64,000 nt of DNA from Asterias rubens (taxonomy: Eukaryota). The stretch covers positions 14,942,001-15,006,000 of the forward strand of contig NC_047068.1 of the NCBI RefSeq assembly GCF_902459465.1, in the 5' to 3' direction. Position numbers and translations under genes: made by a program. Below the pieces are notes generated by a model that saw only the letters and a list, made by a program, of their open reading frames with translations, was not told the origin of the DNA and did not search any database. Numbering within the stretch: the first letter of the stretch is position 1; each line of letters starts with the position of its first letter. Shown piece by piece: positions 1-64,000 of the stretch.

Positions 1-319
1 AAGTTCTAGCCTGAACATCTGACACAACTACCAAGCATGTCTGACATGTTCCCTTTGTCACCTTTTCTTGGTGTTTTCAAGAGATCTTATGCATTTAAAG
101 TCTTATCAGTATTTTGGGTGTGGTTTTTTTGAAAAGGTTGCAGCCTAAAAATTGCAGAGTTGTAAACCGCAAGACCTCAAAAATATGCCAAATGCAAAGC
201 CATTGTTGCTTGCTTATTTCTTTCCCATTTTCAATTACCATATTGATATACCTTTGCTCTGAGACCACATAAATTCTATACCGAATAAGGATTATGGCAA
301 TCTTTTGGCCGGATTTTTA

Positions 320-600
320 TTAACTCTTTCAGTGCCAAGGTCGTACATGTACGATCTACTGGATGTTTTCTGAAAGCGCCATTATTGTACACACAACCTT
401 TTGTTTGTACTTAAAAAGTGTCATCAATCATTCATGTACGACCATTAATATAATGTTATCGCATTATCACTAAAAAAAAAAATACTATAGACTTTGGGAT
501 GTACCAAGGCAACACAAAATAGCAAGATATATTTTTGTTTGGTTAGAAAGACTTATTTGCTTGTTTGTTATACAAAATTTTGAAAACCAAAAAAAGCTGG
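320..600 (+). mobile_element. piggyBac-like non-autonomous element fragment (second copy 13184-13460)
   Basis: Begins TTAA-CTCTTTCAGTGCC; alignable by eye over ~270 bp with 13184-13460 (TTAA-CTATTTCAGTGCCAAGG...GACTTTGGGATGTA); right end not found. Confidence 0.45.
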
Positions 601-1009
601 ACATTTTAGGTTCAAAATTTTAGGTTCAGCAACAGTTACTGTTGTGCTAGTTAGTAATCTTTATCTTGCTTACAAGCGTTGCAATTCATGGCTGTGATGG
701 GTCAGAACTCAACGCAGTAGTGCTGGTCTATTGTATTGTTGGAAAAGTAGGACATCAATAACACCCAAGGATTTGTGATTGGCCAGAACCTTTCTGTAAT
801 GTTGAAATGCAAACGTTTGATTGGACCAGAGCGTATACCACTCAACCTAATTCCAACCATGCAAGTTTCATGGGATGTAATTTGTAGGCCACTTAGTGTC
901 AATTATATTTCTCAAGGTAGCCTCATGGGAGATTTTATTGGTTGGTTCCAGCCGTCGCTTCTCTAAAGGCAGGTGAACTTGTATCTCTTTAGACCAAAAT
1001 CGATAACAA

Positions 1010-1565
1010 TCAATACTGTTTTAATTTTCTCACGTTGATCTTGTTGAACAGTGAGCCCCGACTTCCGGTAGGTCTCCATAACCCTATAGAAAATATCCAA
1101 GTCTCTGTAAACAACAAAGCAGTCTGAGCTTGTATTGAAACGTGGCAATCTTGTAGAAGCAATTGTGCTCGGGATAAATTTAGCACGGTATTGACAGTCT
1201 GAAATAAAAAAATTACTCATGCAAAAAACAGAATTTGTTATTTCATTAAGACAGCATAAGGGCAGGCACATCGTATCTCTTAGAATTGATATTATTCTTA
1301 GAAACTGTTTTAATTTTCTCAAGTTGATCTTGTTGAACAGTGGGCACGGACTTCCAGTAGGTCTACCTCCTACAGAAACAAAAACAGGTCTCTGTAAACA
1401 CCAAAGTCATCCTTGCTTGTATTGAAACCTGTAGATCTTTTTGAAGCCAATGAAGCGCAGTGTAATAGCTATGGTCTTTGGGGTAAATTTAGCATCGGGT
1501 TCACAGCCTGATATTAAATTCTACTGATGTCAAGAAACAACATTTGTTGTTATTCAATTAAGAGA
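1010..1565. repeat. Diverged direct tandem duplication, unit ~290-310 bp
   Basis: TTAATTTTCTC.GTTGATCTTGTTGAACAGTG at 1021 and 1310; GTCTCTGTAAACA, TTGTATTGAAAC and AAATTTAGCA recur in the same order. Confidence 0.75.
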
Positions 1566-2261
1566 TATATTTTTGTTGCAAACATTGTTGCTTAAATAAT
1601 CATAATAAATAATAATAAACACATCTAATAGGAATACCTTTTTAACAACGAATATTATTACTCAAGAAAACTCAATGGCAAATTCTTTGGGGCTTGGGGG
1701 GGGAGGGGGGTTAGGGAGAAGGTCTTGAAAGTCAGAACTTTAAGTACAACTTATCAAATGTTGAAACTTTGGACAATTCCCAAATACTTCAGTGATTCCC
1801 TGTCTAAACAAAACTACAGAAATGAAAAGAAAGATCTACGAGTTTTGCTTGATTTCCATCACTCAGTTTATTCAACGTCATTGATCACTGGAAACACATT
1901 ATATACCGTATGTACATTATGAACAGCAAACAGCGAACTAGAAATACACTGTTGAAGATGCGCAGTATTTTTCTCTCTACAAGAACAATGTAATATGCCT
2001 TTTATTAATATTAAGCATCATTGTAATTAAAAAACGAGGCTACAGGTGCAGGGCTAAATGGTGACCACTGATATTGTGGCTGTGATTGGTCGAGCTCAAA
2101 AGGGGTGGAGCTTACTGGATCAGTGTTTTGGTGGCACTGTGCCAATAGCTTCGTTTTGAATTACAATGATAACATTATGCCTATTAAGAAATGCGTATTT
2201 GTTACTAGAACTTGACCAATGGTGAGGTGGCAAACTATGGCAACAGCAAAGTTCGCTTCAT

Positions 2262-2532
2262 CCCAGGTCAAAATTCCAGTTGAACCTAGTTAACTGGGGT
2301 CAACTGGTTCAACTGGATATTGATCAAACTCGTCCATTTTCCATATTAACCAACTGGTTTGTACTAGGTTTAACTTTGTTCAACTAGGTTGAAATTATAA
2401 ACCAGTTGGTCTCTGTCCATTTTCGTAATTAAACCAACTGGTTTTAACTGTGTTTAACTAGTTTATCAACTGGTTTCAACTAGTTCCAGTTAAACCCAGT
2501 TTAACTACGTTCAACTGGAATTTCGACCTGGG
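2262..2532. mobile_element. 271-bp MITE with CCCAGG termini and 2-bp TSD (AT)
   Basis: ~40-bp TIRs CCCAGGTCAAAATTCCAGTTGAAC / GTTCAACTGGAATTTCGACCTGGG, flanked AT...AT; same-length copy at 44306-44576. Confidence 0.85.
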
Positions 2533-3432
2533 ATGACTGTAGATCAATCCATTTAGTTGCACTCAGCGTTATTACTAGTTTCAATTTTAAAACATATTTA
2601 CAAATGCAAATGTTTACATTTAAAGCTACTTATCAACTGTAATTTCTATGCAAGGCTGCTTATTTAATGACAATAAAAAGCAGAGAAATTCTCGAAGGTC
2701 TTGCAATTCGTAGCTACTTTTTGTGCTTACTTCAAAGCTTTATGAAGTTGTTTATATCGCCAAACTTGTTTATGAATCAAGCTGGCTTGTGAAATAAAGG
2801 CATCTAGAATCTAGACCCGAACAACAATGCACCTTATTTTTGACAGCGCGAGGGCGCAATAAATAGTATTTTTATTTTTTCGTAGGGTGTACACGATTCG
2901 CCCTGCACAGATTAACAGGCCTTCAGTCACTTTTGTTGCGCCGTAGTTTCAATTTGCTTTTTTAAAGGTGGATTATAACGGCTCCTTAAAAAATCTTATT
3001 GTCCGTGATGGATTAGTTGTCTGTGGTGGTAATGTGTTCCAATCTTTAGTAATTGTTTTTTTGGTATGAATGAATATGCCCCCGGAAGTGATTGGGAGCG
3101 CCCTCACATGGTCAAAAATATGGCCCATAGCCTGAAAAGAAATTTCAAGGGGCTGTGTTGTCATGATCAAAGCAGGCCTGTGGCTGTACATGTATATTAA
3201 TATATGGAATTATCTCACCAAGATCCTGCACACAGTGCCCTTGACCCAATTCACCTGACGTCATCATCAGAATAATCTTGGATGCATCATTTTGGTGGTT
3301 GGTGGTCAATATCACTGTTCATTATTCAGTGAGTGCGCATTTTAGGGGACCCTGCGTTTACAGGTAAACCTATTGATCACCAAAATGGTGAGCGTGGCAC
3401 AGTCATCGCCTGTGACGGGTTCAATAGATTTG

Positions 3433-3614
3433 CAGGCCTGATACATCACGAAGGCAATAAAGGTGATTGCCTCCATGCCCCCTACTGGTCATTGCCTTAG
3501 TGCTTTTGAAATGCCTTGAGCAGTAGAAATTTACATTTTCCTCATAGGGTGCCATTGCCAAAGAAAAAATGCCTGGGTGCCCTTGCCCTTGTATAAATTA
3601 AGCATGCAGGCCTG
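3433..3614. mobile_element. Short CAGGCCTG-bounded interspersed repeat (hAT-like MITE), copy 1
   Basis: Alignable over ~170 bp with 7120-7291 (GATTGCCTCCATG, CTGGTCATTGCCTTAGTGC, TGCCCTT); no TSD verified. Confidence 0.6.
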
Positions 3615-4560
3615 GATTGAATACCGAGGGAGGGCATGTGTGGCGCAGTAACTGGTTGAGATTTCTTATTTCCCTGTGCTCATGATAACACAGCCCCTTT
3701 AAATTCTGTCTCCTGAAAAGCAGTTTCAACAAATAGGTACATTAGAACCTTGCATTTCCATTATTATCTACATTATTATTCGATATGGCTTTTTATAACA
3801 CATAAGCGCAAATCTAATACAATTTATACAATTTGTACAACTTTAAATTTGCAAACTATACAAGAAAATTAATCCACTTTTTTAATAGAAACCTCTACTT
3901 TTATATTCAAATAATCGCCCTTTTTGATCCAATTCACCTAAAGTCATCAACACAATAATATCTCCTGAAGTTGAGCAGAGTAGGCCTATACTGTTCGAAA
4001 TGTCGAGACCAAACCGGCTCTTCTCAGAGCCAACACTCCCTCAAAAGAGATTTTACACATGGTTGTACCCGCAAGTCTACTATTCATATTTATATTTATC
4101 TTCAATTATGAAGATAATTGCTGATAAAAACCTATATTGTGTTGGATATGGGACGCAGAAGCGCTATATTTTTCCATATTCCACTCGCGCTTGTGTGATA
4201 CCTTATTTATCTGCAAGCAAACTTGGCGCTGACATAGAACACACAAGACGCAGGTAGTGATATTAGCCGTGCAATATAGGTTTTTATCACCACTCCATTC
4301 TGCGAATCTGATTGGAGGATTAGCGCGTACTTGAAGATAATAGTCACTCTCACAATAACATTGGTTGGGCAATTTGGGAACCAGTTTTCCTGTGAAGTAC
4401 GTGTTTGTTCATGCTTTTGTCTGTGTGGTACTATAGTGTGTAAAGTTCATCACTGTTGTAACAAAGAGACAAGTGGACTGCTTCAGCCAAATTTTATGGA
4501 GAGAATTTTTTTTATAATTTTTATATACGGTAGTACTTTTTTTCTTTGAACACGAAACAC

Positions 4561-5114
4561 AGAATTAATCAGGCAGTTTTAAATAAATGTACAAGAATTG
4601 TACAATTAATCGAGCAGTTTTAAATAAATGTACAAGAATTGCACAATTAATCGAGCAGTTTTAAATAAATGTACAAGAATTGCACAATTAATCGAGCAGT
4701 TTTAAATAAATGTTCAAGAATCGCACAATTAATCAGGCAGTTTTAAATAAATGCCTAATGTATTTATGTAGTTGTACAAGAATCACACAATTAGCCAGGC
4801 AGTTTGAAGAAAATGTACAAGAATCGCACATCAGGCAATTTTAAGTAAATGCCTAATGTATGTATGTACAAGTAGTTGTACAAGAATTGCACAATTAGCC
4901 AGGCAGTTTGAAGAAAATGTACAAGAATCGCACATCAGGCAATTTGAAGTCAATGCCTAATGTATGTATGTAGTTGTACAAGAATTGCACAATTAAGCAG
5001 GCAGTTTGAAGAAAATGTACAAGAATCGCACAATTAATCAGGCAATTTAAAGTTAATGCCTAATGCATGTATGTAGTTGTACCATGGTTGTACAAGAATC
5101 GCACAATTAATCGC
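4561..5114. repeat. 41-bp minisatellite grading into a ~100-bp higher-order unit
   Basis: CGAGCAGTTTTAAATAAATGTACAAGAATTGCACAATTAAT with period 41 (4611, 4652, 4693); ATGCCTAATG variant recurs about every 100 bp from 4751. Confidence 0.9.
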
Positions 5115-5136
5115 ATTATGAAAAAGATGCACTGTT

Positions 5137-5238
5137 TGGGGTTAGGGGAAAGGTTAGGGTTGGGGTTAAGGGTTAATATAGGGTTAGGGTCAAGGTTTGT
5201 GTTAAAATTAGGGTAAGAGTTAATGTTAGGGTTTAGGT
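5137..5238 (+). repeat. Degenerate telomere-like (TTAGGG) tract
   Basis: Multiple GGTTAGGG/TTAGGGT units, e.g. GGGTTAGGGGAAAGGTTAGGGTTGGGGTTAAGGG and TTAGGGTTTAGGTTAGGGTT. Confidence 0.75.
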
Positions 5239-5277
5239 TAGGGTTGCACTCCCTAACTCTTGGAATTATCAGAAAGA

Positions 5278-6321
5278 TTAAGGAATTTCACGTAATTTCA
5301 TGCTGCTCGTTTTCAGGGGTTCCCTTTTAAAGGTTTCCCACCAAATACCCTGTTCAGCTGAAGATATTGAGCTTATGTCGTGGTATACACCATTTAAGTT
5401 AGAACCCAAACCCAGTGAGCAGTAATTAAACCACCAAGCTCCACGGTGGACTTCCGCACAGTTCTTGTCATGGACATTATCGTTGTCCTTATCCCTAGTT
5501 GTAAATGGCTGGCCAAAGGGCAGAGAGCCACCAGCAGGACCAGTGACTGTACCGAGATTAAGTTTGTAATTCTCACCGATAATCGAAGCATATTGGTACT
5601 TTGCATAAGCTGTTTGACCGTCCCATCCCTCAAGATCTACTCTGAGGTCCCATGACCCTAGAGAGGTCAGGGCCACTAAGATATCATTGCCAAGCCAGTA
5701 CTCACCAGATGGATCACCAAAGCCAGACTTGTACTCGGCCCAGTTGCGGTCAAAGTCTACACTGCCATCCAGTCGCCTCTGAAATACAGTCCATCCCCCA
5801 CCATCAGTCTCCATGTCACAGTATACTTGCAGAGCCTGAGTAGTGCTGCCACCTGGGTAGATGGGATACACTTTACTTTGGGTGTTTCCTGTGTTCAAGA
5901 GCTGCTTACAAGTTCCAAGTTTAGGCAACGGGCTGATCGAATGAGCAGTTGTGGACTCAGTTGATATGTAGTGAGTTGTGTCCTCATCTTCATCAAAGTA
6001 AACACTCCCTTGATCTTCAAGAAAGTCTTGGAGATGCCCAGCTCTTGTTGCATTATTCAGCTCACAGAGTTTCTTACACTCATAGAAGTTGAAAGACTTA
6101 CAGTCCTCATCCATGCTGCAATCTCGTCCACAGATGACATCATTGGCAACAGTTTTCCATTTCTGTACATAGTTTTTGAGGACCTTGTTTTCTGCACTGT
6201 GGTAAAACTGATGTTTTAGCCCACTACACAGACTTCCAAAACTCCTAGCCTGCTTCAACATTAGCAGAGACACCAGTAGACCCACGCAATGAAAATATGT
6301 CATCAAACGTACTTCCCCCAT
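5278..6321 (-). CDS. PAN/apple + fibrinogen-related domain secreted protein, copy 1 (347 aa, minimal stalk)
   Basis: Intronless ORF; first ATG 6321 (alternative 6303); hydrophobic N-terminus; CGRDCSMDEDCKSFNFYECKKLCELN PAN-like motif; FReD motifs VYCDMETDGGGWTVFQRR, EYWLGND, GAWWF, NLNG. Confidence 0.9.
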   Translation of the reverse strand: MGEVRLMTYFHCVGLLVSLLMLKQARSFGSLCSGLKHQFYHSAENKVLKNYVQKWKTVANDVICGRDCSMDEDCKSFNFYECKKLCELNNATRAGHLQDFLEDQGSVYFDEDEDTTHYISTESTTAHSISPLPKLGTCKQLLNTGNTQSKVYPIYPGGSTTQALQVYCDMETDGGGWTVFQRRLDGSVDFDRNWAEYKSGFGDPSGEYWLGNDILVALTSLGSWDLRVDLEGWDGQTAYAKYQYASIIGENYKLNLGTVTGPAGGSLPFGQPFTTRDKDNDNVHDKNCAEVHRGAWWFNYCSLGLGSNLNGVYHDISSISSAEQGIWWETFKREPLKTSSMKLREIP

Positions 6322-7119
6322 TTGGTTTCGATGGTTACAAAGTAAGGAGCAATCTCTCGTAAAGTAGAGAAAAACACACAGTGTAGAGCACAGCGTGAAA
6401 CTGGAACTCTTTAGTAAGATAATGGTCAACCAATTTGAGTAGTAGAGACACTGTACATCTTCATATGAGAGGAGTCATCAAAAATTCAGTGAATAAAAAC
6501 CACGACAACAATTTGCACTTTTTATCTTGTAGAGACCAAACAGTGACCCCACAACAAATACCCAAATCAAATCAAATCTGCAGCTTACTGATTGGTTGAT
6601 GAACTGGAGAGCAGTTGGTGGCACTTGTCCAAAAAGAACCACATTCCTCAACACAACTTGTACATTTTCTTAGGTGTAATTTTAATATGTTTTGCCTTAA
6701 ACCCGTGAAGATACCAGTGCAATAAGCACAGTATATCGCCAGTACTGTTCCGAAGGTGTTTGTGACTAGCTAAACCTTAAAGAGTAGGTGACTGAAATAA
6801 TCCATAATATTTAATTGGATACAATCGATTGACCATGAAGCTCTATTGGCTGTTGTTTCGTGTAAAACTTCCAGTGTTGGTTTGTGATTGAACAGCACCA
6901 GTCGTTATGTAACTATGAACCCAAATATAGGTTACCAGCGCCTGCTACCAGGGTGTGTGATTAAATTACGATTTTAGTTTTAATCTGACCTTGGGCAGAT
7001 TTCACAAAGAGAGCTTGACCTTAACAGCGAGTCGATCTTAATTTCTATTAGCAAAGTGTGATGTCACAATTACACATCACTATACATTGACAACTCATCT
7101 TTAGATCAATCTTAGTGCA

Positions 7120-7291
7120 CCTGATACTTCACGGAGGCAACGAAGGCGATTGCCTCCATGTCCCCTGGTCATTGCCTTAGTGCCCTTGAAATACTCCAGT
7201 AGTAATTTGAAATTTCCTTATCGGGTGCCCTTTACCAAGGAGAAAATACCTTGGTGCACTTGCCCTTTCAAAAATGAAGCATACAGGCCTG
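7120..7291. mobile_element. CAGGCCTG-bounded repeat, copy 2
   Basis: Homologous to 3433-3614. Confidence 0.55.
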
Positions 7292-7830
7292 ACCCCTGTT
7301 TCAAATAGGGAAGCTTCTATCAAAGATTTTAACAAAAATGACCTCCCAATCTTGCCGATCAATATCGGAGTGTTTTTTTTGTTCATTCTTCGCTTACCAT
7401 GAAACCTTTGTGGCAAGCAACTGGGATGAACCTTCATCGGAAACTAAAGTGTACTTGATGAAAAGTAGTTATTGGATTTCGGTTGACAATTACTGAATGC
7501 AGTAATGAAAATTTTCGACGAGATCAGCTGAGTGGAATGGACCATCTTTCAAAGAATTACATGGTCCTATATAGTTCCCATACAAATAAGTTCTTACACT
7601 TTAAATAATTTACAGAATGATTGATGAGGCTAGTTTTGTCAGAGCTTGTCAAAACTATACATCAGCAGGTTTTATTTTAATAAAAGAATAGCAAGTAGAA
7701 TTACCCTGGATGAAATAAAGGATTTAAGTATAAATATAGTGATCATCACAATGAACTCCATCAGTATCACAAAATATCGCAGTGAAAGTCACATTAGATG
7801 CTTTTCATAATATGCAGGAAATTAGAGTTC

Positions 7831-8207
7831 TTAAAGGGAAGGTACACGTTTGGTAATTACTCAAAAACAAATATTCACTTAAAAACTGACTTGGCGAGTA
7901 TTGGGGAGCTGTTGATAGTATAAAACATTTTGAGAATTGGCTCCCTCTGAAGTAGCATAGATTTTGAGAAAGAGGTAATTTCTCACTAAAATAATAAAAG
8001 ACTTCGTCTAGCCAGAAATCTTTTATTCCTATCTGAAAGCACATAAATTCGTCCAACAAAGGTGTTTTTTCTCTCATCATTTCCTCTCAACTTCGATGAC
8101 CAATTTAGCTCAAATTTTCACAGGCTTGTTATTCTATGCTTATGTTGAGATACACCAAATGAGAAGGCTGGTCTTTGACAATTACCAAACATGTACCTTC
8201 CCTTTAA
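7831..8207 (+). mobile_element. TTAA-flanked MITE family A (Kolobok-like termini)
   Basis: TTAA-AGGGAAGGTACACGTTTGGTAATT ... AATTACCAAACATGTACCTTCCCT-TTAA. Confidence 0.85.
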
Positions 8208-8654
8208 GCCACTTGGCCATGACACCCTACAGTAATGGGAGCATTAGTGGTTGCTCTATGCATCCACGGTTTATAAGTGACCACAAAAGGTAAACTTTTA
8301 GTCGATAAGATATGAGGGAAACATTGTCCTGGGTGTACACTAGTGCCCAAATAACGCCTGGTATTAATTTAGTTAATGTACACAATGCCATTTTGTTAAA
8401 ATTGACAGCAGCAAGAGGGCGCTATGTAGGTGGCTCTAATATATACAGACCAGTCAGGTTAAATTTCCTGTGACCGGATGCACAATACAGCATTTCCAGG
8501 CACTTAACGCATGACTAGATCACCGCTCTTGCATTAGTGTTCACCACAGGTAGCTTTTTGGGGGGGGACCTTGAACAGTAATCGGTTGCTGCTTGATTTT
8601 TTTGAAAAGTTGTTTAGTGCTATTTTAGTGGTTCTAAGTTTCGATCGATGAACA

Positions 8655-8897
8655 TTTTCCTTGCGCAGATTGTTAAAGTAAAACAACCAATCAGTGATCC
8701 GTCTTCATTTTTTTCCCCCGTTATTTACATTTCTGATAATAATCTCTCAGAAAGAGCATCTGTGAAAAGTTTCAGATTGGATTGATGACCATTTCCTCAG
8801 TACAGAATGTTAAAGTAAACCAACCAATCAGTGATCCATCTACATTATTTTTACTGATATTTACGTTTTTCATAATCTTTCAGAAAGAGCATCTGTT
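8655..8897. repeat. Diverged tandem duplication, period ~137 bp, each unit with ACCAATCAG
   Basis: GTTAAAGTAAA.CAACCAATCAGTGATCC at 8672 and 8809; CAGAAAGAGCATCTGT in both units. Confidence 0.7.
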
Positions 8898-9118
8898 GAA
8901 ATGACAGCTAGATTAGTTACTCAGACTCTTCGGTACTGTAGATCCATATATCATTCATATACTGAGTAGCATGCAATTCTTGTCACGTACTAATCGGTGT
9001 ATCGGTAAAAGCAAATGTCTTCATTCCGTTGCAATTGTTACATCAATTAAATATATCATTCATCAAAGTTTAATGCTGTATGGTATATTTTCAAATGGAT
9101 AATAATTGAGTTTTTTTT

Positions 9119-9305
9119 AATAAAGGAACGAGTTGGTCGCTATAAAGCGTTTGAAACCGTTTTTTTATGAAATGCATATGGTTAGATAGATAATTAATTT
9201 AAAAGTAGAATATGATGAGCCACACAAACATGCCTCGAAATCGCAAGGTTTTCCTTTAAATATCGCGAACAAACACGGTCGGCCATCTTGTGGAGTAAAA
9301 ATGTA
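9119..9305 (+). mobile_element. Partial TTAA-AGGAAC MITE related to 51111-51425
   Basis: Shares GAGTTGGTC, AAAGCGTTTGAAACCGTTT, GGTTTTCCTTT and AAACACGGTC with the 51111 element. Confidence 0.55.
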
Positions 9306-9536
9306 TTGCACAAGGACAGCATTGGTAAAAGAACAGTATCAACGCTTGATGTGACCCAACAAAGACATTAAATGAAAAATAGCAAAAGTTTAAGCTCAAC
9401 CATTCGTTGGAGTCACAAGCAAACTGTGAAAATCCCAATTACATGTTTTCAAACATCTGGTTTTGAACTCTCTAGATCAAAACTAATCGTTTTACTAAAT
9501 TCTCTCAATCCGGGACCTATAACAAAAGAGGACAAT

Positions 9537-10249
9537 AGACCGATTGCGCTACCAACGTTTACATGTGATCACGTGACCTATAGTGGGTATAGAAAAACAC
9601 AGCTACACAGTAAAGACATGGGAAAACTCGATTTACCATAAATGGCTGCATTTTCATTAAATAACACTTTTAACTAAAAACATAGCCCTTTTTATAAAGT
9701 TGATTATTGTGACATTGATTTAAATCACTTTTGCTGTTTGATGTTCCCAGTATTCTACTACAAAAGAGGTTTCCTTTGAGAGTATGGTTAGACTACGTAA
9801 ATTACTGAGGTTTGAGCGAGCTCCAGGCCGTGGATTTTGTGTTGTGCATGGCGTGAAGTTGGGCTGTGATAAGGGAGATCGCAAATATTTTGAGGATGAA
9901 TATAAAGGGATTTGCAGCTTCATAATGAGATTTTTATTGAAAATATTGGCAGGAAAATCATTAAAATGAGGGCAGTGTAAAACCACACTTTCCTTGTGAT
10001 GATTTGGAATTATCTATTTGGTGGAACTGTGTTTACCCATTACTGGCATTGTTCAGCCACCGATAAGGTCTCATGTGACAAACTCCTGAGTATTCTTCAG
10101 TGATTTCGAGAATTAAGTATTTTTTTTGAGCCAAAAAATTGCAACAGTAATCATGTCTTTTTAATGCACATTTATATGCAATGCGCCGTGTTTTTTTTTA
10201 CATCCAATACCCACTATAAGTCAACTGACGCACGGAGCGCAATCGGTCT
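9537..10249. mobile_element. 713-bp MITE with AGACCGATTGCGCT TIRs and AT TSD
   Basis: AT-AGACCGATTGCGCT ... AGCGCAATCGGTCT-AT; subterminal TATAGTGGGTAT / ATACCCACTATA also inverted. Confidence 0.8.
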
Positions 10250-12698
10250 ATAGGGTCCACAGTTCGGGAAAGGTCCATAGTTGGAACGTGTACAAAACCA
10301 TTGGGGCCTGGTGCGACTTTACAAAACCAATGGGACCTAGTGCAAAAAAGTTAAAGTATAAACAAAAGAGGGACAATAGGGGTCCACAGTATGCGTATGC
10401 ACACTTGGTACACTCTGATCATTCAGTTGATCTGGCATTATATAACCCCCCCCCCCCCACCCACCGCCACCCACTCCATGCAACCAACCTATGAATCTAT
10501 GAATAACTCATCAATTTGTATACTCTCATGCTTTCAATGATGCACCAATTAATGGTTTCTGTTTCCCCAAGGTATTTGTGCATGATCTAGGTATGCCCAT
10601 GAAGGCTTTCTGTTTTAACCTGACCCAATTTCAGAATACCCAATCTCATGGCCTTGCTTACCATAAAGAATATTAGCGCTTACAGAATATTAGCAGGGTC
10701 GCTTGTATGCAGGCGTTCTCCACGCTGCTACGTACTACACTTACACAGCAAGCGCACAAAGAGGGCGTTGGAATTGGGTTCTGAACATCAGCCCTGCTGG
10801 TAAACCTCAATCAATTTCTTTTCTTATTAATTTCAAGGGTTAAATTTTCAATATCAAGGGCTATATTGATCTGTAAAATTCCGAACAAAAAATGAGTGCT
10901 TAATAACAAAATGTAAGGAGACTTTTGAATACGTTCAAGCTGGTGCAATTGGCAGAAGTTACCTCAAAGGTTGCTCAAATGAGATTGACCCGCTAACCAA
11001 CACTTGAATCACTGGCCTTGAGCCTGCGGTCCAGTGATAATTTTGAGCCTGACTGGGCCAGTCGGGCAAAATTTTCATTTTGCTACATAACTGGAAATTT
11101 CTGCTAAGCAAAAAAAATAAACAGAAAACCAGTCACAAAAGGTACACATGAACATGGCAGTTTGGCCGGTTAACTTTTTCTGGTAAACGCAACTGTTTTG
11201 TGCTTTGCTTAGTTTTGTGCTTAAGGCATCTATTCAACTAGGCCAAGGTTGTTTTCGCTTTGGACTCCCAACAAATACTATTGCTGAAGTTTCAAGCCGA
11301 GTCAATATCTTAATTCATAGAAATAGGTCACAAAGGGATATTTATTTATTTGAAACTTTCTCCAACTAGCTAATTAAGGTAGGGAAATTGTCCACCATTA
11401 TGAGTTCAGTTTCAATAAAAATAAACAACCTGTTACACGGAGAAGTAGTTATTACATGTGCTTTTTTTCAAGACCTAATTTTGAATAAAAGCCTTTCTTA
11501 GAGAATAGAGAATTGTTACTGTTTCCAGTACTGGATGTTTACAATAAACACAAAATCTTGAATGGAATTGCCGGCTTCTATTAACGTAACACTATCCGAA
11601 AATGTCAACGGATTGTACCTCGCAACAGCCAATTTAAGGGCATTGTTGAATTTATTGATTACATTTGAAAATAGGAGTTCTAAATTACTGCATTTGTCCC
11701 TGCCACTTATTAAATGTTGTCTTTGGCAACATAGACTGTGTCTTTATTTCATTACGACTAAGGCCTCACTAATTGCTTTATAGTGTAATGTAATTTGAAA
11801 TGTCAAGATCGAAAAAGAGGAAATGAGTATTCAACGATCCTCCCTAAAATTAAGAATTTCCCTGTATTTATTTTATTTGAGGGTTGAACAAAGAAAAATT
11901 GACTGGAGCTAGATTTGAACAAGCCACCTGGAAAAAATAAAAACGAGTGCTTGTAGTACGATCTTTGGAGATTTTGCTTTCAAACACAGCATCCCTGTTT
12001 GCATCCCTGTGGAGACTTTTGTTTTCTTTCCTATGTCCCTGTAATTAAGAACCTCCCATGGACTCTGTTCACTAATTTCCTTGTTGAGCGACCCAGTCTT
12101 TAAAATTTCCCTACAGAGCCTGTTTGTTTACCCTTTTCTATTTTGTTCTAGGTCTACATAAGCTAGTGAATACAAAATCACCAACTCCCTTAAAAGCCAT
12201 AAGAACAATTAGCTACAGCAGAAAACTGAAGCCAAATCAAACGATATTGTCTCTAATAGAGTTCTGATGAAGGAGGAGGGGGGGGGAATGGTGTTGATTG
12301 CCTTATGTTTGATCTTTCAACATGAAATTTGAAATAAGGCTTCACTGGATATAATCTATCAACAACAATTGAAACTTTGCATGCCAAAGGGGAAATTTTG
12401 GTAGAAATGCTTAATTCAAAATGCCAAATTCAATGCTGTTTCGATTGAATATCATTAAAATTCCTGAAGAAACTAAAAACGTTCTGTTAAAAAATGTAAA
12501 GACCAAAATATTTGAAATGTAACTTTACTGGACAGGTTTCTAACATTTTAACGCTAGGTTAGAGACTTGCACAGTTTTTCCTACTTTCGTTAGAACTCTA
12601 TCTGTTTGAAAATGACTGCCTCAGCCCACATAACTTAATTTGAGCCCCTATTTTTAATCTTTAATTTAATTTTAATTGTATTTAATAATGGGTTCTTT

Positions 12699-13035
12699 AA
12701 AGTGCTTATTCACACCCTTAAGGGTGGTGTATCAAAGCGCTCATTGTAAATAAAGCTATTAATTATGAGACCCATTTATGTGGCACCTTACAATGGTTTA
12801 TAAGGTGCGAAGACGCATTAAGCAGCCACTGCCAGACGAATCGGGGCAAACCCCCATTCTGTGCACAATAAGTGCACTTGGTTCTTTTACGTGCATTACA
12901 CAACACACAGGACCAAGCCCTTTATGTCTACTCTGGAGGTTGAATCAATAATGTCTTGCTAATGGACACACACTCTGCTGATCAGATATGCAGAGCTTGA
13001 GTCCAGTGTGCTTGACCGCTTGGCCATGATACAAG
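12699..13035 (-). mobile_element. tRNA-derived SINE
   Basis: Shares head (CACACTCTGCTGA..AGAGCTTGAGTCC) and body (GTGCACT.GGTTCTTTTACG) with 23721-24100 and 54661-54960. Confidence 0.7.
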
Positions 13036-13183
13036 ACAAACGCGAACAAAAAAAAACCACAAGTTTTCAATTCTTCATGATCTTGTTCAAGATAGAAGAT
13101 GGCTTTTTAGAATTTTGGTGAAGGATAACCAATTTTTTTATGGACAAACTGACTTCACTATCGAAATCCTGCACTTCAAGCAT

Positions 13184-13460
13184 TTAACTATTTCAGTGCC
13201 AAGGATGACATGTACGATCTATTTTAAGTATTCTGAAAGGGCCATTATCAAACAATCTATTCCATATACTAAAAAAGTGTCATCAATAATTCATGTAAAT
13301 CCACAATCGACATGTTATCACAAGAAGGTATGATCACTCAAAAAATACTATTGACTTTGGGATGTAAAAAGTCAAACAAATCAACAAGATACATTTTGTT
13401 TTGTGAAAAACATTCAAAGAAATATTGTTATGCACAGTTTCAAAAAAACTTTAAAAGCTG
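13184..13460 (+). mobile_element. piggyBac-like fragment, copy 2
   Basis: Homologous to 320-600. Confidence 0.45.
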
Positions 13461-13470
13461 AGCATTAAAC

Positions 13471-13763
13471 AAGGGAATCAATGTGTGGTGAAGAGGTTTT
13501 CAACTAGTGGTTTAATCCCAACGAGGCCTGGTTCTCCTTATAAGGGAATGCTGTGCGCGTATCGCGTGATGTGGCACAACTGTTTCAGCCGTTGCTCTCG
13601 ACCAATAGGAATGAAGAAACTGTCTTAAGCACAGGTGGTGCAAGCTCGCGTGTCACGCCCATGTTCCAACACTTTTTACTGGTTATAAACAAAGGTTTAT
13701 ACACACCCACGTGACGCGCTCTCCACCAATAGGAATAGCGAAACTGTCTGAGGTATTTATGAA
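13471..13763. mobile_element. Interspersed repeat, internally deleted copy of 16952-17481
   Basis: AAGGGAATCAATGTGTGGTGAA ... GAAACTGTCTGAGGTATTTATGAA shared; the central ~240 bp of the longer copy is missing. Confidence 0.8.
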
Positions 13764-14127
13764 CTAAGGTTCAAAACGCAACAAAAAGGGTCACTGAATC
13801 TTTCTTTTTAGGAAAGATACACTGTTGAATCTGAAAAAGGTTTTGATTGATTGTTTAACCTATCAGTATCACATTTAGGACCTATAGCAAAAAGGGAATT
13901 GCAGTTTGATTGACAATTTAAACAATTCCTAAAATGATTAATTGTTTATTAATGTCACAGCTGTGGTTTCTGAAACAACAGTGAACTATACCACAACAAT
14001 AGTTCCCATTTTTACTTAGATTTCCTACTTAACGAGAAGTGGGAAATGAAAAACAAAACTTTCTGAAAATGTTTATTTCTTTTTAAAGAATGTAGAGAAG
14101 TTATGCAGCTATTACTCACTGGCATGT

Positions 14128-15426
14128 TTATCTTAACTTCATACTGCATGACTTGATTGGTTTATCCTTTATCCATTCATTCCACCGGATGCCTCGTCTG
14201 GTAGGGTAGCTCTGCCCATATTCACCATTTAAGTGAGACTTCACTGTGCAGTCTCCGAACCACCAGGCTCCATTAGCTGTGTCTGCACAATTCCCACTGT
14301 CATAGTCATCATTGTCTCTACCCTTTGTTGTGAAATCTTTCTTATTGCTATCACCCATGGAGTCTGCTTGGCCACCGTCATAATTATCGTAACTGAATTG
14401 GTAATTACTACCAGAAATGCTTACTCCACTATACTTTGCATATCCATTAGAACCTGCCCATGATTCAGCATCTACCCGTAGATTTGTATAACCTGCTGAA
14501 GTCAGTGTGACTAAGTTATCATTGCCAAGCCAGAACTCTCTTGATGGGTCACCGAAGCCAGTCTGGTATTCAGTCCAGCTTTTATAAAAGTCTAGAGTGC
14601 CATCAATTCTCTTCTGAAATACAATCCATCCTCCACCATCAGTCTTCATGTCACAGTACACCTTCATACCAGGTGCACTGGTACCCTTTGGGTAGATTGT
14701 GTATACACCACTCTCAGTGTAACCACCAGATTGAAATGCCTTACAGTCTTTGAGTTTCGGCAGGGGGCTTGGAGTTGAAACGAAGGGGGTTGTTGTCTCA
14801 GTGGTTGAGGGTCGAGTTGTGGTCTCAGTTGATGGGGGTCGAGTTGTTGGCTCAGTGGATGTGGGTCGAGTTGTTGTCTCAGTGGTTTTGGGTTGATTTG
14901 TTGTCTTAGTGGTTGAAGGTTGAGTGGTTTGGTCAGATGTGGACTTCACAGAGGATGTTTCCATTTCACAGTAAATCTGCTGACAGTTCACCAACCCATC
15001 AGGGCAGATGGTGTAATATCCACTTTTCTCAATCCCTCCCTGACAACTTTTGAAGCATTCAAATGTTTTATCAACGATGGAACGAATAGGTGTGCCCTCA
15101 TCCATGTCAAAGTACATATATTCTTGATCTTCAACAAAGTCTTCAGTGTGCTCCTTCCTTGTAGAATTGTTCAACTCACAAAACCCTCTACATTTGTAGA
15201 AGTTGAAAGACTTACAGTCTTTCTCCAGACTGCAATCTCGTCCACAGATGACATGATTGGCCACAGTTTTGTTCTTGTACACAAAGTTCTTGAGGACCAT
15301 GTTTTCAGCACTGAAGAACTGGTGTTCCAACTGACCACACTGACTGCCAAACCTTTCCGCCACCATCGATGGAGAAAACCCCCAAACTGTCATGAAATAG
15401 AGGACAGAGAGAATTCGCAGAGCCAT
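14128..15426 (-). CDS. PAN + truncated FReD-N module + mucin stalk + FReD protein, copy 2 (432 aa)
   Basis: ATG 15426, signal peptide MALRILSVLYFMTVWG, PAN Cys motif, ~5-6 degenerate 9-aa Thr/Pro repeats, complete FReD (YCDMKTDGGGWIVFQKR, EFWLGND, GAWWF). Confidence 0.92.
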   Translation of the reverse strand: MALRILSVLYFMTVWGFSPSMVAERFGSQCGQLEHQFFSAENMVLKNFVYKNKTVANHVICGRDCSLEKDCKSFNFYKCRGFCELNNSTRKEHTEDFVEDQEYMYFDMDEGTPIRSIVDKTFECFKSCQGGIEKSGYYTICPDGLVNCQQIYCEMETSSVKSTSDQTTQPSTTKTTNQPKTTETTTRPTSTEPTTRPPSTETTTRPSTTETTTPFVSTPSPLPKLKDCKAFQSGGYTESGVYTIYPKGTSAPGMKVYCDMKTDGGGWIVFQKRIDGTLDFYKSWTEYQTGFGDPSREFWLGNDNLVTLTSAGYTNLRVDAESWAGSNGYAKYSGVSISGSNYQFSYDNYDGGQADSMGDSNKKDFTTKGRDNDDYDSGNCADTANGAWWFGDCTVKSHLNGEYGQSYPTRRGIRWNEWIKDKPIKSCSMKLR

Positions 15427-16951
15427 ATTGAATCAGAGTTGACAACATTCACTTTTCAAAATAAAGGAAAAAGTAAAACTGTGTATCAGCAATCTGTTCT
15501 CAGTAGCTAGATAATTGAAGTACAGTTTATGCTAATGCACACCAGCATGTGGAATTAACATCTGGCTGTAATTGACGTGGACCTTGGTTTTATTACCAAG
15601 AGTAACACTCCAAATGCACTAATTGGTCAAACCTGGAAGTTAATACGTCTTGTCCCACTGATCATCTGATTGGCTAATGGCTTGTGTTTTTTTACCTCAC
15701 CATTTCTGTTCATTTCCCTGTGATTGGCTAACCGGTATATGTCAATACAGCAATGCTCCCAGCTGGTTGACTCCTACATCATGAAGTGACACAAGACCTT
15801 TTTAGCATCACTACTATGACATCAACCATGGATCAGGTTCACGTGTTTAATTAAACAACTCGAAAAAAGCTTCATATGTGCTTTCAGTCACCGAAACGCC
15901 CCCTGGAAAATCACTGGTTGAAAACACCTGGCAAGCACGTCTCTTAGCTGTTTACGCTCCAACTGAAGCTTGTAATGTTTGACCACATAGCCCATTCTCC
16001 CTCATTGATCTTAAGAATGGACGATCAATCAATATTCCATCAACAGACCCTCAGTTTAATGACAGCATTTTCGGTTTTCTCAACCTAGATATGCTGCTAA
16101 ATTTATTTTAAGGCGGACTAAATATTGATTGATGATGAGCAGGGGCTGGTGGTGGAAGTTCACCCAATATGAATCAGTGGATTTAATCTCTGAGCCTTGC
16201 TCTTCTTCAAAAGACAGTAAAAACAAACACCTTGTTCTCTAGTTAATACTTAACCACAACTTCTTGATTTGTGCAATTCATAATCACACTGTGTTAAACC
16301 AGTGTTTCACACAACTGGTTATTGGCATAATGAGGCAAAACATGATTGAGAGATTGACTGTTGCCAGCTTGGTGTTTATTTCCCCCTTGTGGGAGTTTAC
16401 CGAGTGGGAGTTTACCGAGTACCGAGTTCTTGTTTGGAGATCGTCTAAAACAAGCATCAAATCCTCCCCCAACTCCATTTTCTTTGTTTTAAGTTACAGG
16501 AACTCACATGACTTTTAAGAGCACAATTTTCAGGCCCTTGTAGGCATAATTACATGACCGTCCAATTTTTCACAGATTTGTTATTTTATGCATATGGTTG
16601 GGATACACCAAGTGAGGACATTGCATAAGCTCAGCAACCATGTAGCATGTCGCTGTAAACAAGACTATATATGGACAAATTAGTTTATAAGCTATACCTG
16701 TTAAATCAAGACTGATATATTTTCAGCACTACGTGCATGTGTGCGAAGTTGCAATGAAACTAAGATGAATATAAGCATGCGATTAAAGTGCAAAGCGCAA
16801 ACTACTTATACACAATGTATGCTGGTTTAGGGGCCACTTATTCGCTATTTTCCCAAATCGGTCCTAAATCATCCGTGAATACATACCCACGTGATCGGGT
16901 TTTAACCAATCAGAGTCTGGAAACTGTCTAGTGTCTAAGATATTTATTAAT

Positions 16952-17481
16952 AAGGGAATCAATGTGTGGTGAATAGGTTTTCAACTAGTGGTTTAAGCCA
17001 AACGAGGCCTGGTTCTTGATAATTTTTACAGAGACGAAGTCGAGGTAAATTATCAAGAGCCAGGCCATGGCGGGTTTAAACCACTATAGTTAAAAACCGA
17101 TTCAGCCCACTTTGATTCCCATTCATAAATACCTTTTTGGTCAAAAAACATCAACACTGTTTGGTCAAAAAATAAAATAAATGCAAAAATTATTAATTTT
17201 CAATGATTTCTTTCAACACAACACCCCTCCAGCTATGAAATGGTAAGGCCCTCGGCCTGATCGGGTTAACAACTCCTTATAAGGGAATGATGTGCGCGTC
17301 GTGCATATCGCGTGATGTGGCACAACTGTCCCGGCCGTTGCGCTCGACCAATAGGAATGAAGAAACTGTCTTATAATCACAGGTGCAAGCTCGAGTGTCA
17401 TAAACAAAGGTTTATACAAACCCACGTGACGCTCTCTCAACCATTAGGAATAGCGAAACTGTCTGAGGTATTTATGAATAA
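16952..17481. mobile_element. Interspersed repeat with ~165-bp imperfect hairpin (16954-17120)
   Basis: Arms GGGAATCAA...GGCCTGGTTCTTGATAATTT and AAATTATCAAGAGCCAGGCC...TTGATTCCC; second copy at 13471. Confidence 0.8.
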
Positions 17482-17596
17482 TAAATAAAGAATATTCATT
17501 TTGGATAATAACCAAAAATTAATATTGTTATTAACACGCTGTTACAATTATCACCCTGTTCACTATTATTATTTAAATGAAGAGATGTACTCACTA

Positions 17597-19006
17597 TTAA
17601 GGTTTACGTAGTATCATACTGCATGCTTTGATGGGTTGATTCCATTCGTACCATACAATGCCTCGTTTGACACCAAGGTTCTGCTCATATTCACCATTTA
17701 AGTGAGACTTCACTGTGCAGTCTTTGAACCACCAGGCTCCATGAGTTTGTTCTGCACAATTCTCATCGCTCGCCTCATCATTGTCTTTATCCTTTGTTGT
17801 GAACTTTTTGCCTTTGTTGTCATTAAGAGAGTTTTTTGCAGGTGCCCCTAATTTGTAATTGGTATAAGTGAATATATATTCACTTCCAGTAACGCTTACA
17901 CCATCATACTCTACATATCCTGTTTCACCATCTGATTCAAGAACCACCCGTAGCTTGGTAAAACCTGCTGAGGTCAGGGCCACCAAGTTCTCATTGCCAA
18001 GCCAGTACTCACCAGATGGATCACCAAAGCCAGACTTGTACTCATCCCAGTTGCGGTCAAAGTCTACACTGCCATTCAGTCGCCTCTGAAATACAATCCA
18101 TCCCCTATCATCAGTCACCATGTCGCAGTACACCCGCATATCAGCTGCACTGGATCCACTTGGGTAGACTGTGTATACGTTACTCCTGCTATAACCAGTA
18201 TCTCGAAACTCTTGGCAGCTGCTGAGTTTAGGCAGGGGGCTCTGAGCTGAAAAGAAGGGAGTTGTTGGCTCAGTGGATGAGGGTTGAGCTGTTGGCTCAG
18301 TGGATGAGGGTCGAGTTGTTGGCTCAGTGGATGAGGGTTGAGTTGTTGGCTCAGTGGATGAGGGTTGAGTTGTTGGCTCAGTGGATGAGGGTTGAGTTGT
18401 TGGCTCAGTGGATGAGGGTTGAGTTGTTGGCTCAGTGGATGAGGGTTGAGTTGTTGGCTTAGTGGATGAGGGTTGAGTTGTTGGCTCAGTGGATGAGGGT
18501 TGAGTGGTCTGGTCTGTTATAGATGTCTTCACAGAGGATGTTTCCATTTCACAGTAAATCTGCTGACAGTTCACCAACCCATCAGGGCAGATGGTGTAAT
18601 ATCCACTTTTCTCAATCCCTCCCTGACAACTTTTGAAGCATTCAAAAGTTTTATCAACGGTGGAACGAATAGGTGTGCCCTCATCCATGTCAAAGTACAA
18701 ACTTTCTTGATCTTCAACAAAGTCTTCAGTGTGTTCCGTCCTTGTAGAATTGTTCAACTCACAAAACCCTCTACATTTGTAGAAGTTGAAAGACTTACAG
18801 TCTTTCTCCAGACCGCAATCCCGTCCACAGATGACATGATTGGCCACAGTTTTGTTCTTGTACACAAAGTTCTTGAGGACCATGTTTTCAGCACTGAAGA
18901 ACTGGTGTTTTAACTGACCACACTGACTGCCAAACCATTCCGCCATCGATGGAGAAAACCCCCAAATTGTCATGAAATAGAGGACAGAGAGAATTTGCAG
19001 ATCCAT
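17597..19006 (-). CDS. PAN + truncated FReD-N + mucin stalk + FReD protein, copy 3 (469 aa)
   Basis: First ATG 19006 (the ORF-track start at 19039 is TTG); signal peptide; PAN; ~9 EPTTQPSST repeats; complete FReD. Confidence 0.92.
   Translation of the reverse strand: MDLQILSVLYFMTIWGFSPSMAEWFGSQCGQLKHQFFSAENMVLKNFVYKNKTVANHVICGRDCGLEKDCKSFNFYKCRGFCELNNSTRTEHTEDFVEDQESLYFDMDEGTPIRSTVDKTFECFKSCQGGIEKSGYYTICPDGLVNCQQIYCEMETSSVKTSITDQTTQPSSTEPTTQPSSTKPTTQPSSTEPTTQPSSTEPTTQPSSTEPTTQPSSTEPTTQPSSTEPTTRPSSTEPTAQPSSTEPTTPFFSAQSPLPKLSSCQEFRDTGYSRSNVYTVYPSGSSAADMRVYCDMVTDDRGWIVFQRRLNGSVDFDRNWDEYKSGFGDPSGEYWLGNENLVALTSAGFTKLRVVLESDGETGYVEYDGVSVTGSEYIFTYTNYKLGAPAKNSLNDNKGKKFTTKDKDNDEASDENCAEQTHGAWWFKDCTVKSHLNGEYEQNLGVKRGIVWYEWNQPIKACSMILRKP
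18262..18512 (-). repeat. Coding 27-bp minisatellite (~9 units) in copy 3
   Basis: GAGTTGTTGGCTCAGTGGATGAGGGTT repeated. Confidence 0.95.
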
Positions 19007-19359
19007 ATTGAAACAGAGTTGACAACATTCACTCTTCAAGAAACAATGATGACATTAAATTGCACTCAGCAATTTTTGTTTGTTGAAGTGTTAGTTTGAG
19101 CACACGGCAAAGTCTAGAATCGTTTCCAACTTGCAGTTCTAGTATGTGGTCGTTGTTTTCCACCAGTGGTTTCTTTCCAAACACACTAGTTGGTCATATA
19201 TCTCTGAGACGATGCAACTTGTCCGATCAGTCACCTGATTGGTTAGTATTTTATGGTTTCATGTGACCATTTCGATGACTTATCCAGTGATTGGTCTTCA
19301 TGTAATTGTTCTAGCTAGGTGACTGGTACATCATTCCATCACTCCCACAGAGGCTGTTT

Positions 19360-19746
19360 TTAAAGGCAGTGGACACTATTGGTAATTACTCAAAATAATT
19401 ATTGGCATAAAACCTTTCTTGGTGACGAGTAATGGGGAGAGGTTGATGGTATAAAACATTGTGAGAAACGGCTCCCTCTGAAGTGCCATAGTTTTCGAGA
19501 AAGAAGTAATTTTCCACGAATGTCATTTCTAGACCTCAGGTTTAGAACTTGAGGTCTCGAAATCAACCATCTAAACGCACACAACTTCGTGTGACAGGGG
19601 TGTTTTTTTCTTTCATTATTATCTCGCAACATCGATGACCGATTGAGCTCAAATTTTCACAGGTTTGTTATTTTATGCATATGTTGAGATACACCAACTG
19701 TGAAGGCTAGTCTTTGACAATTACCAATAGTGTCCACTGCCTTTAA
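19360..19746 (+). mobile_element. TTAA MITE family A, full length
   Basis: Perfect 28-bp inverted ends including TTAA: TTAAAGGCAGTGGACACTATTGGTAATT / AATTACCAATAGTGTCCACTGCCTTTAA. Confidence 0.92.
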
Positions 19747-21450
19747 TGTCACTCGATCAATTTTAAACCAGGCACCGCTTCCAAATCAAGGACTTCTTAT
19801 GTGCTTCAGTCACCGAAACAGCCCATCGTCAGGAAATCACTCATTAAAAATGCCTGCAATGTACATCTTTTGGCAATATACCCTCCAACTGGACAAAGCT
19901 TAATTGCATCGACTGATCCTATGCCTTATTGTGTCTCACGTTGATCTATGAATAGACGATCAATATTTCATGGACAGATCATTAGTTTATCATTAGGTTT
20001 AAAGGTTTACTCAACCAAAAAGGACTGATAACCTTTTCCAAATCTCTTTTGCCTTTGAATTCGACTGGAAACCAGATATTGAAGTCATTACCCATGTATA
20101 GGTTCTATTGAGTTAATTGCAAAAGAAGAACATTTTAAAAATTGTAGTTAATTTCACCCCAGTTTCTGAAATCAAGGGTTTAATATCCACACTCTTCCAT
20201 TATTATACGTTGTTTTTCACTACTGGATAACTTTATATCTTTAAACTAAGAACTACTAAAGAAACTTGTAGACCCTGTGCCCAACGCGCAATGCACTTAG
20301 TCATAATTATCCGCTGACACTGTTCTGCTTCTTTACAGATCAACTTTAACGAAATCACTCTAACTAACTTGTCAACTTATCTGTTTTTGAATTTTTTATT
20401 TTTTGGTAATTATTTGGTCACAAGAGTGAAAGTTTCCTATAGTTTTTTTTTAAATTAAATTTAATCAGAAAAACCAGCCCCCGTCCTTATTCAATTATTA
20501 AACTTGTGATTTTTCCCTGCCGTTAAAAGGCGTCCTACTTGGTTCACAGCAGAGACTCATAAAAAATTAAAGTGAAATCAACAATAAAGGACCAGTGACC
20601 TCAGTAAACCAGCGTAAAAGCAGTCTGTGTTGTAACCTTAATTAAATAAACCACAACATGGACTGGATGAAGGTTGTTTTATCTTAATTGCTGTGCATTT
20701 TCCATTTTCTTGTTTGGACCGTGACTGAAGCGTGACGTCACCGTACTGTTCTGATTCCTAGGGTCCTCAAGGCCTTGTATATAACTCAAAATATTGTCCT
20801 TGCGTGTCACTGATCAATAAAAATGTGATTGATTTTGTGTGACATTATAAAACCATTTTGATTGGGTTTTATTACTTGATTAGATGTAATCAATTTATTA
20901 CACACTTGCTAACCTTTCTTTACCAAAGAACAATCATTTCGTTCAATTAGATCTTTTTAAGGTAAACCTTTCCTGCAGGTTTCATGTAGTTGTGATTTAT
21001 TTCCATAATAAGTAAGATGAATATATCCATCAAGTCCTTAAAATGATAGTCTACATTCGTACCAATCTAGGACCAATTACATAATGCTGCTTCAACAATC
21101 AAGCACCGAGTAAAATGCCTGTGACTTTTTGTTCACAGAGCTCGGGAAAGCACTGAGTGTACAGTTCTTACTACATACATCGGTGTATATGGGTGAAACC
21201 AAAATTAATAATCTTTATCCCCGATGCAAATTTCCATCTTGTAATTGTTTTTAAACCCTCCAGCTTCTAGCTAGGTGACTTGTTAATCGTTCCCACAGAG
21301 GCTGTCCTTTATGTCACTGTGGTATTTATACTATTTTTTGTTTTATACATTTTTTACAGATCCAGCAGCTCATTCTGTGTATATTGGTCGCTATGGGTTT
21401 AGTATTCCAGTTGCTACATGTATAATTTGTCCGATTTGTTTGGCTTTCAT

Positions 21451-21783
21451 TTAAAACCATTGGACCATTTCGGTAAACAGTATTGTCCAAGGCCCACACT
21501 TCGTGTATCACAACTTATATATAAAATAACAAACCTGTGAAAATTTAGGCTCAATTGGTCATCGGCGTCGGTAGAAAATAACGGGAAAACCCACCCTTGT
21601 TTCCGCACGTTGCGCCGTGTCATGACATGTGTTTAATTGTTTAAATGTTTTCTCAAAAAGTAAAGCATGTCATGGAATTCAAGAGAAGTCTTTCACCATT
21701 ACCTTCTGTAAACCCTGTAAGTTATTTGTAAATCTGTGAACTTTTAATTTTGTTTCTGTTCCGAAAGTGTCCAATGGCTTTTA
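21451..21783 (+). mobile_element. TTAA MITE family B
   Basis: TTAAAACCATTGGACCATTTCGG ... CCGAAAGTGTCCAATGGCTT; body matches 41146-41518. Confidence 0.85.
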
Positions 21784-22541
21784 TTTAGCAGATGTTCTTT
21801 ACAAACACAAGTTCTTTGAGTAGCTACTGTCGTAAAAACAAATTCAATATTCCAGACCCCAATCACATTATTAAAAAAAGTATAATAAATTGATTCTTAT
21901 ATAGCACTTTATCACATGAAGGGATCAGGATGGCTATTCATTTGTGCTTCAGTCACCAAAACGACTCATCCTGAGAAAAAAAAAAAGAAAAAAAAATTCC
22001 TCCAGGCACATCTTTTTTGCAATATATGTATGCTTCAGCTGGACAAAGCTTAATTGCAGTGTCTGATCCTATGCCTTATTGTGTTGCTCAATTTCAAAAG
22101 AATAGAGGATCAATATTCATTAGATTATGAGGTATTCTCATGCATAAACTCATAATAATTTTGTTCTTCTAATTTTCTTATAACTTTTCAATCTGCAGAC
22201 CAGATAATAAAATTATTACCCGTATATGGGCTCGCTATTCTAAATTGCAAAAGAAGAAAAGTTAAACACTGGTACTCAATTGTGAGGTTTATCACCGAGT
22301 CTGTGTGTGTGCAATAATTGAGCGATAACTCAAGAAGGACTTGGCATATCAGCACAAAACTTGATTTTGAATCGGTTTTGGGATCCCCCAGAAGCCTCTT
22401 ATTTTTTTTGACCCCCTCAATAATTATCAAGGTAAAACTGCTATTGTGATGGATGCAAAGTGGGACCCTTTGTTGGGTTTCCGGTCAAATGCAATTTGAC
22501 AGGATTCTTTTCCACTCTGTTCTCTTTATGAATAGCTAGCA

Positions 22542-22918
22542 TTAAAGGCACTGTACACGTTTTGTAATTGTCAAAGACCAGTGTTCTCACTTGGTGTATC
22601 CCATCATTAGCATAAAATAACAAGCCTGTGAAGATTTGGGCTCAATCGGTCATCGAAGTTGCGAGAAAATAATGAAAGAAAAAACACCCTTGTTTGATGA
22701 ATTTGTGTGCTTTCAGATAGGAATAAAAGACTTCTAGCTAGAAGTCTTTTATTATTTAAGTGAGAAATTACCTCTTTCTCAAAAACTATGTTACTTCAGA
22801 AGGGAGTCGTTTCCCACAATGTTTCATACTATCAACAGCTCTCCATTGCTTGTTACCAAGTCAGTTTTTAAAATAATATTTGTTTTGAGTAATTACCAAA
22901 CATGTACCTTCCCTTTAA
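22542..22918 (-). mobile_element. TTAA MITE family A, inverted
   Basis: TTAAAGGCACTGTACACG ... CATGTACCTTCCCTTTAA; reverse complement of the 7831 copy. Confidence 0.88.
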
Positions 22919-23720
22919 GAGCAGGCATCTCTCTGAGAAATCTAATAATGCAATCAAGGACATAAAAACCCAATCTAGCATTCTGTTGATCTGCTAGAAA
23001 GTCAGGATTGTTTTCCTATCTATTTAATAATCCTGGCTTCTCATATAGCACTCAGGTTCGTCACTCAGTGACGCTCATGAAGCTAGTTGAAACATTGAGT
23101 CAAATTAAGAAATCGTTCCGCGGTAGTGAAGTTTATAACAAGAAGTCCCCTAGATCCGCTAAAGTAGTAGTCCCAGCCATATTTCTACCTTGCAATAGTT
23201 GCAGGACAGTTCTTTTCAGAGCTGAGAAAATCTACTCCAGATCAGTGGAATATAAGTTCTCAAAAGAACTTAATTTACCAGGCAAGAAAATACACACATG
23301 ATGTAAAACCCTAAACCAAATATATATTATATATACCATAAAATGCTTCATATCCCATAAAATAAATTTAGGTCTTGAAACTGAAACTGCTCTGAACTGA
23401 AGAGTTTGTCAAAATTTGTACATCTGTGACGACAATGGTGGTGTTTCATGGTGGTACAAACTTGAGCACTATCTTAGCACAGATATCTAAAAACTATTTA
23501 TACAACTATTTATTTTAAATGTTATTATTTTATGTGTATAATTAAAACAGATCCAGCAGCTCAATCTGTGTATATTGGTTGCTATGGGTATAGTATCTAA
23601 ACTGTTCAGTTGGTCCGACTTTCAGAAGTTATTCAAACACAGTGGTCAAGTTTCTAGCAGATGTTCTTTGAGTAGTTACTGTCATGAAAAGACCCCATTC
23701 ACAGTTTAAAAAATACTTTC

Positions 23721-24100
23721 TTATATATAGCGCTTTATCACACCCCTAGGGGCATATCAAAGCACTCAGTGCTTTTTCCTACATGGATTTTGGGCTTCGT
23801 TTTGTAGTATGAGACCTATTCCATTTATAGCACCATGTAATAGTTTACAAGGTGCGGTGGCGCAATATCCTGCCGATCAAATCTAGAACACTGGGGAGAG
23901 TCCCTTATCTTTATGATGGGTGCACTGGGTTCTTTTACGCACAATACATAACACACGGTACCTACGGCTTTACACCCCATCCAAAGGATGCAGCAACAAC
24001 GGACACAAGAAAGCAAGTGTCAAGGACACATGTGTCATGACTGGGACTCGAACCCACACTCTGCTGACCAGAAACACCAGAGCTTGAGTCACGACATGCC
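23721..24100 (-). mobile_element. tRNA-derived SINE
   Basis: Pol III B box GTTCGAGTCC on the minus strand at 24044-24053; body shared with 12699 and 54661 copies. Confidence 0.75.
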
Positions 24101-24294
24101 ACGATAAATGAAATAAAAAACATACACAAATGCATCTTTTCCATTCTATTTGTAAATTACAATCGGCCTTCAGCGGTAAACCAAAACTACCTCAATTTTC
24201 ATTGCTCAAACATAATTTGCTGGAAACCTAAACCAGACTCTCGATCAGCCAAGTCAAAAGAAAAATAGCATGGGACAGAAGGATGTACTCACTA

Positions 24295-26454
24295 TTAAGG
24301 TTTACGTAGTTTCATACAGCATACTTTGATGGGTTGATTCCATTTGTACCATACAATGCCTCGTCTGCCAACAGGGTTTTGCTCATATTCACCATTTAGG
24401 TGAGACTTGACTGTGCAGTCTTTGAACCACCAGGCTCCATGAGTTTGTTCTGCACAATTCTCGCCATTATCGTTGTCGTCCTTTGTTTGAAATGGATTAT
24501 TCTTGTTGTCATTTAGAGAGTCATCTGCATTGCCACCTATGAAATTGTCATAACTGAATATATATTCAATACCAGTAATGCGAACTCCACTATACTCTGC
24601 ATGTCCTTCTTCACCTGTCCATGTTGTAAGATCTACTCGTAGATTGGTATAACCTGCTGAGGTAAGTTCCACTAAGTTATCATTGCCAAGCCAGAATTCT
24701 CCTGATAGGTCACCGAAGCCAGTCTGGTATTCTGTCCAGTTGCGATAAAAGTCTACACTGCCATCAATTCGCCTCTGAAATACAATCAATCCCCTACCAT
24801 CAGTCTCCATGTCACAGTACACCTTCATACCACTGGGTCCACTTGGGTAGATTGTGTATACATTACTCTTGCTATAACCAGCATCTCGAAACTCCTGACA
24901 GCTGCTGAATTTAGGCAGGGGGCTCTGAGTTGAAAAGAAGTGAGTTGTTGGATCACTGGTCAATTGATGAGTTGTTGGCTCAGTGGATGAGGGTTGAGTT
25001 GTTGGCTCAGTGGATGAGGGTTGAGTTGTTGGCTCAGTGGATGAGGGTTGAGTTGTTGGCTCAGTGGATGAGGGTTGAGTTGTTGGCTCAGTGGATGAGG
25101 GTCGAGTTGTTGGCTCAGTGGATGAGGGTCGAGTTGTTGGCTCAGTGGATGAGGGTTGAGTTGTTGGCTCAGTGGATGAGGGTTGAGTTGTTGGCTCAGT
25201 GGATGTGGGTTGAATTGTTGGCTCAGTGGATGAGGGTTGAGTTATTGGCTCAGTGGATGAGGGTTGAGTTGTTGGCTCAGTGGTTGAGGGTTGAGTTGTT
25301 GGCTCAGTGGATGAGGGTTGAGTTGTTGGCTCACTGGATGTGGGTTGAGTTGTTGGCTCAGTGGATGTGGGTTGAGTTGTTGGCTCAGTGGATGAGGGTT
25401 GAGTTGTTGGCTCAGTGGATGAGGGTTGAGTTGTTGGCTCACTGGATGTGGGTTGAGTTGTTGGCTCAGTGGATGAGGGTTGAGTTGTTGGCTCAGTGGA
25501 TGAGGGTTGAGTTGTTGGCTCAGGGGTTGAGGGTTGAGTTGTTGGCTCAGTGGATGAGGGTTGAGTTGTTGGCTCAGTGGATGAGGGTTGAGTTGTTGGC
25601 TTAGTGGATGAGGGTTGAGTTGTTGGCTCAGTGGATGAGGGTTGAGTTGTTGGCTCACTGGATGAGGGTTGAGTTGTTGGCTCACTGGATGAGGGGTGAA
25701 TTGTTGGTTCAGTGGATAAGGGTTGAGTTGTTGGTTCAGTGGATGAGGGGTTAGTTGTTGGCTCAGTGGATGAGGGTTGAGTTGTTGGCTCAGTGGATGA
25801 GGGTTGAGTTGTTGGCTCAGTGGTTGAGGGTTGAGTTGTTGGCTCAGTGGATGAGGGTAGAGTTTTTGGCTCAGTTGATGAGGGTTGAGTTGTTTGCACA
25901 TTGGATGAGGGGTGAGTTGTTGGTTCAGTGGATAAGGGTTGAGTTGTTGGTTCAGTGGATAAGGGTCGAGTTGTTGGCTCAGTGGATGAGGGTTGAGTTG
26001 TTGGCTCAGTAGATAATGGTCGGGTGCTTGGCTGAACCAAAAGTTCTTTACAACTTTTGAAGAGAGTGAGAGAGTTTTTAGCCACTGAGAAGATGGGTGT
26101 GTCCTCATCTGCATCAAAGTGTACACTCCCTTGATCTTCAAGAAAGTCTCGAGGATGCTCAGCTCTTGATGCATTATTCAGCTCACAGAGTTTCTTACAT
26201 TCATAGAAGTTGAAAGACTTACAGTCCTCATCCATGCTGCAATCTCGTCCACAGATGACATAATTAAGTGTGGTTTTAGTCTTGTACTCAGAATTCTTAA
26301 GAACTCTGTTTTCTGCACCAATCAATTGTTTTTTCAGTGAACCACATTTCCCTCTGTCAATTCCAAAGCTCTTCACCGATAATGAGTTGATCAATGCCAG
26401 TATAAAAATAACATTCAACTGTAAAACACAGATCATCAACACCCGTTGAATCAT
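24295..26454 (-). CDS. PAN + long mucin stalk + FReD protein, copy 4 (719 aa)
   Basis: First ATG 26454 (26478 is GTG); hydrophobic leader; PAN motif; ~40 9-aa repeats; complete FReD ending KLRKP. Confidence 0.92.
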   Translation of the reverse strand: MIQRVLMICVLQLNVIFILALINSLSVKSFGIDRGKCGSLKKQLIGAENRVLKNSEYKTKTTLNYVICGRDCSMDEDCKSFNFYECKKLCELNNASRAEHPRDFLEDQGSVHFDADEDTPIFSVAKNSLTLFKSCKELLVQPSTRPLSTEPTTQPSSTEPTTRPLSTEPTTQPLSTEPTTHPSSNVQTTQPSSTEPKTLPSSTEPTTQPSTTEPTTQPSSTEPTTQPSSTEPTTNPSSTEPTTQPLSTEPTIHPSSSEPTTQPSSSEPTTQPSSTEPTTQPSSTKPTTQPSSTEPTTQPSSTEPTTQPSTPEPTTQPSSTEPTTQPSSTEPTTQPTSSEPTTQPSSTEPTTQPSSTEPTTQPTSTEPTTQPTSSEPTTQPSSTEPTTQPSTTEPTTQPSSTEPITQPSSTEPTIQPTSTEPTTQPSSTEPTTQPSSTEPTTRPSSTEPTTRPSSTEPTTQPSSTEPTTQPSSTEPTTQPSSTEPTTQPSSTEPTTHQLTSDPTTHFFSTQSPLPKFSSCQEFRDAGYSKSNVYTIYPSGPSGMKVYCDMETDGRGLIVFQRRIDGSVDFYRNWTEYQTGFGDLSGEFWLGNDNLVELTSAGYTNLRVDLTTWTGEEGHAEYSGVRITGIEYIFSYDNFIGGNADDSLNDNKNNPFQTKDDNDNGENCAEQTHGAWWFKDCTVKSHLNGEYEQNPVGRRGIVWYKWNQPIKVCCMKLRKP
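24943..26030 (-). repeat. Coding 27-bp minisatellite (~40 units) in copy 4
   Basis: Same 27-bp unit as copies 3 and 6; ~1090 bp with no frameshift. Confidence 0.95.
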
Positions 26455-28189
26455 CTTAAAGTGTGAATTTGTCTTCACAAACTGTCGTCCAAATGAAACG
26501 TCAGCTTGATGCTAAGTTACAAGGAGACACGATATTCCAGAATTGACGCTATGTGTGAATATGCCCACTAGAGAATCAGCGGAAAGCTTTGCCTACAACA
26601 AGCTTGCTCTGTTTTCACTTATCTTCACCTCTGATGGCTGACAACAATGCCTGGAACTCGTGATTGGCTCATTCAGAAGACGCAGCGTAAGAAGAAATTA
26701 ATTTGGGCAGGAAATGAAGACTCATCTGTAACCTTGCATAAAAGCTGTCGTATGCAAAACAATAGGACAGGTAGAAAACAAAATTGGTTTGTACAATAGG
26801 ACAGGTAGAAAAGAAAATTGGTTTGCATTGGCAGGCATGATTTTCTCCCTACTTAAGTCTAATTTCTGATTTGCTTGCTCTCGTAAAAGTCAGAAATACT
26901 TTTATTGAATAGCTTTAAATGTCTTTTAAAGCTTTTACCTTGTGTACATTTGGGTCAGCCCTTGTAGTCAATAAAATATTCCTACCCCCCCCCCTCCCAA
27001 ATATCACTCCTGTATTTAGCCCTCTTGTGAAATAAGCTTTAAATTGTCTGTTTATTGTTGGTAATGATTCTGAATGCCAATGGCAATAACAAACGTTCTT
27101 GGTGAGAAGCACAGCAGTTTTGGATATCATAACACATTTTGAGAAAACTTTTCTTTGAAGTCCAGTACGTGCAGTTATGGAGAATGATATCTTAATTTTC
27201 TCTTAACAAAACTAAATCTGAGAAGAGTTACTGACTGTAACAATTCTCCGATTTTGTATTCCAATTGCAGATTCTTTGTCCTGCATGGTTGTAACTGCTT
27301 TAGATATTTAGCAATCTTTTAAACTGAAATTTTCACAGGTTAGGGTCCTTTCTCTATGGTTTTAAAAAGGATTAAAAAAAAACAGTGGTATCCAATAACA
27401 AAGTGTATACAATCCCTTTAGCACTGTAGTTGCAAATTAGTGCACTTACTTATGGTAAAAAAATTATATTAAAGAAATGTACTTATTAAGAACTGGTTCC
27501 TACAACATGTACAGAAACTAAACGGTTGTTGGTCTTTCAATTCGTGAAAACAAAATGTTTGACTGGCTTATTTTTCAATAGGAAAAGGGCCACAGATAAA
27601 AGATAAGATCAAATTTAACCACTGGCTATTAACAGACCTCTTGTCAATCATGACATAGTAGGGTTTTTTTTTTGGGGGGGGGGGGGGAATTGGAACCTTG
27701 TCGATGCCAGATAAATGTTTTGAATACAGGTTCAGTACCGAAGGGTAATCCATTTCCTGGCAAAATAACACTGTAATATCACACCTCTACGATTGTCGAC
27801 TCTGAACTATCTCTTGTTAGAGATGTTTAGTTGTACCTTGTGTTTGTGTGCCTGTTTTGTTTTGGGTTGGGATGGGGGGGGGGGGTCTGGGATTAGGTTA
27901 CCATAACATTTTGAAAGATAGCTAAACACATGTTGCTACATTTGATGTAGTTTCAGAGTAACTAATTCAAATTTTGTATACAAAACATCATTTTAATTTA
28001 TGTTAAATTTGCATCGGGGATAATCTTATTTTAATGGGGTGTCTATTGTTGAAAAATTTAATCATGTATTTGTTGGTGCATGGATTTTGTTTGCTCTGTT
28101 ACAGGGATGTACATTGTTGCTGCTTGCTTGGCATAATTCATACTGGTAAAGGGTCAGGAATCTTTTTTTTTTTTCTCTCTGTACATGTT

Positions 28190-30240
28190 CCATGTGGCCT
28201 TGATTTTACAGATAACATGATACAGTTCTTAAATAAAACTCTGATCATGCTACAAAGGAATGCTGCTTCAAATATATTAAATGAAAGTATTCAGAGCCTT
28301 TACTGCATTGGTCACTATTGTTCACGTATTGTCATGTTACAAGTTTTGAGTCGGCTTTGTTCAAAGGTATTCCACCAAATACCGTTGTAAGGAAGTGTTT
28401 TAACTGGAACATATTGGCCATTGAAGTTTGACTTCAAGCAGGCATTATACCACCAGGGTCCCTTGTGAGTTATTGCACAGTTACCATTTATTTTTTCATC
28501 ATGATCTCTATCATTTGTAGTAAAGGGATACACTTTATTATGGGTGTTTCCTGCGTTCAAGAGCTGCTTACAAGTTCCAAGTTTAGGCATTGGGATCTTC
28601 GTTGATGAGTAGTGAGTTATAGACTCAGTTGATGAAGGGTGAGATGTAGACTCAGTTGATGAGTAGTGAGTTGTGGGCTCAGTCAATGAGGGGTGAGTTG
28701 CAAGCTCATTCAATTAGGTGGGAGTTGTGAGCAAAGATGCCAAGAAGTCAGCTGTGTCCTCATCTGCATCAAAGTATACACTCCCTTGATCTTCATTGTA
28801 GTTGAAAGACTTACAATCGTCATCCATGCTGCTATCTCGTCAACAAATGACATAATTGGCAACAGTTTTCTGTTTGTGTGCATGGTTTTGAATAACTCTG
28901 TTTTTTTTGCACTGTGCAGTAGGTGTTCAGTTTCACCACACTGAAATCCTACAACATTGGTTATCAGCATAGAAAACACACACAAATTTGCTGAGCTTAA
29001 AAAGACTGCCCATCCTTTTGGAGCCATCTTTTCTTAATATTTATCCAACGAATCAATTTGATGCTACTTGTTATAACAACGCAAGTTCAACCACTCCAAG
29101 ACCAACAACTCTTTTCTGGAGGCCTTAGACATTCAATTTAGCTATAAGTATCAATTTGTGCAGGCACTTCACAAATCGTTATTAGTCACTGATTGTCTAT
29201 TCTCGCTGGATGACCATTCAGCTGTTTTCTCTTCCCACTTTTTTCTATGTCTCTAAAGCTGTACTTAACTTCAAGCGAGCTGTGCCGGCCTACTTTTCCC
29301 AAGAGCCTTAATTTTTCGACCTGAAACGGCCTTCCTTTTTTTCAACGATTCAGTTAATAGAAACCTCTTTTAAGTGCCCTTTTTCTTTTCTTTTTCTATT
29401 TAGATTTTTTTTAAGCAATCGCAATTGATCCAATCATGTATGAATTCAAAGTAAGCCCAGTTTCCTGGATTGAAGTTGAGCCTAGACAAAGCCCTCTGTA
29501 AGACTTAGAAATTTGAACAAAAGGAGAGTTAAATTTACAGGCACTATCAGATAATTTTCTGGCTGACTCTTAATCTTCTTAAGGTATTACAGCGTTATAT
29601 CTTTTACTTTTTAGTGTTTTAAGGTTCACAGTTGGAAAACAAGTACAAAACCAATGAGAACTGTTGCAAAAAAGTATAACTAAAGAGGGACAATATGAGG
29701 TCCATGGTTGCAGGTATCTACACACTTGTGTGCTCAGGTAGGTATCCCATGGTCCTATAACAAAAGGGACAATAAATACAAACCAGATCCCTAAGGTTGC
29801 GTGTGTCACACATTTAAGCATTTCTCATTTACTATGTTCCTTTGTGCATCCGGCCTCCACCCCCACCCCACAGTCAAAGCCATCTCAATTAAATACGGAT
29901 TTATTCATTGCATTGTTAATTCAGTTGTATATTATCTGCTATAGCCAACTGAAGGTCATACATTTAAGCCTCTTCAAGTTATTTTTAGTCACCAACCTTA
30001 GCTTTAAAATGTGCCACACAAGCATCTAATGTGACTCACTGTCCAATAAAATAAGTAAACAACATGACAACAACTTTTTTTTTTTTAATAGAAACTAATA
30101 TCAATTGCAGATTAACAAAACTACATGTTTTTGATTTTCCTGACTCAATTAATTTTTTCTTTTTCTTTTGTAAGCAATTCCACCAATTCCTTTTTAAAAT
30201 TTAATTATCAAACCTTTCTTAAACAGATTTTAATTTAAGA
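28190..30240. repeat. Segmental duplicate of 32920-35700 (gene 6 plus flanks)
   Basis: Flanks align by eye: AAAACTCTGATCATGCTACAAAG, TCTGGAGGCCTTAGACATTCAATT, AAAAGGAGAGTTAAATTTACAG, TCTCAATTAAATACGGATTTATTCAT in both. Confidence 0.85.
28315..29027 (-). pseudogene. PAN-FReD pseudogene, copy 5 (paralogue of copy 6)
   Basis: Starts MAPKGWAV like copy 6; +2 frameshift in an A run (28891-28898); in-frame TGA at 28840-28842 replacing the Gly of CGRDC; TAA near 28714; 63-bp PAN deletion and 363-bp FReD deletion. Confidence 0.9.
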
Positions 30241-31049
30241 CGTATCGCCAGATTTTGTTACAAATTTTGTAACATAGTTGACTAGACGTGGACATAGGTA
30301 CTCTAAAAGTCAGTTGAACACTTGACTAGCTAGGCCAACTGGACTATGCTAGCCCCCGTTTCTTTGGTAAACTTGTGATGTTCCATCACCATTTCAAAAT
30401 GGTGGTTAGGTTAGGTAATGTAATGGGAAAACGTTTTTGTAAACTTTTGCACTCACACAAAAAGTAAATTTTAACAAATCTCTCAGAGTAGTGGTTCAAC
30501 AGTTAATGTTTTTGTGCCAACAAAATGTGCCAGATAACAATTATTATTTCACTATCATGCAAGGTTTCTTTACAAGGACAATGCATTTTTCTGTACACTA
30601 CATCATCGCCTTGTTGCCTTTATTAACAAATTAATCAACTAGAGGTGTTCGAGTGAAACACAGACCACGCATGCATGATCTAAATGTCATATTTACAAAA
30701 GTTTAGCACCCAACCTTGATCAGGGTTTGAAGATCTGTTTTTATCTCAAGTATATTTCAAGTATAAAGCGAGGCTAGTGGTTTTATTCTTTGATGTCAAA
30801 ACCAATCAATGCTTCGACTCTGTTCAATTCAATACTTTATTTCTACTCAATCAATCAATATACAATTACTTCACCAATTGTGCACTAACAATCAACCAAA
30901 TCCGCACAGGATATTTCTGTGATTAACCATTAAGGACAACAATTAAGCCATCCAAAGGTTTTACAAAAGGCTAACAATAACGCCAGTTATCCAAATGCGT
31001 TAGAGATTTGTAGTGGTTTAATCAAATCCCACACAGGGTTGTTTTTTAT

Positions 31050-31429
31050 TTAAAGGAACAATACAGAATTGGTTTTGCTAGCAAAAAAGTTGCTGGCAGT
31101 GTAAGCACTTTATGTAACCCACCATATACATAAACTGACAAACCTGCAGAAGTTTGAGATCGATCGGCCATCTGGGTCACGAGAGAATAGTGAAAAACCG
31201 ATCGCAAATTTTGCATTGCATCGATGCCAAAACAAAAATGAATAAAACGCTCACTGAGCGATACACTCCAAACGAGAAACTAGATTACTTATTTCTCATC
31301 AAATATGACATTTCAGACGGAAATATTTCAAGGGATGTTACCTACTATCATCATCATCAGACCAAGTTTTATGTAAATCTGTGATCTTCACGATTTGTGT
31401 TTCTTACCACTTCTGTAACGTTCCTTTAA
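31050..31429 (+). mobile_element. TTAA MITE family C
   Basis: TTAAAGGAACAATACAGAATTGG ... CCACTTCTGTAACGTTCCTTTAA. Confidence 0.75.
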
Positions 31430-32999
31430 GTAATCTGCAGAGACAGCTTCTCTTCTAATATCTGATTTGTTGTGCATTGAGTTTTTTCATCCATCTTGGA
31501 TTTACAGTTTTATTTTTTGCGCAGATTTCTTAAGATTGACAAACTTTGTATAAAGACAAAGTATACAGAATAGCACCCTGCATTAATGTTAAAAATAGAA
31601 GCTCAATTTGGTTGTCACCCCTGTATTGAGTTTCACTGACATACTTGCATGTGCATCTCCAAGCCATTGTCAGTGTTTTAAACTGTTATTGTACCATACT
31701 ACAACGGTATATCGCATCGATGTGGTGATGTTATAAGTGGTGGAAAGATTGTATGACACCCAGGTGTTTTGAGCAAGTGACATCATTAGTGCAGAGCGCT
31801 ATTGATAGATGTAGAAACAAAAATCGATCAGTGTTAATTTCAAATGTCAGTCGTTATTAAGGTCATGCCTGAATTTTGTCTGAAATACTGTCCCAAGTTT
31901 AGGAAACTTGCTGCTGAAAATCCCTACATGTTACATACTTTGATTTCTGCAACTGAAATAAGCCCATAAGCGGAGTATGCATGACAATACATAAACTGTT
32001 TAATATATTTTATACAATGTGACCATTAAATTAGATAAAAATTCACATCTTGTTACTATGTGAATTTGTTAAAAATTAGGCGATAGGAAATAATCAGGCC
32101 AAAAAATTACTTTTCCCTTTAAATGTTGTGAATGGTCAAATGTTTACAGATTTTCAAATACTTTATAAAAAAATTGTTTCACACACGTAAGTAGACATCA
32201 ACTAACCCACCCCATCTCAATTCCCAAACATGAATAAATATTTGTTTACATAATAATATTAAAAACAAAGATTTACAATAACAATCCATTTGTGATGTAA
32301 TATTATCCCCAAATCTTCCTTTCTTGTGTTATTAACCAGCATGCAATTTCTCATCCCATTTCAGCTGGTTTCCTCGTTTTGTCTTTTTCTTTTTTGTGCC
32401 CAGTAAAACCCCCAAAGCCCAAACCACTTTTCAAAGTGTTGTGTACAAAAGACACTTCCTCAACAGAGTTTCATGTTTATAGTTCAGTTTAAAAGAAGAA
32501 ATCAAATGACCCCCATCTTACCACTCCCTTGCTACCATGGTGGGCTCAACATTTTGAAATCCACTATGGCCATTGATCCATTCAAACTTCAGAACATACA
32601 CAAAATTTGAATACTTAAACAGGCACCCCCTAATTTTTAACCCTTAGAATTCAACAAAATGTGATTAAATAGCCTGAAATGTGTATCCTAACATATGCAT
32701 AAAATAACAAGTCTTTGAAATTTTTTACTCGATTCGTCAATAAAGTTGCAAGAGAACACTTAAAGAAAATTTATTGCACAAATTTGAATTCATGGCACAG
32801 CTACAGCTAATGCGTGATTCTCACATAGCAACAGCCGCAGCCATAATCATGTGCATACTGCTTTAATTTAATGTGACACATAATATCAGCCATTTTTTCA
32901 ATGGGCAGAGAGTAGTATGGCATTGAGTTTACAGATCACATGATATCGTTTTTATATAAAACTCTGATCATGCTACAAAGAAATGCTGGTTCATGAATA

Positions 33000-34379
33000 T
33001 TAGATGAAAGTATTCAGAGCTTTTACTTCATCGGTAATTGTTTTTTCACGTATTTTCATGTTACATGTTTTGAGACGGGCTTTTACAAAGGTATCCCACC
33101 AAATACCCTGGTAAAGCATTATGCTTGCTGGAAAATATTTGCCATTTAAGTTTGACCTCATGCAGGAATTATACCACCAGGGTCCCTTGAAAGTTATTGC
33201 ACAGTTACCATTTTGTCTTTCATCATGATCTCTATCATTTGTAGTAAAGGGTTGCCCATTGTGAATGTCAAGAGAGTCCCCAGCAGTACCTGTGTATTCA
33301 CCCACTGTAAGTTTGTAATTCTCACCAGTAATCGTAAATGATTGGTACTTTGCATAAGCTGTTTGACCGTCCCATACCTCAAGATCAATTCTGAGGTCCC
33401 ATGACCCATTAGAGGTCAGGCCCACTAAGATATCATTGCCAAGCCAGTACTCACCAGATGGATCACCAAAGCCAGACTTGTACTCAGCCCAGTTGCGGTC
33501 AAAGTCTACACTGCCATCCAGTCGCCTCTGAAATACAGTCCATCCCCCACCATCAGTCTCCATGTCACAGTATACTTGCAGAGCCTGAGTAGCGCTGCCA
33601 CCTGGGTAGATGGGATACACTTTACTTTGGGTGTTTCCTGCGTTGAAGAGCTGCTTACAAGTTCCAGGTTTAGGCATTGGGATCTTGCTTGATGAGGGTT
33701 GAGCTGTTGGCTCAGTTGATATGGGTTGAGTTGTTGGCTCAGTGGTTGAGGGTTGAGTTGTTGGCTCAGTGGTTGAGGGTGGAGTTGTTGGCTCAGTGGA
33801 TGAGGGTTGAGTTGTTGGCTCAGTAGATGAGGGTTGAGTTGTTGGCTCAGTGGATGAGGGTTGAGTTGTTGGCTCAGTGGATGAGGGTTGAGTTGTTGGC
33901 TCAGTGGATGAGGGTTGAGTTATTGGCTCAGTGGATGATGGTTGAGTTGTTGGCTCAGTGGATGAGGGTTGAGTTGTTGGCTGATCCAAAAGTTCTTTAC
34001 AACTTTTGAAGAGAGTGAAAGAGTTATCAGCCACTGAGTAGATGGGAGTGTCCCTATCTGCATCAAAGTATACACTCCCTTGATCTTCAAGAAAATCTTG
34101 AGGATGCTCAGCTCTTGTTGCATTATTCAGCTCACAGAGTTTGTTACATTCTTTGAAGTTGAAAGACTTACAGTCCTCATCCATGCTGCAATCTCGTCCA
34201 CAGATGACATAATTGGCAACAGTTTTCTGTTTGTGTGCTAGGTTTTGAAGAACTCTGTTTTCTGCACTGTGTAGGTGTTCAGTTTCACCACACTGAAACT
34301 CTATAGCATTGGTTATCAGCATAGAAAACACACAAAAACATGCTGAGTATAAAATGACTGCCCATCCTTTTGGGGCCAT
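33000..34379 (-). CDS. PAN + mucin stalk + FReD protein, copy 6 (459 aa)
   Basis: ATG 34379, signal peptide, PAN motif, ~11 repeats, complete FReD (GPWWYNSCMRSNLNG). Confidence 0.93.
   Translation of the reverse strand: MAPKGWAVILYSACFCVFSMLITNAIEFQCGETEHLHSAENRVLQNLAHKQKTVANYVICGRDCSMDEDCKSFNFKECNKLCELNNATRAEHPQDFLEDQGSVYFDADRDTPIYSVADNSFTLFKSCKELLDQPTTQPSSTEPTTQPSSTEPITQPSSTEPTTQPSSTEPTTQPSSTEPTTQPSSTEPTTQPSSTEPTTPPSTTEPTTQPSTTEPTTQPISTEPTAQPSSSKIPMPKPGTCKQLFNAGNTQSKVYPIYPGGSATQALQVYCDMETDGGGWTVFQRRLDGSVDFDRNWAEYKSGFGDPSGEYWLGNDILVGLTSNGSWDLRIDLEVWDGQTAYAKYQSFTITGENYKLTVGEYTGTAGDSLDIHNGQPFTTNDRDHDERQNGNCAITFKGPWWYNSCMRSNLNGKYFPASIMLYQGIWWDTFVKARLKTCNMKIREKTITDEVKALNTFI
33688..33982 (-). 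repeat. Coding 27-bp minisatellite (~11 units) in copy 6
   Basis: Same unit as copies 3 and 4. Confidence 0.95.
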
Positions 34380-34420
34380 CTTTTCTTAATGTTTATCCAA
34401 CGAAACAATCGGCTGCTACT

Positions 34421-34427
34421 ATTTATA
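34421..34427 (-). promoter_or_regulatory. Candidate TATA box of FReD copy 6
   Basis: TATAAAT on the minus strand ~42 bp upstream of the ATG; motif match only. Confidence 0.3.
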
Positions 34428-34955
34428 ATGCAAGTTCAACCACCCCAAGAATTACAACTCTCTTCTGGAGGCCTTAGACATTCAATTGAGCTCTGAGTGC
34501 CAATTTGTGCAGGCTCTTAACAAACCGTTATCACTCACTGATTGTCTATTCTCGCTGGATGACCAATCAGCTGTTTTCTCTTCCCATCATTTTCTATGTC
34601 TCTAAAGCTGTAAATGAATTCAAGCAAGCTGTGCCCGGCTACTTTTCCCAAGAGCCTCAACTTGCCGTCAACCAGAAACACATGATGGACTTTATTTTTT
34701 TGTCGATGCAGTTAATAGAAACCTCTTTTTAATGTCCTTTTTGGGTTAATTTCTATTAAGATTTTTGTTAATCGATAGCAAATGATCAAAGTAAGCTGTG
34801 TTTCCTCAATAGAAGTTGGGCTTAAACAAAGCCCTCTCAAAGACATAGAAGTTTTAACAAAAGGAGAGTTAAATTTACAGTCACTATCAGATTATTTTCT
34901 GGCCGACTGTAAATCTTCTTAACGTATTAAGAGCCTTTCTCCGGTGTGCATCTGG

Positions 34956-35634
34956 CCTACCCCACCCCACATTCAAAGCCATGCTGAGATTTCTCAATTA
35001 AATACGGATTTATTCATGGCATTGAATCTGCTGCCAGCCAACTGAAGGCCATGTGTTTAAGCCTCTTCAATTTTATTTTTAGTCACAAAATGTAGGCTTT
35101 TCAAGTGTGTCACACCAGTTTTGACCATTTTGCTATTGTGCAAAAGACAAAAAAAACGAAATCAATGTACATATAAGAACATTTTTGTTGACTTTTTTCT
35201 GGGTTTCTATAGAGCACTAGTAAACATCATTTGCAGATGTTTTTAAAATCTCTTAACTTTTTTTCTTTTCTTTTGTGAGCAATGTTGCCCCTCCCCTACC
35301 CCACCCCACATTCAAAGCCATGCTGAGATTTCTCAATTAAATACGGATTTATTCATGGCATTGAATCTGCCGCCAGCCAACTGAAGGCCATGTGTTTAAG
35401 CCTCTTCAATTTTATTTTTAGTCACAAAATGTAGGCTTTTCAAGTGTGTCACACCAGTTTTGACCATGTTGCATTGTGCAAAAAACAAAAAAACAAAATC
35501 AATGTACATATAAGGACATTTTTGTTGACTTTTTTCTGGGTTTCTATAGAGCACTAGTAAACATCATTTGCAGATGTTTTTAAAATCTCTTAATTTTTTT
35601 TCTTTTCTTTTGTGAGCAATGTCGCCCCTCCCCT
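34956..35634. repeat. Near-identical tandem duplication, ~339-bp unit x2
   Basis: CCTACCCCACCCCACATTCAAAGCCATGC at 34956 and 35295; both units end GCAATGT.GCCCCTCCCCT. Confidence 0.92.
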
Positions 35635-35994
35635 TTAAAATTTGAAATACGAAACCTTAACTTAATTTAAACGTATTTGAATTTAAGACTCCACACCAGA
35701 TTTTGTGCATTATTTTTTAGGAAAATGTTTTGACTTTGGAAATATAATAAAGAGTCTGAGAAGGAAAAATTGCATTGGAATATTAAAAAAAAAGTTAAAG
35801 TTACCAATATCCATACACACAAGAGCAATGATGTTCAAGCATACACAGAGTATTACAAACAAATAAGTGAAGAGTATACTTTTTAAATCAAGGAGGAAGC
35901 ATGGTGCTCATTGTTACTATCACCACCAGGTCCAACATTGGCATTCAGGAGTTTCCTTAGAGCAGGTATTGTGGATAATTAGGAATATTGTTTC

Positions 35995-36110
35995 TCCTGA
36001 AGACGATCAGAGCATATTGATAAGAACTTTGAGTTGTCAACCACCGGTTCTTTTCAGAACCAAAATTACTCTTGAGGTTTACACTTGGTGCTACTGCAAA
36101 CCTCACCTGA
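35995..36110 (+). mobile_element. Short repeat resembling a Penelope-like element terminus (second copy ~42037-42150)
   Basis: C.GAAGAC.ATCAGAGCATA.TGAT..GAA shared by both copies, followed by alignable sequence to TGCAAAC/CGCAAAC. Confidence 0.4.
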
Positions 36111-36479
36111 TAATATTATTATTATTATATAGGATTTGAGGCATTGCATGGTGAGGTATCAATATATATTTGGTTTGTGGTAACACCATGTGTGTATCGA
36201 CTTGCCAGGTAGAGTTTGTTCTTAGAGAACTGTCTTTCTTTACTCTACTACCGTGGAGTAGATTTATCGGATGTTCAGGAGACTTCTCAGTTCTGAAAAG
36301 AACTGTCCTGCTTTTTAACTATTACCCGGGTGGATGGTACAGAAAATAGGCTGGGACTACTACTTTAGCTTATAGGATCAAAATTAACTGCACTACCGCG
36401 GAGTAAGTTCTTAAATTTGTGTTGTCTCTCTAATGTTATTACTTCAACATCCTAAAAGTCTTATCTTTTCCTTTTACAG

Positions 36480-36753
36480 GTGTACGTTAGACGCCCAACT
36501 GGCAGCACATCTTGGATCATGCGCATCGAGAACGGGGGCGCCCTCCTCCCAACCACCCAAGACTTTCCCCTCGCTGATGTTTCCTCGTTGCTTCTCCGTA
36601 ACCGGGAGCTGGATTTAGACATAGACAGGGTGGACTTTGTGGAGTACAGTGACCAGGAGATGATGCTGGACAATGAGAGAGAAGGAGAGGCGGAGCTAGA
36701 GGATCAAGAGATGAAGGGAGCACACCAGAGCCGATCGGCCACAAAACAACAGG
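36480..36753 (+). CDS. TSC2: TSC2 exon ([18 protein letters not shown]...)
   Basis: Acceptor TTTTCCTTTTACAG, donor GTAATT; phase 0 to 1. Confidence 0.88.
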
Positions 36754-39700
36754 GTAATTAATATTCTCACTTTTCTATTGATTGGAGGCAACTAACTGTA
36801 CCAGAGCCGCTAACTCTCCATGATTCTGCAGAAAGTTTCCTGAAAATAAACCAATCTTTCCATGTTCTGATGAACAGATTTGACACTTTTCCTGATAATG
36901 GTATCTTTTCCCCTATTATTATGGGATGCAATTCTTAATACCTCCCTGATTGCTGTAAAAAAATCCCTGATTGCAAGATGCAAATGTTGGCAGCTCTGGT
37001 ATACTGTATACACAGGGAATACTTCTGCAGCTTAAGAGCAAGCGTAAATTCAAACAGGTAAAATGTTTGTGCACTTTCAAATGCTTGTGTTTGGTATGAA
37101 AAGGTTAATTTTAAATATTTCTGCACTTACTAATCAATGAACTTTCAGTGTGTTGTTGTTGTCTTTCGTGGGGGGAGGGGGGAGTAAATGTTTTCAAATT
37201 TCATGTAATTGTTGTTTTACAACAGTTCCATTCGGGATATCACTTACTCACTCTTTTTTCTTTTGAGAACTTTTTAAGGTTCAATTCTCTCAGCCTATTT
37301 TATACTGAACTTGTTTGCTTTTAAGGCACTGGACACTTTTGGTAATTACTGACAACAATTGTTAGCACAAAAACATTTACATAAACATTGTATAAACATT
37401 GTGAGAAACGCTCCCTCTGAAGTAATGAAGTTTTTATGAAAAAGGTAATTTCTCACTCAAATATTAAAACCCCTTTTTAAGGCATCTGAGAGCACACAAA
37501 TTTGTGCAACACATGTGTTTTTTCTTTCATTTGTTTCTTGCAACTTGGGAGGACAAATTGAGCTCAAATGTTCACAGTTTTTTTATTGTATGCATAAGTT
37601 GGGACACACCAAGTGAGAATACTGGTCTTTGACAATTACCAACAGTGTTCAGTGCCTTTAAAACAGCTGTTTTAGAACTAACTTGCTACACTAATTTTTC
37701 TGAGTTTTGGTGGTGGCACCTGTGTGTTTCTTTTTGTTTCTTTCTTTGAGATGTCTTGTTCTTAAAGTCTTGTGGATAACAGATTGATGATCATCCTCTA
37801 AAACGATTTCTATAAAGAATAGTATGTCAAGAGTCTTTGATTAAAAAAATGAAGCTCTCATACGACAAGATCAATATCTTCTAACAAACTGGTAAAAACC
37901 CTCTAACTTAAAAAAAATAGTTAAAAAAAGAGAGGGAAATACAAGTAATTTTTATAGACCATGTGACCTGTAACATTACAAGTTTCAAACCAGCAATAGC
38001 CTGGACCTCCGGCCTGCATGATTTGTAGACAGCCCAATGGAAGTTAACACAAAGTCATTTATTATGTGGAGATTGCATTGTCTGGATTTTATAAAGGTTT
38101 GATATAAAGAAAGGAGGCACATCTAACAAAATTGGTTCAGCTGGTAAGTGTTTATATGTGGAAATTATGGCACAAAATGAACCATTCCAACATGACCTGA
38201 GTGGCATCTTGCCTGCCAGGAAATGAATGTACAATGCCGCTCTTTTTTGTAAACAAAGGTTACATGGTCCATTACCTAGCCTTTCATGAGGATGAACATC
38301 AACTTGTTCTACCAATTATGTGTTTTCAACTAACATTTGTTTTGTGCCTTTTTGTATTTTGTTTTACCTGCATGTCTAACAACTAAAGCTCGCTGCCCTG
38401 ACTTTTTAACCTTTGACCCCAATGAGAGCGAGGACACTGACACCTCCAGTGATGATGGTTGTGGGTTCTCTCCTCCAGTAATGGCGGATTTCTCGTTTGG
38501 CCAAAGGCCGGCCATCAATATTGATTCATCTTTTCTTGGTCGACGCAGCAGTGTCTCTGACGGTCAGCAAAAAACAGAAACTAATCAATGAAATCACAAC
38601 TTTTTAATAAAAGTGATAAGACTCAACTGACATTAAGGTTTTGCATGTTCAGTCAAGGCCAATAATTTTTTTTTTTTTTTTTTTAATAATGTCCTCATGT
38701 TACAATCCTAGCAAAGTCTTTCTCGAAAGCTGATTATTTCCTAATTATAATTTACTATTTGTTTGGGGTGGGGTCCTTAGCAATTTTGTATTCAGTGAAG
38801 AAAACATAAAATGCAGATGTGCAAAAATTGTTAAGGGTTTGATACTTCAGCCGTAGTTGATTCTTTCTCAAAGGCTAATGGTGAAGTAACGTTAAAGAAT
38901 TTTATAATAGTTTCTGTTGTATTCCTTTACTTTCTGTCTCCCTTTACAACCTATTTGCTTTTTAATGAAGAACAAAATATGATTATCCTTTACTTACAAA
39001 TCTTAGACCACACAAAGCAAAAGATCCATTTGTTGTTGTTTTGCATATTATTTGTACTTACTATTTATCTATTGATTGATTTGCTTTGTGTATGAAGATG
39101 GTGGAGAAGATTTCCAGTTGCAAGGATTCTCCAAACCGGAGCTTGGTCTGTCCCCTCTTGGGCATGATATGTCTTATTATATTAGATACAGCTCAGCGCA
39201 TAGGGACAGCATGGATCAGGTAAGAGTGTGTAACATTGATATCTGAATACTAATATATCGGGCTTGATGTTTTTCCTTACTTTTGAGTCTGATTTCAAGG
39301 TTTTTTTTGTCCTTCAAATTAGATTTTTATTTGTTTTATAATGTTTTCCAATGACCGGGTATCATGCCCGATATACTCAAAGTGTGCCTACATGTGACGT
39401 TGAGTTCTACTTCACAAAACAATACTTCAATGATTACCAGAAGTTTGTAGGAAATGCATGGAACCAGTTTTTCTTTGAAGACTTACCTAAAAAGAAATTG
39501 ATCATTGGACTTGGCTTTTACATGTTTTGCAGAGTAACGGTCTTGCCACTGATTTATTAGTTTCTGTCAAAAGTATTGGCTTTGAATGATGACATTATTC
39601 TCAAGAATAAGAAATACCTTTGAGAACTAAGATCCATGAAATGAGTCCCAAGTCACTCAGCTCCAGCCCAAGGCACAAGTCAATGATTTCCAGTCCAAGT

Positions 39701-42700
39701 CAAGCAATCAACACACTGTGTTCTTACTAAAAATGTATTTAAATATTTTTATCATAGATAGAGTCTGTCTTATAAGACAGTATGTCCAATAAAATGTGCA
39801 CCATCATCCCCTGTAAACTATTACATAGCTGTGTGTAATGGTTTATAAAGCACAGAGCCCAGTACTTGCTTGATGTATTAACTAAGCTTGCCTATTTGAC
39901 TACTTTTTTGTAGAGCATCAACATGGCGACAATACTTGCTGATACTGCCAAAGATCTTGAGAACATTGCTGAGCTTGTTGAAGAATCCGACCCAAACAGG
40001 ATGATTCTTCCCCGGTCCAGTTCATGTCCAGATATCATAGAGAGTGTTACTTCCATCCAGACGTCCTCCATGGGGAGCGACGATCAAGACAATATCAGTA
40101 CCTCTCCAAGAAACATGGTCAAATCCTTCATGGAGAAACAGATGCCCACTTCTAGCTCCTACAAGGAGATGTCCGTCTTGGAGCAGAGGCTTCAGCGAGA
40201 TGAAGTTGCTCTTGGATTCGTCCGGAGAGCCTCAACCACTGCAAATGAAGATGAAACTGTCTCTGGAGAAGCTGGCAAAGCCAAAGACCTCGAAGACCCA
40301 TCATCAGTGAAGACTGACTCCTCTGCAGCAGCTGCAAAACTGCCTCCTCCTAAGTTTCTAACACCGGAAGATTCTGCTTCGGACACCCCTGGTCAGATGA
40401 GACGACGAGTCCGGCCGGCAGAGAAGAGACCAAGGCCTGTCTCCTTGCCACCTCAGACAGATGCAGAGAACCTGGATGGGAAACAGCAAGGTTTTCTTGG
40501 GGAAGATGACCTCTCAAGGCATAGTCAGGGAGCAGACTTACAACCCTTAAGGCGACCAAGAGGGCACACAATGTCCTCATTGGCTCCTAACTCCACCGCT
40601 GACGACCACGCCGGGAGAAAAAGACGAGCCTCGGAAAACCGATCCCGAGTGATGACCAGAACTGGTCTTAGTCCAAGGTATGTTTCAGTAAGGGTGGTTC
40701 TATGTTGCAAAGTCAGGCATGATATTTTTCCTACTTAAGTCTGATTGCTGAATTATTTTGCTATCTGAAAGTTTGTGATCAAATAGCCTGAAATGTCTAT
40801 TAAAGCCCACATTATATGTAGGTCAGTTCTTGTACTTGGTTAAATAATCCTATTTTTATTCTAAGAACCAATTATCATACCTGAAAGTTGACATAGTCTA
40901 ATCTAGTTTACACTTGGCGCAAAAGCAACACACATGTTGTGTGTTTTTAATGTACTAAAGTTTAATTTTTAAAAGATTTAATAAATTGGCTTATTTAAGA
41001 TACTTGCATCAATAAGGTCAATATTTTGTGTAAGTAAATGAATAGGTATCAGCTTGTCTAGAAAATCACTTTTTTAATGGATACACAGTCAATATAATAA
41101 TAAATACAATAAAAGAAATGAATATCAGTTATATTTAGAAACATATTAAAGCCATTGGACCCTTTCGGTAAACAGTATTGTCCAAGGCCCACACTTCGTG
41201 TATCACAACTTCTATATCAAATAACAAACCTGTGAAAATTTGGGCTTAATCGGTCATCTGAGTCGAGAGAAAATAACGGGAAAACCCACCATTGTATCCG
41301 CGCGTTTCGCCGTGTCATGACATGTGTTTAAAATAAATCCGTAATTCTCGTTAACGAGAATTGATATTGTTTTACTGTTTTCTCAAAAAGTAAAGCATTT
41401 CATGGAATAATATTTCAAGAGAAGTCTTTCATCATTACCTTCTGTAAACCCTGTAAGTTATTTGTAAATCTGTGAACTTTTTTTTTTTTTCTGTACCGAA
41501 AGGGTCCAATGGCTTTAAGGTAGGATTACAAAGGTTTGTAATGATATGTAAATACAAGTTATAAGTATTTACAAAAGGGTATGTAGTCTATAAAACTGAG
41601 GACTCGGAAATCGAGTACCAAGTGTACCTTTTATTACCAAGCACCAGACACTTCTCTTGGCTACTTTCCAAAGCTAAACCCTTGACTTTTATTAGTTTTT
41701 GACTTATCTTTTTCTTCTACTCAGCTTCGTGTTCTTGCAGATGTATTACTCTCCAGTGTTCTCTGATGACCAAGAAAGACCACTGGCTTTGCCATTTTCA
41801 CAGGTGAGCCAATTAGGAAATTAACTAGAAATGTAAATTGGAAATTCCACTCAAACTAATCAGGCATGATACTCTTTCTGCTTTAGTCTGATCTCCGATT
41901 TGTTTTTGCCCGAAAAGAGTAATAAAGTGAACAATGTGATAGGCATAGTATTTGTTCTACTTAACTCAGTTTTCTATCTGTATTCCGATTTATCAGAGAA
42001 TCTACACAATTTTTCAATGTTGATCTTTCTGCTTTCTCCAGAAGACAATCAGAGCATACTGATTGAAACTTCGAGTTGAAACCATGATGGAACCACCCCA
42101 ACTTATTTAGAGATTATCATTACATGGTGTTACCGCAAACTGCCATAATGTTGATCTTATTGTCATATGTGTGTGTGTGTGTGTTTAGGTGACTCAGAGA
42201 GCTGTAAAGGTGCTGGACAGGATCCCACCGTACGACACACACAAGATAGGAGTACTGTACGTTGGCTCTGGGCAGGTATGATCCGATCACATAAAAATGA
42301 CGAACCTAACTTAGGGTTGTGAGTCTTTATTTATTTTTCCCAACCAGATGGAATACAGTAGATGTTGAATTTTCATCGGGGAAATAGAATATTACTTGGT
42401 TTAACTCTCACGCTGTTGTGTATGAAGCACTTTATCCTCAGTACTTTCCCGAGTTCTCTGAAAAGAACAACGCATACATTTTATTCGGCTGGGATTCAAA
42501 CTCAAGATTTAATAGACATCTATTTAACCAAAAAAAATCTAAATCAAAATTTTCGAATAGACTTACAGTCCTACTGCAAACTTAAGCATTTTGTTCCTCA
42601 TAGGCTCGATTTCACAAAAACAGATTTATTTTAAGTGCAAATCAGTATTAATTTCTAAGCAAAATAAACACCATTCCAACCAATCCTAAAGGGTGCTGTG

Positions 42701-45700
42701 TGTTTGCGGTATGTTTTCATACCTACATGTAATCAAGTACTTCATTTTGTTACACCCCTGACAGACGAATGATCAGGCGACCATTTTGTCCAATCTGTAC
42801 GGATCGGCTCGCTATGTGGAGTTCCTGCAGGGTCTTGGTAGACTGATATCCTTGAAGGATGTATGTCCTAATGAGGTGTACACTGGAGGTCTTGACCACC
42901 AGGGGAGTGATGGAAAGTTTGCTTACTGGTGGCATGATGATATCATGCAAGGTATGAATATTTTAGAGGGTTTGAGTACATTTTGTAGGCCACAAAAACA
43001 CAATGTCCACAGATTTACATTAAATTTTGATATTGGAAGATAATGATGATAGATAGCTTCCATTAAAATATAACGTGCTGAGGTGCTGTAGTTTTTGAGA
43101 AATGTGTAAAACAATGTTACAGGGAAAAAAAAATGTCTCAGAAGACAAACATTATTTTACCATGTATTTACCAGTACTGGTATTTACGCGACTCCCTGAA
43201 AACATTGCTCTGTGATTTTCACCTTTTTTGATGACTTAACCACCAGAACATGCTTTTAATGCTCTAGACTACCTGGTCATGAAACCCTGCAAAAGAGCAT
43301 ACATTTTAAACTAATAGCTGATTGAATTTCCTGTTATGGCAAATAAAATAATAATTGAATAATTTTAAAATACGCCTATGAAGCTCTAAATCCATTTGGT
43401 AAAGTAATGTGTGATATACTCAGGCATGCATACTGCTCGATTGGGATTTGAACCCATGACCCCCCATGCCAGATCTTCACCATTTCAAACATTTCCATGC
43501 CAATCTGCAGGATTTTTTTCTCTGGTTTTTTTTAAATAGCTTTTTTAGTAATAATTTTCCAATGAAATTATTGTTTCTACAATAAAACCCTGACTTGACA
43601 AAGGAAAGACATTAACAGGTTCTCGTAATTAGCTCTGATGTGGTTGTGTGAAAAAAAACTGAGCAGGCACTCACTACGATTTGCAAAACCTAAGCCTTGG
43701 CCTAGATCTACCACCCTTATATTGGGATCGCAGAATGCTCGGACTTACCTCCCATTGAATCAAATATAATGACAAACAATAGTGGCAGCCTGTCCATTAT
43801 GCCACATTTGTAAAACTACATAACAAAGGTCTGGAATCTGGGTCGAGGGCAGGGGTTCTCACACAATAACCCCCGGAAATTATATAGGACGCTTTTTCCA
43901 GAACCTTTTTCGGTAACTTTTCTGTGTAAGAACGCTGTAGATAATTATAATTATATTTGATGTGTTTTCTATGAATGGATTTTTTAAGGGTTTGTGTTTT
44001 GTTCCTTCTTGTAGTTATATTTCATGTTGCTACCTTGATGCCCAATAAGGAGTCGGATCCTACGTGTAACTCCAAGAAACTTCACATCGGTAATGACTTT
44101 GTGTCCATCGTTTACAACGAGAGAAACGAGCCCTACAAACTAGGGACAATAAAGGTGAGTTAACACTGTAACGATGACCAACTTAAAATAATACAAGAAT
44201 ACTATTTACTGGGTTTTTCTGTCCCTTGTTCCTGGAGCTTATTTTACACTAAACAAGTCATGACTTTATTACACAAAGAAGAAGACCTAAGCCAGAGGAT
44301 GCCCTCCCAGGTCAAAATTGCAGTTGAACCCACTAACTGGGGTCAACTGGTTCAACTGGATAGTGACCAAACTTGTCCATTTTCCATATTAACCAACTGG
44401 TTTGGAATAGGTTTAACTGTGTTCAACTAGGTTTAAATTATAAACCAGTTGGTTTCTGTCCATTTTCCATATTAAACCAACTGGTTTAAACTGTGTTTAA
44501 CTAGTTTGTCAACTGGTTTTCAACTAGTTCCAGTTAAACACAGTTTAACTAGGTTCAACTCAAATTTTGACCTGGGCTCAGTGCTCCGATGGGGGAGTCA
44601 TGCTGACGCCCACCTACTGGTCGATCATCAGCTGCTATAACACTGTACAATTGGCGCATGCTGTGATGAAGTCCATGGTGTTTTGTAGAAAACATGGCAC
44701 TTGAGTAAAAGAGAAAGAACCAATAGTGAAATAAATTAGATTGCTTTATTTCTTTTTTCGATGTACAGTGCACTTCATTTTTTAAAGTAAGTAGAACAAG
44801 TTCAAACTCTTTATTAGGAAACCTTTTGTGTGTGTGTGGGGGGGGGGGGGGGGGGGTTGGAGGCAATTATTGTCTTCTTCCAATATTTATATTATGAAAA
44901 AAATTGGCTTAGTTATTAATGCAGACGAACAGTTGCAAACAACAATGGCAGTGGGTTGACGGAAATATTGATTCACTGTTCCCAACAGTACGTCTCGGAA
45001 GAATATAAATCGATTTATGTGGTACCAATTATACCTAATTACAATCTCAGGGCCATCGTTAATACTTTACAAGGAGGGGAATTACAAAACAATGGGCACG
45101 ATCAAGGTTATTAACCCAGTGCTGTATTGTACTTACAATTTATTGCCGTGGTGTAACAATTTGTCATTTTGTGCCTAATTATGGGATAGGCCCATAAAAG
45201 AAATTCTGAATTTGGCCACAAAAACTTTGAAAGTATACATCCTTTTCAATGACTGGGTGTGTTTACATTGAATTAATTACGTCATTAAAATTAATGGATG
45301 AGCAGTTAATCTGCCTGGGAATTCAGCAGCCCTTGGCTTGTGCATGATCAAGTTAAGTCCACTGTTTTGAAAAGGAATTACATGGATATAACAGGTGTGA
45401 GTTGTCAGATGAAATAAATGTTTCATTTTGGAATATCTCATGGAGCTTTGCCGTAATGTTTATTTCAGAAGTTAGCTGTAAGTGAAAACATCTTGTCCAA
45501 TATTTAACTTCTTCTTTTGTTGTCTTTCTAGGGTCAGTTCAACTTTGCTGAGATTGTTATTGAACCGTTGGACAGTGAGAGTAACTTAGTGACCGTGCAG
45601 GCAAAACCAGGTACAAGACAAATCCTCGTCTATTTATACAAAAAGAATCAACACAGAAATTTAATTTTGTTCTCTTGCATAATTCCTTGTGACCCCTTCA

Positions 45701-48091
45701 ACAACAAAAATCATCTGACTATTTTGCTTGCTTTTGATAGAAACAGGGCCCAATTGCATAAAGCCTGTAAGCAAAAAACCTGCTTAGCACAGGAAAATGT
45801 TAGCAGCCAACATTCCATGAAGTTTACGTAATTGTTGCAACTGGTGCCCCACTCATTTTTTTCGCTTAGCAAAGAAATTTGTTCAGCAGTATTTTCTGCT
45901 AAACAGCTTTAAGAAATTGGACCCTGTTCTACACAGCCAAAAAGGCGGTGTGTTTTTGGACAAGTGCTTAGATTCATATAAAGACTAGTAAGTAATAAAT
46001 TGATCGAGCATGAGCAATCTTAGCTTATTTCCTCTTGATATCATTCTTTCCTTTCTTTCCTCACAACTGCGTTTTTTTTAAAGTTTTTTTTAGAATAAAC
46101 AAATTGCGAGCATGATTGATCGAAATGTATGAGCAAACTATGATGTTACCATAGACCATGTAAATGATTAATCTGTGGCGTCAAATATTGATAGAAACAA
46201 AGCCTGGGCTTCCTGCAGGTGTGATTTGTTTGTTCAGCAAGTGCAGTCTCTGTGACTTTGTGAACATCACTTTGCAATTTCCTCCATTTTGCTCTGTCTG
46301 AACAGAGTAAATTGCAGTGTTAAACATTTATTAACAAATCTTGATATTATGTTTACACTTCTTTTGATTAATATGACTACAAAGTGCTCAATTTTTCATA
46401 TGACGGATGTTGTATCTTTCCTGCTAGGAAACGCCCTGGAGTGTACAAACTTGCGTTTTTTGTAAACAATGAGACGTTATGTAAACCACTATATTATCAA
46501 CTCAAGCGAAATCAAGCCTATGACCCGTAATGTAGCTTTATTATGCTTACTAGGTTAAGATCAACAGCCAAAACGTCATTTCACATGTAGAATCTGTGAC
46601 TAGTCAGTGGAGTAACCAGAGATTTTCATTTGGGATTTGGAGCAGGGGCAAAGCAAAATTCTGAAGGGGACTTTTTAGTGTGTCGAACCATTCATTTGTA
46701 CTTTTTTATCTCTTAATTATTACATCGATTAAGTTGAACCTTTCTTCATTGTCTCATATTGATTCTGTTATTTGTACATGCGTTGTTGGATGTATAATAA
46801 TATAAATAAATTAAAAATTCAAGAAAATGTAATCCTGATTTGTTTATAGATTTAGAAGCAATGATTGGAAGTAGAGGTCCACGCATGATAACCAATAAGA
46901 ATCTGCCTCTCTTGGTTCGACAGATGGCGCTACATGCCAATGTAAGTTTTCCTTCAGGAAAATAAAAAAAAGGTTAAATTATTAACCACCTAACCCCTTT
47001 TCACACTATGCTATTTCCCGGGGGCGTCCATAGGGAATAAAGGCTGGCCCTTTCAAACTTTTGATTTCTTTACCCCCGAGCTACCCCGGCAAATGGGAAT
47101 ACCCACCCCTGCTTTGGAGTAGGAGTAAGCGGTAAAGCCAAGGGGTATACTTGAAATATGCAACTTAAACCCAGTGGAATAGGGACCTTGGCGGGGACAG
47201 TTTGTAAGTCTGCAGGGGTAACCGTGGGGTAAGGAAAACTCCTCAGGCCTCCCCAGGGCTGTATACCACGGGGGTGAGAGATACACAGTGTGAAAAGGGC
47301 TTTAGTGTCTTCTGTATTCTCAAAAATTGTCTGTGCCTCAATACTGGTGTTATTTTTTTGGAACATTTTGGCGTATCAGGAGTAATGGTTTAAGCAGCTG
47401 TTAAAATAAGTGAATATGAATACAAAGACAATGTTTTTGAAACAAGTGTGTTTTTTAGGTTTTTTATCTTCAATTTGTATTTATATACCTTGCCCGATAT
47501 ATTTATGGCAAAAGGGTGTTCCTAAAAATGTTGCCGTTCTTTAACGCTCCTTTCCTCTTATACAGAAGTGCCCTCCTCCTTTAAATTCAAAGTGAAGAAA
47601 CACATTATCCACATACCGAGCACCAAATGTGAATTTATTACGGTTTATTTTTTCAGAAAGTCCTAAATCGATGCCAATGTTTTGAGAAGTCTCCCGATTT
47701 TTCGAAAATATACTCAGAGGTATAGCAAGAACATTCTCTAAAGAACAAAATCTACCTGGCCAAAGAAACACACATGGTGTTGCCGCAAACCAAATATTTA
47801 TTGATACCTCACCATGCAATGCCTAAAATCCCATATAATGTTTTGATCATTGTTTCCTTTCAACAGCTAGCGTCTCAAATCTACCAGAGTCAGATGAGGG
47901 GCACCCTGGCTGAGGCGTACACCTCCAACTGGCTTGAACGTCTGCGACAAATCAAACGCCTTCGTGGCAAGATCTCTCAGGGTACTCCTGTCAACTCCTT
48001 GGCTGCAATGGCCGCTGCTTCTTCCGTCAGACAGCAGGAGAAGCGCAAAGGATCTCCAGGGGCTCTGGAAGATTTTACTGATTATGCTTGA
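36480..48091 (+). CDS. TSC2: Tuberin (TSC complex subunit 2), 3' 11 coding exons, ~740 aa including Rap/Rheb-GAP domain; 5' exons not in window
   Basis: join(36480-36753,38389-38562,39098-39219,39914-40677,41725-41803,42189-42275,42765-42951,44015-44154,45532-45610,46850-46941,47867-48091); all GT-AG, phases chain, 2223 nt; tuberin motifs [59 protein letters not shown]. Confidence 0.93.
37321..37661 (+). mobile_element. TTAA MITE family A
   Basis: TTAAGGCACTGGACACTTTTGGTAATT ... AATTACCAACAGTGTTCAGTGCCTTTAA. Confidence 0.8.
38389..38562 (+). CDS. TSC2: TSC2 probable exon (acidic/Ser-rich, symmetric phase 1-1)
   Basis: Open frame [23 protein letters not shown]...; AG/GT boundaries fit phases; no recognisable homology. 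Confidence 0.6.
39098..39219 (+). CDS. TSC2: TSC2 probable exon (phase 1-0)
   Basis: Open frame [10 protein letters not shown]...RDSMDQ, strong donor CAG|GTAAGA; needed to bring phase 1 to the phase 0 of the next exon. Confidence 0.7.
39914..40677 (+). CDS. TSC2: TSC2 large exon (regulatory low-complexity region)
   Basis: TTTTTTGTAG acceptor; [18 protein letters not shown]; donor GTATGT. Confidence 0.88.
41146..41518 (+). mobile_element. TTAA MITE family B, full length
   Basis: Perfect 25-bp inverted ends TTAAAGCCATTGGACCCTTTCGGTA / TACCGAAAGGGTCCAATGGCTTTAA. Confidence 0.92.
41725..41803 (+). CDS. TSC2: TSC2 exon ([12 protein letters not shown])
   Basis: CTCAG acceptor, GTGAGC donor. Confidence 0.9.
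42189..42275 (+). CDS. TSC2: TSC2 exon (start of GAP domain, [11 protein letters not shown])
   Basis: TTTAG acceptor, GTATGA donor. Confidence 0.92.
42765..42951 (+). CDS. TSC2: TSC2 exon ([19 protein letters not shown]...)
   Basis: GAP-domain motifs; ACAG acceptor, GTATGA donor. Confidence 0.92.
44015..44154 (+). CDS. TSC2: TSC2 exon (IFHVATLMP...[15 protein letters not shown])
   Basis: Contains the GAP Asn-thumb region; GTAG acceptor, GTGAGT donor. Confidence 0.93.
44306..44576. mobile_element. 271-bp CCCAGG MITE, 2-bp TSD (CT), copy 2
   Basis: CT-CCCAGGTCAAAATT ... AATTTTGACCTGGG-CT; near-identical to 2262-2532. Confidence 0.85.
45532..45610 (+). CDS. TSC2: TSC2 exon ([14 protein letters not shown])
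   Basis: TTTCTAG acceptor, GTACAA donor. Confidence 0.9.
46850..46941 (+). CDS. TSC2: TSC2 exon ([14 protein letters not shown])
   Basis: TATAG acceptor, GTAAGT donor. Confidence 0.9.
46991..47304. mobile_element. GC-rich MITE with CCCTTTTCACACT TIRs (PIF/Harbinger-like)
   Basis: TAACCCCTTTTCACACT ... AGTGTGAAAAGGGCTTTA. Confidence 0.6.
47867..48091 (+). CDS. TSC2: TSC2 last coding exon
   Basis: LASQI...[12 protein letters not shown]...EDFTDYA stop TGA. Confidence 0.93.
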   Translation, partial: LASQIYQSQMRGTLAEAYTSNWLERLRQIKRLRGKISQGTPVNSLAAMAAASSVRQQEKRKGSPGALEDFTDYA

Positions 48092-48895
48092 GGGCATTGA
48101 CAGGATTTTAGGAAGAGGAGTATACTTTACGACCAGAATTCTCTTTATATTTTTTTAAAATATAGAATTTGGAGTAAATGATACAATTTCTTTCACTGTT
48201 TTGTTGTTTTTGTATGCAAAATAAAACATTTGCAAGTTGTGAATCTATGGAACATTTGAACTGATAGTGCCATAGAGAACGCAAGTCACTCTTTAAAGGT
48301 GAGCTATCCTTGTTTTTGAACCAGACACCATTTGAGTTGGGTGCCCATGTGTAGAGGTCAAAAGATGGTCCTTCACTTGCCAATCCTGTGCCCAAAGTGT
48401 ACATTAAAAATTCTGTGCATCTCATTGTTTTATCACTGTCCCCTCTATTAGATGGCAGCTGGATGACGTCAGTGCCTACGAAAAAGGTGTTGTCTACTTT
48501 TGCAAAATCAGTGATGTTTAAAGTGTAGATGAAATGTAATTTGCATGTTTCACAGAAAGGGACCAATGTTGAACTAGTGGTTGTTCAGTTGCATTTGTAG
48601 GGCATGTGCACAGAATTTATACTACTAACGACTCAAGTTCAAGCCAGAGTTTGGGTTGATTTTAGTTGAACTATGGTCAATGATAGTCCTTGCGCCCTGA
48701 GTGATGGTGGATCTGTCTATATGAAACAGAATTTGGTGTCATCACTTAATAAAACTATTATTAATAAATACAAACTCCATGTAATACAGTGCAATGATTG
48801 ATAAATTAATAAATATTCCTGCACTCAGTGCATCTTACTTGCATTTCAGTTTTTAGAGAGTGTGTCTAATTAACGCACAACCATACAGTGGGAGA

Positions 48896-49150
48896 CTTTG
48901 AAATGCTAGGTGTCAGCAGTTACCAGGTAATTTTGCATTATTTACAGCATTCTGAGCATGCGCACATTAATGAGAACAATGGATTTACTTGGTAAGTCTG
49001 CTGCCACCTATCGTCCCAAAATTGACAGTTTGTCAGCAGTTACCAGGTAATTTTGCATTGTTTACAGCATTCTGAGCATGCGCACATTAATGAGAACAAT
49101 GGATTTACTTGGTAAGTCTGCTGCCACCTATCGTCCCAAAATTGACTGTT
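48896..49150. mobile_element. Small TIR element whose 120-bp core is tandemly duplicated
   Basis: 48911-49030 and 49031-49150 nearly identical; arms TGCTAGGTGTCAGCAG.TTACC and GGTAAGTCTGCTGCCACCTA are imperfect inverted repeats. Confidence 0.75.
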
Positions 49151-50516
49151 GTTGAAAGGGAATGGATTTGTTTGGTAACCACTTCTATAAAAAAAATTGT
49201 CACTAAAAGCTTACTTGGTTTGAAGTACAACAGCTTTCCAAAAGATAAAGTAGAACGATAATCATTTCACTTTGAGGTATATGTATTCCAGTTTTTATGC
49301 CCAAAATTTTAATCTAAGACACGCTACTGTAAGAAACGATTCTCAGATTGTGTGTTCTTTCTGTTTCAACTAAACCACTTCGTGTTTTTTTTGGGTGATA
49401 CATGTATCTTAAAGACACTACCACCTGTTGAGGTTAAATTTTCACATGTTATATTGTATATCTACATTTATATTGGGTCAAAACAATCAAATAGTTCCAC
49501 TTTTGAATACTCTGTCTTGACAGAAATGGTTTTGGGGAAGAGTTTAAAATCATTCCGTTCCTATAGGATGGCAGTAAAGTTGTTGGTAAACAAACCATGT
49601 GACCGAACCTGATATTTGTTAGCGCGTATGAGTGAAAGCATTACAAATTGTTTCATTGTTTTCCTGGATTTTGTGCCAATACCAACTGATTTATGGGATG
49701 TTTAAAGACTTTTTCGCTGACTTTGATTTAAAGGAGTAAGATCTTGGGATTATTGGTACTGGTATAAACCAGTTTTACATTTGATAATCTCAATTCTATC
49801 GACCTTGTAACTTGTGACAAAGCATACCAAAAGAGCCACATGGCCCTTGGCTTCTTGCCAGCTTGATTTGTGCACAGCCTAATGGAAGAAAAGGGTAAAT
49901 TATTTGATGGAGACTGCATCTGATTTAAATTTACTTTTGTTATGTAGAAAGGTGGTATGACATCTCAGAACTTGTAGATCTGTTATTTGTATAACTCTTC
50001 TATTCCGTTATGACACTAATGTCAAATGTAAGATTCCCCATATGACCAGTGCAGTATCTCGCCTACCAGAGAGTACAAGGTTGCGCCTTTCATAAACAAA
50101 TGTTACACAGTCTATATTAGTCTTCAATGTTTTCTGCTGTAAAATTATAATGGACACTTATTGCTCCGATATCTTCCAATTTTAATGATCATGGTGCATG
50201 AACACTATTAATCTGGTCATTTATTACTCCTGGACCATTTATCTCATTCCTTAGCCAATTTCCTGTCGCTAAATGTAGCGCATCATTTGTCAAGCTAAAT
50301 CAGTCACACTTTTACCCCCACATGTACCCATTAACTTCTGAATGGAAGTTAAACAATTTTAGTTAATTGTCTTGCCCAAGGATGGCATGCCACTGCACTT
50401 TTATTATTAGTGTAATCACATCTCAGATATCAACAAATGAAGCATGTGTAATGCACTTGCTAATGCTATTCATACATAATGCACATGAACGATGGAGCTG
50501 CTTCTAAAGTTATCCA

Positions 50517-50535
50517 TACTGCCCTCTAGTGGCAG
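50517..50535 (-). promoter_or_regulatory. Candidate CTCF motif between TSC2 and USP1
   Basis: Minus strand CTGCCACTAGAGGGCAGTA, close to the CTCF consensus. Confidence 0.45.
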
Positions 50536-50540
50536 ATAAT

Positions 50541-50845
50541 GCACTGGACACTATTGGTAATAACTCAAAATAACTATTAGCATAAAAACAATGGAGAGCT
50601 GTTGTGAGAAATGGCTCCCTCTGAAGTAACATAGTTTTTGAGAAAGAGGTAATTTCTTACTCAAATAAAAAAAGGACTCGCTGGCCTGAAGCCTTTTATT
50701 AGACATCTGAAAGCACACAAACTTGTGCAATAAGAGTGTTTCTTTCTTTCATTATTCTCTTGCAACTTCGATGACGAATTGAGTCAAAATTTTCACAGCT
50801 TATTTTGGAATTTTGACAATTACCGAACATGTCCAGTGCCTTTAA
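50541..50845 (+). mobile_element. TTAA MITE family A, left end eroded
   Basis: GCACTGGACACTATTGGTAA ... CATGTCCAGTGCCTTTAA. Confidence 0.75.
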
Positions 50846-51110
50846 TGATCTATCACTGGCATTGTAAAGTAACTGAATAAATAGAAACCAGAATATATAT
50901 TGTTTTGCTTCAAAGTAATAACCTGAAATAAAGTTGAATAAAGTATTTCAGTATGAAACAAGTCATGATTGCACTTCAATGTGTACTTTTTTCTTCTTCT
51001 TAGGGTTTCGTCAAAAAGTGTCAGTACTCTATAAAATAACAATGATAAGAAGTAATTACATAGAGTATAAGAAGCAGAAAATTAATGCACAAAATAACTT
51101 GTTCAATACA

Positions 51111-51425
51111 TTAAAGGAACACGTTGCCTTGGATCGGTCGAGTTGGTCTTTGAAAAGCGTTTGAAACCGTTTGCAATGTTTGGTTTTCCTTTTACGTCGC
51201 GAAGAAACACGGTCCCCCATTTTATGGAGTCAAAATGTTGACTCCATAATATGGCCTGTCGTGTTAGTGGGCAAGGTAAAAGGAAAACCATGCAATTTCG
51301 AGTGATACTTGTGTGGATCATTATACTCTACTTTTAACAATTAACATATCTTTATAACCATATACATTTCATAACAAACGGTTTTCAACAACTCATCCTA
51401 TCCAAGGCAATGTGTACCCCCCTAA
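51111..51425. mobile_element. TTAA-AGGAAC MITE, largely palindromic
   Basis: TTAAAGGAACACGTTGCCTTGGAT ... ATCCAAGGCAATGTGTACC; central GACTCCATAA/TTATGGAGTC inversion. Confidence 0.7.
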
Positions 51426-51510
51426 ATATGTGTTTGAAAGACACCCCTCACAAATGAAAACCCAGCGTTTTGGGAATGCTTCTATCTAAGGATGGTTGAT
51501 GTTTAGACAG

Positions 51511-51716
51511 TAGGGACTTTTCGTTTTCGACGATGGATGGTTCTGCGACGGTTGTTCAGCTAAACGTTGTCGTTTTCAGCACAACGAAGATTCATCCCAA
51601 GTACTGTCGTAGAAATTGAGGGACGACCGTCCTCAAAGCCCACGCATGCGCAGATGACGCCAAATGTCATCTTTACCGTCGCAGAACCATCCGTTGTCGA
51701 AAACGAAAAGTCCCTA
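51511..51716. mobile_element. 206-bp MITE with ~42-bp near-perfect TIRs
   Basis: TAGGGACTTTTCGTTTTCGACGATGGATGGTTCTGCGACGGT / ACCGTCGCAGAACCATCCGTTGTCGAAAACGAAAAGTCCCTA. Confidence 0.85.
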
Positions 51717-52339
51717 ATAATTGTTGATGACCACAAGAGCTACATCAGTTCACTTATTTTAGCTTTTTAATCAAAATGAGCAATTTGAAACTCACACAGC
51801 GTCTTGATTTTGCTCACACGAAAGAGTGATAAGCTAGCAAACAACATGAATATCACAATTTCTGCTTGTAAGGCCCAAACTTGATAAAATGCTGAACTTT
51901 GTCCTATCCCCTTGTGAGTTTTTTTTCATGTGTTAATTTTCCCCTAAATGAGGCTTAAATCTTGAATCAGGCTATATAAGACGGCATCAGCAGAGCCTAC
52001 TGCATGGTTTTAAAATCCTGACAAGATTGCACAAGTTTAAAAAAACATTTATTGTTATGATTTTATCAAAGTAATCTTATAAATGAAATTAAAAAACAGT
52101 AGCCTATACGGCATAGTTTTAGAGCATAAAATTGCCACTTAACACCTTTTCCACCAAGTACAGTCCAGTTCCCAATGCTTGAAAGAAAAGCAAACATATT
52201 TAATAAAACGGCCAATATCTGTTTAAAAAATCTATTGGAAATTTTGTTTGTTTGTGTTGTTGTGTGCCCCCCCCCCCCCCGGGGGGCGGGGTTATTGCAT
52301 AACACAACACAACCAACAAAATAAATCAGACTCTTCCAC

Positions 52340-52528
52340 CGAGAGAGGGCGGGCTTTAAATCTTTTGACGGAAATGGAACTTCTCAAAATGGCGGTAAAC
52401 TTTGTAGAGAAGTTGAGAAAGTTTGGAGAGTTGTAAAACGTACAACTGTTTTCATCTTTGTTTACCAAGTAACATTAATGAGCTGCTAATCTTCTTTATG
52501 ATAAATTTGTCTCCTCACTGAATCTCAG
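52340..52528 (+). promoter_or_regulatory. Probable USP1 core promoter and non-coding first exon
   Basis: GC box GAGGGCGGG (~52346), YY1-type AAAATGGCGG (~52386), strong donor CAG|GTGAGT at 52529; matching acceptor CCTCCAG at 53422 just before the ATG. Confidence 0.5.
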
Positions 52529-53448
52529 GTGAGTGTCAATTATTTTCTGAAGGTTTAATAATTAAATGACAAGAATTGCGATACAAACGTCATCTTTCTG
52601 TGCTGACCTAGCATTCGCGATAGCCAAATACGTCTATTTCCGACAGACGATTTACGCCGGCCACAGAAAGTTGACAATTTTGTGTTTTTCTTAGTAGTAT
52701 TGATTTATCATTTTGAAGAGCTTCTCACTCGATATTTTGTTTCAAATTTCACCCATAAAGTCATTTTTATTTGTAGGCCTACTGTCTGTCTGCTAAACAA
52801 ATTATTCTATCTAATTCTAATTATTAAAATTGAATTAATTTATTTTAGGTAAATTTTTTTTATTTTAAAAAATGAAAATATATATATATTTGTTTCTTTT
52901 TCGTAGGGGTAGGGCTAGGTTTTTCTTTTGAAACAAATAAACTGATATGTGCATACAATAAATTTAAATGTAGTGTTGTAGAATGGAATATCTTTAGTTG
53001 CGTTAACGTAACCCTCCTCCCGACGGCCGCCATGCTGGAGGGTTACGAGATTGTTTCGAGCGACAACGGTTGATCTGGTCCAACACGTACAATTTCGACA
53101 GCTAGTCACCAGATTTGCCTCATTTTTACCACTTTCGAAAATCATGAAACAAATTCTGAGGGTACGAACTTAATCCGCAATGTCTATTTGCAGCCTGCCT
53201 TAATACTCAAAACAACAGTGAAGAAATATTTCGAAGAAAAATGTACAAAAACTTACCAGAACCTGAGCGAAATTCACAGGTTCAAATGTTGAACCTGCGT
53301 GGGGCGGAGCTTCGGCTCTACGTGTGTGTGGGTTAGCAGACCACTGGTTAAAGGAAAAACGCTTTGATTATTCTAATAACATGCGCAACAAGCTTGATGA
53401 ATGCTCATCTTTAAACCTCCAGACAATTGTTTTGAAGCTTCACCTAAG

Positions 53449-53600
53449 ATGGCAAGTTGCTCCAGCCCGCCCAAGAAGAGACCCAAACTGTCATTGAAGT
53501 TCATGAGGAAGGAGAAGCAGCCAATAAAAGATGAAAAAAGTGATGAGTCGTGTAGTCAGATGAGCAGTAATGGGAGGACCATGCACTCTGCCCCGTTTAG
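53449..53600 (+). CDS. USP1: USP1 coding exon 1
   Basis: AAGATGG start context; donor GTAAGG, phase 2. Confidence 0.85.
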
Positions 53601-56600
53601 GTAAGGAGGTCCCACTAGGGTCCAATTTTATAGAGGTGCTTAGAAGCATCCGCTAAACAGAAATGAGTAGGATAACAGTTCATGTGACGTGGAAGCTTGG
53701 CTGGTAACCACATTACTTCAAAGTGAAATGTTTCTCAAAATACTTTATATACTATCGGAAGCTGCTGCAGGCTTGCCGCTTCTAACCAAAAACTGTGATT
53801 GCCGTTAATTTAAAGGTTGATTACCAAATGTCTTTCCTTTTATCAGCTGTGTATCCTTCAAGCAGGATTTGGGATTTAATTTTCTTTAACAAAACAATTG
53901 ATTTGCAGCCAGTCGAGTACAACAAACAGCAGCACCATGGATCCGAGTTCCTCGTCCAATAAAGAGAGCCAGCTTGAGGTTGCACGCTCGCTTCCGCCCC
54001 CATATTCAGGTCTGCAGAACCTTGGTAATACCTGCTACCTGAACAGTGTACTCCAAGCCCTTCGCTTCTGCCCTGGGTTCTGTCAGGGGTTGTGTCAGCT
54101 GACTGGGGTGTGGGAGAAGCTGAGGGAGGAACTAAGAGAAGAGAACGGGGCAGGCGATCATATCGACATGAAGGCATGCGGGCGGGAAATGCAGTTTGTC
54201 ATCAATTTGAAGAAGGTAAGATTAAAATACTGATACTCTGGATCAGACACTTGTGGGGTGTTGTGGCTGAGGGAGGGGATAAGAACACTGGACTCAAGAT
54301 TTAGCGTTTCTGATCAGCAGAGTGTGGGTTTGCGTCCCGGTTAAAGGCAGTGGACACCTTGGTAATTACTCAAAATAATTATTAGCATAAAACCCTACGT
54401 GGTGACGAGTAATGGGGAGATGTTGATGGTATAAAACAATGTGAGAAATGGCTCCCTCTGAAGTGCCATAGTTTTGGCTGCATATTGCCCCACAACCCTT
54501 TGTAAACTGTTACATGGTGCTATGTAAAGAAATTAGTCTCATACTTCAAGCTCCACAATACCTTGCAGGAAAATACTGAATGTCAAAGTGCCTTGAGCAC
54601 CACTGAGTGATGGATATGAGTGCTATTTAAGAAGCTAGGATTATATAATCTTGTTCATCTAATAATAATAAATAATAATAATATCAAAGTCTTATATAGC
54701 GCCTGTATCTACCAACGAGGTACTCAAGGTGCTGAGTATATACAAACTTTCAGAAAGATAGGTTACTGAAGTGGTCAATTCTGAGACCCAATTATGTATC
54801 ACCTTATAAGGGTTTACAAGGTGCTACGGCGCCTACAGCAGTCACAGCCAGGAACACCTGGGGAACTCCTTCTCTTTTACATGCATTACATAACACATGG
54901 GACCAACGTCTTAATGTCCCATTCGATGGATGAAGCATTGGTTAAGTGTCTTGCTTAAGCAGGCCTGGAATTACACGGCGGCCACGACGGCCATGGCCGT
55001 CGATGCCCTTCCAACTGGCCGTGATGCCCCTCGAAAAAATACCATTTTCACAGCCAAAACTGCCGTGCCCTTTTTCCCCGTTGGCCGTCGTGCCCTTTTT
55101 TTACCCAAGCCCAAGATTTTATTATTGACACAAACATTTGTTTTCGGCCGACTACTTACGGCCGACAATATTAATCCAGGGAACTCTATAGCAGTCATGG
55201 TATTCAACGTTATAAGTGCAACGGAGATTCCACTCCCGAGTCATCGCACATGCTAGCGCTAAACTGCATCGCATATAGTCCACACGCTCGTTTATCCGAC
55301 AGCGCGATTTCACAAGGAACCAGTCTAACACAATCCATTGATCAACAGAGGGCGCTGTTGTTAAAATACCCATATATGGTATCCTCCGTTTGTGAACGGA
55401 CGAAATATTGTTGGTGAATGAAATGACTCTTGGAAATGTTTACGAAGGAATTTGCCAAAATAAAGCACAAAAAGAGCGTTTGGAGGAAGATGTAAAAGAT
55501 AAATTTGAGAACTATGCCCCCAAATGCAAGAAAGTTAACTTACAATTATTTTTTTCTTCATAGAAATTTTGTTTTTATTACTATTTTTTTACTTCTTCTT
55601 TTTACAAAATCATTGGATCCCAATGTGCACTTAATTTTTGTTTGTATTCTTGCACTTTATAAGTTACGATTTACTTTTGCTTTTTTCTTAATAGCTGTAT
55701 GATAAGATGTCTGTCAGAGAGGATGACTACATTGCAGATCCAACCACAGACACACTAATGTCGCCCTCGCCTGATGAAGTGCTGGAAACTATCAGGTAAG
55801 GGTGTTTTGGGGGCAATAATCCTCAGTAAGAATAGTGAATGAATAATGCCTTCTACTTTCTCTCTTGCTTGGGCCGTGTCGGAATTGGCGGCTATGATTA
55901 AGGCTGGATCATGCATTAAAGTATAGGCAGTGCTCAGTAGTCCTTAGCTACACTGGTAGCCAACGCTGTAGACTCCAATTCAGATAAGGCCTTAATTTTG
56001 TCTCCACTTTCAGGGGTATAATTTTTATTTTAAGTCAAATTTCATTTTTGTTATCTTGTAATATATGTAATTTGTTAATTTGATAATTACTCCACAAATT
56101 AATGACCATAAAAACTAACTTGGTAAAAAGCACTGCAGCGTTTAATAATATATTTATAACATTTTGAGAAATGATTCCCTTGAAAGGGATTTGGTTTAAG
56201 AGAAAGAGATTACAAAAAAGTTCAAAAATTTGTTTGGTTAACTTTCAGGGATTTGAATCCGATGTTTCAAGGCTTCCTGCAGCATGACTCTCAAGAGATG
56301 CTGTGTTGTCTCCTAAGCTATCTCCTTGAGGCCTGTCAGAAACTCAAGAAACAGTTCAAGATGCATCACAAAACGCCACGAGACATCAAGACAGGCAAGC
56401 TTGGAGTGGAGTCCAGCAAGGAGAACAAGTCCAAGTGTGAAGTAAAGTCGCAAACTGAGACTCTAAACGGAAGTGTAAAGGACTCAGTTTCTGAAAGAGA
56501 ACCAGAAATGCAAGGGTCAAATCCAGCTGGACTTGGTTCCCCTTTGAATTGTACGTCACCTTCTAATACTGCAAATGGTTCTGGGAATGTAATAAAAGAC

Positions 56601-59600
56601 TCTGCGACACTGGGAAACTCTGATTGCCTTTCGACCATGAAAAACAGTTTAAAGACACGGAAGTGTTTGTCGACACCAAGTAACGACTCCGTCGTTAGCG
56701 GCAAATCAAAGACGCCACAGGCGAGCGACCAAACAAATGGGAATATCCCAAATGGGTGTGGCAGTCACAGTCAATCGGATGGTATCAAGCCACTCAGAAA
56801 CAAAAACAGCTCTGATCTCAGTAACGGAAACGAAACCCCTCCCGCAAATGGTAAGCAAAGCGGAACATCGGCGATGAAGAAAAGGCTGGGGAAGTTTCGC
56901 ATTCCTGCTAACCAGTCAACTCTCCAAAATGCTTTTGCTCCACTGAAGAAAGGAAATGTTCCACTCAACGTTGTTAAGACAGATATCATAGAGGGCATGA
57001 GTGAAACACACATCAGTGACAAAGAAAATGACCTCAAATGCAGTGAGACGAACAATTGGAGTGGCTCTGTCCATGAGATAATCACCAACTCGACTTTGGA
57101 CGATACACCGCAAGGCATATTATCACCCAACCTGAATGGTGAAGGCGACAACATGGGCTGCATTGACACTCCCTCTGCTGAATGCACAGCAGAGAGCTGC
57201 GACGTCGAGGATGATATTATTGTGAGAGAGCTGAGCTTGATTCAAGGTTTGTTTCAAGGGGCCCTGGTGCTGAGGACACGCTGCAACGAGTGCGAGAGCT
57301 ACACGGAGAGGAGAGAGGAATTCCAAGATATCAGTCTTCCAGTGCGGTGTTTACAAAGATCCACAGGGATGGAGGAAGATGAAGGTGTTCCAGGTACACT
57401 TTTAAATCATTTCAAAACCAACTTTGTCTGCTTTATTTTTCATCCCACAACTTCTCAATTGAATATACCCTGCACCATTTTCCGCAGGGCTCGAAATAAA
57501 CACTGGACCACAGGCCAGGCGTTGAAATTCTCTCTTGAAGGGACACAGCAATTTTATTGGAACTTTGCAGAGGGCACTACAGCAAAAACATGGGGCACTA
57601 CAGCATGCTGTGGGTGCCGTTGGTTATTTCTAGTCCTGACAGGCTAGAGTCTTGTGATTTTAGTATCAGGCCAGTAAACTCACAATAGGACAAGCCCAGT
57701 GGTCTTGTGTTTTTCAATTAAAGCCATTGGACACTTTCTGAACAGAACAGAAGTTAAAAGTTCACAGATTTACAAATAACTTACAGGGTTTACAGAAGGT
57801 AATGTGGTGAAAGACTTCCCTTGAAATATTATTCCATGAAATGCTCGATATCGAGAATAACGATTTATTTCAAACACATGTCATGACACGGCGAAACGTT
57901 TTGAAACAAGGGTGGGTTTTCCCGTTATTTTCTCCCAACTCCGATGACCGATTGAGCCTAAATTTTCACAGGTTATTTGCTATTTTATATATAAGTTGTG
58001 ATACACGAAGTGTGGGCGTTTGGACAATACTGTTTACCGATGTTGTGCGATTGCTTTAAGCAAAATACCTCATTGGGTAATATCTTTGTGAAATAATCTT
58101 GACTGAGAATGTGATAACTATCTTTCAATTCTGTTTCAAATCAAGAGTATCGAAGTACACAAATTCTGGACTTTGCCCAAATTCAGATGCATTTTAAGCG
58201 TTAGATTGTTTACAGATTGTTTTTTGTTGTTGTACGCAAATTGCTTTCCGTAAGTTTAAGATGCCAGGATTACAGTCGGAAACTTCACAGCAACTCAGCT
58301 GGCAGCCCTCTATACCTTAAGACATGTTTGTGATTCTTGTTCTTATAGAAATCATACCGGGTGACTTGTCGCTAAGCTGGGCCATCTCAGAGTTTGCCTG
58401 CGTGGAGCGATTGACAGACGATAACAAGTACTTCTGTGAACAGTGCAGACACCATGCGGAGGCGGAGCGGAGCATGCTGTTTGGAGAGCTACCACCAGTC
58501 TTCACCATTCATCTCAAGAGATTCAGTGCATTTGCTGGATTGTGAGTATAGATATTTGAGTAGGGCACCCTCGCCTAGAGGTCAAAATAGGATTGTCAGA
58601 CCTTAAAATATTCCTACTTTAAGTCTAATTTCCAATTTTTTGGCTCTTGGAAAAATCTAAAATATTGTGACCAAATTAAAGCCTACACTTCGTGTACATT
58701 TATATGAAGGTCAGCCTTTTTTTCAAGGACCAAATATTATGCATGGCTTCTTCCTGTGCGCTGCACATACAAATCTGTGCGTTTATTTCGTCATCGGTTT
58801 ACATCTAAGATGGCGGCTGGTTATTGTCAATGCATATAAGGTCTTTTTCAACAAACCTGAGGTACCTGGATTTAAACCAAGGTCAAATATGGAATGTACA
58901 TAGTTTGTAGTGCTGGGCGAATAGTGAAATTTGGTATTCGGTTAACCGCTGGCCACCTATCCAAAATTAACCGGATATTTGAATATTTTTTTAATTTATT
59001 TTTATTTTTATGTTTTATTTTATTATTTTGGCCGCTAGAGGGTGCTGTTCGTTTGTGGTCGTTCGTAGGGCGGATTGATATTAGTTTTAGACAGTGCTAG
59101 TGTCACTCGGTTCATTCATAAGAATCACCGGATCTAATTTAAAGATGGCGATTTGCTCGTTCTTTTGATATTGTGATTGATTCTACGTGAGGAAAACTTT
59201 CATAATCTTTGAACAAAGATGTCGGAAATGTCATTGTTTTAACTCTTTACGGAGGTGAGCATAGTTAAATACTTATTTTATGCTGTCTTAATAGAAGTTT
59301 CATAAGGATTCAGACAAAACGTTCCTATCGGTCGTCGACCCAACGATCGCGGATAATAGGAATCCGGTTTCTTGGTTGTAATTAGAGGACTATCGGGTTG
59401 ATTAAAAGGTATCCACGCCCCTTGCGGATATCCGGTTAGGTCAAAAATGGTATTCGCGGTTACGGTTAGGAAAAACTATTCGCCATTAACCAGATATTCA
59501 AATTATTCGCCCAGCCCTAATAGTTTTGTTAATGACTGCCATGGATTGATAGCAAGGATTTTGCTTTTTTTTTTCAGTTTATCAGCAGACAGCACAGTGT

Positions 59601-59974
59601 CAAAGATCAATGACCACTTGGCCACTCCCCTTTCCCTGTGCCTGAGCCAGTGGTGTGCCAAACAATGCAAGCAACTCCAATGCAAGTACGACCTGTGCGC
59701 CGTCGTCATGCACAGCGGCGTGTCCAGCTCCAGCGGTCATTACATCAGCTACGTCCAGATCCCGCACCGGCCCCGGCGATCTGGGGAGGAGGGAGAGGAA
59801 GACAGAGAGGCGGATGATCGTGGACAGCCACGCTGGGGCAAGTTTGACGATGAGAAGGTTAGTATTCTTACTCGGCAGGAACTGGCTTCGACTGTCCTCC
59901 ATCCTGTGTCCAGCTCCAGCAGTGCGGCAACGCCTTATTTATTATTCTACAGGCAGGTGCAGGAATCGGACTGA
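53449..59974 (+). CDS. USP1: Ubiquitin carboxyl-terminal hydrolase 1, 6 coding exons, 764 aa
   Basis: join(53449-53600,53909-54215,55695-55795,56249-57393,58349-58541,59578-59974) = 2295 nt, phases chain; USP1-type N-terminal SPPKKRPKLSLKF, Cys box NLGNTCYLNSVLQ.L.FCPGF, LNPMFQGFLQHDSQE, LFQG.LVLRTRC.ECE, WAISEFA.VER, His box SGHY, FDD, TPYLLFY. Confidence 0.92.
53909..54215 (+). CDS. USP1: USP1 coding exon 2 (catalytic Cys box)
   Basis: TTGCAG acceptor, GTAAGA donor. Confidence 0.92.
54257..54650 (+). mobile_element. tRNA-derived SINE whose middle is replaced by a family A MITE fragment (54341-54477)
   Basis: Head TGGACTCAAG...TGATCAGCAGAGTGTGGGTT then TTAAAGGCAGTGGACAC; SINE 3' part resumes TTGTAAAC..TTACATGGTGCTAT. 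Confidence 0.6.
54661..54960 (-). mobile_element. tRNA-derived SINE body with (TTA)n tail, head truncated
   Basis: AATAATAATA tail; GGTTTACAAGGTGC and CTTTTACATGCATTACA shared with 12699 and 23721 copies. Confidence 0.7.
55695..55795 (+). CDS. USP1: USP1 coding exon 3
   Basis: LYDKM...DEVLETIR; ATAG acceptor, GTAAGG donor; phase 0 to 2. Confidence 0.82.
56249..57393 (+). CDS. USP1: USP1 coding exon 4 (QHD box, long insert, Zn-finger start)
   Basis: TTTCAG acceptor; donor at 57394 (alternative in-phase GT at 57385). Confidence 0.88.
57718..58059 (-). mobile_element. TTAA MITE family B, inverted
   Basis: TTAAAGCCATTGGACACTTTC ... TTGCTTTAA; reverse complement of the 41146 body. Confidence 0.85.
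58349..58541 (+). CDS. USP1: USP1 coding exon 5
   Basis: WAISEFACVERL...KYFCEQC...TIHLKRF; TATAG acceptor, GTGAGT donor. Confidence 0.92.
58908..59519. mobile_element. 612-bp hAT-type MITE with 8-bp TSD
   Basis: TIRs TAGTGCTGGGCGAATA / TATTCGCCCAGCCCTA; flanks ATAGTTTG and ATAGTTTT (7/8). Confidence 0.8.
59578..59974 (+). CDS. USP1: USP1 last coding exon (His and Asp boxes)
   Basis: Poly-T CAG acceptor; AVVMHSG...SGHY...FDD...TPYLLFY stop. Confidence 0.92.
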
Positions 59975-60296
59975 TTAATTATTATGGCTGCAATTGGTTT
60001 GCTTCACCTGGTTGACCCTGGTGTACGCATCCAGGTGAGCACCTGACATGAATGAGCTAATCGAACGCCAAATCGACACCAATCGTGGGACAGCTAGCCG
60101 GAATTACTTACATTGTGTGCATTATGTCCGTGGATTCATGAAAAGACTGTAAAACAAGGATAATTAACGGATAAAATACATTCTCTATAGTGACATGCAA
60201 TGATCTATTTTTATCTCATGACTTCTTGGTAATGTCTCAGTAACAGAAGATAATGCGAAGGGTCAAAGGAAGACCCGTGATTGGCTGAGAGTTGTA

Positions 60297-60632
60297 CAGG
60301 CCTTAAACTTCTCTCTTGAAGGGGCACAGCTAGTTCTCTCTGGTAAAGGTCACTTCTATGAAGTAAACAGAAGTTTGTACAGGAACTTTGCACAGGGCAC
60401 CAAGGCAATAGACCGATCCATTAAGCTCCGCCCCATTGCGTATTGACCAATCACAACGCAATGAAGGTCCGACACTAAGGTCCGACATGCGTTCGCGTAT
60501 TATGCCGCGCGCGGCAGAGTTGTGCAGAAAGGCATTGGAGAGCCCCACGTGTTCTTGCTCACACGTGCGTCGTGGGCGGATCCTACTGGATCGGTCTATT
60601 GCTGTTGGTGCCACGGGTTATTTTGAGGCCTG
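60297..60632. mobile_element. CAGGCCT-bounded hAT-like MITE hosting a nested AT-TSD MITE (60410-60597)
   Basis: Host aligns with ~57516-57638 once the insert is removed; insert AT-AGACCGATCCA ... TGGATCGGTCT-AT. Confidence 0.7.
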
Positions 60633-63005
60633 TCATGCCTTTGATGACAGGGCTCTATAATCACAGAGGTCTTCTATGAACTTCAACCCAGATCTCAGAA
60701 AATTTGATTATGACTGTGAGTGAAACCTTTCACGCAGCTACAACTGCTACTATGCAAGTTATTTCTACTTTGTTTTACATACGTTTGCACCAGTTGCAAT
60801 TCAACAGACCATCACACAAGTGTTCTGTTATATATCGCAGATCGATTTTGCAAAATGATCACATGCTTACATTGCAAGAGGTTTGCCTGCATCGTAGATT
60901 GCCTGTGATCTTCTTGTCTATATTTAAATGTTGGAAGCCAGAGTTCAAGCTATTTTTTTTATTGAACTCGACCTGTATTGACTTGTTGTCATACTTACTC
61001 TGCAATCTCTGGAATTAAATTTTTTAAGTTTTGAGGGTTTTGTAGCCAAACTTGTTGCACTTATTTTGTGTTTATGCAAGGGTGTGTAGTGATAGTTCAA
61101 TTAACAAATATTCAGTTCAAGATAATAAGTCATACAGTCAGAACCTCATTCCCAAGGGTGATTGATCTCACTACCCAGCCTGTCTTACTCCCTCATAACC
61201 CCTGGAATCTACTATTTAAAGTGTGCCAGAATCTGGCCTAGACGTGTGGTCGATCCACTCTACACTCGTGCTCAAGTAGGTAACCTGCAAAAGAGGTATC
61301 AAGTCAATGAGCAACTGGTCCCCTCTCATTCTTCTTTGATCTTGTGACATGTCTAACGGTATGCCGTTTTGGGTGACCGTGTAAAAACAGGATTCATTTG
61401 AAATGGGACTGCGTCACGAAACTTGCATTTTTACACGGGCGCACGAAGCATCCTACAAGCGCCACACAAGCGCTCAACATTTATTAACAAGCGAGCACGC
61501 AAACTTGTCCCTTATCGGGACCAATCAGCATTGTTTTTCAGTACGTTCCTACCAGGGGTAGAAAAGTGAGGTATCGATACGGCATGCTGCCCATGCTAGC
61601 AAGACTGATACAGTCAAGGTCTTCAAGCTGTCTGTTGTTACAGTGCGTCATAACTTGGGTAGACTTAAATTTAAGATCACTTTCTAAATTGAGTTCAGTC
61701 CCTGTAAGGTGGTTTTTTTTTTAGGAGAACCTTGAAAGTTGTTCGCATAGTTTGGATGTTGTTCTAACAGGTATTATTTTTTTCTTCGACGATTTGTAAA
61801 TAATCCTCCAAATCTAAATGTTATATATGTAATTCGTGTAAAAGAAAAAAAAATAACTATGCATGTAAGAATAAAAAAGGAAATAATTATCAAATGAAAA
61901 TATTTTTAAGATTCTTTTTAATCACAGACATCTGAACCGGACTTGTAATATTTCCCCCTGGCTCTCTGCAAAGCTGGAGTTCATTTAAAGGTACAAATAT
62001 TTATGATGCATGTTAAAAGCATAATAAACCATAAACCAAAAGAATGATGACATCTGATAATCTGTCTCTTTTTCTTCAGATATTTATTCATATTTATACA
62101 TTTATTACATAACAGTGCACCACTAACTCGTTCTGTAGGATTTTAAACTTCGCATGGGGGTCTATTGTCAGGTGAGGTTTGTGGTAGCACTGGTGGTTGA
62201 CAACTAAACGTTTCTACCAATATGCTCCTGTCTGAAGACAATCGGAACATACTGCTCAAAAGCAATTTTACAACTGCCATTTCTTTTCTTTTTTTCTTCC
62301 TTTTTTTCAGAACCAACACTCCTCTGAAAAGATTTAAACATTTTGCTACCGCAAACCTCGCCCGATTTAAAATACTTTTACAAAATTTTTATCCATTCCT
62401 CACAAAAATGGATTCTACAATCTACCACCTGGGCTTAATTACATAAAGCTGTTTTAAAACCAGAACAAAAAAAATGCTTAGCAAATATGTATGCTGAGCT
62501 GAGCGAAAAATTAATGGGCACCAGTTATAACCTTTCGCTGGTAACCAGTTTCTGATAAGCAAGAACTTTCATTTGCTTAGCAAGTTTCTATGCTTACAGG
62601 CTTTAAATTGGGCCCAGGGATTTGTGAGCAAGAAATGTGCAAAATGCGACACGGTATTTGGGTTAGTAACCTTATTCTGGTTAGCATCATTTTGTGAAAT
62701 TGGGCCCTTAGAAGTTGGAGTGTAATAATCTTAGTAATACACTTGGTTTGGTAAACTTTACATGTGTATTTTAAGTTCATTGCATAGTACATGTTGTGTA
62801 TGAGGGACAAACATTTATGTTGTTTTGAAATCATAGGGAAATATTGTGACTACAGTGTCAACAACATAAAATAGTGAAACAAATGTCTTTATATACCAAA
62901 GGGCTTTGTCAAAATTAATTCAAGAAAATATTACTTTGGGGGGTTAATCCCATAGTGTTTTGATCAATGAATTAGATACATAGTTTAGGAAATTTATTTT
63001 GTCTG

Positions 63006-63364
63006 TTAAAGCCATTGGACCCTTTCGGTAAACAGTATTGTCCAAGGCCCACACTTCGTGTGTCACATCTTATATATAAAATAACAAACCTGTGAAAATT
63101 TAGGCTCAATCGGTCATCGGAGTCGGAAGAAAATAACGGAAAAACCCACTCTTGTATCCGCATGTTCCGCCGTGTCATGACATGTGTTTTTAAATAAGAG
63201 AATTAATATTGTTTTAATGTTTTCTCAAAAAGTAAAGCATTTCATGGAATAATATTTCAGGAGAAGTCTTTCACTATTACCTTCTGTAAACCCTGTAAAT
63301 TATTTGTAAATCTGTGATTGTTTTTTTTTTTTTTTTCTGTACAGAAAGTGTCCAATGGCTTTAA
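63006..63364 (+). mobile_element. TTAA MITE family B
   Basis: TTAAAGCCATTGGACCTTTCGG ... GTGTCCAATGGCTTTAA. Confidence 0.88.
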
Positions 63365-63651
63365 GAAATGTATTTTATCTGTAAATAGATATGACCCTAT
63401 GTCAGTTGTATGAAGAGACTCTTGAGGATACGAGACTCGTAGGTGACGGTGTTCTTGCCTTCGTGCAAGGGTTCTTCCTCTAACGGCTGCTCCACAACTG
63501 CCTTCACATCACGCCCATACGCTGGAAATATAAAAAAAAGACAGATACAAGACTCTTTATCTACACCTAGAAAAAAAAAATTGGCAGTTACAGGTTGCAT
63601 GTCTTCTGATTGGCACCCCTGAACAAAGATAGGGAGGCCGCTAACATAAGG

Positions 63652-63790
63652 CTAGATTAGATAGCTCAGTTGGTAGAGCAATGGCACTTCAATATGGAGG
63701 TTGTTGGTTCACATCCAGCTCCAGTCAATTTGTCTTCAACCCCAAATCATTTAAAATTTACCCAGTCAGTTTCCCTTGTGGTTTATTATT
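63652..63790 (+). mobile_element. tRNA-derived SINE, second family (another partial copy 63930-64000)
   Basis: A box TAGCTCAGTTGGTAGAGC, degenerate B box GGTTCACATCC; no clean cloverleaf. Confidence 0.65.
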
Positions 63791-64000
63791 GGATATCTGA
63801 AATAAAAAGTCATATTCCCTTAAGGTGATCCCTTGGCTGCCGCTTCCCAGGTTGTATAGTAAACTTGGGTGTGATCCCTGGCTATAAGGCAGTTAACGGT
63901 TGAATGGCTTCTGACTGGCACCCTGAGCAAAGTTGGTAGAGTGCCGGCATGTCAGTCTGGCGGTCTTGGTTCAAATCCGGCTCTAGTTTTTTTTCTTTGT

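What the first reader, a model, noticed from the sequence alone, without database searches (positions are those of the whole stretch)
1..36479. Whole PAN-FReD gene cluster appears nested antisense inside one >36-kb TSC2 intron
Seen: the first TSC2 exon (36480) starts after a strong acceptor at VYVRRPTG, an internal part of tuberin (recalled as roughly residue 1200 of 1807 in human, preceded by GWAE). Scanning 1-36479 by eye I found no exon ending in GWAE nor any other tuberin-like segment. The other TSC2 introns here are only 0.4-1.7 kb. Inference: one intron has expanded more than 20-fold by hosting a duplicating array of intronless lectin-like genes on the opposite strand of an mTOR-pathway housekeeping gene. 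That would place an evolving putative immune/secreted family inside open, transcribed chromatin, with scope for transcriptional interference.
Basis: partly seen in the sequence, partly recalled or inferred. Interest (0 to 1): 0.8.

Follow-up and report, generated by a model that had tools for sequence, protein, structure and literature searches.

The report
Lectin gene cluster inside TSC2 intron
In the starfish Asterias rubens, one intron of the growth-control gene TSC2 has grown to about 37.7 kb and holds six lectin-like genes on the opposite strand; this is a real and tidy case of the well-known "genes nested in an intron" layout.

Summary
The window is Asterias rubens chromosome LR699098.1. 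Sensitive tblastn with five or more full-length tuberins finds nothing of residues 1-1176 in 1-36479. The missing upstream exon lies just outside the window, at -1583..-1206. It ends ...CQGWAE|gtaagc in phase 0 and joins 36480 (VYVRRPTG, phase 0) to give exactly the contiguous peptide of other echinoderm tuberins.

The intron is therefore 37,685 nt with no gaps. The orthologous intron is 0.44 kb in Patiria and 1.4 kb in Acanthaster, with no lectin genes near TSC2 in either. Two independent RNA contig sets carry a ~6.8-kb contig with exon 36480-36753 at positions 3829-4104, as a full-length TSC2 mRNA would.

In Asterias amurensis the same cluster lies collinear inside an annotated 1991-aa tuberin gene, in an intron of about 46 kb. 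The cluster has five intact genes (PAN domain, mucin-like repeats, fibrinogen-related domain) and one broken copy, all antisense to TSC2.

Gene-family clusters nested in an intron are already known (insect TipE, GMC oxidoreductases). So this is a new member of a known kind. Its practical value is that the public A. rubens gene call wrongly splits TSC2. Transcriptional interference remains untested. Other notes of this scan record another nested lectin pair in this genome.

The parts
1..36479 (+). The window's share of one TSC2 intron. The whole intron runs from 1,205 bases before the window start to 36479 and is 37,685 nt long.
   Evidence: The donor ...TGGGCTGAG|gtaagc lies at window -1206/-1205 in L004. 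The acceptor is at 36479/36480. There are no tuberin hits in between and no N.
5278..6321 (-). G1: an intact PAN + fibrinogen-related gene of 347 aa without a mucin-like repeat tract.
   Evidence: ORF, Pfam. It is a called gene in the public record. Its A. amurensis orthologue is 95% identical.
14128..15426 (-). G2: an intact gene of 432 aa with PAN, about 5 copies of a 27-nt (9-aa) Pro/Thr/Ser repeat, and a fibrinogen-related domain.
   Evidence: It is a called gene in the record. Its words are held by some RNA-like runs.
17597..19006 (-). G3: an intact ORF of 469 aa from its ATG, with PAN, about 9 repeat copies and a fibrinogen-related domain. It is not among the called genes of the public record.
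   Evidence: It is absent from the gene list of L003.
24295..26454 (-). G4: an intact ORF of 719 aa with PAN, about 39 repeat copies and a fibrinogen-related domain.
   Evidence: It is called in the record with a 646-aa product.
28315..29027 (-). G5: a broken copy, with a frame change in the PAN part and about 120 residues of the fibrinogen-related domain missing.
   Evidence: It forms two short ORFs. tblastn gives fragmentary hits to G6 residues 1-52, 40-112, 229-256 and 377-446.
33000..34379 (-). G6: an intact ORF of 459 aa with PAN, about 11 repeat copies and a fibrinogen-related domain.
   Evidence: Short RNA contigs lie at 33432-33915 with depth 3-10. No gene with exactly this product is on record.
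36480..36753 (+). The first TSC2 exon after the large intron, beginning VYVRRPTG (274 nt).
   Evidence: tblastn. RNA contigs cover 36478-36753 and are cut exactly at both exon ends.
38389..48091 (+). The remaining TSC2 exons, including the Rap-GAP domain, up to the stop codon. Approximate exons: 38389-38562, 39107-39225, 39914-40687, 41696-41803, 42189-42275, 42765-42951, 44015-44154, 45532-45610, 46850-46941, 47867-48091.
   Evidence: tblastn against Acanthaster and Patiria tuberin, a splice-site search, and Pfam Rap_GAP. The coordinates are approximate. Exon 38389-38562 was not seen in the RNA contigs.

Best explanation
This is a host gene with a nested gene cluster. In the genus Asterias, the TSC2 intron between the exon ending ...CQGWAE and the exon beginning VYVRRPTG... 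has grown from about 0.4-1.4 kb to 37.7 kb in A. rubens and about 46 kb in A. amurensis. The growth comes from a tandem array of secreted PAN + mucin-like + fibrinogen-related (ficolin-like) genes lying on the opposite strand. TSC2 is still one transcription unit: RNA polymerase reads through the whole cluster and the intron is spliced out, giving a normal full-length tuberin mRNA of about 6.8 kb. The lectin-like genes are separate, single-coding-exon units read in the other direction, and they appear in only some samples. Shown here: the anatomy, the exon-exon continuity, the conservation in a sister species and the absence in two valvatid starfish. Inferred: that the array entered after forcipulatid and valvatid starfish diverged and before the two Asterias species split, that the genes encode secreted glycan-binding proteins, and that host and nested genes avoid interference by being expressed in different tissues.
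For: The genome and coordinates are identified. The upstream exon at -1583..-1206 is 77% identical to Acanthaster residues 1053-1178 and has a GT donor in phase 0. The joined peptide matches the uninterrupted sequence of three other echinoderms. Contigs of 6785 nt (X7) and 6789 nt (X8), from different studies, hold 36478-36753 at record positions 3829-4104. That leaves 3828 nt upstream, which equals about 1251 codons plus about 75 nt of leader. Contigs in X1 and X2 also break exactly at 36478, as expected from the shared 'AG' of GAG|GTG. The orthologous intron is 1.4 kb in Acanthaster and 0.44 kb in Patiria, and neither has a fibrinogen-related gene within TSC2 or 10 kb either side. A. amurensis has a 1991-aa tuberin call with all three domains running over both ends of three overlapping loci. 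These loci together hold the GWAE exon and six PAN + fibrinogen-related genes, collinear with the window at 88-95% DNA identity. Neither assembly has an N across the region.
Against: The letters of the RNA contigs upstream of 36478 were not shown, so the junction to the GWAE exon rests on lengths, phase and the two shared letters rather than on a read sequence. The public A. rubens gene call ends TSC2 after GWAE with a 63-nt terminal exon, giving a 1271-aa product without Rap_GAP. No A. rubens or A. amurensis tuberin appeared in two protein searches, and I cannot explain why. Evidence that the nested genes are expressed is thin.
Confidence: 0.9

Rival explanations
1. Gene fission. In A. rubens, TSC2 would be split into two independent genes: an N-terminal one ending shortly after GWAE, and a C-terminal Rap-GAP one with its own promoter inside or after the lectin cluster.
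For: The public gene call is a 1271-aa N-terminal product without Rap_GAP that ends at window -544 on a predicted 63-nt terminal exon.
Against: The ~6.8-kb contigs carry 3.8 kb of sequence upstream of exon 36480, and no contig starts within 33000-36477. The splice phases and the peptide are continuous across the junction. The sister species has a single 1991-aa call. No canonical AATAAA lies near -544.
Confidence: 0.04
2. Assembly artefact. A lectin cluster from elsewhere would have been wrongly joined into TSC2, for example between 34.4 and 36.4 kb.
For: None is direct. Repeats of very high depth flank the exon at 35955-36545 and 36743-37727, and such repeats could mislead an assembler.
Against: There is no N from -4722 to 64000. 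An independent assembly of A. amurensis has the same order: GWAE exon, then G1, G2, G3, G4 and G6. It is collinear up to window 35811.
Confidence: 0.02
3. Overlooked TSC2 exons or an alternative TSC2 promoter lie inside 1-36479, so the region would be several introns rather than one.
For: Non-coding first exons or lineage-specific micro-exons cannot be seen by protein similarity. RNA was laid only on 33000-38900.
Against: No residue is missing between GWAE and VYVRRPTG when compared with three other species. No tuberin-like segment was found. No ORF of 75 aa or more lies outside the lectin genes, apart from a few featureless ones. The contig lengths fit a direct junction.
Confidence: 0.04

Closest known systems
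[quoted passage not shown]
   Same: Several paralogues of one family sit together in one intron of a conserved host gene. The nesting arose in one lineage and is kept in related species. The host gene span varies widely, from 20 to 100 kb. Expression of the nested genes is distinct from that of the host.
   Different: The phylum differs (echinoderm), as do the host (TSC2) and the cargo (secreted PAN + fibrinogen-related lectin-like genes). Here the nesting is shown only within one genus. Coordinated expression has not been examined.
Nested (intronic) protein-coding genes of animals in general (Assis 2016, PMC5174743, and works cited there)
   Same: The internal genes are short, have few or no introns, lie on the opposite strand (about 71-73% do in Drosophila) and sit in the host's longest intron. 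Multi-gene 'complex nestings' are recorded.
   Different: The usual account is of short young duplicates landing in introns that are already long. Here the ancestral intron was short (0.4-1.4 kb), and the intron is long because of the inserted array.
Fibrinogen-related lectin families of invertebrates (ficolin-like, FREP-like); starfish genes named ficolin-, ryncolin- or MFAP4-like by automatic annotation
   Same: They have the same Fibrinogen_C domain, and dozens of PAN + Fibrinogen_C paralogues occur in Patiria, Acanthaster and both Asterias species. Tandem clusters are common.
   Different: Four of the intronic copies carry a 9-aa Pro/Thr/Ser repeat tract of 5 to 39 copies between PAN and the fibrinogen-related domain. 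No binding or immune function has been tested for any of them.

Membership tests
Host/nested gene arrangement | The internal genes lie wholly within one intron of the host gene. | tested here: met
   The donor is at window -1206/-1205 and the acceptor at 36479/36480. All six copies lie between 5278 and 34379.
Host/nested gene arrangement | The host exons on either side are joined in mature mRNA. | tested here: met
   Contigs of about 6.8 kb in two runs carry the exon at positions 3829-4104. All four runs break at 36478 and 36753. The joined peptide equals the contiguous sequence in other species. The upstream letters of the contigs were not displayed, so this is indirect.
Host/nested gene arrangement | The internal genes are transcribed as units of their own. 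| tested here: inconclusive
   Short contigs of depth 3-10 lie on G6. Words of G2 are held at 0.24-0.59 in four runs whose library kind is not on record, and at about 0 in three others. Strand and transcript ends were not seen.
Tuberin (TSC2) | The domains DUF3384 and Tuberin in the N-terminal part, followed by a C-terminal Rap_GAP domain. | tested here: met
   Rap_GAP is found in the window exons at E 1e-11 and 2e-17. DUF3384 + Tuberin are recorded on the upstream gene call. The sequence is colinear with Acanthaster and Patiria tuberin to the stop codon.
Fibrinogen-related (ficolin-like) secreted lectins | A C-terminal Fibrinogen_C globular domain. | tested here: met
   E 1e-57 to 1e-67 over nearly the full profile in G1, G2 and G6.
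Fibrinogen-related (ficolin-like) secreted lectins | A signal peptide, and glycan binding by the fibrinogen-related domain. | not testable with these tools
   Hydrophobic N-termini are visible in the translations, but no signal-peptide predictor or binding assay is available.

The most novel reading that the evidence does not exclude
The antisense lectin array may not be a passive passenger. When the lectin genes are strongly induced, convergent transcription across 37.7 kb could stall or prematurely end TSC2 transcription. That would yield less tuberin, or a truncated tuberin lacking the GAP domain (compare the annotated 1271-aa form that ends on a small exon 600 nt after GWAE). Induction of a lectin family would then be coupled to release of mTORC1 inhibition in the same cells.
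Probability: 0.07. Interest if true: 0.65.

Novelty: new member of a known kind. Interest (0 to 1): 0.3.

Why it matters
The finding corrects the gene structure of a core mTOR-pathway gene in a reference echinoderm genome. The public A. rubens call stops TSC2 at 1271 residues without its GAP domain, whereas the evidence here indicates a normal protein of about 2000 residues. It also gives a dated natural example of a short intron turned into a 38-46 kb one by a lectin gene array. The array is absent in valvatid starfish, present in both Asterias species, and has since gained or lost copies. It could therefore serve to study how nested clusters arise and whether they burden a housekeeping host gene. 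It does not reveal a new kind of genome organisation.

Tried and rejected
- Two protein searches for an A. rubens tuberin returned none, and none from A. amurensis either, although a 1991-aa call exists there. This remains unexplained and was not used as evidence.
- Exact-product look-ups for G6 failed twice. The first used wrong end coordinates. The second shows only that no gene with exactly that product is on record.
- An ENA contig with tandem PAN + fibrinogen-related genes gave no DNA and no tuberin mark, so it is uninformative about other species.
- I looked for transposon or other genes as the cause of the expansion. No ORF of 75 aa or more outside the lectin copies looked meaningful, and there are no tRNA genes.
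- I first read the public N-terminal model as a read-through of the donor (19 aa). Checking the model's end showed instead a separate 63-nt terminal exon.
The upstream exon, the rest of the intron and the other lectin genes could therefore not be examined with reads.
Full report
**What the window is.** An exact-product look-up of the 432-aa minus-strand ORF at 14131-15426 places the window on Asterias rubens chromosome LR699098.1 (assembly GCA_902459465.3). Record coordinates equal window coordinates plus 14,942,000. The window has no N.

**Checking the observation.**
- The exon at 36480 sits behind a pyrimidine-rich acceptor (ttttccttttacag|GTGTAC) and reads [20 protein letters not shown]....
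- A library-wide search with the Rap-GAP exon returned full-length tuberins. The closest are from Acanthaster planci (P0001, 1924 aa) and later Patiria miniata (P0151, 1993 aa).
- tblastn of nine tuberins against the window, run with word size 2 and no low-complexity filter, aligns P0001 residues 1177-1924 colinearly from 36477 to the stop at 48088.
- Nothing from residues 1-1176 aligns anywhere in the window. The only hit is an E 0.36 chance match on the other strand inside a lectin gene.
- The remaining TSC2 introns are 0.4-1.6 kb.
- On the minus strand between 5.3 and 34.4 kb lie six related copies. Five have uninterrupted ORFs of 347, 432, 469, 719 and 459 aa. One is broken (28315-29027).
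- Pfam finds PAN_1 and a near full-length Fibrinogen_C domain.
- Four copies carry a 27-nt (9-aa Pro/Thr/Ser) repeat tract of about 5, 9, 39 and 11 units.

**Where the rest of TSC2 is.**
- Looking up the annotated 347-aa product of the leftmost lectin gene fetched 4.7 kb of DNA to the left of the window (L004). It also showed a gene call on the TSC2 strand with Pfam DUF3384 + Tuberin and a 1271-aa product, ending at window -544.
- tblastn places the exon orthologous to Acanthaster residues 1053-1178 at window -1583..-1206, at 77% identity.
- That exon ends ...NIYQCNCWCQGWAE followed by gtaagc, a phase-0 donor. The acceptor at 36480 is also phase 0.
- The joined peptide...CWCQGWAE|[24 protein letters not shown]..., is exactly the uninterrupted sequence of Acanthaster, Patiria and the crinoid Anneissia. 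No exon is missing in between.
- The intron is 37,685 nt, from -1205 to 36479, with no N.
That exon simply lies 1.2 kb outside the window.

**Is TSC2 still one gene?** Contigs of four public runs of the same species were laid on 33000-38900.
- Two of them, from different studies, each contain a contig of 6785 or 6789 nt. In these, window 36478-36753 occupies record positions 3829-4104.
- The 3828 nt upstream fit about 1251 codons plus about 75 nt of leader. The 2.7 kb downstream fit the remaining coding sequence (about 2.0-2.3 kb) plus a 3' untranslated region.
- Shorter contigs in the other two runs also begin their match at 36478, with 836 and 20 further letters upstream.
- A start at 36478 rather than 36480 is what the GAG|GTG junction predicts. 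The last two letters of the GWAE exon (AG) equal the last two letters of the intron, and the third does not.
- All contigs leave the DNA at 36753, which fixes the donor at 36754.
- No contig was seen running from 33000-36477 into the exon.
- The tool did not print the upstream letters of those contigs. The junction is therefore strongly indicated but not read letter by letter.

**Comparison with relatives.**
- In Acanthaster the orthologous intron is about 1.4 kb (L001 38032-39449, no gap). In Patiria it is about 0.44 kb (L002 26406-26844).
- Neither species has a fibrinogen-related gene within TSC2 or 10 kb on either side.
- In Asterias amurensis (GCA_032118995.1, CP134962.1), three overlapping loci were fetched through orthologues of the lectin genes. 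In all three, a 1991-aa call with DUF3384 + Tuberin + Rap_GAP on the opposite strand runs over both ends.
- Merged, the three loci give 49.6 kb without N. They contain the GWAE exon at 3863-4240, followed by six intact PAN + fibrinogen-related genes. These are an extra copy (P0358) and the orthologues of G1 (95% aa), G2, G3, G4 and G6 (about 88-94% in the fibrinogen-related domain).
- The DNA is collinear with window 7831-35811 at 88-95% identity. It stops about 0.7 kb short of the next TSC2 exon, so that intron is about 46 kb.
- The nesting therefore predates the split of the two Asterias species and is absent from two valvatid starfish. Copy content has since changed: A. amurensis has an extra copy and A. 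rubens has a broken G5.

**Nature and age of the cargo.**
- PAN + Fibrinogen_C proteins are a large starfish family. The best 120 hits include dozens from Patiria, many from both Asterias species and some from Acanthaster. Automatic annotation names them ficolin-, ryncolin-, MFAP4- or angiopoietin-like.
- The intronic paralogues are 47-93% identical to each other, in a mosaic pattern. The G2 and G3 PAN parts are 93% identical while their fibrinogen-related parts are 58% identical. G6 is closest to G1 in the fibrinogen-related part (72%) and to G4 in the PAN part (77%).
- Because orthologues are far more alike than paralogues, most duplication happened well before the species split, or an already diverged segment moved in whole. 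'A duplicating array' is not shown for the present day.
- Apart from the lectin copies, the intron has no meaningful ORF and no tRNA genes. The rest is non-coding DNA with short repeats.

**Expression of the nested genes.**
- Only short contigs of depth 3-10 lie on G6.
- Words of G2 are held at 0.59 and 0.51 in two runs, and at 0.31 and 0.24 in two runs of the study that also gave a spliced TSC2 contig. They are held at about 0 in three runs that do hold TSC2.
- This suggests sample-specific expression distinct from the host's. The library kind of those runs is not on record, and no further read laying was allowed.

**How it probably works.** TSC2 is transcribed through the array and the 37.7-kb intron is removed. 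The lectin genes are independent antisense units. Published work on Drosophila nested genes reports four relevant points (PMC5174743):
- Most nested genes lie on the opposite strand.
- They sit in the host's longest intron.
- They are short.
- They diverge in expression from the host, which is read as avoidance of transcriptional interference.

Clusters of one family nested in one intron are described for insect TipE/Teh genes and GMC oxidoreductases (PMC3240667). Nested genes and intronic elements can also provoke intron retention and cryptic polyadenylation of the host (PMC3192792, title and abstract seen). Whether anything of the kind happens here is untested.

**The public A. rubens gene call.** The 1271-aa call ends on a predicted 63-nt exon at -606..-544 (AHEASHSHSSVDSESILIEN*), with no AATAAA nearby. 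Against the RNA contigs and the sister-species call, it is most simply a gene-prediction break caused by the huge intron.

**Novelty and score.** No paper in the held library links tuberin with nested genes or describes PAN + fibrinogen-related genes of echinoderms. The arrangement is nonetheless visible in the public annotation of A. amurensis and belongs to a well-described class. I rate it a new member of a known kind, with interest 0.3. It is solidly real, useful for correcting an annotation and as a dated example of intron growth by gene-array insertion, but it would not surprise a specialist.

Noticed in passing
window -606..-544 (L004:16866-16928, minus strand of the locus): The public A. 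rubens gene call splits TSC2. Its N-terminal product of 1271 aa lacks Rap_GAP and ends on a predicted 63-nt terminal exon about 600 nt after the GWAE exon. This is either a prediction artefact or a real short isoform.
   Followed up: partly
window 38389-38562 (+): This predicted TSC2 exon (174 nt, 58 codons, so skipping it keeps the frame) matches Acanthaster residues 1267-1332 at 39% identity. Its depth was about 0 in all four RNA contig sets, while the preceding exon had depth 5-112. It could be a cassette exon or a limit of the laying tool.
   Followed up: no
window 35955-36545 and 36743-37727: These stretches reach enormous summed depth (10^3 to 10^5) with many internal 'joints' in every RNA contig set. 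They look like highly repeated short elements flanking the TSC2 exon.
   Followed up: no
L007:10001-11271 (A. amurensis): A. amurensis has an extra intact PAN + fibrinogen-related gene (P0358, 338 aa) between the GWAE exon and the G1 orthologue. Its PAN part is like G4 and its fibrinogen-related part is like G2. A. rubens has no gene at that place.
   Followed up: partly
window 14789-14929, 18259-18505, 24968-26014, 33691-33982: The 27-nt repeat encoding a 9-aa Pro/Thr/Ser unit varies from about 5 to about 39 copies among paralogues. The A. amurensis gene calls (338-350 aa) omit this tract, perhaps because it was spliced out by the annotator.
   Followed up: no
L005, L006, L007 (A. amurensis), strand of the lectin genes: A 136-aa histone-domain gene call runs over both ends of all three loci, a span of more than 49 kb. 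It is probably an annotation artefact.
   Followed up: no
window 17597-19006 and 33000-34379 (-): G3 and G6 have intact ORFs with both domains. G3 is missing from the called genes of the A. rubens record, and no gene with exactly the G6 ORF product is on record.
   Followed up: partly
window 53880-59971 (+): A multi-exon ubiquitin-specific protease gene lies downstream of TSC2 on the same strand. Its last exon matches the Pfam UCH domain at E 2e-17.
   Followed up: no

What the first reader, a model, noticed from the sequence alone, without database searches (positions are those of the whole stretch)
5278..34379. Secreted PAN - variable mucin stalk - FReD family with stalk length from about 1 to about 40 repeats
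Seen: six paralogues share signal peptide, PAN-like domain and FReD, separated by a 27-bp/9-aa (EPTTQPSST) array of about 1-2, 5-6, 9, 40, 4 (pseudogene) and 11 units, always in frame. None has the collagen (ficolin) or coiled-coil (angiopoietin/fibrinogen) N-terminus, and none has a transmembrane segment or coding intron. Established: FReDs are often pattern-recognition lectins in invertebrates, PAN domains bind proteins or glycans, and Thr/Ser/Pro repeats form O-glycosylated rods. Inference: a family of two-headed cross-linkers with graded spacer length (immune opsonins, mucus or adhesive components). I cannot confirm that the architecture is undescribed.
Basis: partly seen in the sequence, partly recalled or inferred. 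Interest (0 to 1): 0.75.

Follow-up and report, generated by a model that had tools for sequence, protein, structure and literature searches.

The report
Sea-star PAN–mucin stalk–FReD gene cluster
A sea star (Asterias) carries a tandem cluster of intronless genes for secreted proteins with a PAN head, a sugar-coatable 9-amino-acid repeat stalk and a fibrinogen-type head. The stalk length changes 2- to 5-fold between sister species, and the repeats act as a junction where the two heads are swapped between gene copies.

Summary
Five intact single-ORF genes and one pseudogene lie on the minus strand. Each encodes a signal peptide, a PAN_1 domain (above Pfam's cut-off, and it folds as PAN/apple), a 27-bp/9-aa Thr/Ser/Pro array of about 2, 6, 10, 41, 4 and 11 units, and a Fibrinogen_C domain.

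The window is Asterias rubens. I fetched the syntenic cluster of A. amurensis. Every orthologue has an array, but of very different length: 32 vs 11, 19 vs 4, 7.5 vs 39, 22 vs 9, and 10 vs 5 copies. Synonymous divergence between the species is only about 0.06. Public contigs carry g3 alleles with 8, 9 and 10 units.

Arrays of different genes share one identical 27-nt consensus. Breaks in synonymous divergence fall at the arrays, so signal+PAN and FReD modules have been exchanged there. The "graded" lengths are therefore a snapshot, not a conserved design.

PAN+FReD without a stalk is a large, automatically annotated family in echinoderms, molluscs and cnidarians. NCBI's A. amurensis models splice the arrays out, which hides the stalked form.

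The FReD acetyl pocket of ficolin, TL5A and FIBCD1 is not conserved, so these are not ficolins. Expression was not shown and function is inferred.

The parts
5278..6321 (-). g1: signal peptide, PAN, about 2 degenerate 9-aa units, FReD (347 aa). It lacks the family's C-terminal Cys.
   Evidence: identical to the annotated protein P0008; AF2 model pLDDT 83
14128..15426 (-). g2: signal, PAN type B, 40-aa fragment of a FReD A-subdomain, 6-unit stalk, FReD (432 aa)
   Evidence: exact sequence is in the public collection as P0121
14789..14929 (-). g2 27-bp array, 5.2 copies, 83% matches
17597..19006 (-). g3: mosaic gene. The N-part is g2-like (96% nt). The array and FReD are g4-like (83% nt). The B subdomain holds a g1-like patch. 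469 aa.
18259..18505 (-). g3 27-bp array, 9.1 copies, 97% matches
24295..26454 (-). g4: signal, PAN type A, remnant of a FReD start (…FKSCKELL), 41-unit stalk, FReD (719 aa)
24968..26014 (-). g4 27-bp array, 38.8 copies, 94% matches. 16 of its 41 units are identical to the 27-nt consensus.
28315..29027 (-). g5 pseudogene (g6-like): frameshift, two stops, PAN and FReD deletions. Its decayed array of about 4 units lies at 28601-28728.
33000..34379 (-). g6: signal, PAN type A, …FKSCKELL remnant, 11-unit stalk, FReD (459 aa). PAN spans residues 40-106 and FReD residues 240-444.
33691..33982 (-). g6 27-bp array, 10.8 copies, 93% matches
34422..34427 (-). TATAAA box 48 nt upstream of the g6 ATG (a consensus match only)

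Best explanation
This is a syntenic, fast-evolving tandem cluster of intronless genes in Asterias. They encode secreted proteins with two globular heads, an N-terminal PAN/apple module and a C-terminal fibrinogen-related domain. A mucin-type Thr/Ser/Pro stalk, encoded by a 27-bp coding minisatellite, joins the heads. Three things are shown. (a) The domain architecture is as described. (b) The minisatellite expands and contracts very quickly: 2- to 5-fold between A. rubens and A. amurensis orthologues, and 8 to 10 units among g3 alleles. (c) The arrays of different paralogues are kept alike, and they sit at the breakpoints where signal+PAN modules and FReD modules have been exchanged between paralogues by unequal crossing-over or gene conversion. 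The rest is inferred. The products would be extracellular and heavily O-glycosylated. They would be bivalent binders whose two heads are held apart by an extended stalk of variable length, roughly 4 to 90 nm at 0.25 nm per residue. They most likely act as humoral or mucosal recognition and agglutination factors. The ligand-binding (P) part of the FReD and the stalk length are free to diversify, while the PAN core is conserved. The ligands are not the ficolin-type acetyl groups by default, because the pocket residues differ, and they differ between paralogues.
For: Architecture. PAN fold: the best PDB matches of the PAN-only model are PAN/apple modules, namely the SML-2 lectin, the HGF N domain, plasminogen and factor XI. 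FReD: E = 1e-45 to 1e-60 to tenascin-R, the ficolins, FIBCD1 and TL5A. The NCA…C disulfide spacing is kept. So is the acidic loop (DRDHD against DRDND/DRDSD) that I take, from my own knowledge, to be the Ca2+ loop. Orthology: collinear 92-95% identical DNA between the window and A. amurensis CP134962.1. Orthologue dS is 0.03-0.10. Array copies are 10.8/31.8, ~4/18.7, 38.8/7.5, 9.1/22.2 and 5.2/10.2. Alleles: P0006 and P0136 carry 8 and 9 units against 10 in g3. P0136 has a FReD 100% identical to g3 and an N-part 100% identical to g2. Mosaicism shows in synonymous sites. For g2-g3, dS is 0.05 in the N-part and 0.48 in the FReD. For g3-g4 it is 2.2 against 0.33. For g1-g6 it is 0.04-0.07 in FReD subdomains A+B and 0.93 in subdomain P. 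The arrays of g3, g4 and g6 share an identical 27-nt consensus although their flanks are only 61-65% identical. Selection: all four orthologue pairs keep open frames. The chance of that under random substitution is 0.06-0.11 per gene, about 5e-5 jointly. Omega is 0.36 for the PAN core (p = 0.007 against neutrality), 0.64 for FReD A+B and 0.96 for FReD P. Indirect immune link: 'ficolin-2-like' transcripts of the asteriid Pycnopodia rise in wasting disease (PMC4503460 and bioRxiv 10.1101/2025.07.05.662347).
Against: Expression is not shown. No indexed RNA run holds more than 0.12 of the words of g2+g3 or 0.10 of g6. The runs I laid covered intergenic DNA as well as genes, which is how DNA behaves. 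The exact g3, g4 and g6 proteins are absent from the public protein collection. Overall omega between orthologues is high (0.6-0.8), which also fits relaxed constraint. The acetyl pocket of FIBCD1 (Y405, H415, Y431, A432; PMC3908420) reads F, M, Y, gap in g6, then H, S, S, A in g1, and T, T, K, R in g3. Lectin activity is therefore unproven. O-glycosylation, oligomeric state and both ligands are untested. I could not verify that the Pycnopodia contigs are PAN-FReD genes.
Confidence: 0.6

Rival explanations
1. These are structural or lubricating mucus, cuticle or adhesive glycoproteins of the body surface or tube feet. The PAN and FReD heads would cross-link the secretion's own glycans rather than recognise microbes.
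For: The mucin-type stalk reaches 372 residues. There are two potential binding heads. The FReD pocket is not of the microbial acetyl-binding type. Stalk length tolerates large changes, as in gel-forming and tethered mucins.
Against: I found no paper that links FReD or PAN proteins to the Asterias footprint or adhesive proteomes. The proteins are small and lack the VWD/C8/CK oligomerisation modules of gel-forming mucins. The fast evolution of the P subdomain is more typical of recognition proteins.
Confidence: 0.2
2. These are gamete-recognition or other reproductive proteins. Their repeat number and binding surface would evolve fast under sexual selection, as in oyster bindin (comparison from my own knowledge).
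For: Omega is near 1 in the P subdomain. Repeat number differs greatly between sister species. Modules recombine.
Against: No expression data of any kind. The family is large and its names come from homology to immune lectins. Related 'ficolin-2-like' transcripts respond to disease in Pycnopodia.
Confidence: 0.07
3. The arrays are introns. The mature proteins would be the usual stalkless PAN-FReD proteins of about 340 aa, as NCBI's A. amurensis models have it.
For: P0058, P0072 and P0049 equal the genomic ORFs minus in-frame GT…AG segments of 216, 741 and 408 nt. Each repeat unit ends in a pyrimidine-rich stretch followed by AG.
Against: The 5' sites (GTGGCT, GTTAAT, GTTCCA) are poor. The removed segments also hold non-repetitive sequence that is conserved in frame between species. 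This is the 40-aa FReD fragment, with 1-3 replacements. The public model of g2 keeps its array. Arrays in intact genes stay 90-97% homogeneous and Thr/Ser/Pro-rich, while those of the pseudogenes have decayed to 76-79%. The ORF argument is weak inside the array itself, because a second frame is also open there.
Confidence: 0.08
4. The genes are unexpressed and drifting towards pseudogenes, and the array variation is neutral minisatellite behaviour.
For: No RNA support was found. Omega is 0.6-0.8 overall. One copy is already dead in both species. g3, g4 and g6 are not in the public protein set.
Against: Four orthologue pairs are intact, with a joint chance of about 5e-5. The PAN core is under purifying selection. 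All structural cysteines and the acidic (presumed Ca2+) loop are kept.
Confidence: 0.05

Closest known systems
Stalkless PAN_1 + Fibrinogen_C proteins of sea stars, with similar clusters in molluscs and cnidarians. They are automatically named 'ficolin-2-like', 'microfibril-associated glycoprotein 4-like' or 'ryncolin-like'.
   Same: Same two domains in the same order. They are 40-56% identical to the window's proteins, about 340 aa long, and many lie in tandem on single Patiria and Asterias chromosomes.
   Different: Their PAN abuts the FReD; the usual PAN-to-FReD distance is about 69 residues against 154-451 here. I found no experimental paper on them. Other members carry unrelated Thr/Ser/Pro stalks (P0010, P0092, P0116, P0014), so stalk insertion recurs.
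Ficolins, tachylectin 5A and FIBCD1 (acetyl-group-binding FReD lectins)
   Same: Same FReD fold, the same two disulfides, and the same acidic (presumed Ca2+) loop.
   Different: There is no collagen-like or coiled-coil oligomerisation region. The S1 pocket residues Y405, H415, Y431 and A432 are replaced, and differently in each paralogue type.
Biomphalaria FREPs and sea-urchin Sp185/333 (diversified invertebrate immune gene families; comparison from my own knowledge)
   Same: Tandem multigene families whose variants arise by recombination or gene conversion among paralogues. They have repeat or linker regions between modules.
   Different: FREPs carry IgSF domains and an interceding region, not PAN plus a mucin array. 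Sp185/333 is not homologous. No somatic diversification or immune induction has been shown here.
Lectins and adhesins on variable tandem-repeat necks: L-SIGN/DC-SIGN neck VNTR, and yeast FLO/ALS adhesins (my own knowledge)
   Same: A binding head sits on a repeat stalk. Its copy number is polymorphic, changes by unit slippage, and mediates recombination between paralogues.
   Different: Those proteins are anchored to a membrane or cell wall at one end. Here both ends are soluble binding domains.
PAN/apple carbohydrate- and heparin-binding modules (Sarcocystis SML-2, Toxoplasma MIC4, the HGF N domain)
   Same: They are the best structural matches of the N-terminal domain.
   Different: Sequence identity is only 17-20%. 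The binding residues were not compared. None of them is fused to a FReD.

Membership tests
Fibrinogen-related domain (Pfam PF00147) proteins | Domain match above the curated cut-off | tested here: met
   169-225 bits against a cut-off of 22, in all five genes
Fibrinogen-related domain (Pfam PF00147) proteins | A-subdomain and P-subdomain disulfides, and the acidic loop taken to bind Ca2+ | tested here: met
   SC…VYCDM and NCA-13 residues-C are kept. DRDHD/DKDND aligns to DRDND (tenascin-R) and DRDSD (FIBCD1). That this loop is the Ca2+ site is my own knowledge.
Ficolin / TL5A / FIBCD1-type acetyl lectins | S1 pocket Tyr405, His415, Tyr431, Ala432 (FIBCD1 numbering; PMC3908420) | tested here: not met
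   g6 reads F, M, Y, gap. g1 reads H, S, S, A. g3 reads T, T, K, R. g2 and g4 were read by alignment to g3.
Ficolins | N-terminal collagen-like region | tested here: not met
   No Collagen match. The N-terminus is PAN.
PAN/apple module (Pfam PF00024) | Domain match above the curated cut-off, and conserved core cysteines | tested here: met
   25.9-31.1 bits against a cut-off of 21.4. Four core Cys are invariant in 74 sequences.
PAN/apple module (Pfam PF00024) | PAN fold (a helix packed on a beta-sheet) | tested here: met
   AF2 gives strand, helix, then three strands, with pLDDT 82-92 in the core. The best PDB matches are PAN/apple modules at E down to 1e-3 and TM 0.5. The model's mean pLDDT is only 65.
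Mucin-type PTS tandem-repeat domain | Tandem repeats rich in Thr, Ser and Pro | tested here: met
   9-aa units with 51-56% Ser+Thr and 15-23% Pro
Mucin-type PTS tandem-repeat domain | Dense O-glycosylation | not testable with these tools
   Needs glycoproteomics
Biomphalaria-type FREPs | One or two IgSF domains upstream of the FReD | tested here: not met
   No Ig family match
Expressed, functional genes | Transcripts or peptides | tested here: inconclusive
   No RNA run holds more than 0.12 of the words. The laid runs behaved like DNA. Open frames conserved in two species argue for function.

The most novel reading that the evidence does not exclude
The cluster would be a germline diversification device for extracellular recognition in sea stars. 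A coding minisatellite would serve both as a length-variable spacer and as a shared homology tract, so that unequal exchange deals out new combinations of PAN head, stalk length and FReD head among paralogues and alleles. Individuals would then carry different repertoires. Functionally this would parallel Sp185/333 or the FREPs, built from other parts. A further possibility is that the in-frame AG at the end of every unit allows stalk length to be varied by splicing.
Probability: 0.2. Interest if true: 0.75.

Novelty: new variant of a known kind. Interest (0 to 1): 0.5.

Why it matters
FReD proteins are a main arm of invertebrate humoral recognition, and how they diversify without antibodies is an open theme. 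This locus offers a concrete, testable case. The same five genes in two sister species differ 2- to 5-fold in stalk length. Their heads have been recombined at the repeat array. The ligand-binding subdomain evolves at a near-neutral rate while the frames stay open.

There is also a practical warning. Homology-guided gene models remove such arrays as introns. Stalked lectins are therefore under-counted, and they are mislabelled as ficolins in echinoderm annotations and in expression studies of sea star wasting disease that rely on those names.

Tried and rejected
(1) Expression by reads. The four runs laid on 13600-19400 covered intergenic DNA as much as genes, at low depth, and only transposon-like stretches had high depth. 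A second run search with the g6 coding region found no RNA run above 0.10 of the words. This shows neither expression nor silence.

(2) I first read the A. amurensis proteins P0072, P0049, P0058 and P0019 (338-350 aa, 1-2 units) as showing that the stalks expanded only in A. rubens. The genomic DNA refuted this. The ORFs are 422-640 aa with 7.5-32 copies, and the models splice the arrays out.

(3) The 'long' Patiria hits (497-690 aa) are not stalked. They are two tandem PAN-FReD genes fused in one model.

Position and mosaic fit, and the mosaic is shared with A. amurensis. But the two halves differ in age (dS 0.05 against 0.33), the FReD holds a third, g1-like patch, and the flanks are not shared.

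(5) Positive selection could not be demonstrated. Pooled omega in the P subdomain is 0.96, not above 1, and no site-model software was available.

(6) Literature. No paper in the held library pairs 'PAN domain' with FReD or FREP, or links fibrinogen-type proteins to Asterias footprints. One search was wasted because 'pan' matched 'pancreatic'.

(7) The PDB sequence search found no match for the PAN part. Only the fold search did.


Full report
**What is there.**
Between 5.3 and 34.4 kb the minus strand carries five uninterrupted ORFs and one broken copy. With ATG starts the intact genes are:
- g1, 5278-6321, 347 aa
- g2, 14128-15426, 432 aa
- g3, 17597-19006, 469 aa
- g4, 24295-26454, 719 aa
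- g6, 33000-34379, 459 aa

Each scores as PAN_1 (25.9-31.1 bits, cut-off 21.4) and as Fibrinogen_C (169-225 bits), and as nothing else. Tandem Repeats Finder reports 27-bp arrays of 5.2, 9.1, 38.8, about 4 and 10.8 copies. In 9-aa register the stalks have 2, 6, 10, 41 and 11 units of the type TEPTTQPSS. They are 51-56% Ser+Thr and 15-23% Pro. No hydrophobic segment follows the signal peptide.

g5 (28315-29027) is a true pseudogene. It has a frameshift near codon 40, two stops, a PAN deletion, and a FReD deletion of about 120 codons.

**Do the domains fold as claimed?**
An AlphaFold model of g1, built with 73 homologues, has mean pLDDT 83. A PAN-only model of g6 has a confident core (pLDDT 82-92) but mean pLDDT 65. 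Its order of elements is strand, helix, then three strands. Its best PDB matches are PAN/apple modules: the galactose-binding lectin SML-2, the HGF N domain, plasminogen, and factor XI/prekallikrein. E-values go down to 1e-3 and TM is about 0.5.

The FReD aligns to tenascin-R, the ficolins, FIBCD1 and TL5A at E = 1e-45 to 1e-60. Both disulfides are kept, and so is the acidic loop (DRDHD against DRDND/DRDSD) that I take to be the Ca2+ loop.

**Whose genome, and how common is the architecture?**
The window's own proteins sit on a 21,886,259-bp contig. An Asterias rubens protein is recorded on a contig of the same length.

Most of the best 120 database hits carry PAN_1 plus Fibrinogen_C. They come from Patiria miniata, Asterias and Acanthaster, are about 340 aa long, have no stalk, and are named 'ficolin-2-like', 'MFAP4-like' or 'ryncolin-like'. 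Atlas clusters with both domains exist for echinoderms, molluscs and cnidarians. So PAN+FReD is a known architecture at the database level, although I found no paper that describes it.

The long Patiria hits are fused tandem gene models, not stalked proteins. Other members carry unrelated Thr/Ser/Pro stalks: P0010 with 11 units of STEPTTAYP, plus P0092, P0116 and Acanthaster P0014.

**The sister-species comparison.**
I fetched the A. amurensis locus (L002 and L003, from CP134962.1). It is collinear with the window at 92-95% DNA identity.

| Gene | Window length (aa) | A. amurensis length (aa) | Window array copies | A. amurensis array copies |
|---|---|---|---|---|
| g6 / a6 | 459 | 640 | 10.8 | 31.8 |
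| g5 / a5 (pseudogene) | – | – | about 4 | 18.7 |
| g4 / a4 | 719 | 422 | 38.8 | 7.5 |
| g3 / a3 | 469 | 586 | 9.1 | 22.2 |
| g2 / a2 | 432 | 477 | 5.2 | 10.2 |

Orthologue dS is only 0.03-0.10. Every array has therefore changed 2- to 5-fold in a short time, and the rank order is reversed.

Two contigs from public metagenome assemblies encode g3 alleles with 8 and 9 units, against 10 here. One of them, P0136, has a FReD identical to g3 and an N-part identical to g2. Stalk length is labile. It is not a fixed graded series.

**An annotation artefact that hides the stalks.**
The NCBI proteins P0058, P0072 and P0049 of A. amurensis equal the genomic ORFs minus in-frame GT…AG segments of 216, 741 and 408 nt. 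These segments remove the arrays, and their 5' splice sites are poor. I had first taken these short proteins at face value, and the DNA corrected me. In A. rubens the exact g3, g4 and g6 proteins are absent from the public collection, while g1 and g2 are present.

**Module exchange at the arrays.**
Synonymous divergence jumps within gene pairs:

| Gene pair | First region | dS | Second region | dS |
|---|---|---|---|---|
| g2-g3 | N-part | 0.05 | FReD | 0.48 |
| g3-g4 | N-part | 2.2 | FReD | 0.33 |
| g1-g6 | FReD subdomains A+B | 0.04-0.07 | FReD subdomain P | 0.93 |

The signal peptides of g1, g4 and g6 cannot be aligned, yet their PAN cores are 88-98% identical. g3 also has a g1-like patch in its B subdomain.

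The arrays of g3, g4 and g6 share the identical 27-nt consensus ACTGAGCCAACAACTCAACCCTCATCC, although their flanks are only 61-65% identical. In g3 the switch from g2-like to g4-like sequence falls in the first units of the array.

Other combinations occur in public sequences: a g1 N-part with a g2/g3-type FReD in P0033, and a g4-type PAN with a g2-type FReD in P0019.

The g3 mosaic is real, and A. amurensis shares it. But its halves differ in age, so one crossover is not the whole story.

g4 and g6 keep a remnant of a FReD start before the stalk. g2 and g3 keep a 40-aa fragment of a FReD A-subdomain there. Both are conserved between the species and look like scars of non-homologous exchanges.

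**Are the genes alive?**
Random substitutions at the observed density would leave an orthologue pair without a stop only 6-11% of the time. For all four pairs the joint chance is about 5e-5.

Pooled omega values between orthologues are:
- 0.36 in the PAN core (p = 0.007 against neutrality)
- 0.64 in FReD subdomains A+B
- 0.96 in the P subdomain

The pseudogene arrays have decayed to 76-79% matches, against 90-97% in most intact genes. The g2 and a2 arrays are lower, at 83-87%.

This argues for translated genes with a conserved PAN and a freely changing binding subdomain. Positive selection is not shown.

Direct expression evidence is lacking. Indirectly, 'ficolin-2-like' transcripts of the asteriid Pycnopodia are raised in wasting disease (PMC4503460; bioRxiv 10.1101/2025.07.05.662347). 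I could not check that those contigs are PAN-FReD genes.

**What do they bind?**
The acetyl pocket of FIBCD1, TL5A and the L- and M-ficolins uses Tyr405, His415, Tyr431 and Ala432 (PMC3908420). In HMMER alignments to FIBCD1:
- g6 has Phe, Met, Tyr and a gap.
- g1 has His, Ser, Ser and Ala, plus a 3-residue insertion.
- g3 has Thr, Thr, Lys and Arg.
- g2 and g4 resemble g3.

These are not ficolins. There is also no collagen region. The pockets differ between paralogue types, and the basic pair in g2-g4 hints at anionic ligands. That last point is inference.

**Verdict.**
The thing itself is a new variant of a known kind: a stalked, minisatellite-bearing, recombining branch of the marine-invertebrate PAN-FReD family. 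Its function is still to be shown.

Noticed in passing
L002:10001-11269, L002:16043-17803, L003:10001-11434 (A. amurensis CP134962.1): Public gene models remove the coding minisatellites as in-frame GT…AG 'introns' of 216, 741 and 408 nt. The deposited proteins (350, 339 and 341 aa) are therefore 72-247 residues shorter than the open genomic frames.
   Followed up: yes
window 14950-15069 and 18533-18652 (minus strand): g2 and g3 carry, between PAN and stalk, a 40-aa copy of the start of a FReD (up to the …YCEMET motif) with five cysteines. It is conserved in A. amurensis. g4 and g6 keep only an 8-residue remnant (…FKSCKELL), which leaves an extra cysteine.
   Followed up: partly
window 5139-5245 and 4563-5082: An interstitial telomere-like (GGGTTA)n tract of about 18 units lies 33 nt beyond the g1 stop codon. 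Next to it are 41-bp and 104-bp tandem repeats.
   Followed up: no
window 13600-13793, 16122-17479, 19226-19400: These stretches have word depths of thousands to millions in all four laid runs. They also match copies elsewhere in the window (7827-8207, 22540-22924, 37319-37661, 54341-54475). They are high-copy transposon-like repeats between the genes. One of them replaces the g2-like upstream region of g3 that the public contig L001 still has.
   Followed up: partly
window 56253-57647 and 59447-59974 (plus strand): ORFs with ubiquitin carboxyl-terminal hydrolase (UCH) matches. These are probably exons of a deubiquitinase gene and are unrelated to the cluster.
   Followed up: no
window 34956-35634: A 342-bp direct duplication (97% identical) lies about 600 bp upstream of g6.
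   Followed up: no
window 5278-5300 (C-terminus of g1): g1 alone has lost the family's conserved C-terminal cysteine (…KTSSMKLR instead of …K.C.MK.R).
   Followed up: no
L002:6611-7115: The A. amurensis counterpart of the pseudogene keeps a 19-copy decayed array (79% matches) with no open PAN or FReD beside it. A public 466-aa model (1085-7157) joins it to the neighbouring gene.
   Followed up: partly

What the first reader, a model, noticed from the sequence alone, without database searches (positions are those of the whole stretch)
14128..26454. Copy 3 is a chimera: 5' half from copy 2, 3' half from copy 4, in the position unequal crossover predicts
Seen: 18510-19035 is nearly identical to 14930-15455 (leader, PAN, Cys module). 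The copy 3 stalk variants (KPTTQ, EPTTR) and FReD ends (CQEFRD.GYS.SNVYT; NCAEQTHGAWWFKDCTVKSHLNGEYEQN...WNQPIK...LRKP, plus GATGTACTCACTA past the stop) match copy 4. A crossover between misaligned genes 2 and 4 would put exactly this hybrid between them. The breakpoint falls in or next to the 27-bp array, suggesting the minisatellite is the recombination substrate that swaps PAN and FReD heads.
Basis: partly seen in the sequence, partly recalled or inferred. Interest (0 to 1): 0.72.

Follow-up and report, generated by a model that had tools for sequence, protein, structure and literature searches.

The report
Mosaic sea-star lectin gene, by conversion
One gene in a tandem cluster of sea-star PAN–mucin stalk–fibrinogen lectin genes really is a patchwork of its neighbours, but the patches were most likely pasted into an old gene by repeated gene conversion confined to the coding exon, not made by one unequal crossover; this is a normal way for immune-type gene families to evolve.

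Summary
Copy 3 (c3, minus strand, CDS 17597-19006) is 95-96% identical to copy 2 (c2) from the exon start to the stalk array. After the array its nearest copy is copy 4 (c4). Site patterns are head 117:5 and tail 36:93 (p = 8e-32).

The Asterias amurensis orthologous locus is collinear at about 94% and has the same c4-c3-c2 order and the same mosaic. So the mosaic is old and is not a misassembly.

The single c2 x c4 unequal crossover is not supported.
- Flanks: the c2/c3 upstream flank carries 37% fixed paralogue-specific differences, against 1.4% inside the exon. c3/c4 similarity stops about 15 nt past the splice donor that follows the stop codon.
- Tail: the FReD tail is itself a patchwork. 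The two end tracts are c4-like (about 3% fixed differences). A 163-bp tract is c1/c6-like (92.6%). A 194-bp core is equally far from c2 and c4 (dS about 0.5, matching the flank).

Best reading: an old c3 locus overwritten by at least 3-4 exon-confined interlocus gene-conversion tracts.

Head/tail junctions sit at or inside the hypervariable 27-bp array in c3, in c6 and in an A. amurensis-only gene, c0 (c4 head, c2 tail). This is an ordinary mechanism in an uncharacterised lectin family.

The parts
17595..19031 (-). Copy 3 (c3) single coding exon. CDS is 17597-19006 (469 aa): signal leader, PAN, FReD-fragment 'Cys module', 9-unit stalk, FReD. AG acceptor at 19033-19032; GT donor at 17594-17593, two nt after the stop.
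   Evidence: ORF and Pfam PAN_1 + Fibrinogen_C. A Logan contig in run X3 joins 17595 to the c2 equivalent of 19031, and X3 covers the exon only.
18527..19042 (-). Head tract of c3 (5'UTR part of the exon, leader, PAN, Cys module), homogenised with c2 (14944-15459).
   Evidence: 96.3% identity, dS 0.05. Only 7 fixed paralogue-specific sites in 516 nt, against 37% in the flank just upstream.
18527..18664 (-). 'Cys module': a truncated N-terminal FReD fragment (Pfam Fibrinogen_C profile positions 4-39) ahead of the stalk. Present in c2 and c3 only. c4, c6 and c0 keep just 'FKSCKELL'.
   Evidence: hmmscan E = 0.001, 19.3 bits, the only family hit. BLASTP against c3's own FReD start gives E = 1e-4.
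18257..18505 (-). c3 stalk: 9 x 27 bp (PSSTEPTTQ), a minisatellite drawn from the unit pool shared with c4 and c6. The c2 array is a different type.
   Evidence: TRF 9.1 copies at 97%. Unit tables. Length differs between orthologues: 9 units here, 7 in L031, 22 in A. amurensis.
18133..18256 (-). Tail tract T1 (linker plus FReD start), c4-like.
   Evidence: 87.9% identity to c4 against 69.5% to c2. 4 fixed c3/c4 differences in 132 nt.
17970..18132 (-). Tail tract T2, c1/c6-like patch.
   Evidence: 92.6% identity to c1 and c6, 83.4% to c4. dS 0.09-0.13 against more than 1 in neighbouring tracts. c3=c1 vs c3=c4 sites are 19:4 here and 27:147 elsewhere (p = 1.5e-10).
17776..17969 (-). Tail tract T3, c3's own old backbone.
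   Evidence: 73% identity to c4 and 70% to c2. dS 0.47-0.51 to both. The tree is an unresolved trichotomy. No better match anywhere in the genome.
17580..17775 (-). Tail tract T4 (FReD end, stop, splice donor plus about 11 nt), c4-like. Includes the shared GATGTACTCACTA at 17584.
   Evidence: 91.2% identity to c4. 5 fixed differences in 187 nt. Similarity collapses at about 17580.
14128..15426 (-). Copy 2 (c2) CDS, the partner of the c3 head. Its own array type lies at 14789-14929.
24295..26454 (-). Copy 4 (c4) CDS, the partner of c3 tracts T1 and T4. It has a 39-40 unit array at 24968-26014 (7 units in A. amurensis).
19043..20031 (-). c3 upstream flank. It is old paralogy with the c2 upstream flank (15427-16100) at 61-66% identity, with conserved CCAAT boxes. 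It is interrupted by a young MITE at 19359-19746.
   Evidence: blastn E = 1.6e-15 and 2e-22. The flank is unique in the genome. MITE copies are 97% identical genome-wide and the insertion is absent in A. amurensis.
16942..17489 (.). Dispersed repeat (MITE-like) 108 nt downstream of c3. It is the source of a spurious c2/c3 3'-flank 'homology'.
   Evidence: Thousands of candidate copies at 85-91% identity.
5278..6321 (-). Copy 1 (c1): array-less PAN-FReD gene. It belongs to the donor lineage (with c6) of the c3 T2 patch, and is itself a mosaic.
33000..34379 (-). Copy 6 (c6): c4-like PAN core and array joined to a c1-like FReD start. This is a second junction at an array edge.

Best explanation
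The window holds a tandem cluster of six genes on the minus strand of an Asterias genome (417.6 Mb). I call them c1 to c6. Each encodes a secreted PAN/Apple domain, a Ser/Thr/Pro stalk and a fibrinogen-related domain (FReD). Each has one coding exon, with an AG acceptor just before the start codon and a GT donor just after the stop.

Copy 3 is an old paralogue. Its flanks and the 194-bp core of its FReD are about 0.5 substitutions per site away from both c2 and c4. Several separate interlocus (ectopic) gene-conversion tracts were later written over its exon:
(a) exon start to just before the stalk array, exchanged with c2;
(b) the FReD start, next to the array, exchanged with c4;
(c) the FReD end up to the splice donor, exchanged with c4;
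(d) a 163-bp tract from the c1/c6 lineage.
The array itself exchanges units with the c4 and c6 arrays.

Tracts stop where homology stops: at the exon/intron borders, and at the array, where c2-type and c3/c4-type repeats differ in sequence and number.

Shown: the mosaic, its tract limits, the old flanks, and its presence before the A. rubens / A. amurensis split.

Inferred: gene conversion as the process, the direction of each transfer, and whether the array starts exchanges (breakage of an unstable minisatellite) or only ends them.
For: Mosaic: identity profile. Site patterns are 117:5 in the head and 36:93 in the tail (p = 8e-32), with the MaxChi break at the head/tail join. In segment trees the head joins c2 (100/100), and the AU test rejects c3+c4 for the head (p = 1.4e-4).

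Not selection: synonymous divergence shows the same contrast. Head c3-c2 dS is 0.05 and c3-c4 is 2.2. Tail c3-c4 dS runs from 0.13 (T4) to 0.47 (T3). T2 c3-c1/c6 dS is 0.09-0.13.

Confined to the exon: upstream of the acceptor, c2 and c3 have 109 fixed paralogue-specific differences in about 297 nt. Inside the exon there are 7 in 516 nt, and the switch happens within about 10 nt. c3/c4 similarity ends about 15 nt past the donor. The upstream flank is single-copy.

Several events: fixed c3/c4 differences are 3%, 12%, 25% and 2.7% in T1 to T4 (chi-square p = 8e-13).

Old and real: A. amurensis L032 is collinear through c5-c4-c3-c2 at about 94%, intergenic DNA included. Am_c3 groups with Ar_c3 in every tail segment. 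Source-sample contigs cross the flank/exon joins with no mismatch.

Family-wide habit: c6 is a c4-like PAN core and array with a c1-like FReD start. c1 has a c4-like PAN core. A. amurensis c0 has a c4 head and a c2 tail, its break is inside the array, and its homology is again limited to the exon.
Against: No donor direction could be established. Conversion is inferred from its pattern, not observed.

The ages of the head tract (c2-c3) and of T1+T4 (c3-c4) do not differ significantly on fixed sites: 7/516 against 9/319 (p = 0.19). Raw A. rubens differences do differ: 3.2% against 8.8% (p = 7e-4). So one compound event for head, T1 and T4 cannot be ruled out.

Topological support for c3+c4 in T1+T4 is only 81/87, and the AU test does not reject c3+c2 there (p = 0.20).

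T2 is the most conserved part of the FReD family-wide (c1-c4 dS is 0.42 there, against about 1.1 elsewhere). Part of the T2 signal could therefore be slow evolution rather than transfer.
Confidence: 0.72

Rival explanations
1. A single, fairly recent unequal crossover between misaligned c2 and c4, with the break in the array, created c3 as a new hybrid gene between them.
For: The position and polarity fit: the 5' part comes from the downstream gene and the 3' part from the upstream gene. The junction lies at the array. The fixed-site ages of the head and of T1+T4 are not significantly different.
Against: A crossover would duplicate the whole intergenic region. The c2/c3 upstream flank is 37% different against 1.4% in the exon. 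The c3 and c4 3' flanks are unalignable. T3 carries 25% fixed differences from c4, and T2 is c1/c6-like. Apparent flank matches are transposable elements.
Confidence: 0.03
2. An ancient unequal crossover between c2 and c4 (about 0.5 substitutions per site ago) gave birth to the c3 locus. Later conversions then produced the high-identity tracts seen today.
For: The c3 upstream flank is paralogous to the c2 upstream flank at K of about 0.5-0.6, matching dS of T3 (0.47-0.51). The best T3 tree pairs c3 with c4, though at only 68/69 support. The gene order fits.
Against: No c3/c4 3'-flank paralogy was found, although c2/c3 flank paralogy of the same supposed age is detectable. Only about 100-200 nt of non-repeat flank is available there. 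T3 is a trichotomy, and the AU test cannot tell c3+c4 from c3+c2 (p = 0.23-0.27). Plain tandem duplication of a c2-like gene fits equally well.
Confidence: 0.15
3. One compound repair event. A double-strand break in the unstable c3 array was repaired with the two broken ends copying from different neighbours: c2 for the head side and c4 for the tail side. This set the junction at the array in one step. T2/T3 and T4 would reflect tract discontinuity or later events.
For: Both the head tract and T1 abut the array. Their fixed-site ages are similar. The arrays are hypervariable in length between orthologues: c3 has 9 against 22 units, c4 has 40 against 7, and c2 has 4 against 9.
Against: T4 is separated from T1 by 357 bp of non-c4 sequence, so at least two more events are still needed. 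Raw divergence of the head (3.2%) is lower than that of T1+T4 (8.8%) (p = 7e-4). There is no direct evidence of breakage.
Confidence: 0.08
4. Assembly artefact: c3 is a collapsed or chimeric join of c2-like and c4-like reads across the repeat.
For: The c2 and c3 heads are near-identical and the array is repetitive. One metagenome contig (L031) does join the c2 upstream flank to a c3 body.
Against: The independent chromosome-level A. amurensis assembly has the same gene, with its own flanks, at the same place. Source-sample contigs cross 18880-19350 and 17458-17715 with no mismatch. Other samples (X3, X4, X5) hold c3-specific T3 and flank sequence.
Confidence: 0.01

Closest known systems
Interlocus gene conversion in tandem immune-type lectin or receptor families, e.g. 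Biomphalaria FREPs (IgSF + fibrinogen domain; PMC7588048, PMC12074976) and sea-urchin Sp185/333 (PMC3342357)
   Same: Clustered paralogues carrying a FReD or other recognition module. Mosaic sequences are shared patchwise between copies. Repeats lie beside or inside the genes. dN/dS is high: 0.5-0.7 here.
   Different: The N-terminal partner is a PAN/Apple domain plus a mucin-like 9-aa stalk, not IgSF. Everything seen here is germline and conserved between two species. No somatic diversification was tested or seen. The papers were listed by search but not read in full, so the comparison rests on their abstracts and on general knowledge.
Hybrid genes made by unequal crossover (haemoglobin Lepore / anti-Lepore, red-green opsin hybrids); established knowledge
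   Same: A gene whose 5' part matches one tandem neighbour and whose 3' part matches the other, lying between them with the expected polarity.
   Different: Such hybrids carry the parents' flanks and duplicate or delete the intergenic DNA. Here the flanks are old (37% against 1.4%) or unalignable, and the 3' part is itself a patchwork.
Ficolins / MFAP4 / angiopoietin-like FReD proteins (the names NCBI gives the A. amurensis orthologues)
   Same: A C-terminal Fibrinogen_C domain covering nearly the full profile (E = 1e-50 to 1e-67). The protein is secreted.
   Different: There is no collagen-like or coiled-coil region. Instead there is a PAN domain, a truncated extra FReD start in c2 and c3, and a hypervariable PSSTEPTTQ stalk.
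Minisatellite-associated recombination and conversion (human hypervariable minisatellites; mucin VNTR genes); established knowledge
   Same: The 27-bp coding array changes copy number several-fold between sister species and shares units between paralogues. Exchange junctions lie at its edges or inside it.
   Different: No meiotic hotspot, polarity gradient or break site has been shown. The array may simply be a homology barrier that ends conversion tracts.

Membership tests
Fibrinogen-related domain (FReD) proteins, Pfam PF00147 | Fibrinogen_C domain above the gathering score | tested here: met
   c1-c4 and c6 score 169-225 bits against a cut-off of 22, covering profile positions 3-219 of 221.
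PAN/Apple domain proteins, Pfam PF00024 | PAN_1 domain above the gathering score | tested here: met
   25.9-31.1 bits against a cut-off of 21.4 in all five intact copies.
Ficolin | Collagen-like (Gly-X-Y) region N-terminal to the FReD | tested here: not met
   No collagen family hit was found. The region before the FReD is PAN plus PSSTEPTTQ repeats.
FREP in the Biomphalaria sense | One or two IgSF domains N-terminal to the FReD | tested here: not met
   Pfam finds only PAN_1 and Fibrinogen_C.
Lepore-type hybrid gene from unequal crossover | The hybrid lies between the parents, with its 5' part from the downstream parent and its 3' part from the upstream parent | tested here: met
   The order is c4-c3-c2 in the direction of transcription, in both species.
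Lepore-type hybrid gene from unequal crossover | The flanks and the two intergenic regions are co-duplicated at the same divergence as the hybrid's halves | tested here: not met
   The 5' flank has 37% fixed differences against 1.4% in the exon. The 3' flank is unalignable. Other flank matches are transposable elements.
Lepore-type hybrid gene from unequal crossover | Each half is uniformly derived from one parent, with a single breakpoint | tested here: not met
   The tail has four tracts with 3%, 12%, 25% and 2.7% fixed differences from c4 (p = 8e-13). One tract is c1/c6-like.
Interlocus (ectopic) gene conversion mosaic | Short high-identity tracts set in older, diverged paralogous DNA, with sharp ends and low synonymous divergence inside | tested here: met
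   dS is 0.05 in the head against flank K of about 0.5-0.6. The switch occurs within about 10 nt at the acceptor and about 15 nt past the donor.
Interlocus (ectopic) gene conversion mosaic | Non-reciprocal transfer with an identifiable donor and direction | not testable with these tools
   This needs outgroup species with c2, c3 and c4 orthologues, or pedigree or sperm-typing data.
Minisatellite recombination hotspot | Exchange junctions concentrated at the array | tested here: inconclusive
   Three junctions lie at or in arrays: c3 at the 5' edge, c6 at the 3' edge, and A. amurensis c0 inside. Other breaks (T1/T2, T2/T3, T3/T4 and the exon ends) do not. No null model was tested.

The most novel reading that the evidence does not exclude
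The hypervariable 27-bp stalk array could be an active germline recombination initiator. In that reading it repeatedly re-pairs PAN heads with FReD tails across the cluster (A-head/c2-tail, A-head/c3-tail, c4-head/c4-tail, c4-head/c2-tail in A. amurensis, c4-like head/c1-like tail in c6). This would give sea stars a combinatorial lectin repertoire that differs between species and perhaps between individuals.
Probability: 0.2. Interest if true: 0.65.

Novelty: new member of a known kind. Interest (0 to 1): 0.38.

Why it matters
It turns a tempting 'hybrid gene by crossover' story into a tested picture of how this family evolves. The picture is exon-confined conversion among tandem PAN-stalk-FReD genes, with head/tail combinations that differ between sister species. 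One example is a 5-kb c0 gene present only in A. amurensis.

The family looks like a secreted recognition-lectin set, with a signal leader, an O-glycosylation-type stalk and a FReD. No paper describing it turned up in the two full-text searches I ran. A. amurensis gene models splice the stalk out as an intron.

If the array really drives the exchange, the cluster would be a tractable echinoderm case of repeat-mediated domain re-assortment in innate immunity. As it stands, the mechanism is ordinary.

Tried and rejected
1. Apparent c2/c3 3'-flank homology (13534-13763 vs 17273-17478, 78%) and c2/c4 3'-flank homology (12684-13003 vs 23712-24090). Both are dispersed repeats with thousands of copies. 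They are not locus paralogy and were dropped.
2. L031 (ENA ERZ1764478, MEGAHIT contig) joins the c2 upstream flank (96%) to a c3 body (98%). It could be a recombinant haplotype. However, the likely same metagenome (X5) also holds c3's own upstream flank, and the c2 and c3 heads are near-identical. I treat it as probably a chimeric assembly and did not use it as evidence.
3. P0005 (ENA ERZ23498375) has a c1 head, a c2-like tail and a c3 C-terminal end. No DNA was obtainable, so it stays unverified.
4. My first AU test on T2 was ill-posed, because the forced split is already in the unrooted tree. The T2 claim rests on dS and site patterns instead.
5. I searched for a better donor elsewhere in the genome. 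A second PAN-FReD cluster about 1 Mb away and scattered FReD genes match at only 70-85%, and only in conserved parts.
6. The search of earlier findings returned nothing for this place.
7. Two literature searches found no paper on this gene family.
8. RNA-templated (cDNA) conversion was considered because tracts end at splice sites. I think it less likely, because similarity runs about 10-15 nt into both introns.


Full report
WHAT IS THERE. The window is G000:C7:14942001-15006000 of a 417.6-Mb genome. Its closest named relative is Asterias amurensis. On the minus strand lie six paralogous genes, which I call c1 to c6:
- c1: 5278-6321
- c2: 14128-15426
- c3: 17597-19006
- c4: 24295-26454
- c5: 28315-29027, a pseudogene with a frameshift and an internal FReD deletion
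- c6: 33000-34379

Each intact copy encodes a leader, a PAN_1 domain and a full Fibrinogen_C domain. In c2-c6 the two domains are separated by a 27-bp (PSSTEPTTQ-type) array of 4 to 40 units.

In c2 and c3 a 'Cys module' precedes the array. It is a truncated FReD start, matching Pfam profile positions 4-39 (E = 0.001, the only family hit; BLASTP against c3's own FReD start gives E = 1e-4). c4, c6 and c0 keep only 'FKSCKELL' of it.

Each gene is one coding exon. A polypyrimidine tract and AG lie just upstream, at 19033-19032 in c3. GTGAGTA follows two nt after the stop. A Logan contig in run X3 joins 17595 directly to the c2 equivalent of 19031. X3 covers the exon but not the flanks. This is most simply a spliced c3-to-c2 read-through RNA, and it suggests that c3 is expressed.

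CHECK OF THE OBSERVATION. 18510-19035 vs 14930-15455 is 94.9% identical, and the exon part is 96.3% identical. GATGTACTCACTA occurs only at 17584 and 24282. Sliding identity and per-segment identity give the following for c3:
- head: 95-97% to c2, 42-70% to c4
- T1 (18238-18133): 87.9% to c4
- T2 (18132-17970): 92.6% to c1 and c6, 83.4% to c4
- T3 (17969-17776): 73% to c4, 70% to c2
- T4 (17775-17600): 91.2% to c4

For the triplet c3|c2|c4, sites supporting c2 vs c4 are 117:5 in the head and 36:93 in the tail (Fisher 8e-32). MaxChi places the break exactly between head and tail, and 0 of 2000 permutations reach the observed value. A. amurensis gives the same counts, 115:5 and 34:103.

In trees the head joins c2 (100/100), and the AU test rejects c3+c4 for the head (p = 1.4e-4). 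The exception is that the '3' half' is not uniformly c4-like.

NOT AN ARTEFACT, AND OLD. The A. amurensis locus L032 (CP134962.1) is collinear with window 28.3-9.5 kb at about 92-96%, intergenic DNA included. It has the same order c5-c4-c3-c2 and open reading frames through every array. Am_c3 groups with Ar_c3 in all four tail segments. The whole mosaic therefore predates the species split. Contigs from the probable source sample cross 18880-19350 and 17458-17715 without a mismatch.

WHY NOT ONE UNEQUAL CROSSOVER.

(i) Flanks. A crossover between misaligned c2 and c4 would duplicate the intergenic DNA. The two spacers should then be paralogous at the same divergence as the exon.
- In a four-sequence alignment (c2 and c3 from both species), the 315 nt upstream of the acceptor carry 109 fixed paralogue-specific differences in about 297 aligned nt. 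Conserved CCAAT boxes show true but old paralogy, with K of about 0.5-0.6.
- The 516-nt head tract carries only 7 such differences. The change occurs within about 10 nt of the acceptor.
- That flank is single-copy in the genome.
- On the 3' side, c3/c4 similarity ends about 15 nt past the donor. The rest is unalignable although it is well conserved between orthologues.
- Every other flank match proved to be a transposable element.

(ii) The tail is itself a patchwork.
- Fixed c3/c4 differences are 4/132, 19/163, 48/191 and 5/187 in T1 to T4 (chi-square p = 8e-13).
- T2 matches c1/c6 (dS 0.09-0.13, against more than 1 in adjacent tracts). Site patterns are 19:4 there against 27:147 elsewhere (p = 1.5e-10).
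- T3 is an unresolved c2/c3/c4 trichotomy with dS 0.47-0.51 to both, the same depth as the flank. It has no better match anywhere in the genome.

(iii) Synonymous divergence shows that the contrasts are not due to selection.

The simplest history is therefore an old c3 locus (flanks plus T3) overwritten by several exon-confined conversion tracts: the head with c2, T1 and T4 with c4, and T2 from the c1/c6 lineage.

A caveat on timing. Fixed-site ages of the head (1.4%) and of T1+T4 (2.8%) do not differ significantly (p = 0.19). Raw A. rubens divergence does differ (3.2% against 8.8%, p = 7e-4). So I cannot exclude that some tracts were laid down together, for example by repair of a break in the array using two donors. 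An ancient crossover as the birth of the locus also cannot be excluded. Neither is supported.

THE ARRAY.
- The c2-like tract of c3 ends about 20 nt before the array.
- The c3 array is not c2-type. It uses the canonical unit shared, identical at DNA level, by c3, c4 and c6 in both species. Two single-nucleotide variants are shared with c4 and one with c6.
- Copy number differs several-fold between orthologues: c3 has 9 against 22 units (7 in L031), c4 has 40 against 7, and c2 has 4 against 9.
- Two more head/tail junctions coincide with arrays. A. rubens c6 has a c4-like PAN core and array joined to a c1-like FReD start. A. amurensis c0 has a c4 head (dS 0.06-0.09) and a c2 tail (dS 0.11), with the switch inside the array and homology again limited to the exon.
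- c0 lies in a 5-kb segment that is absent from A. rubens, and it is not between c4 and c2. It too is not a simple crossover product.

The data do not say whether the array starts exchanges or merely ends conversion tracts, because repeat type and number differ between copies.

COMPARISON AND NOVELTY. The proteins are FReD and PAN family members. They are not ficolins, because they have no collagen region. They are not snail-type FREPs, because they have no IgSF domain. The evolutionary behaviour is patchwise conversion in a tandem recognition-lectin cluster with repeats and high dN/dS. This is the known pattern of FREPs and Sp185/333, seen here in a family that no paper from my two full-text searches describes. 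I rate it a new member of a known kind, of moderate interest.

Noticed in passing
L033:9518-14497 (A. amurensis) vs window about 618-628: A. amurensis has an extra gene, c0 (L033 about 10073-11271). It has a c4-type head and a c2-type FReD, with the junction inside a 4-unit array. It sits in a 5-kb segment absent from the A. rubens assembly, downstream of c1.
   Followed up: partly
window 17595 / c2 equivalent of 19031 (about 15451): A contig in run X3 joins the end of the c3 exon (GT donor two nt after the stop) to the start of the c2 exon (AG acceptor). This looks like a c3-to-c2 read-through splice. No separate 3'UTR exon for c3 was found.
   Followed up: partly
window 18527-18664 and 14944-15081: The 'Cys module' of c2 and c3 is a truncated duplicate of the FReD N-terminus (profile positions 4-39). 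The stalk is therefore sandwiched between a FReD fragment and a full FReD. This may be a footprint of an older intragenic or intergenic unequal exchange.
   Followed up: partly
L032:10001-11761, 13939-15372, 3959-5227: NCBI gene models of the A. amurensis orthologues (339-350 aa) splice out the Cys module and array as an 'intron', although the ORFs are continuous (422-586 aa). This is probably an annotation artefact caused by the repeats.
   Followed up: partly
window 19359-19746: A young 388-bp MITE with 28-nt terminal inverted repeats. Copies are 96-97% identical genome-wide. It is inserted upstream of c3 in A. rubens only.
   Followed up: partly
window 28315-29027: c5 is a pseudogene, with a frameshift between PAN and stalk and an internal FReD deletion. 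It shares both flanks with c6 (83-85%), so c5 and c6 arose by a segmental duplication. A. amurensis annotates a 466-aa product at the orthologous place.
   Followed up: no
window 5139-5245: An interstitial telomere-like (TTAGGG)n tract of about 18 degenerate units lies directly downstream of the c1 stop codon. 41-bp and 104-bp tandem repeats follow at 4563-5082.
   Followed up: no
G000:C7:13909558-13975989: A second cluster of at least 8 PAN-FReD genes lies about 1 Mb away. The PAN-FReD spacing there is too short for a stalk array, as in c1.
   Followed up: no
L031 (ENA ERZ1764478 k141_1675020): This metagenome contig has the c2 upstream flank and c2-like start, then a c3 body with 7 stalk units and the c3 3' flank. 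It is either a chimeric short-read assembly or a real recombinant haplotype.
   Followed up: partly
P0005 (ENA ERZ23498375, contig of 2531 bp): The predicted protein has a c1 head, a c2-type FReD and a c3-type C-terminal 30 residues. It is another possible mosaic allele or gene, but no DNA was retrievable.
   Followed up: partly
window 48911-49150: A perfect-looking 120-bp x 2 tandem duplication (98% identical), unrelated to the gene cluster.
   Followed up: no
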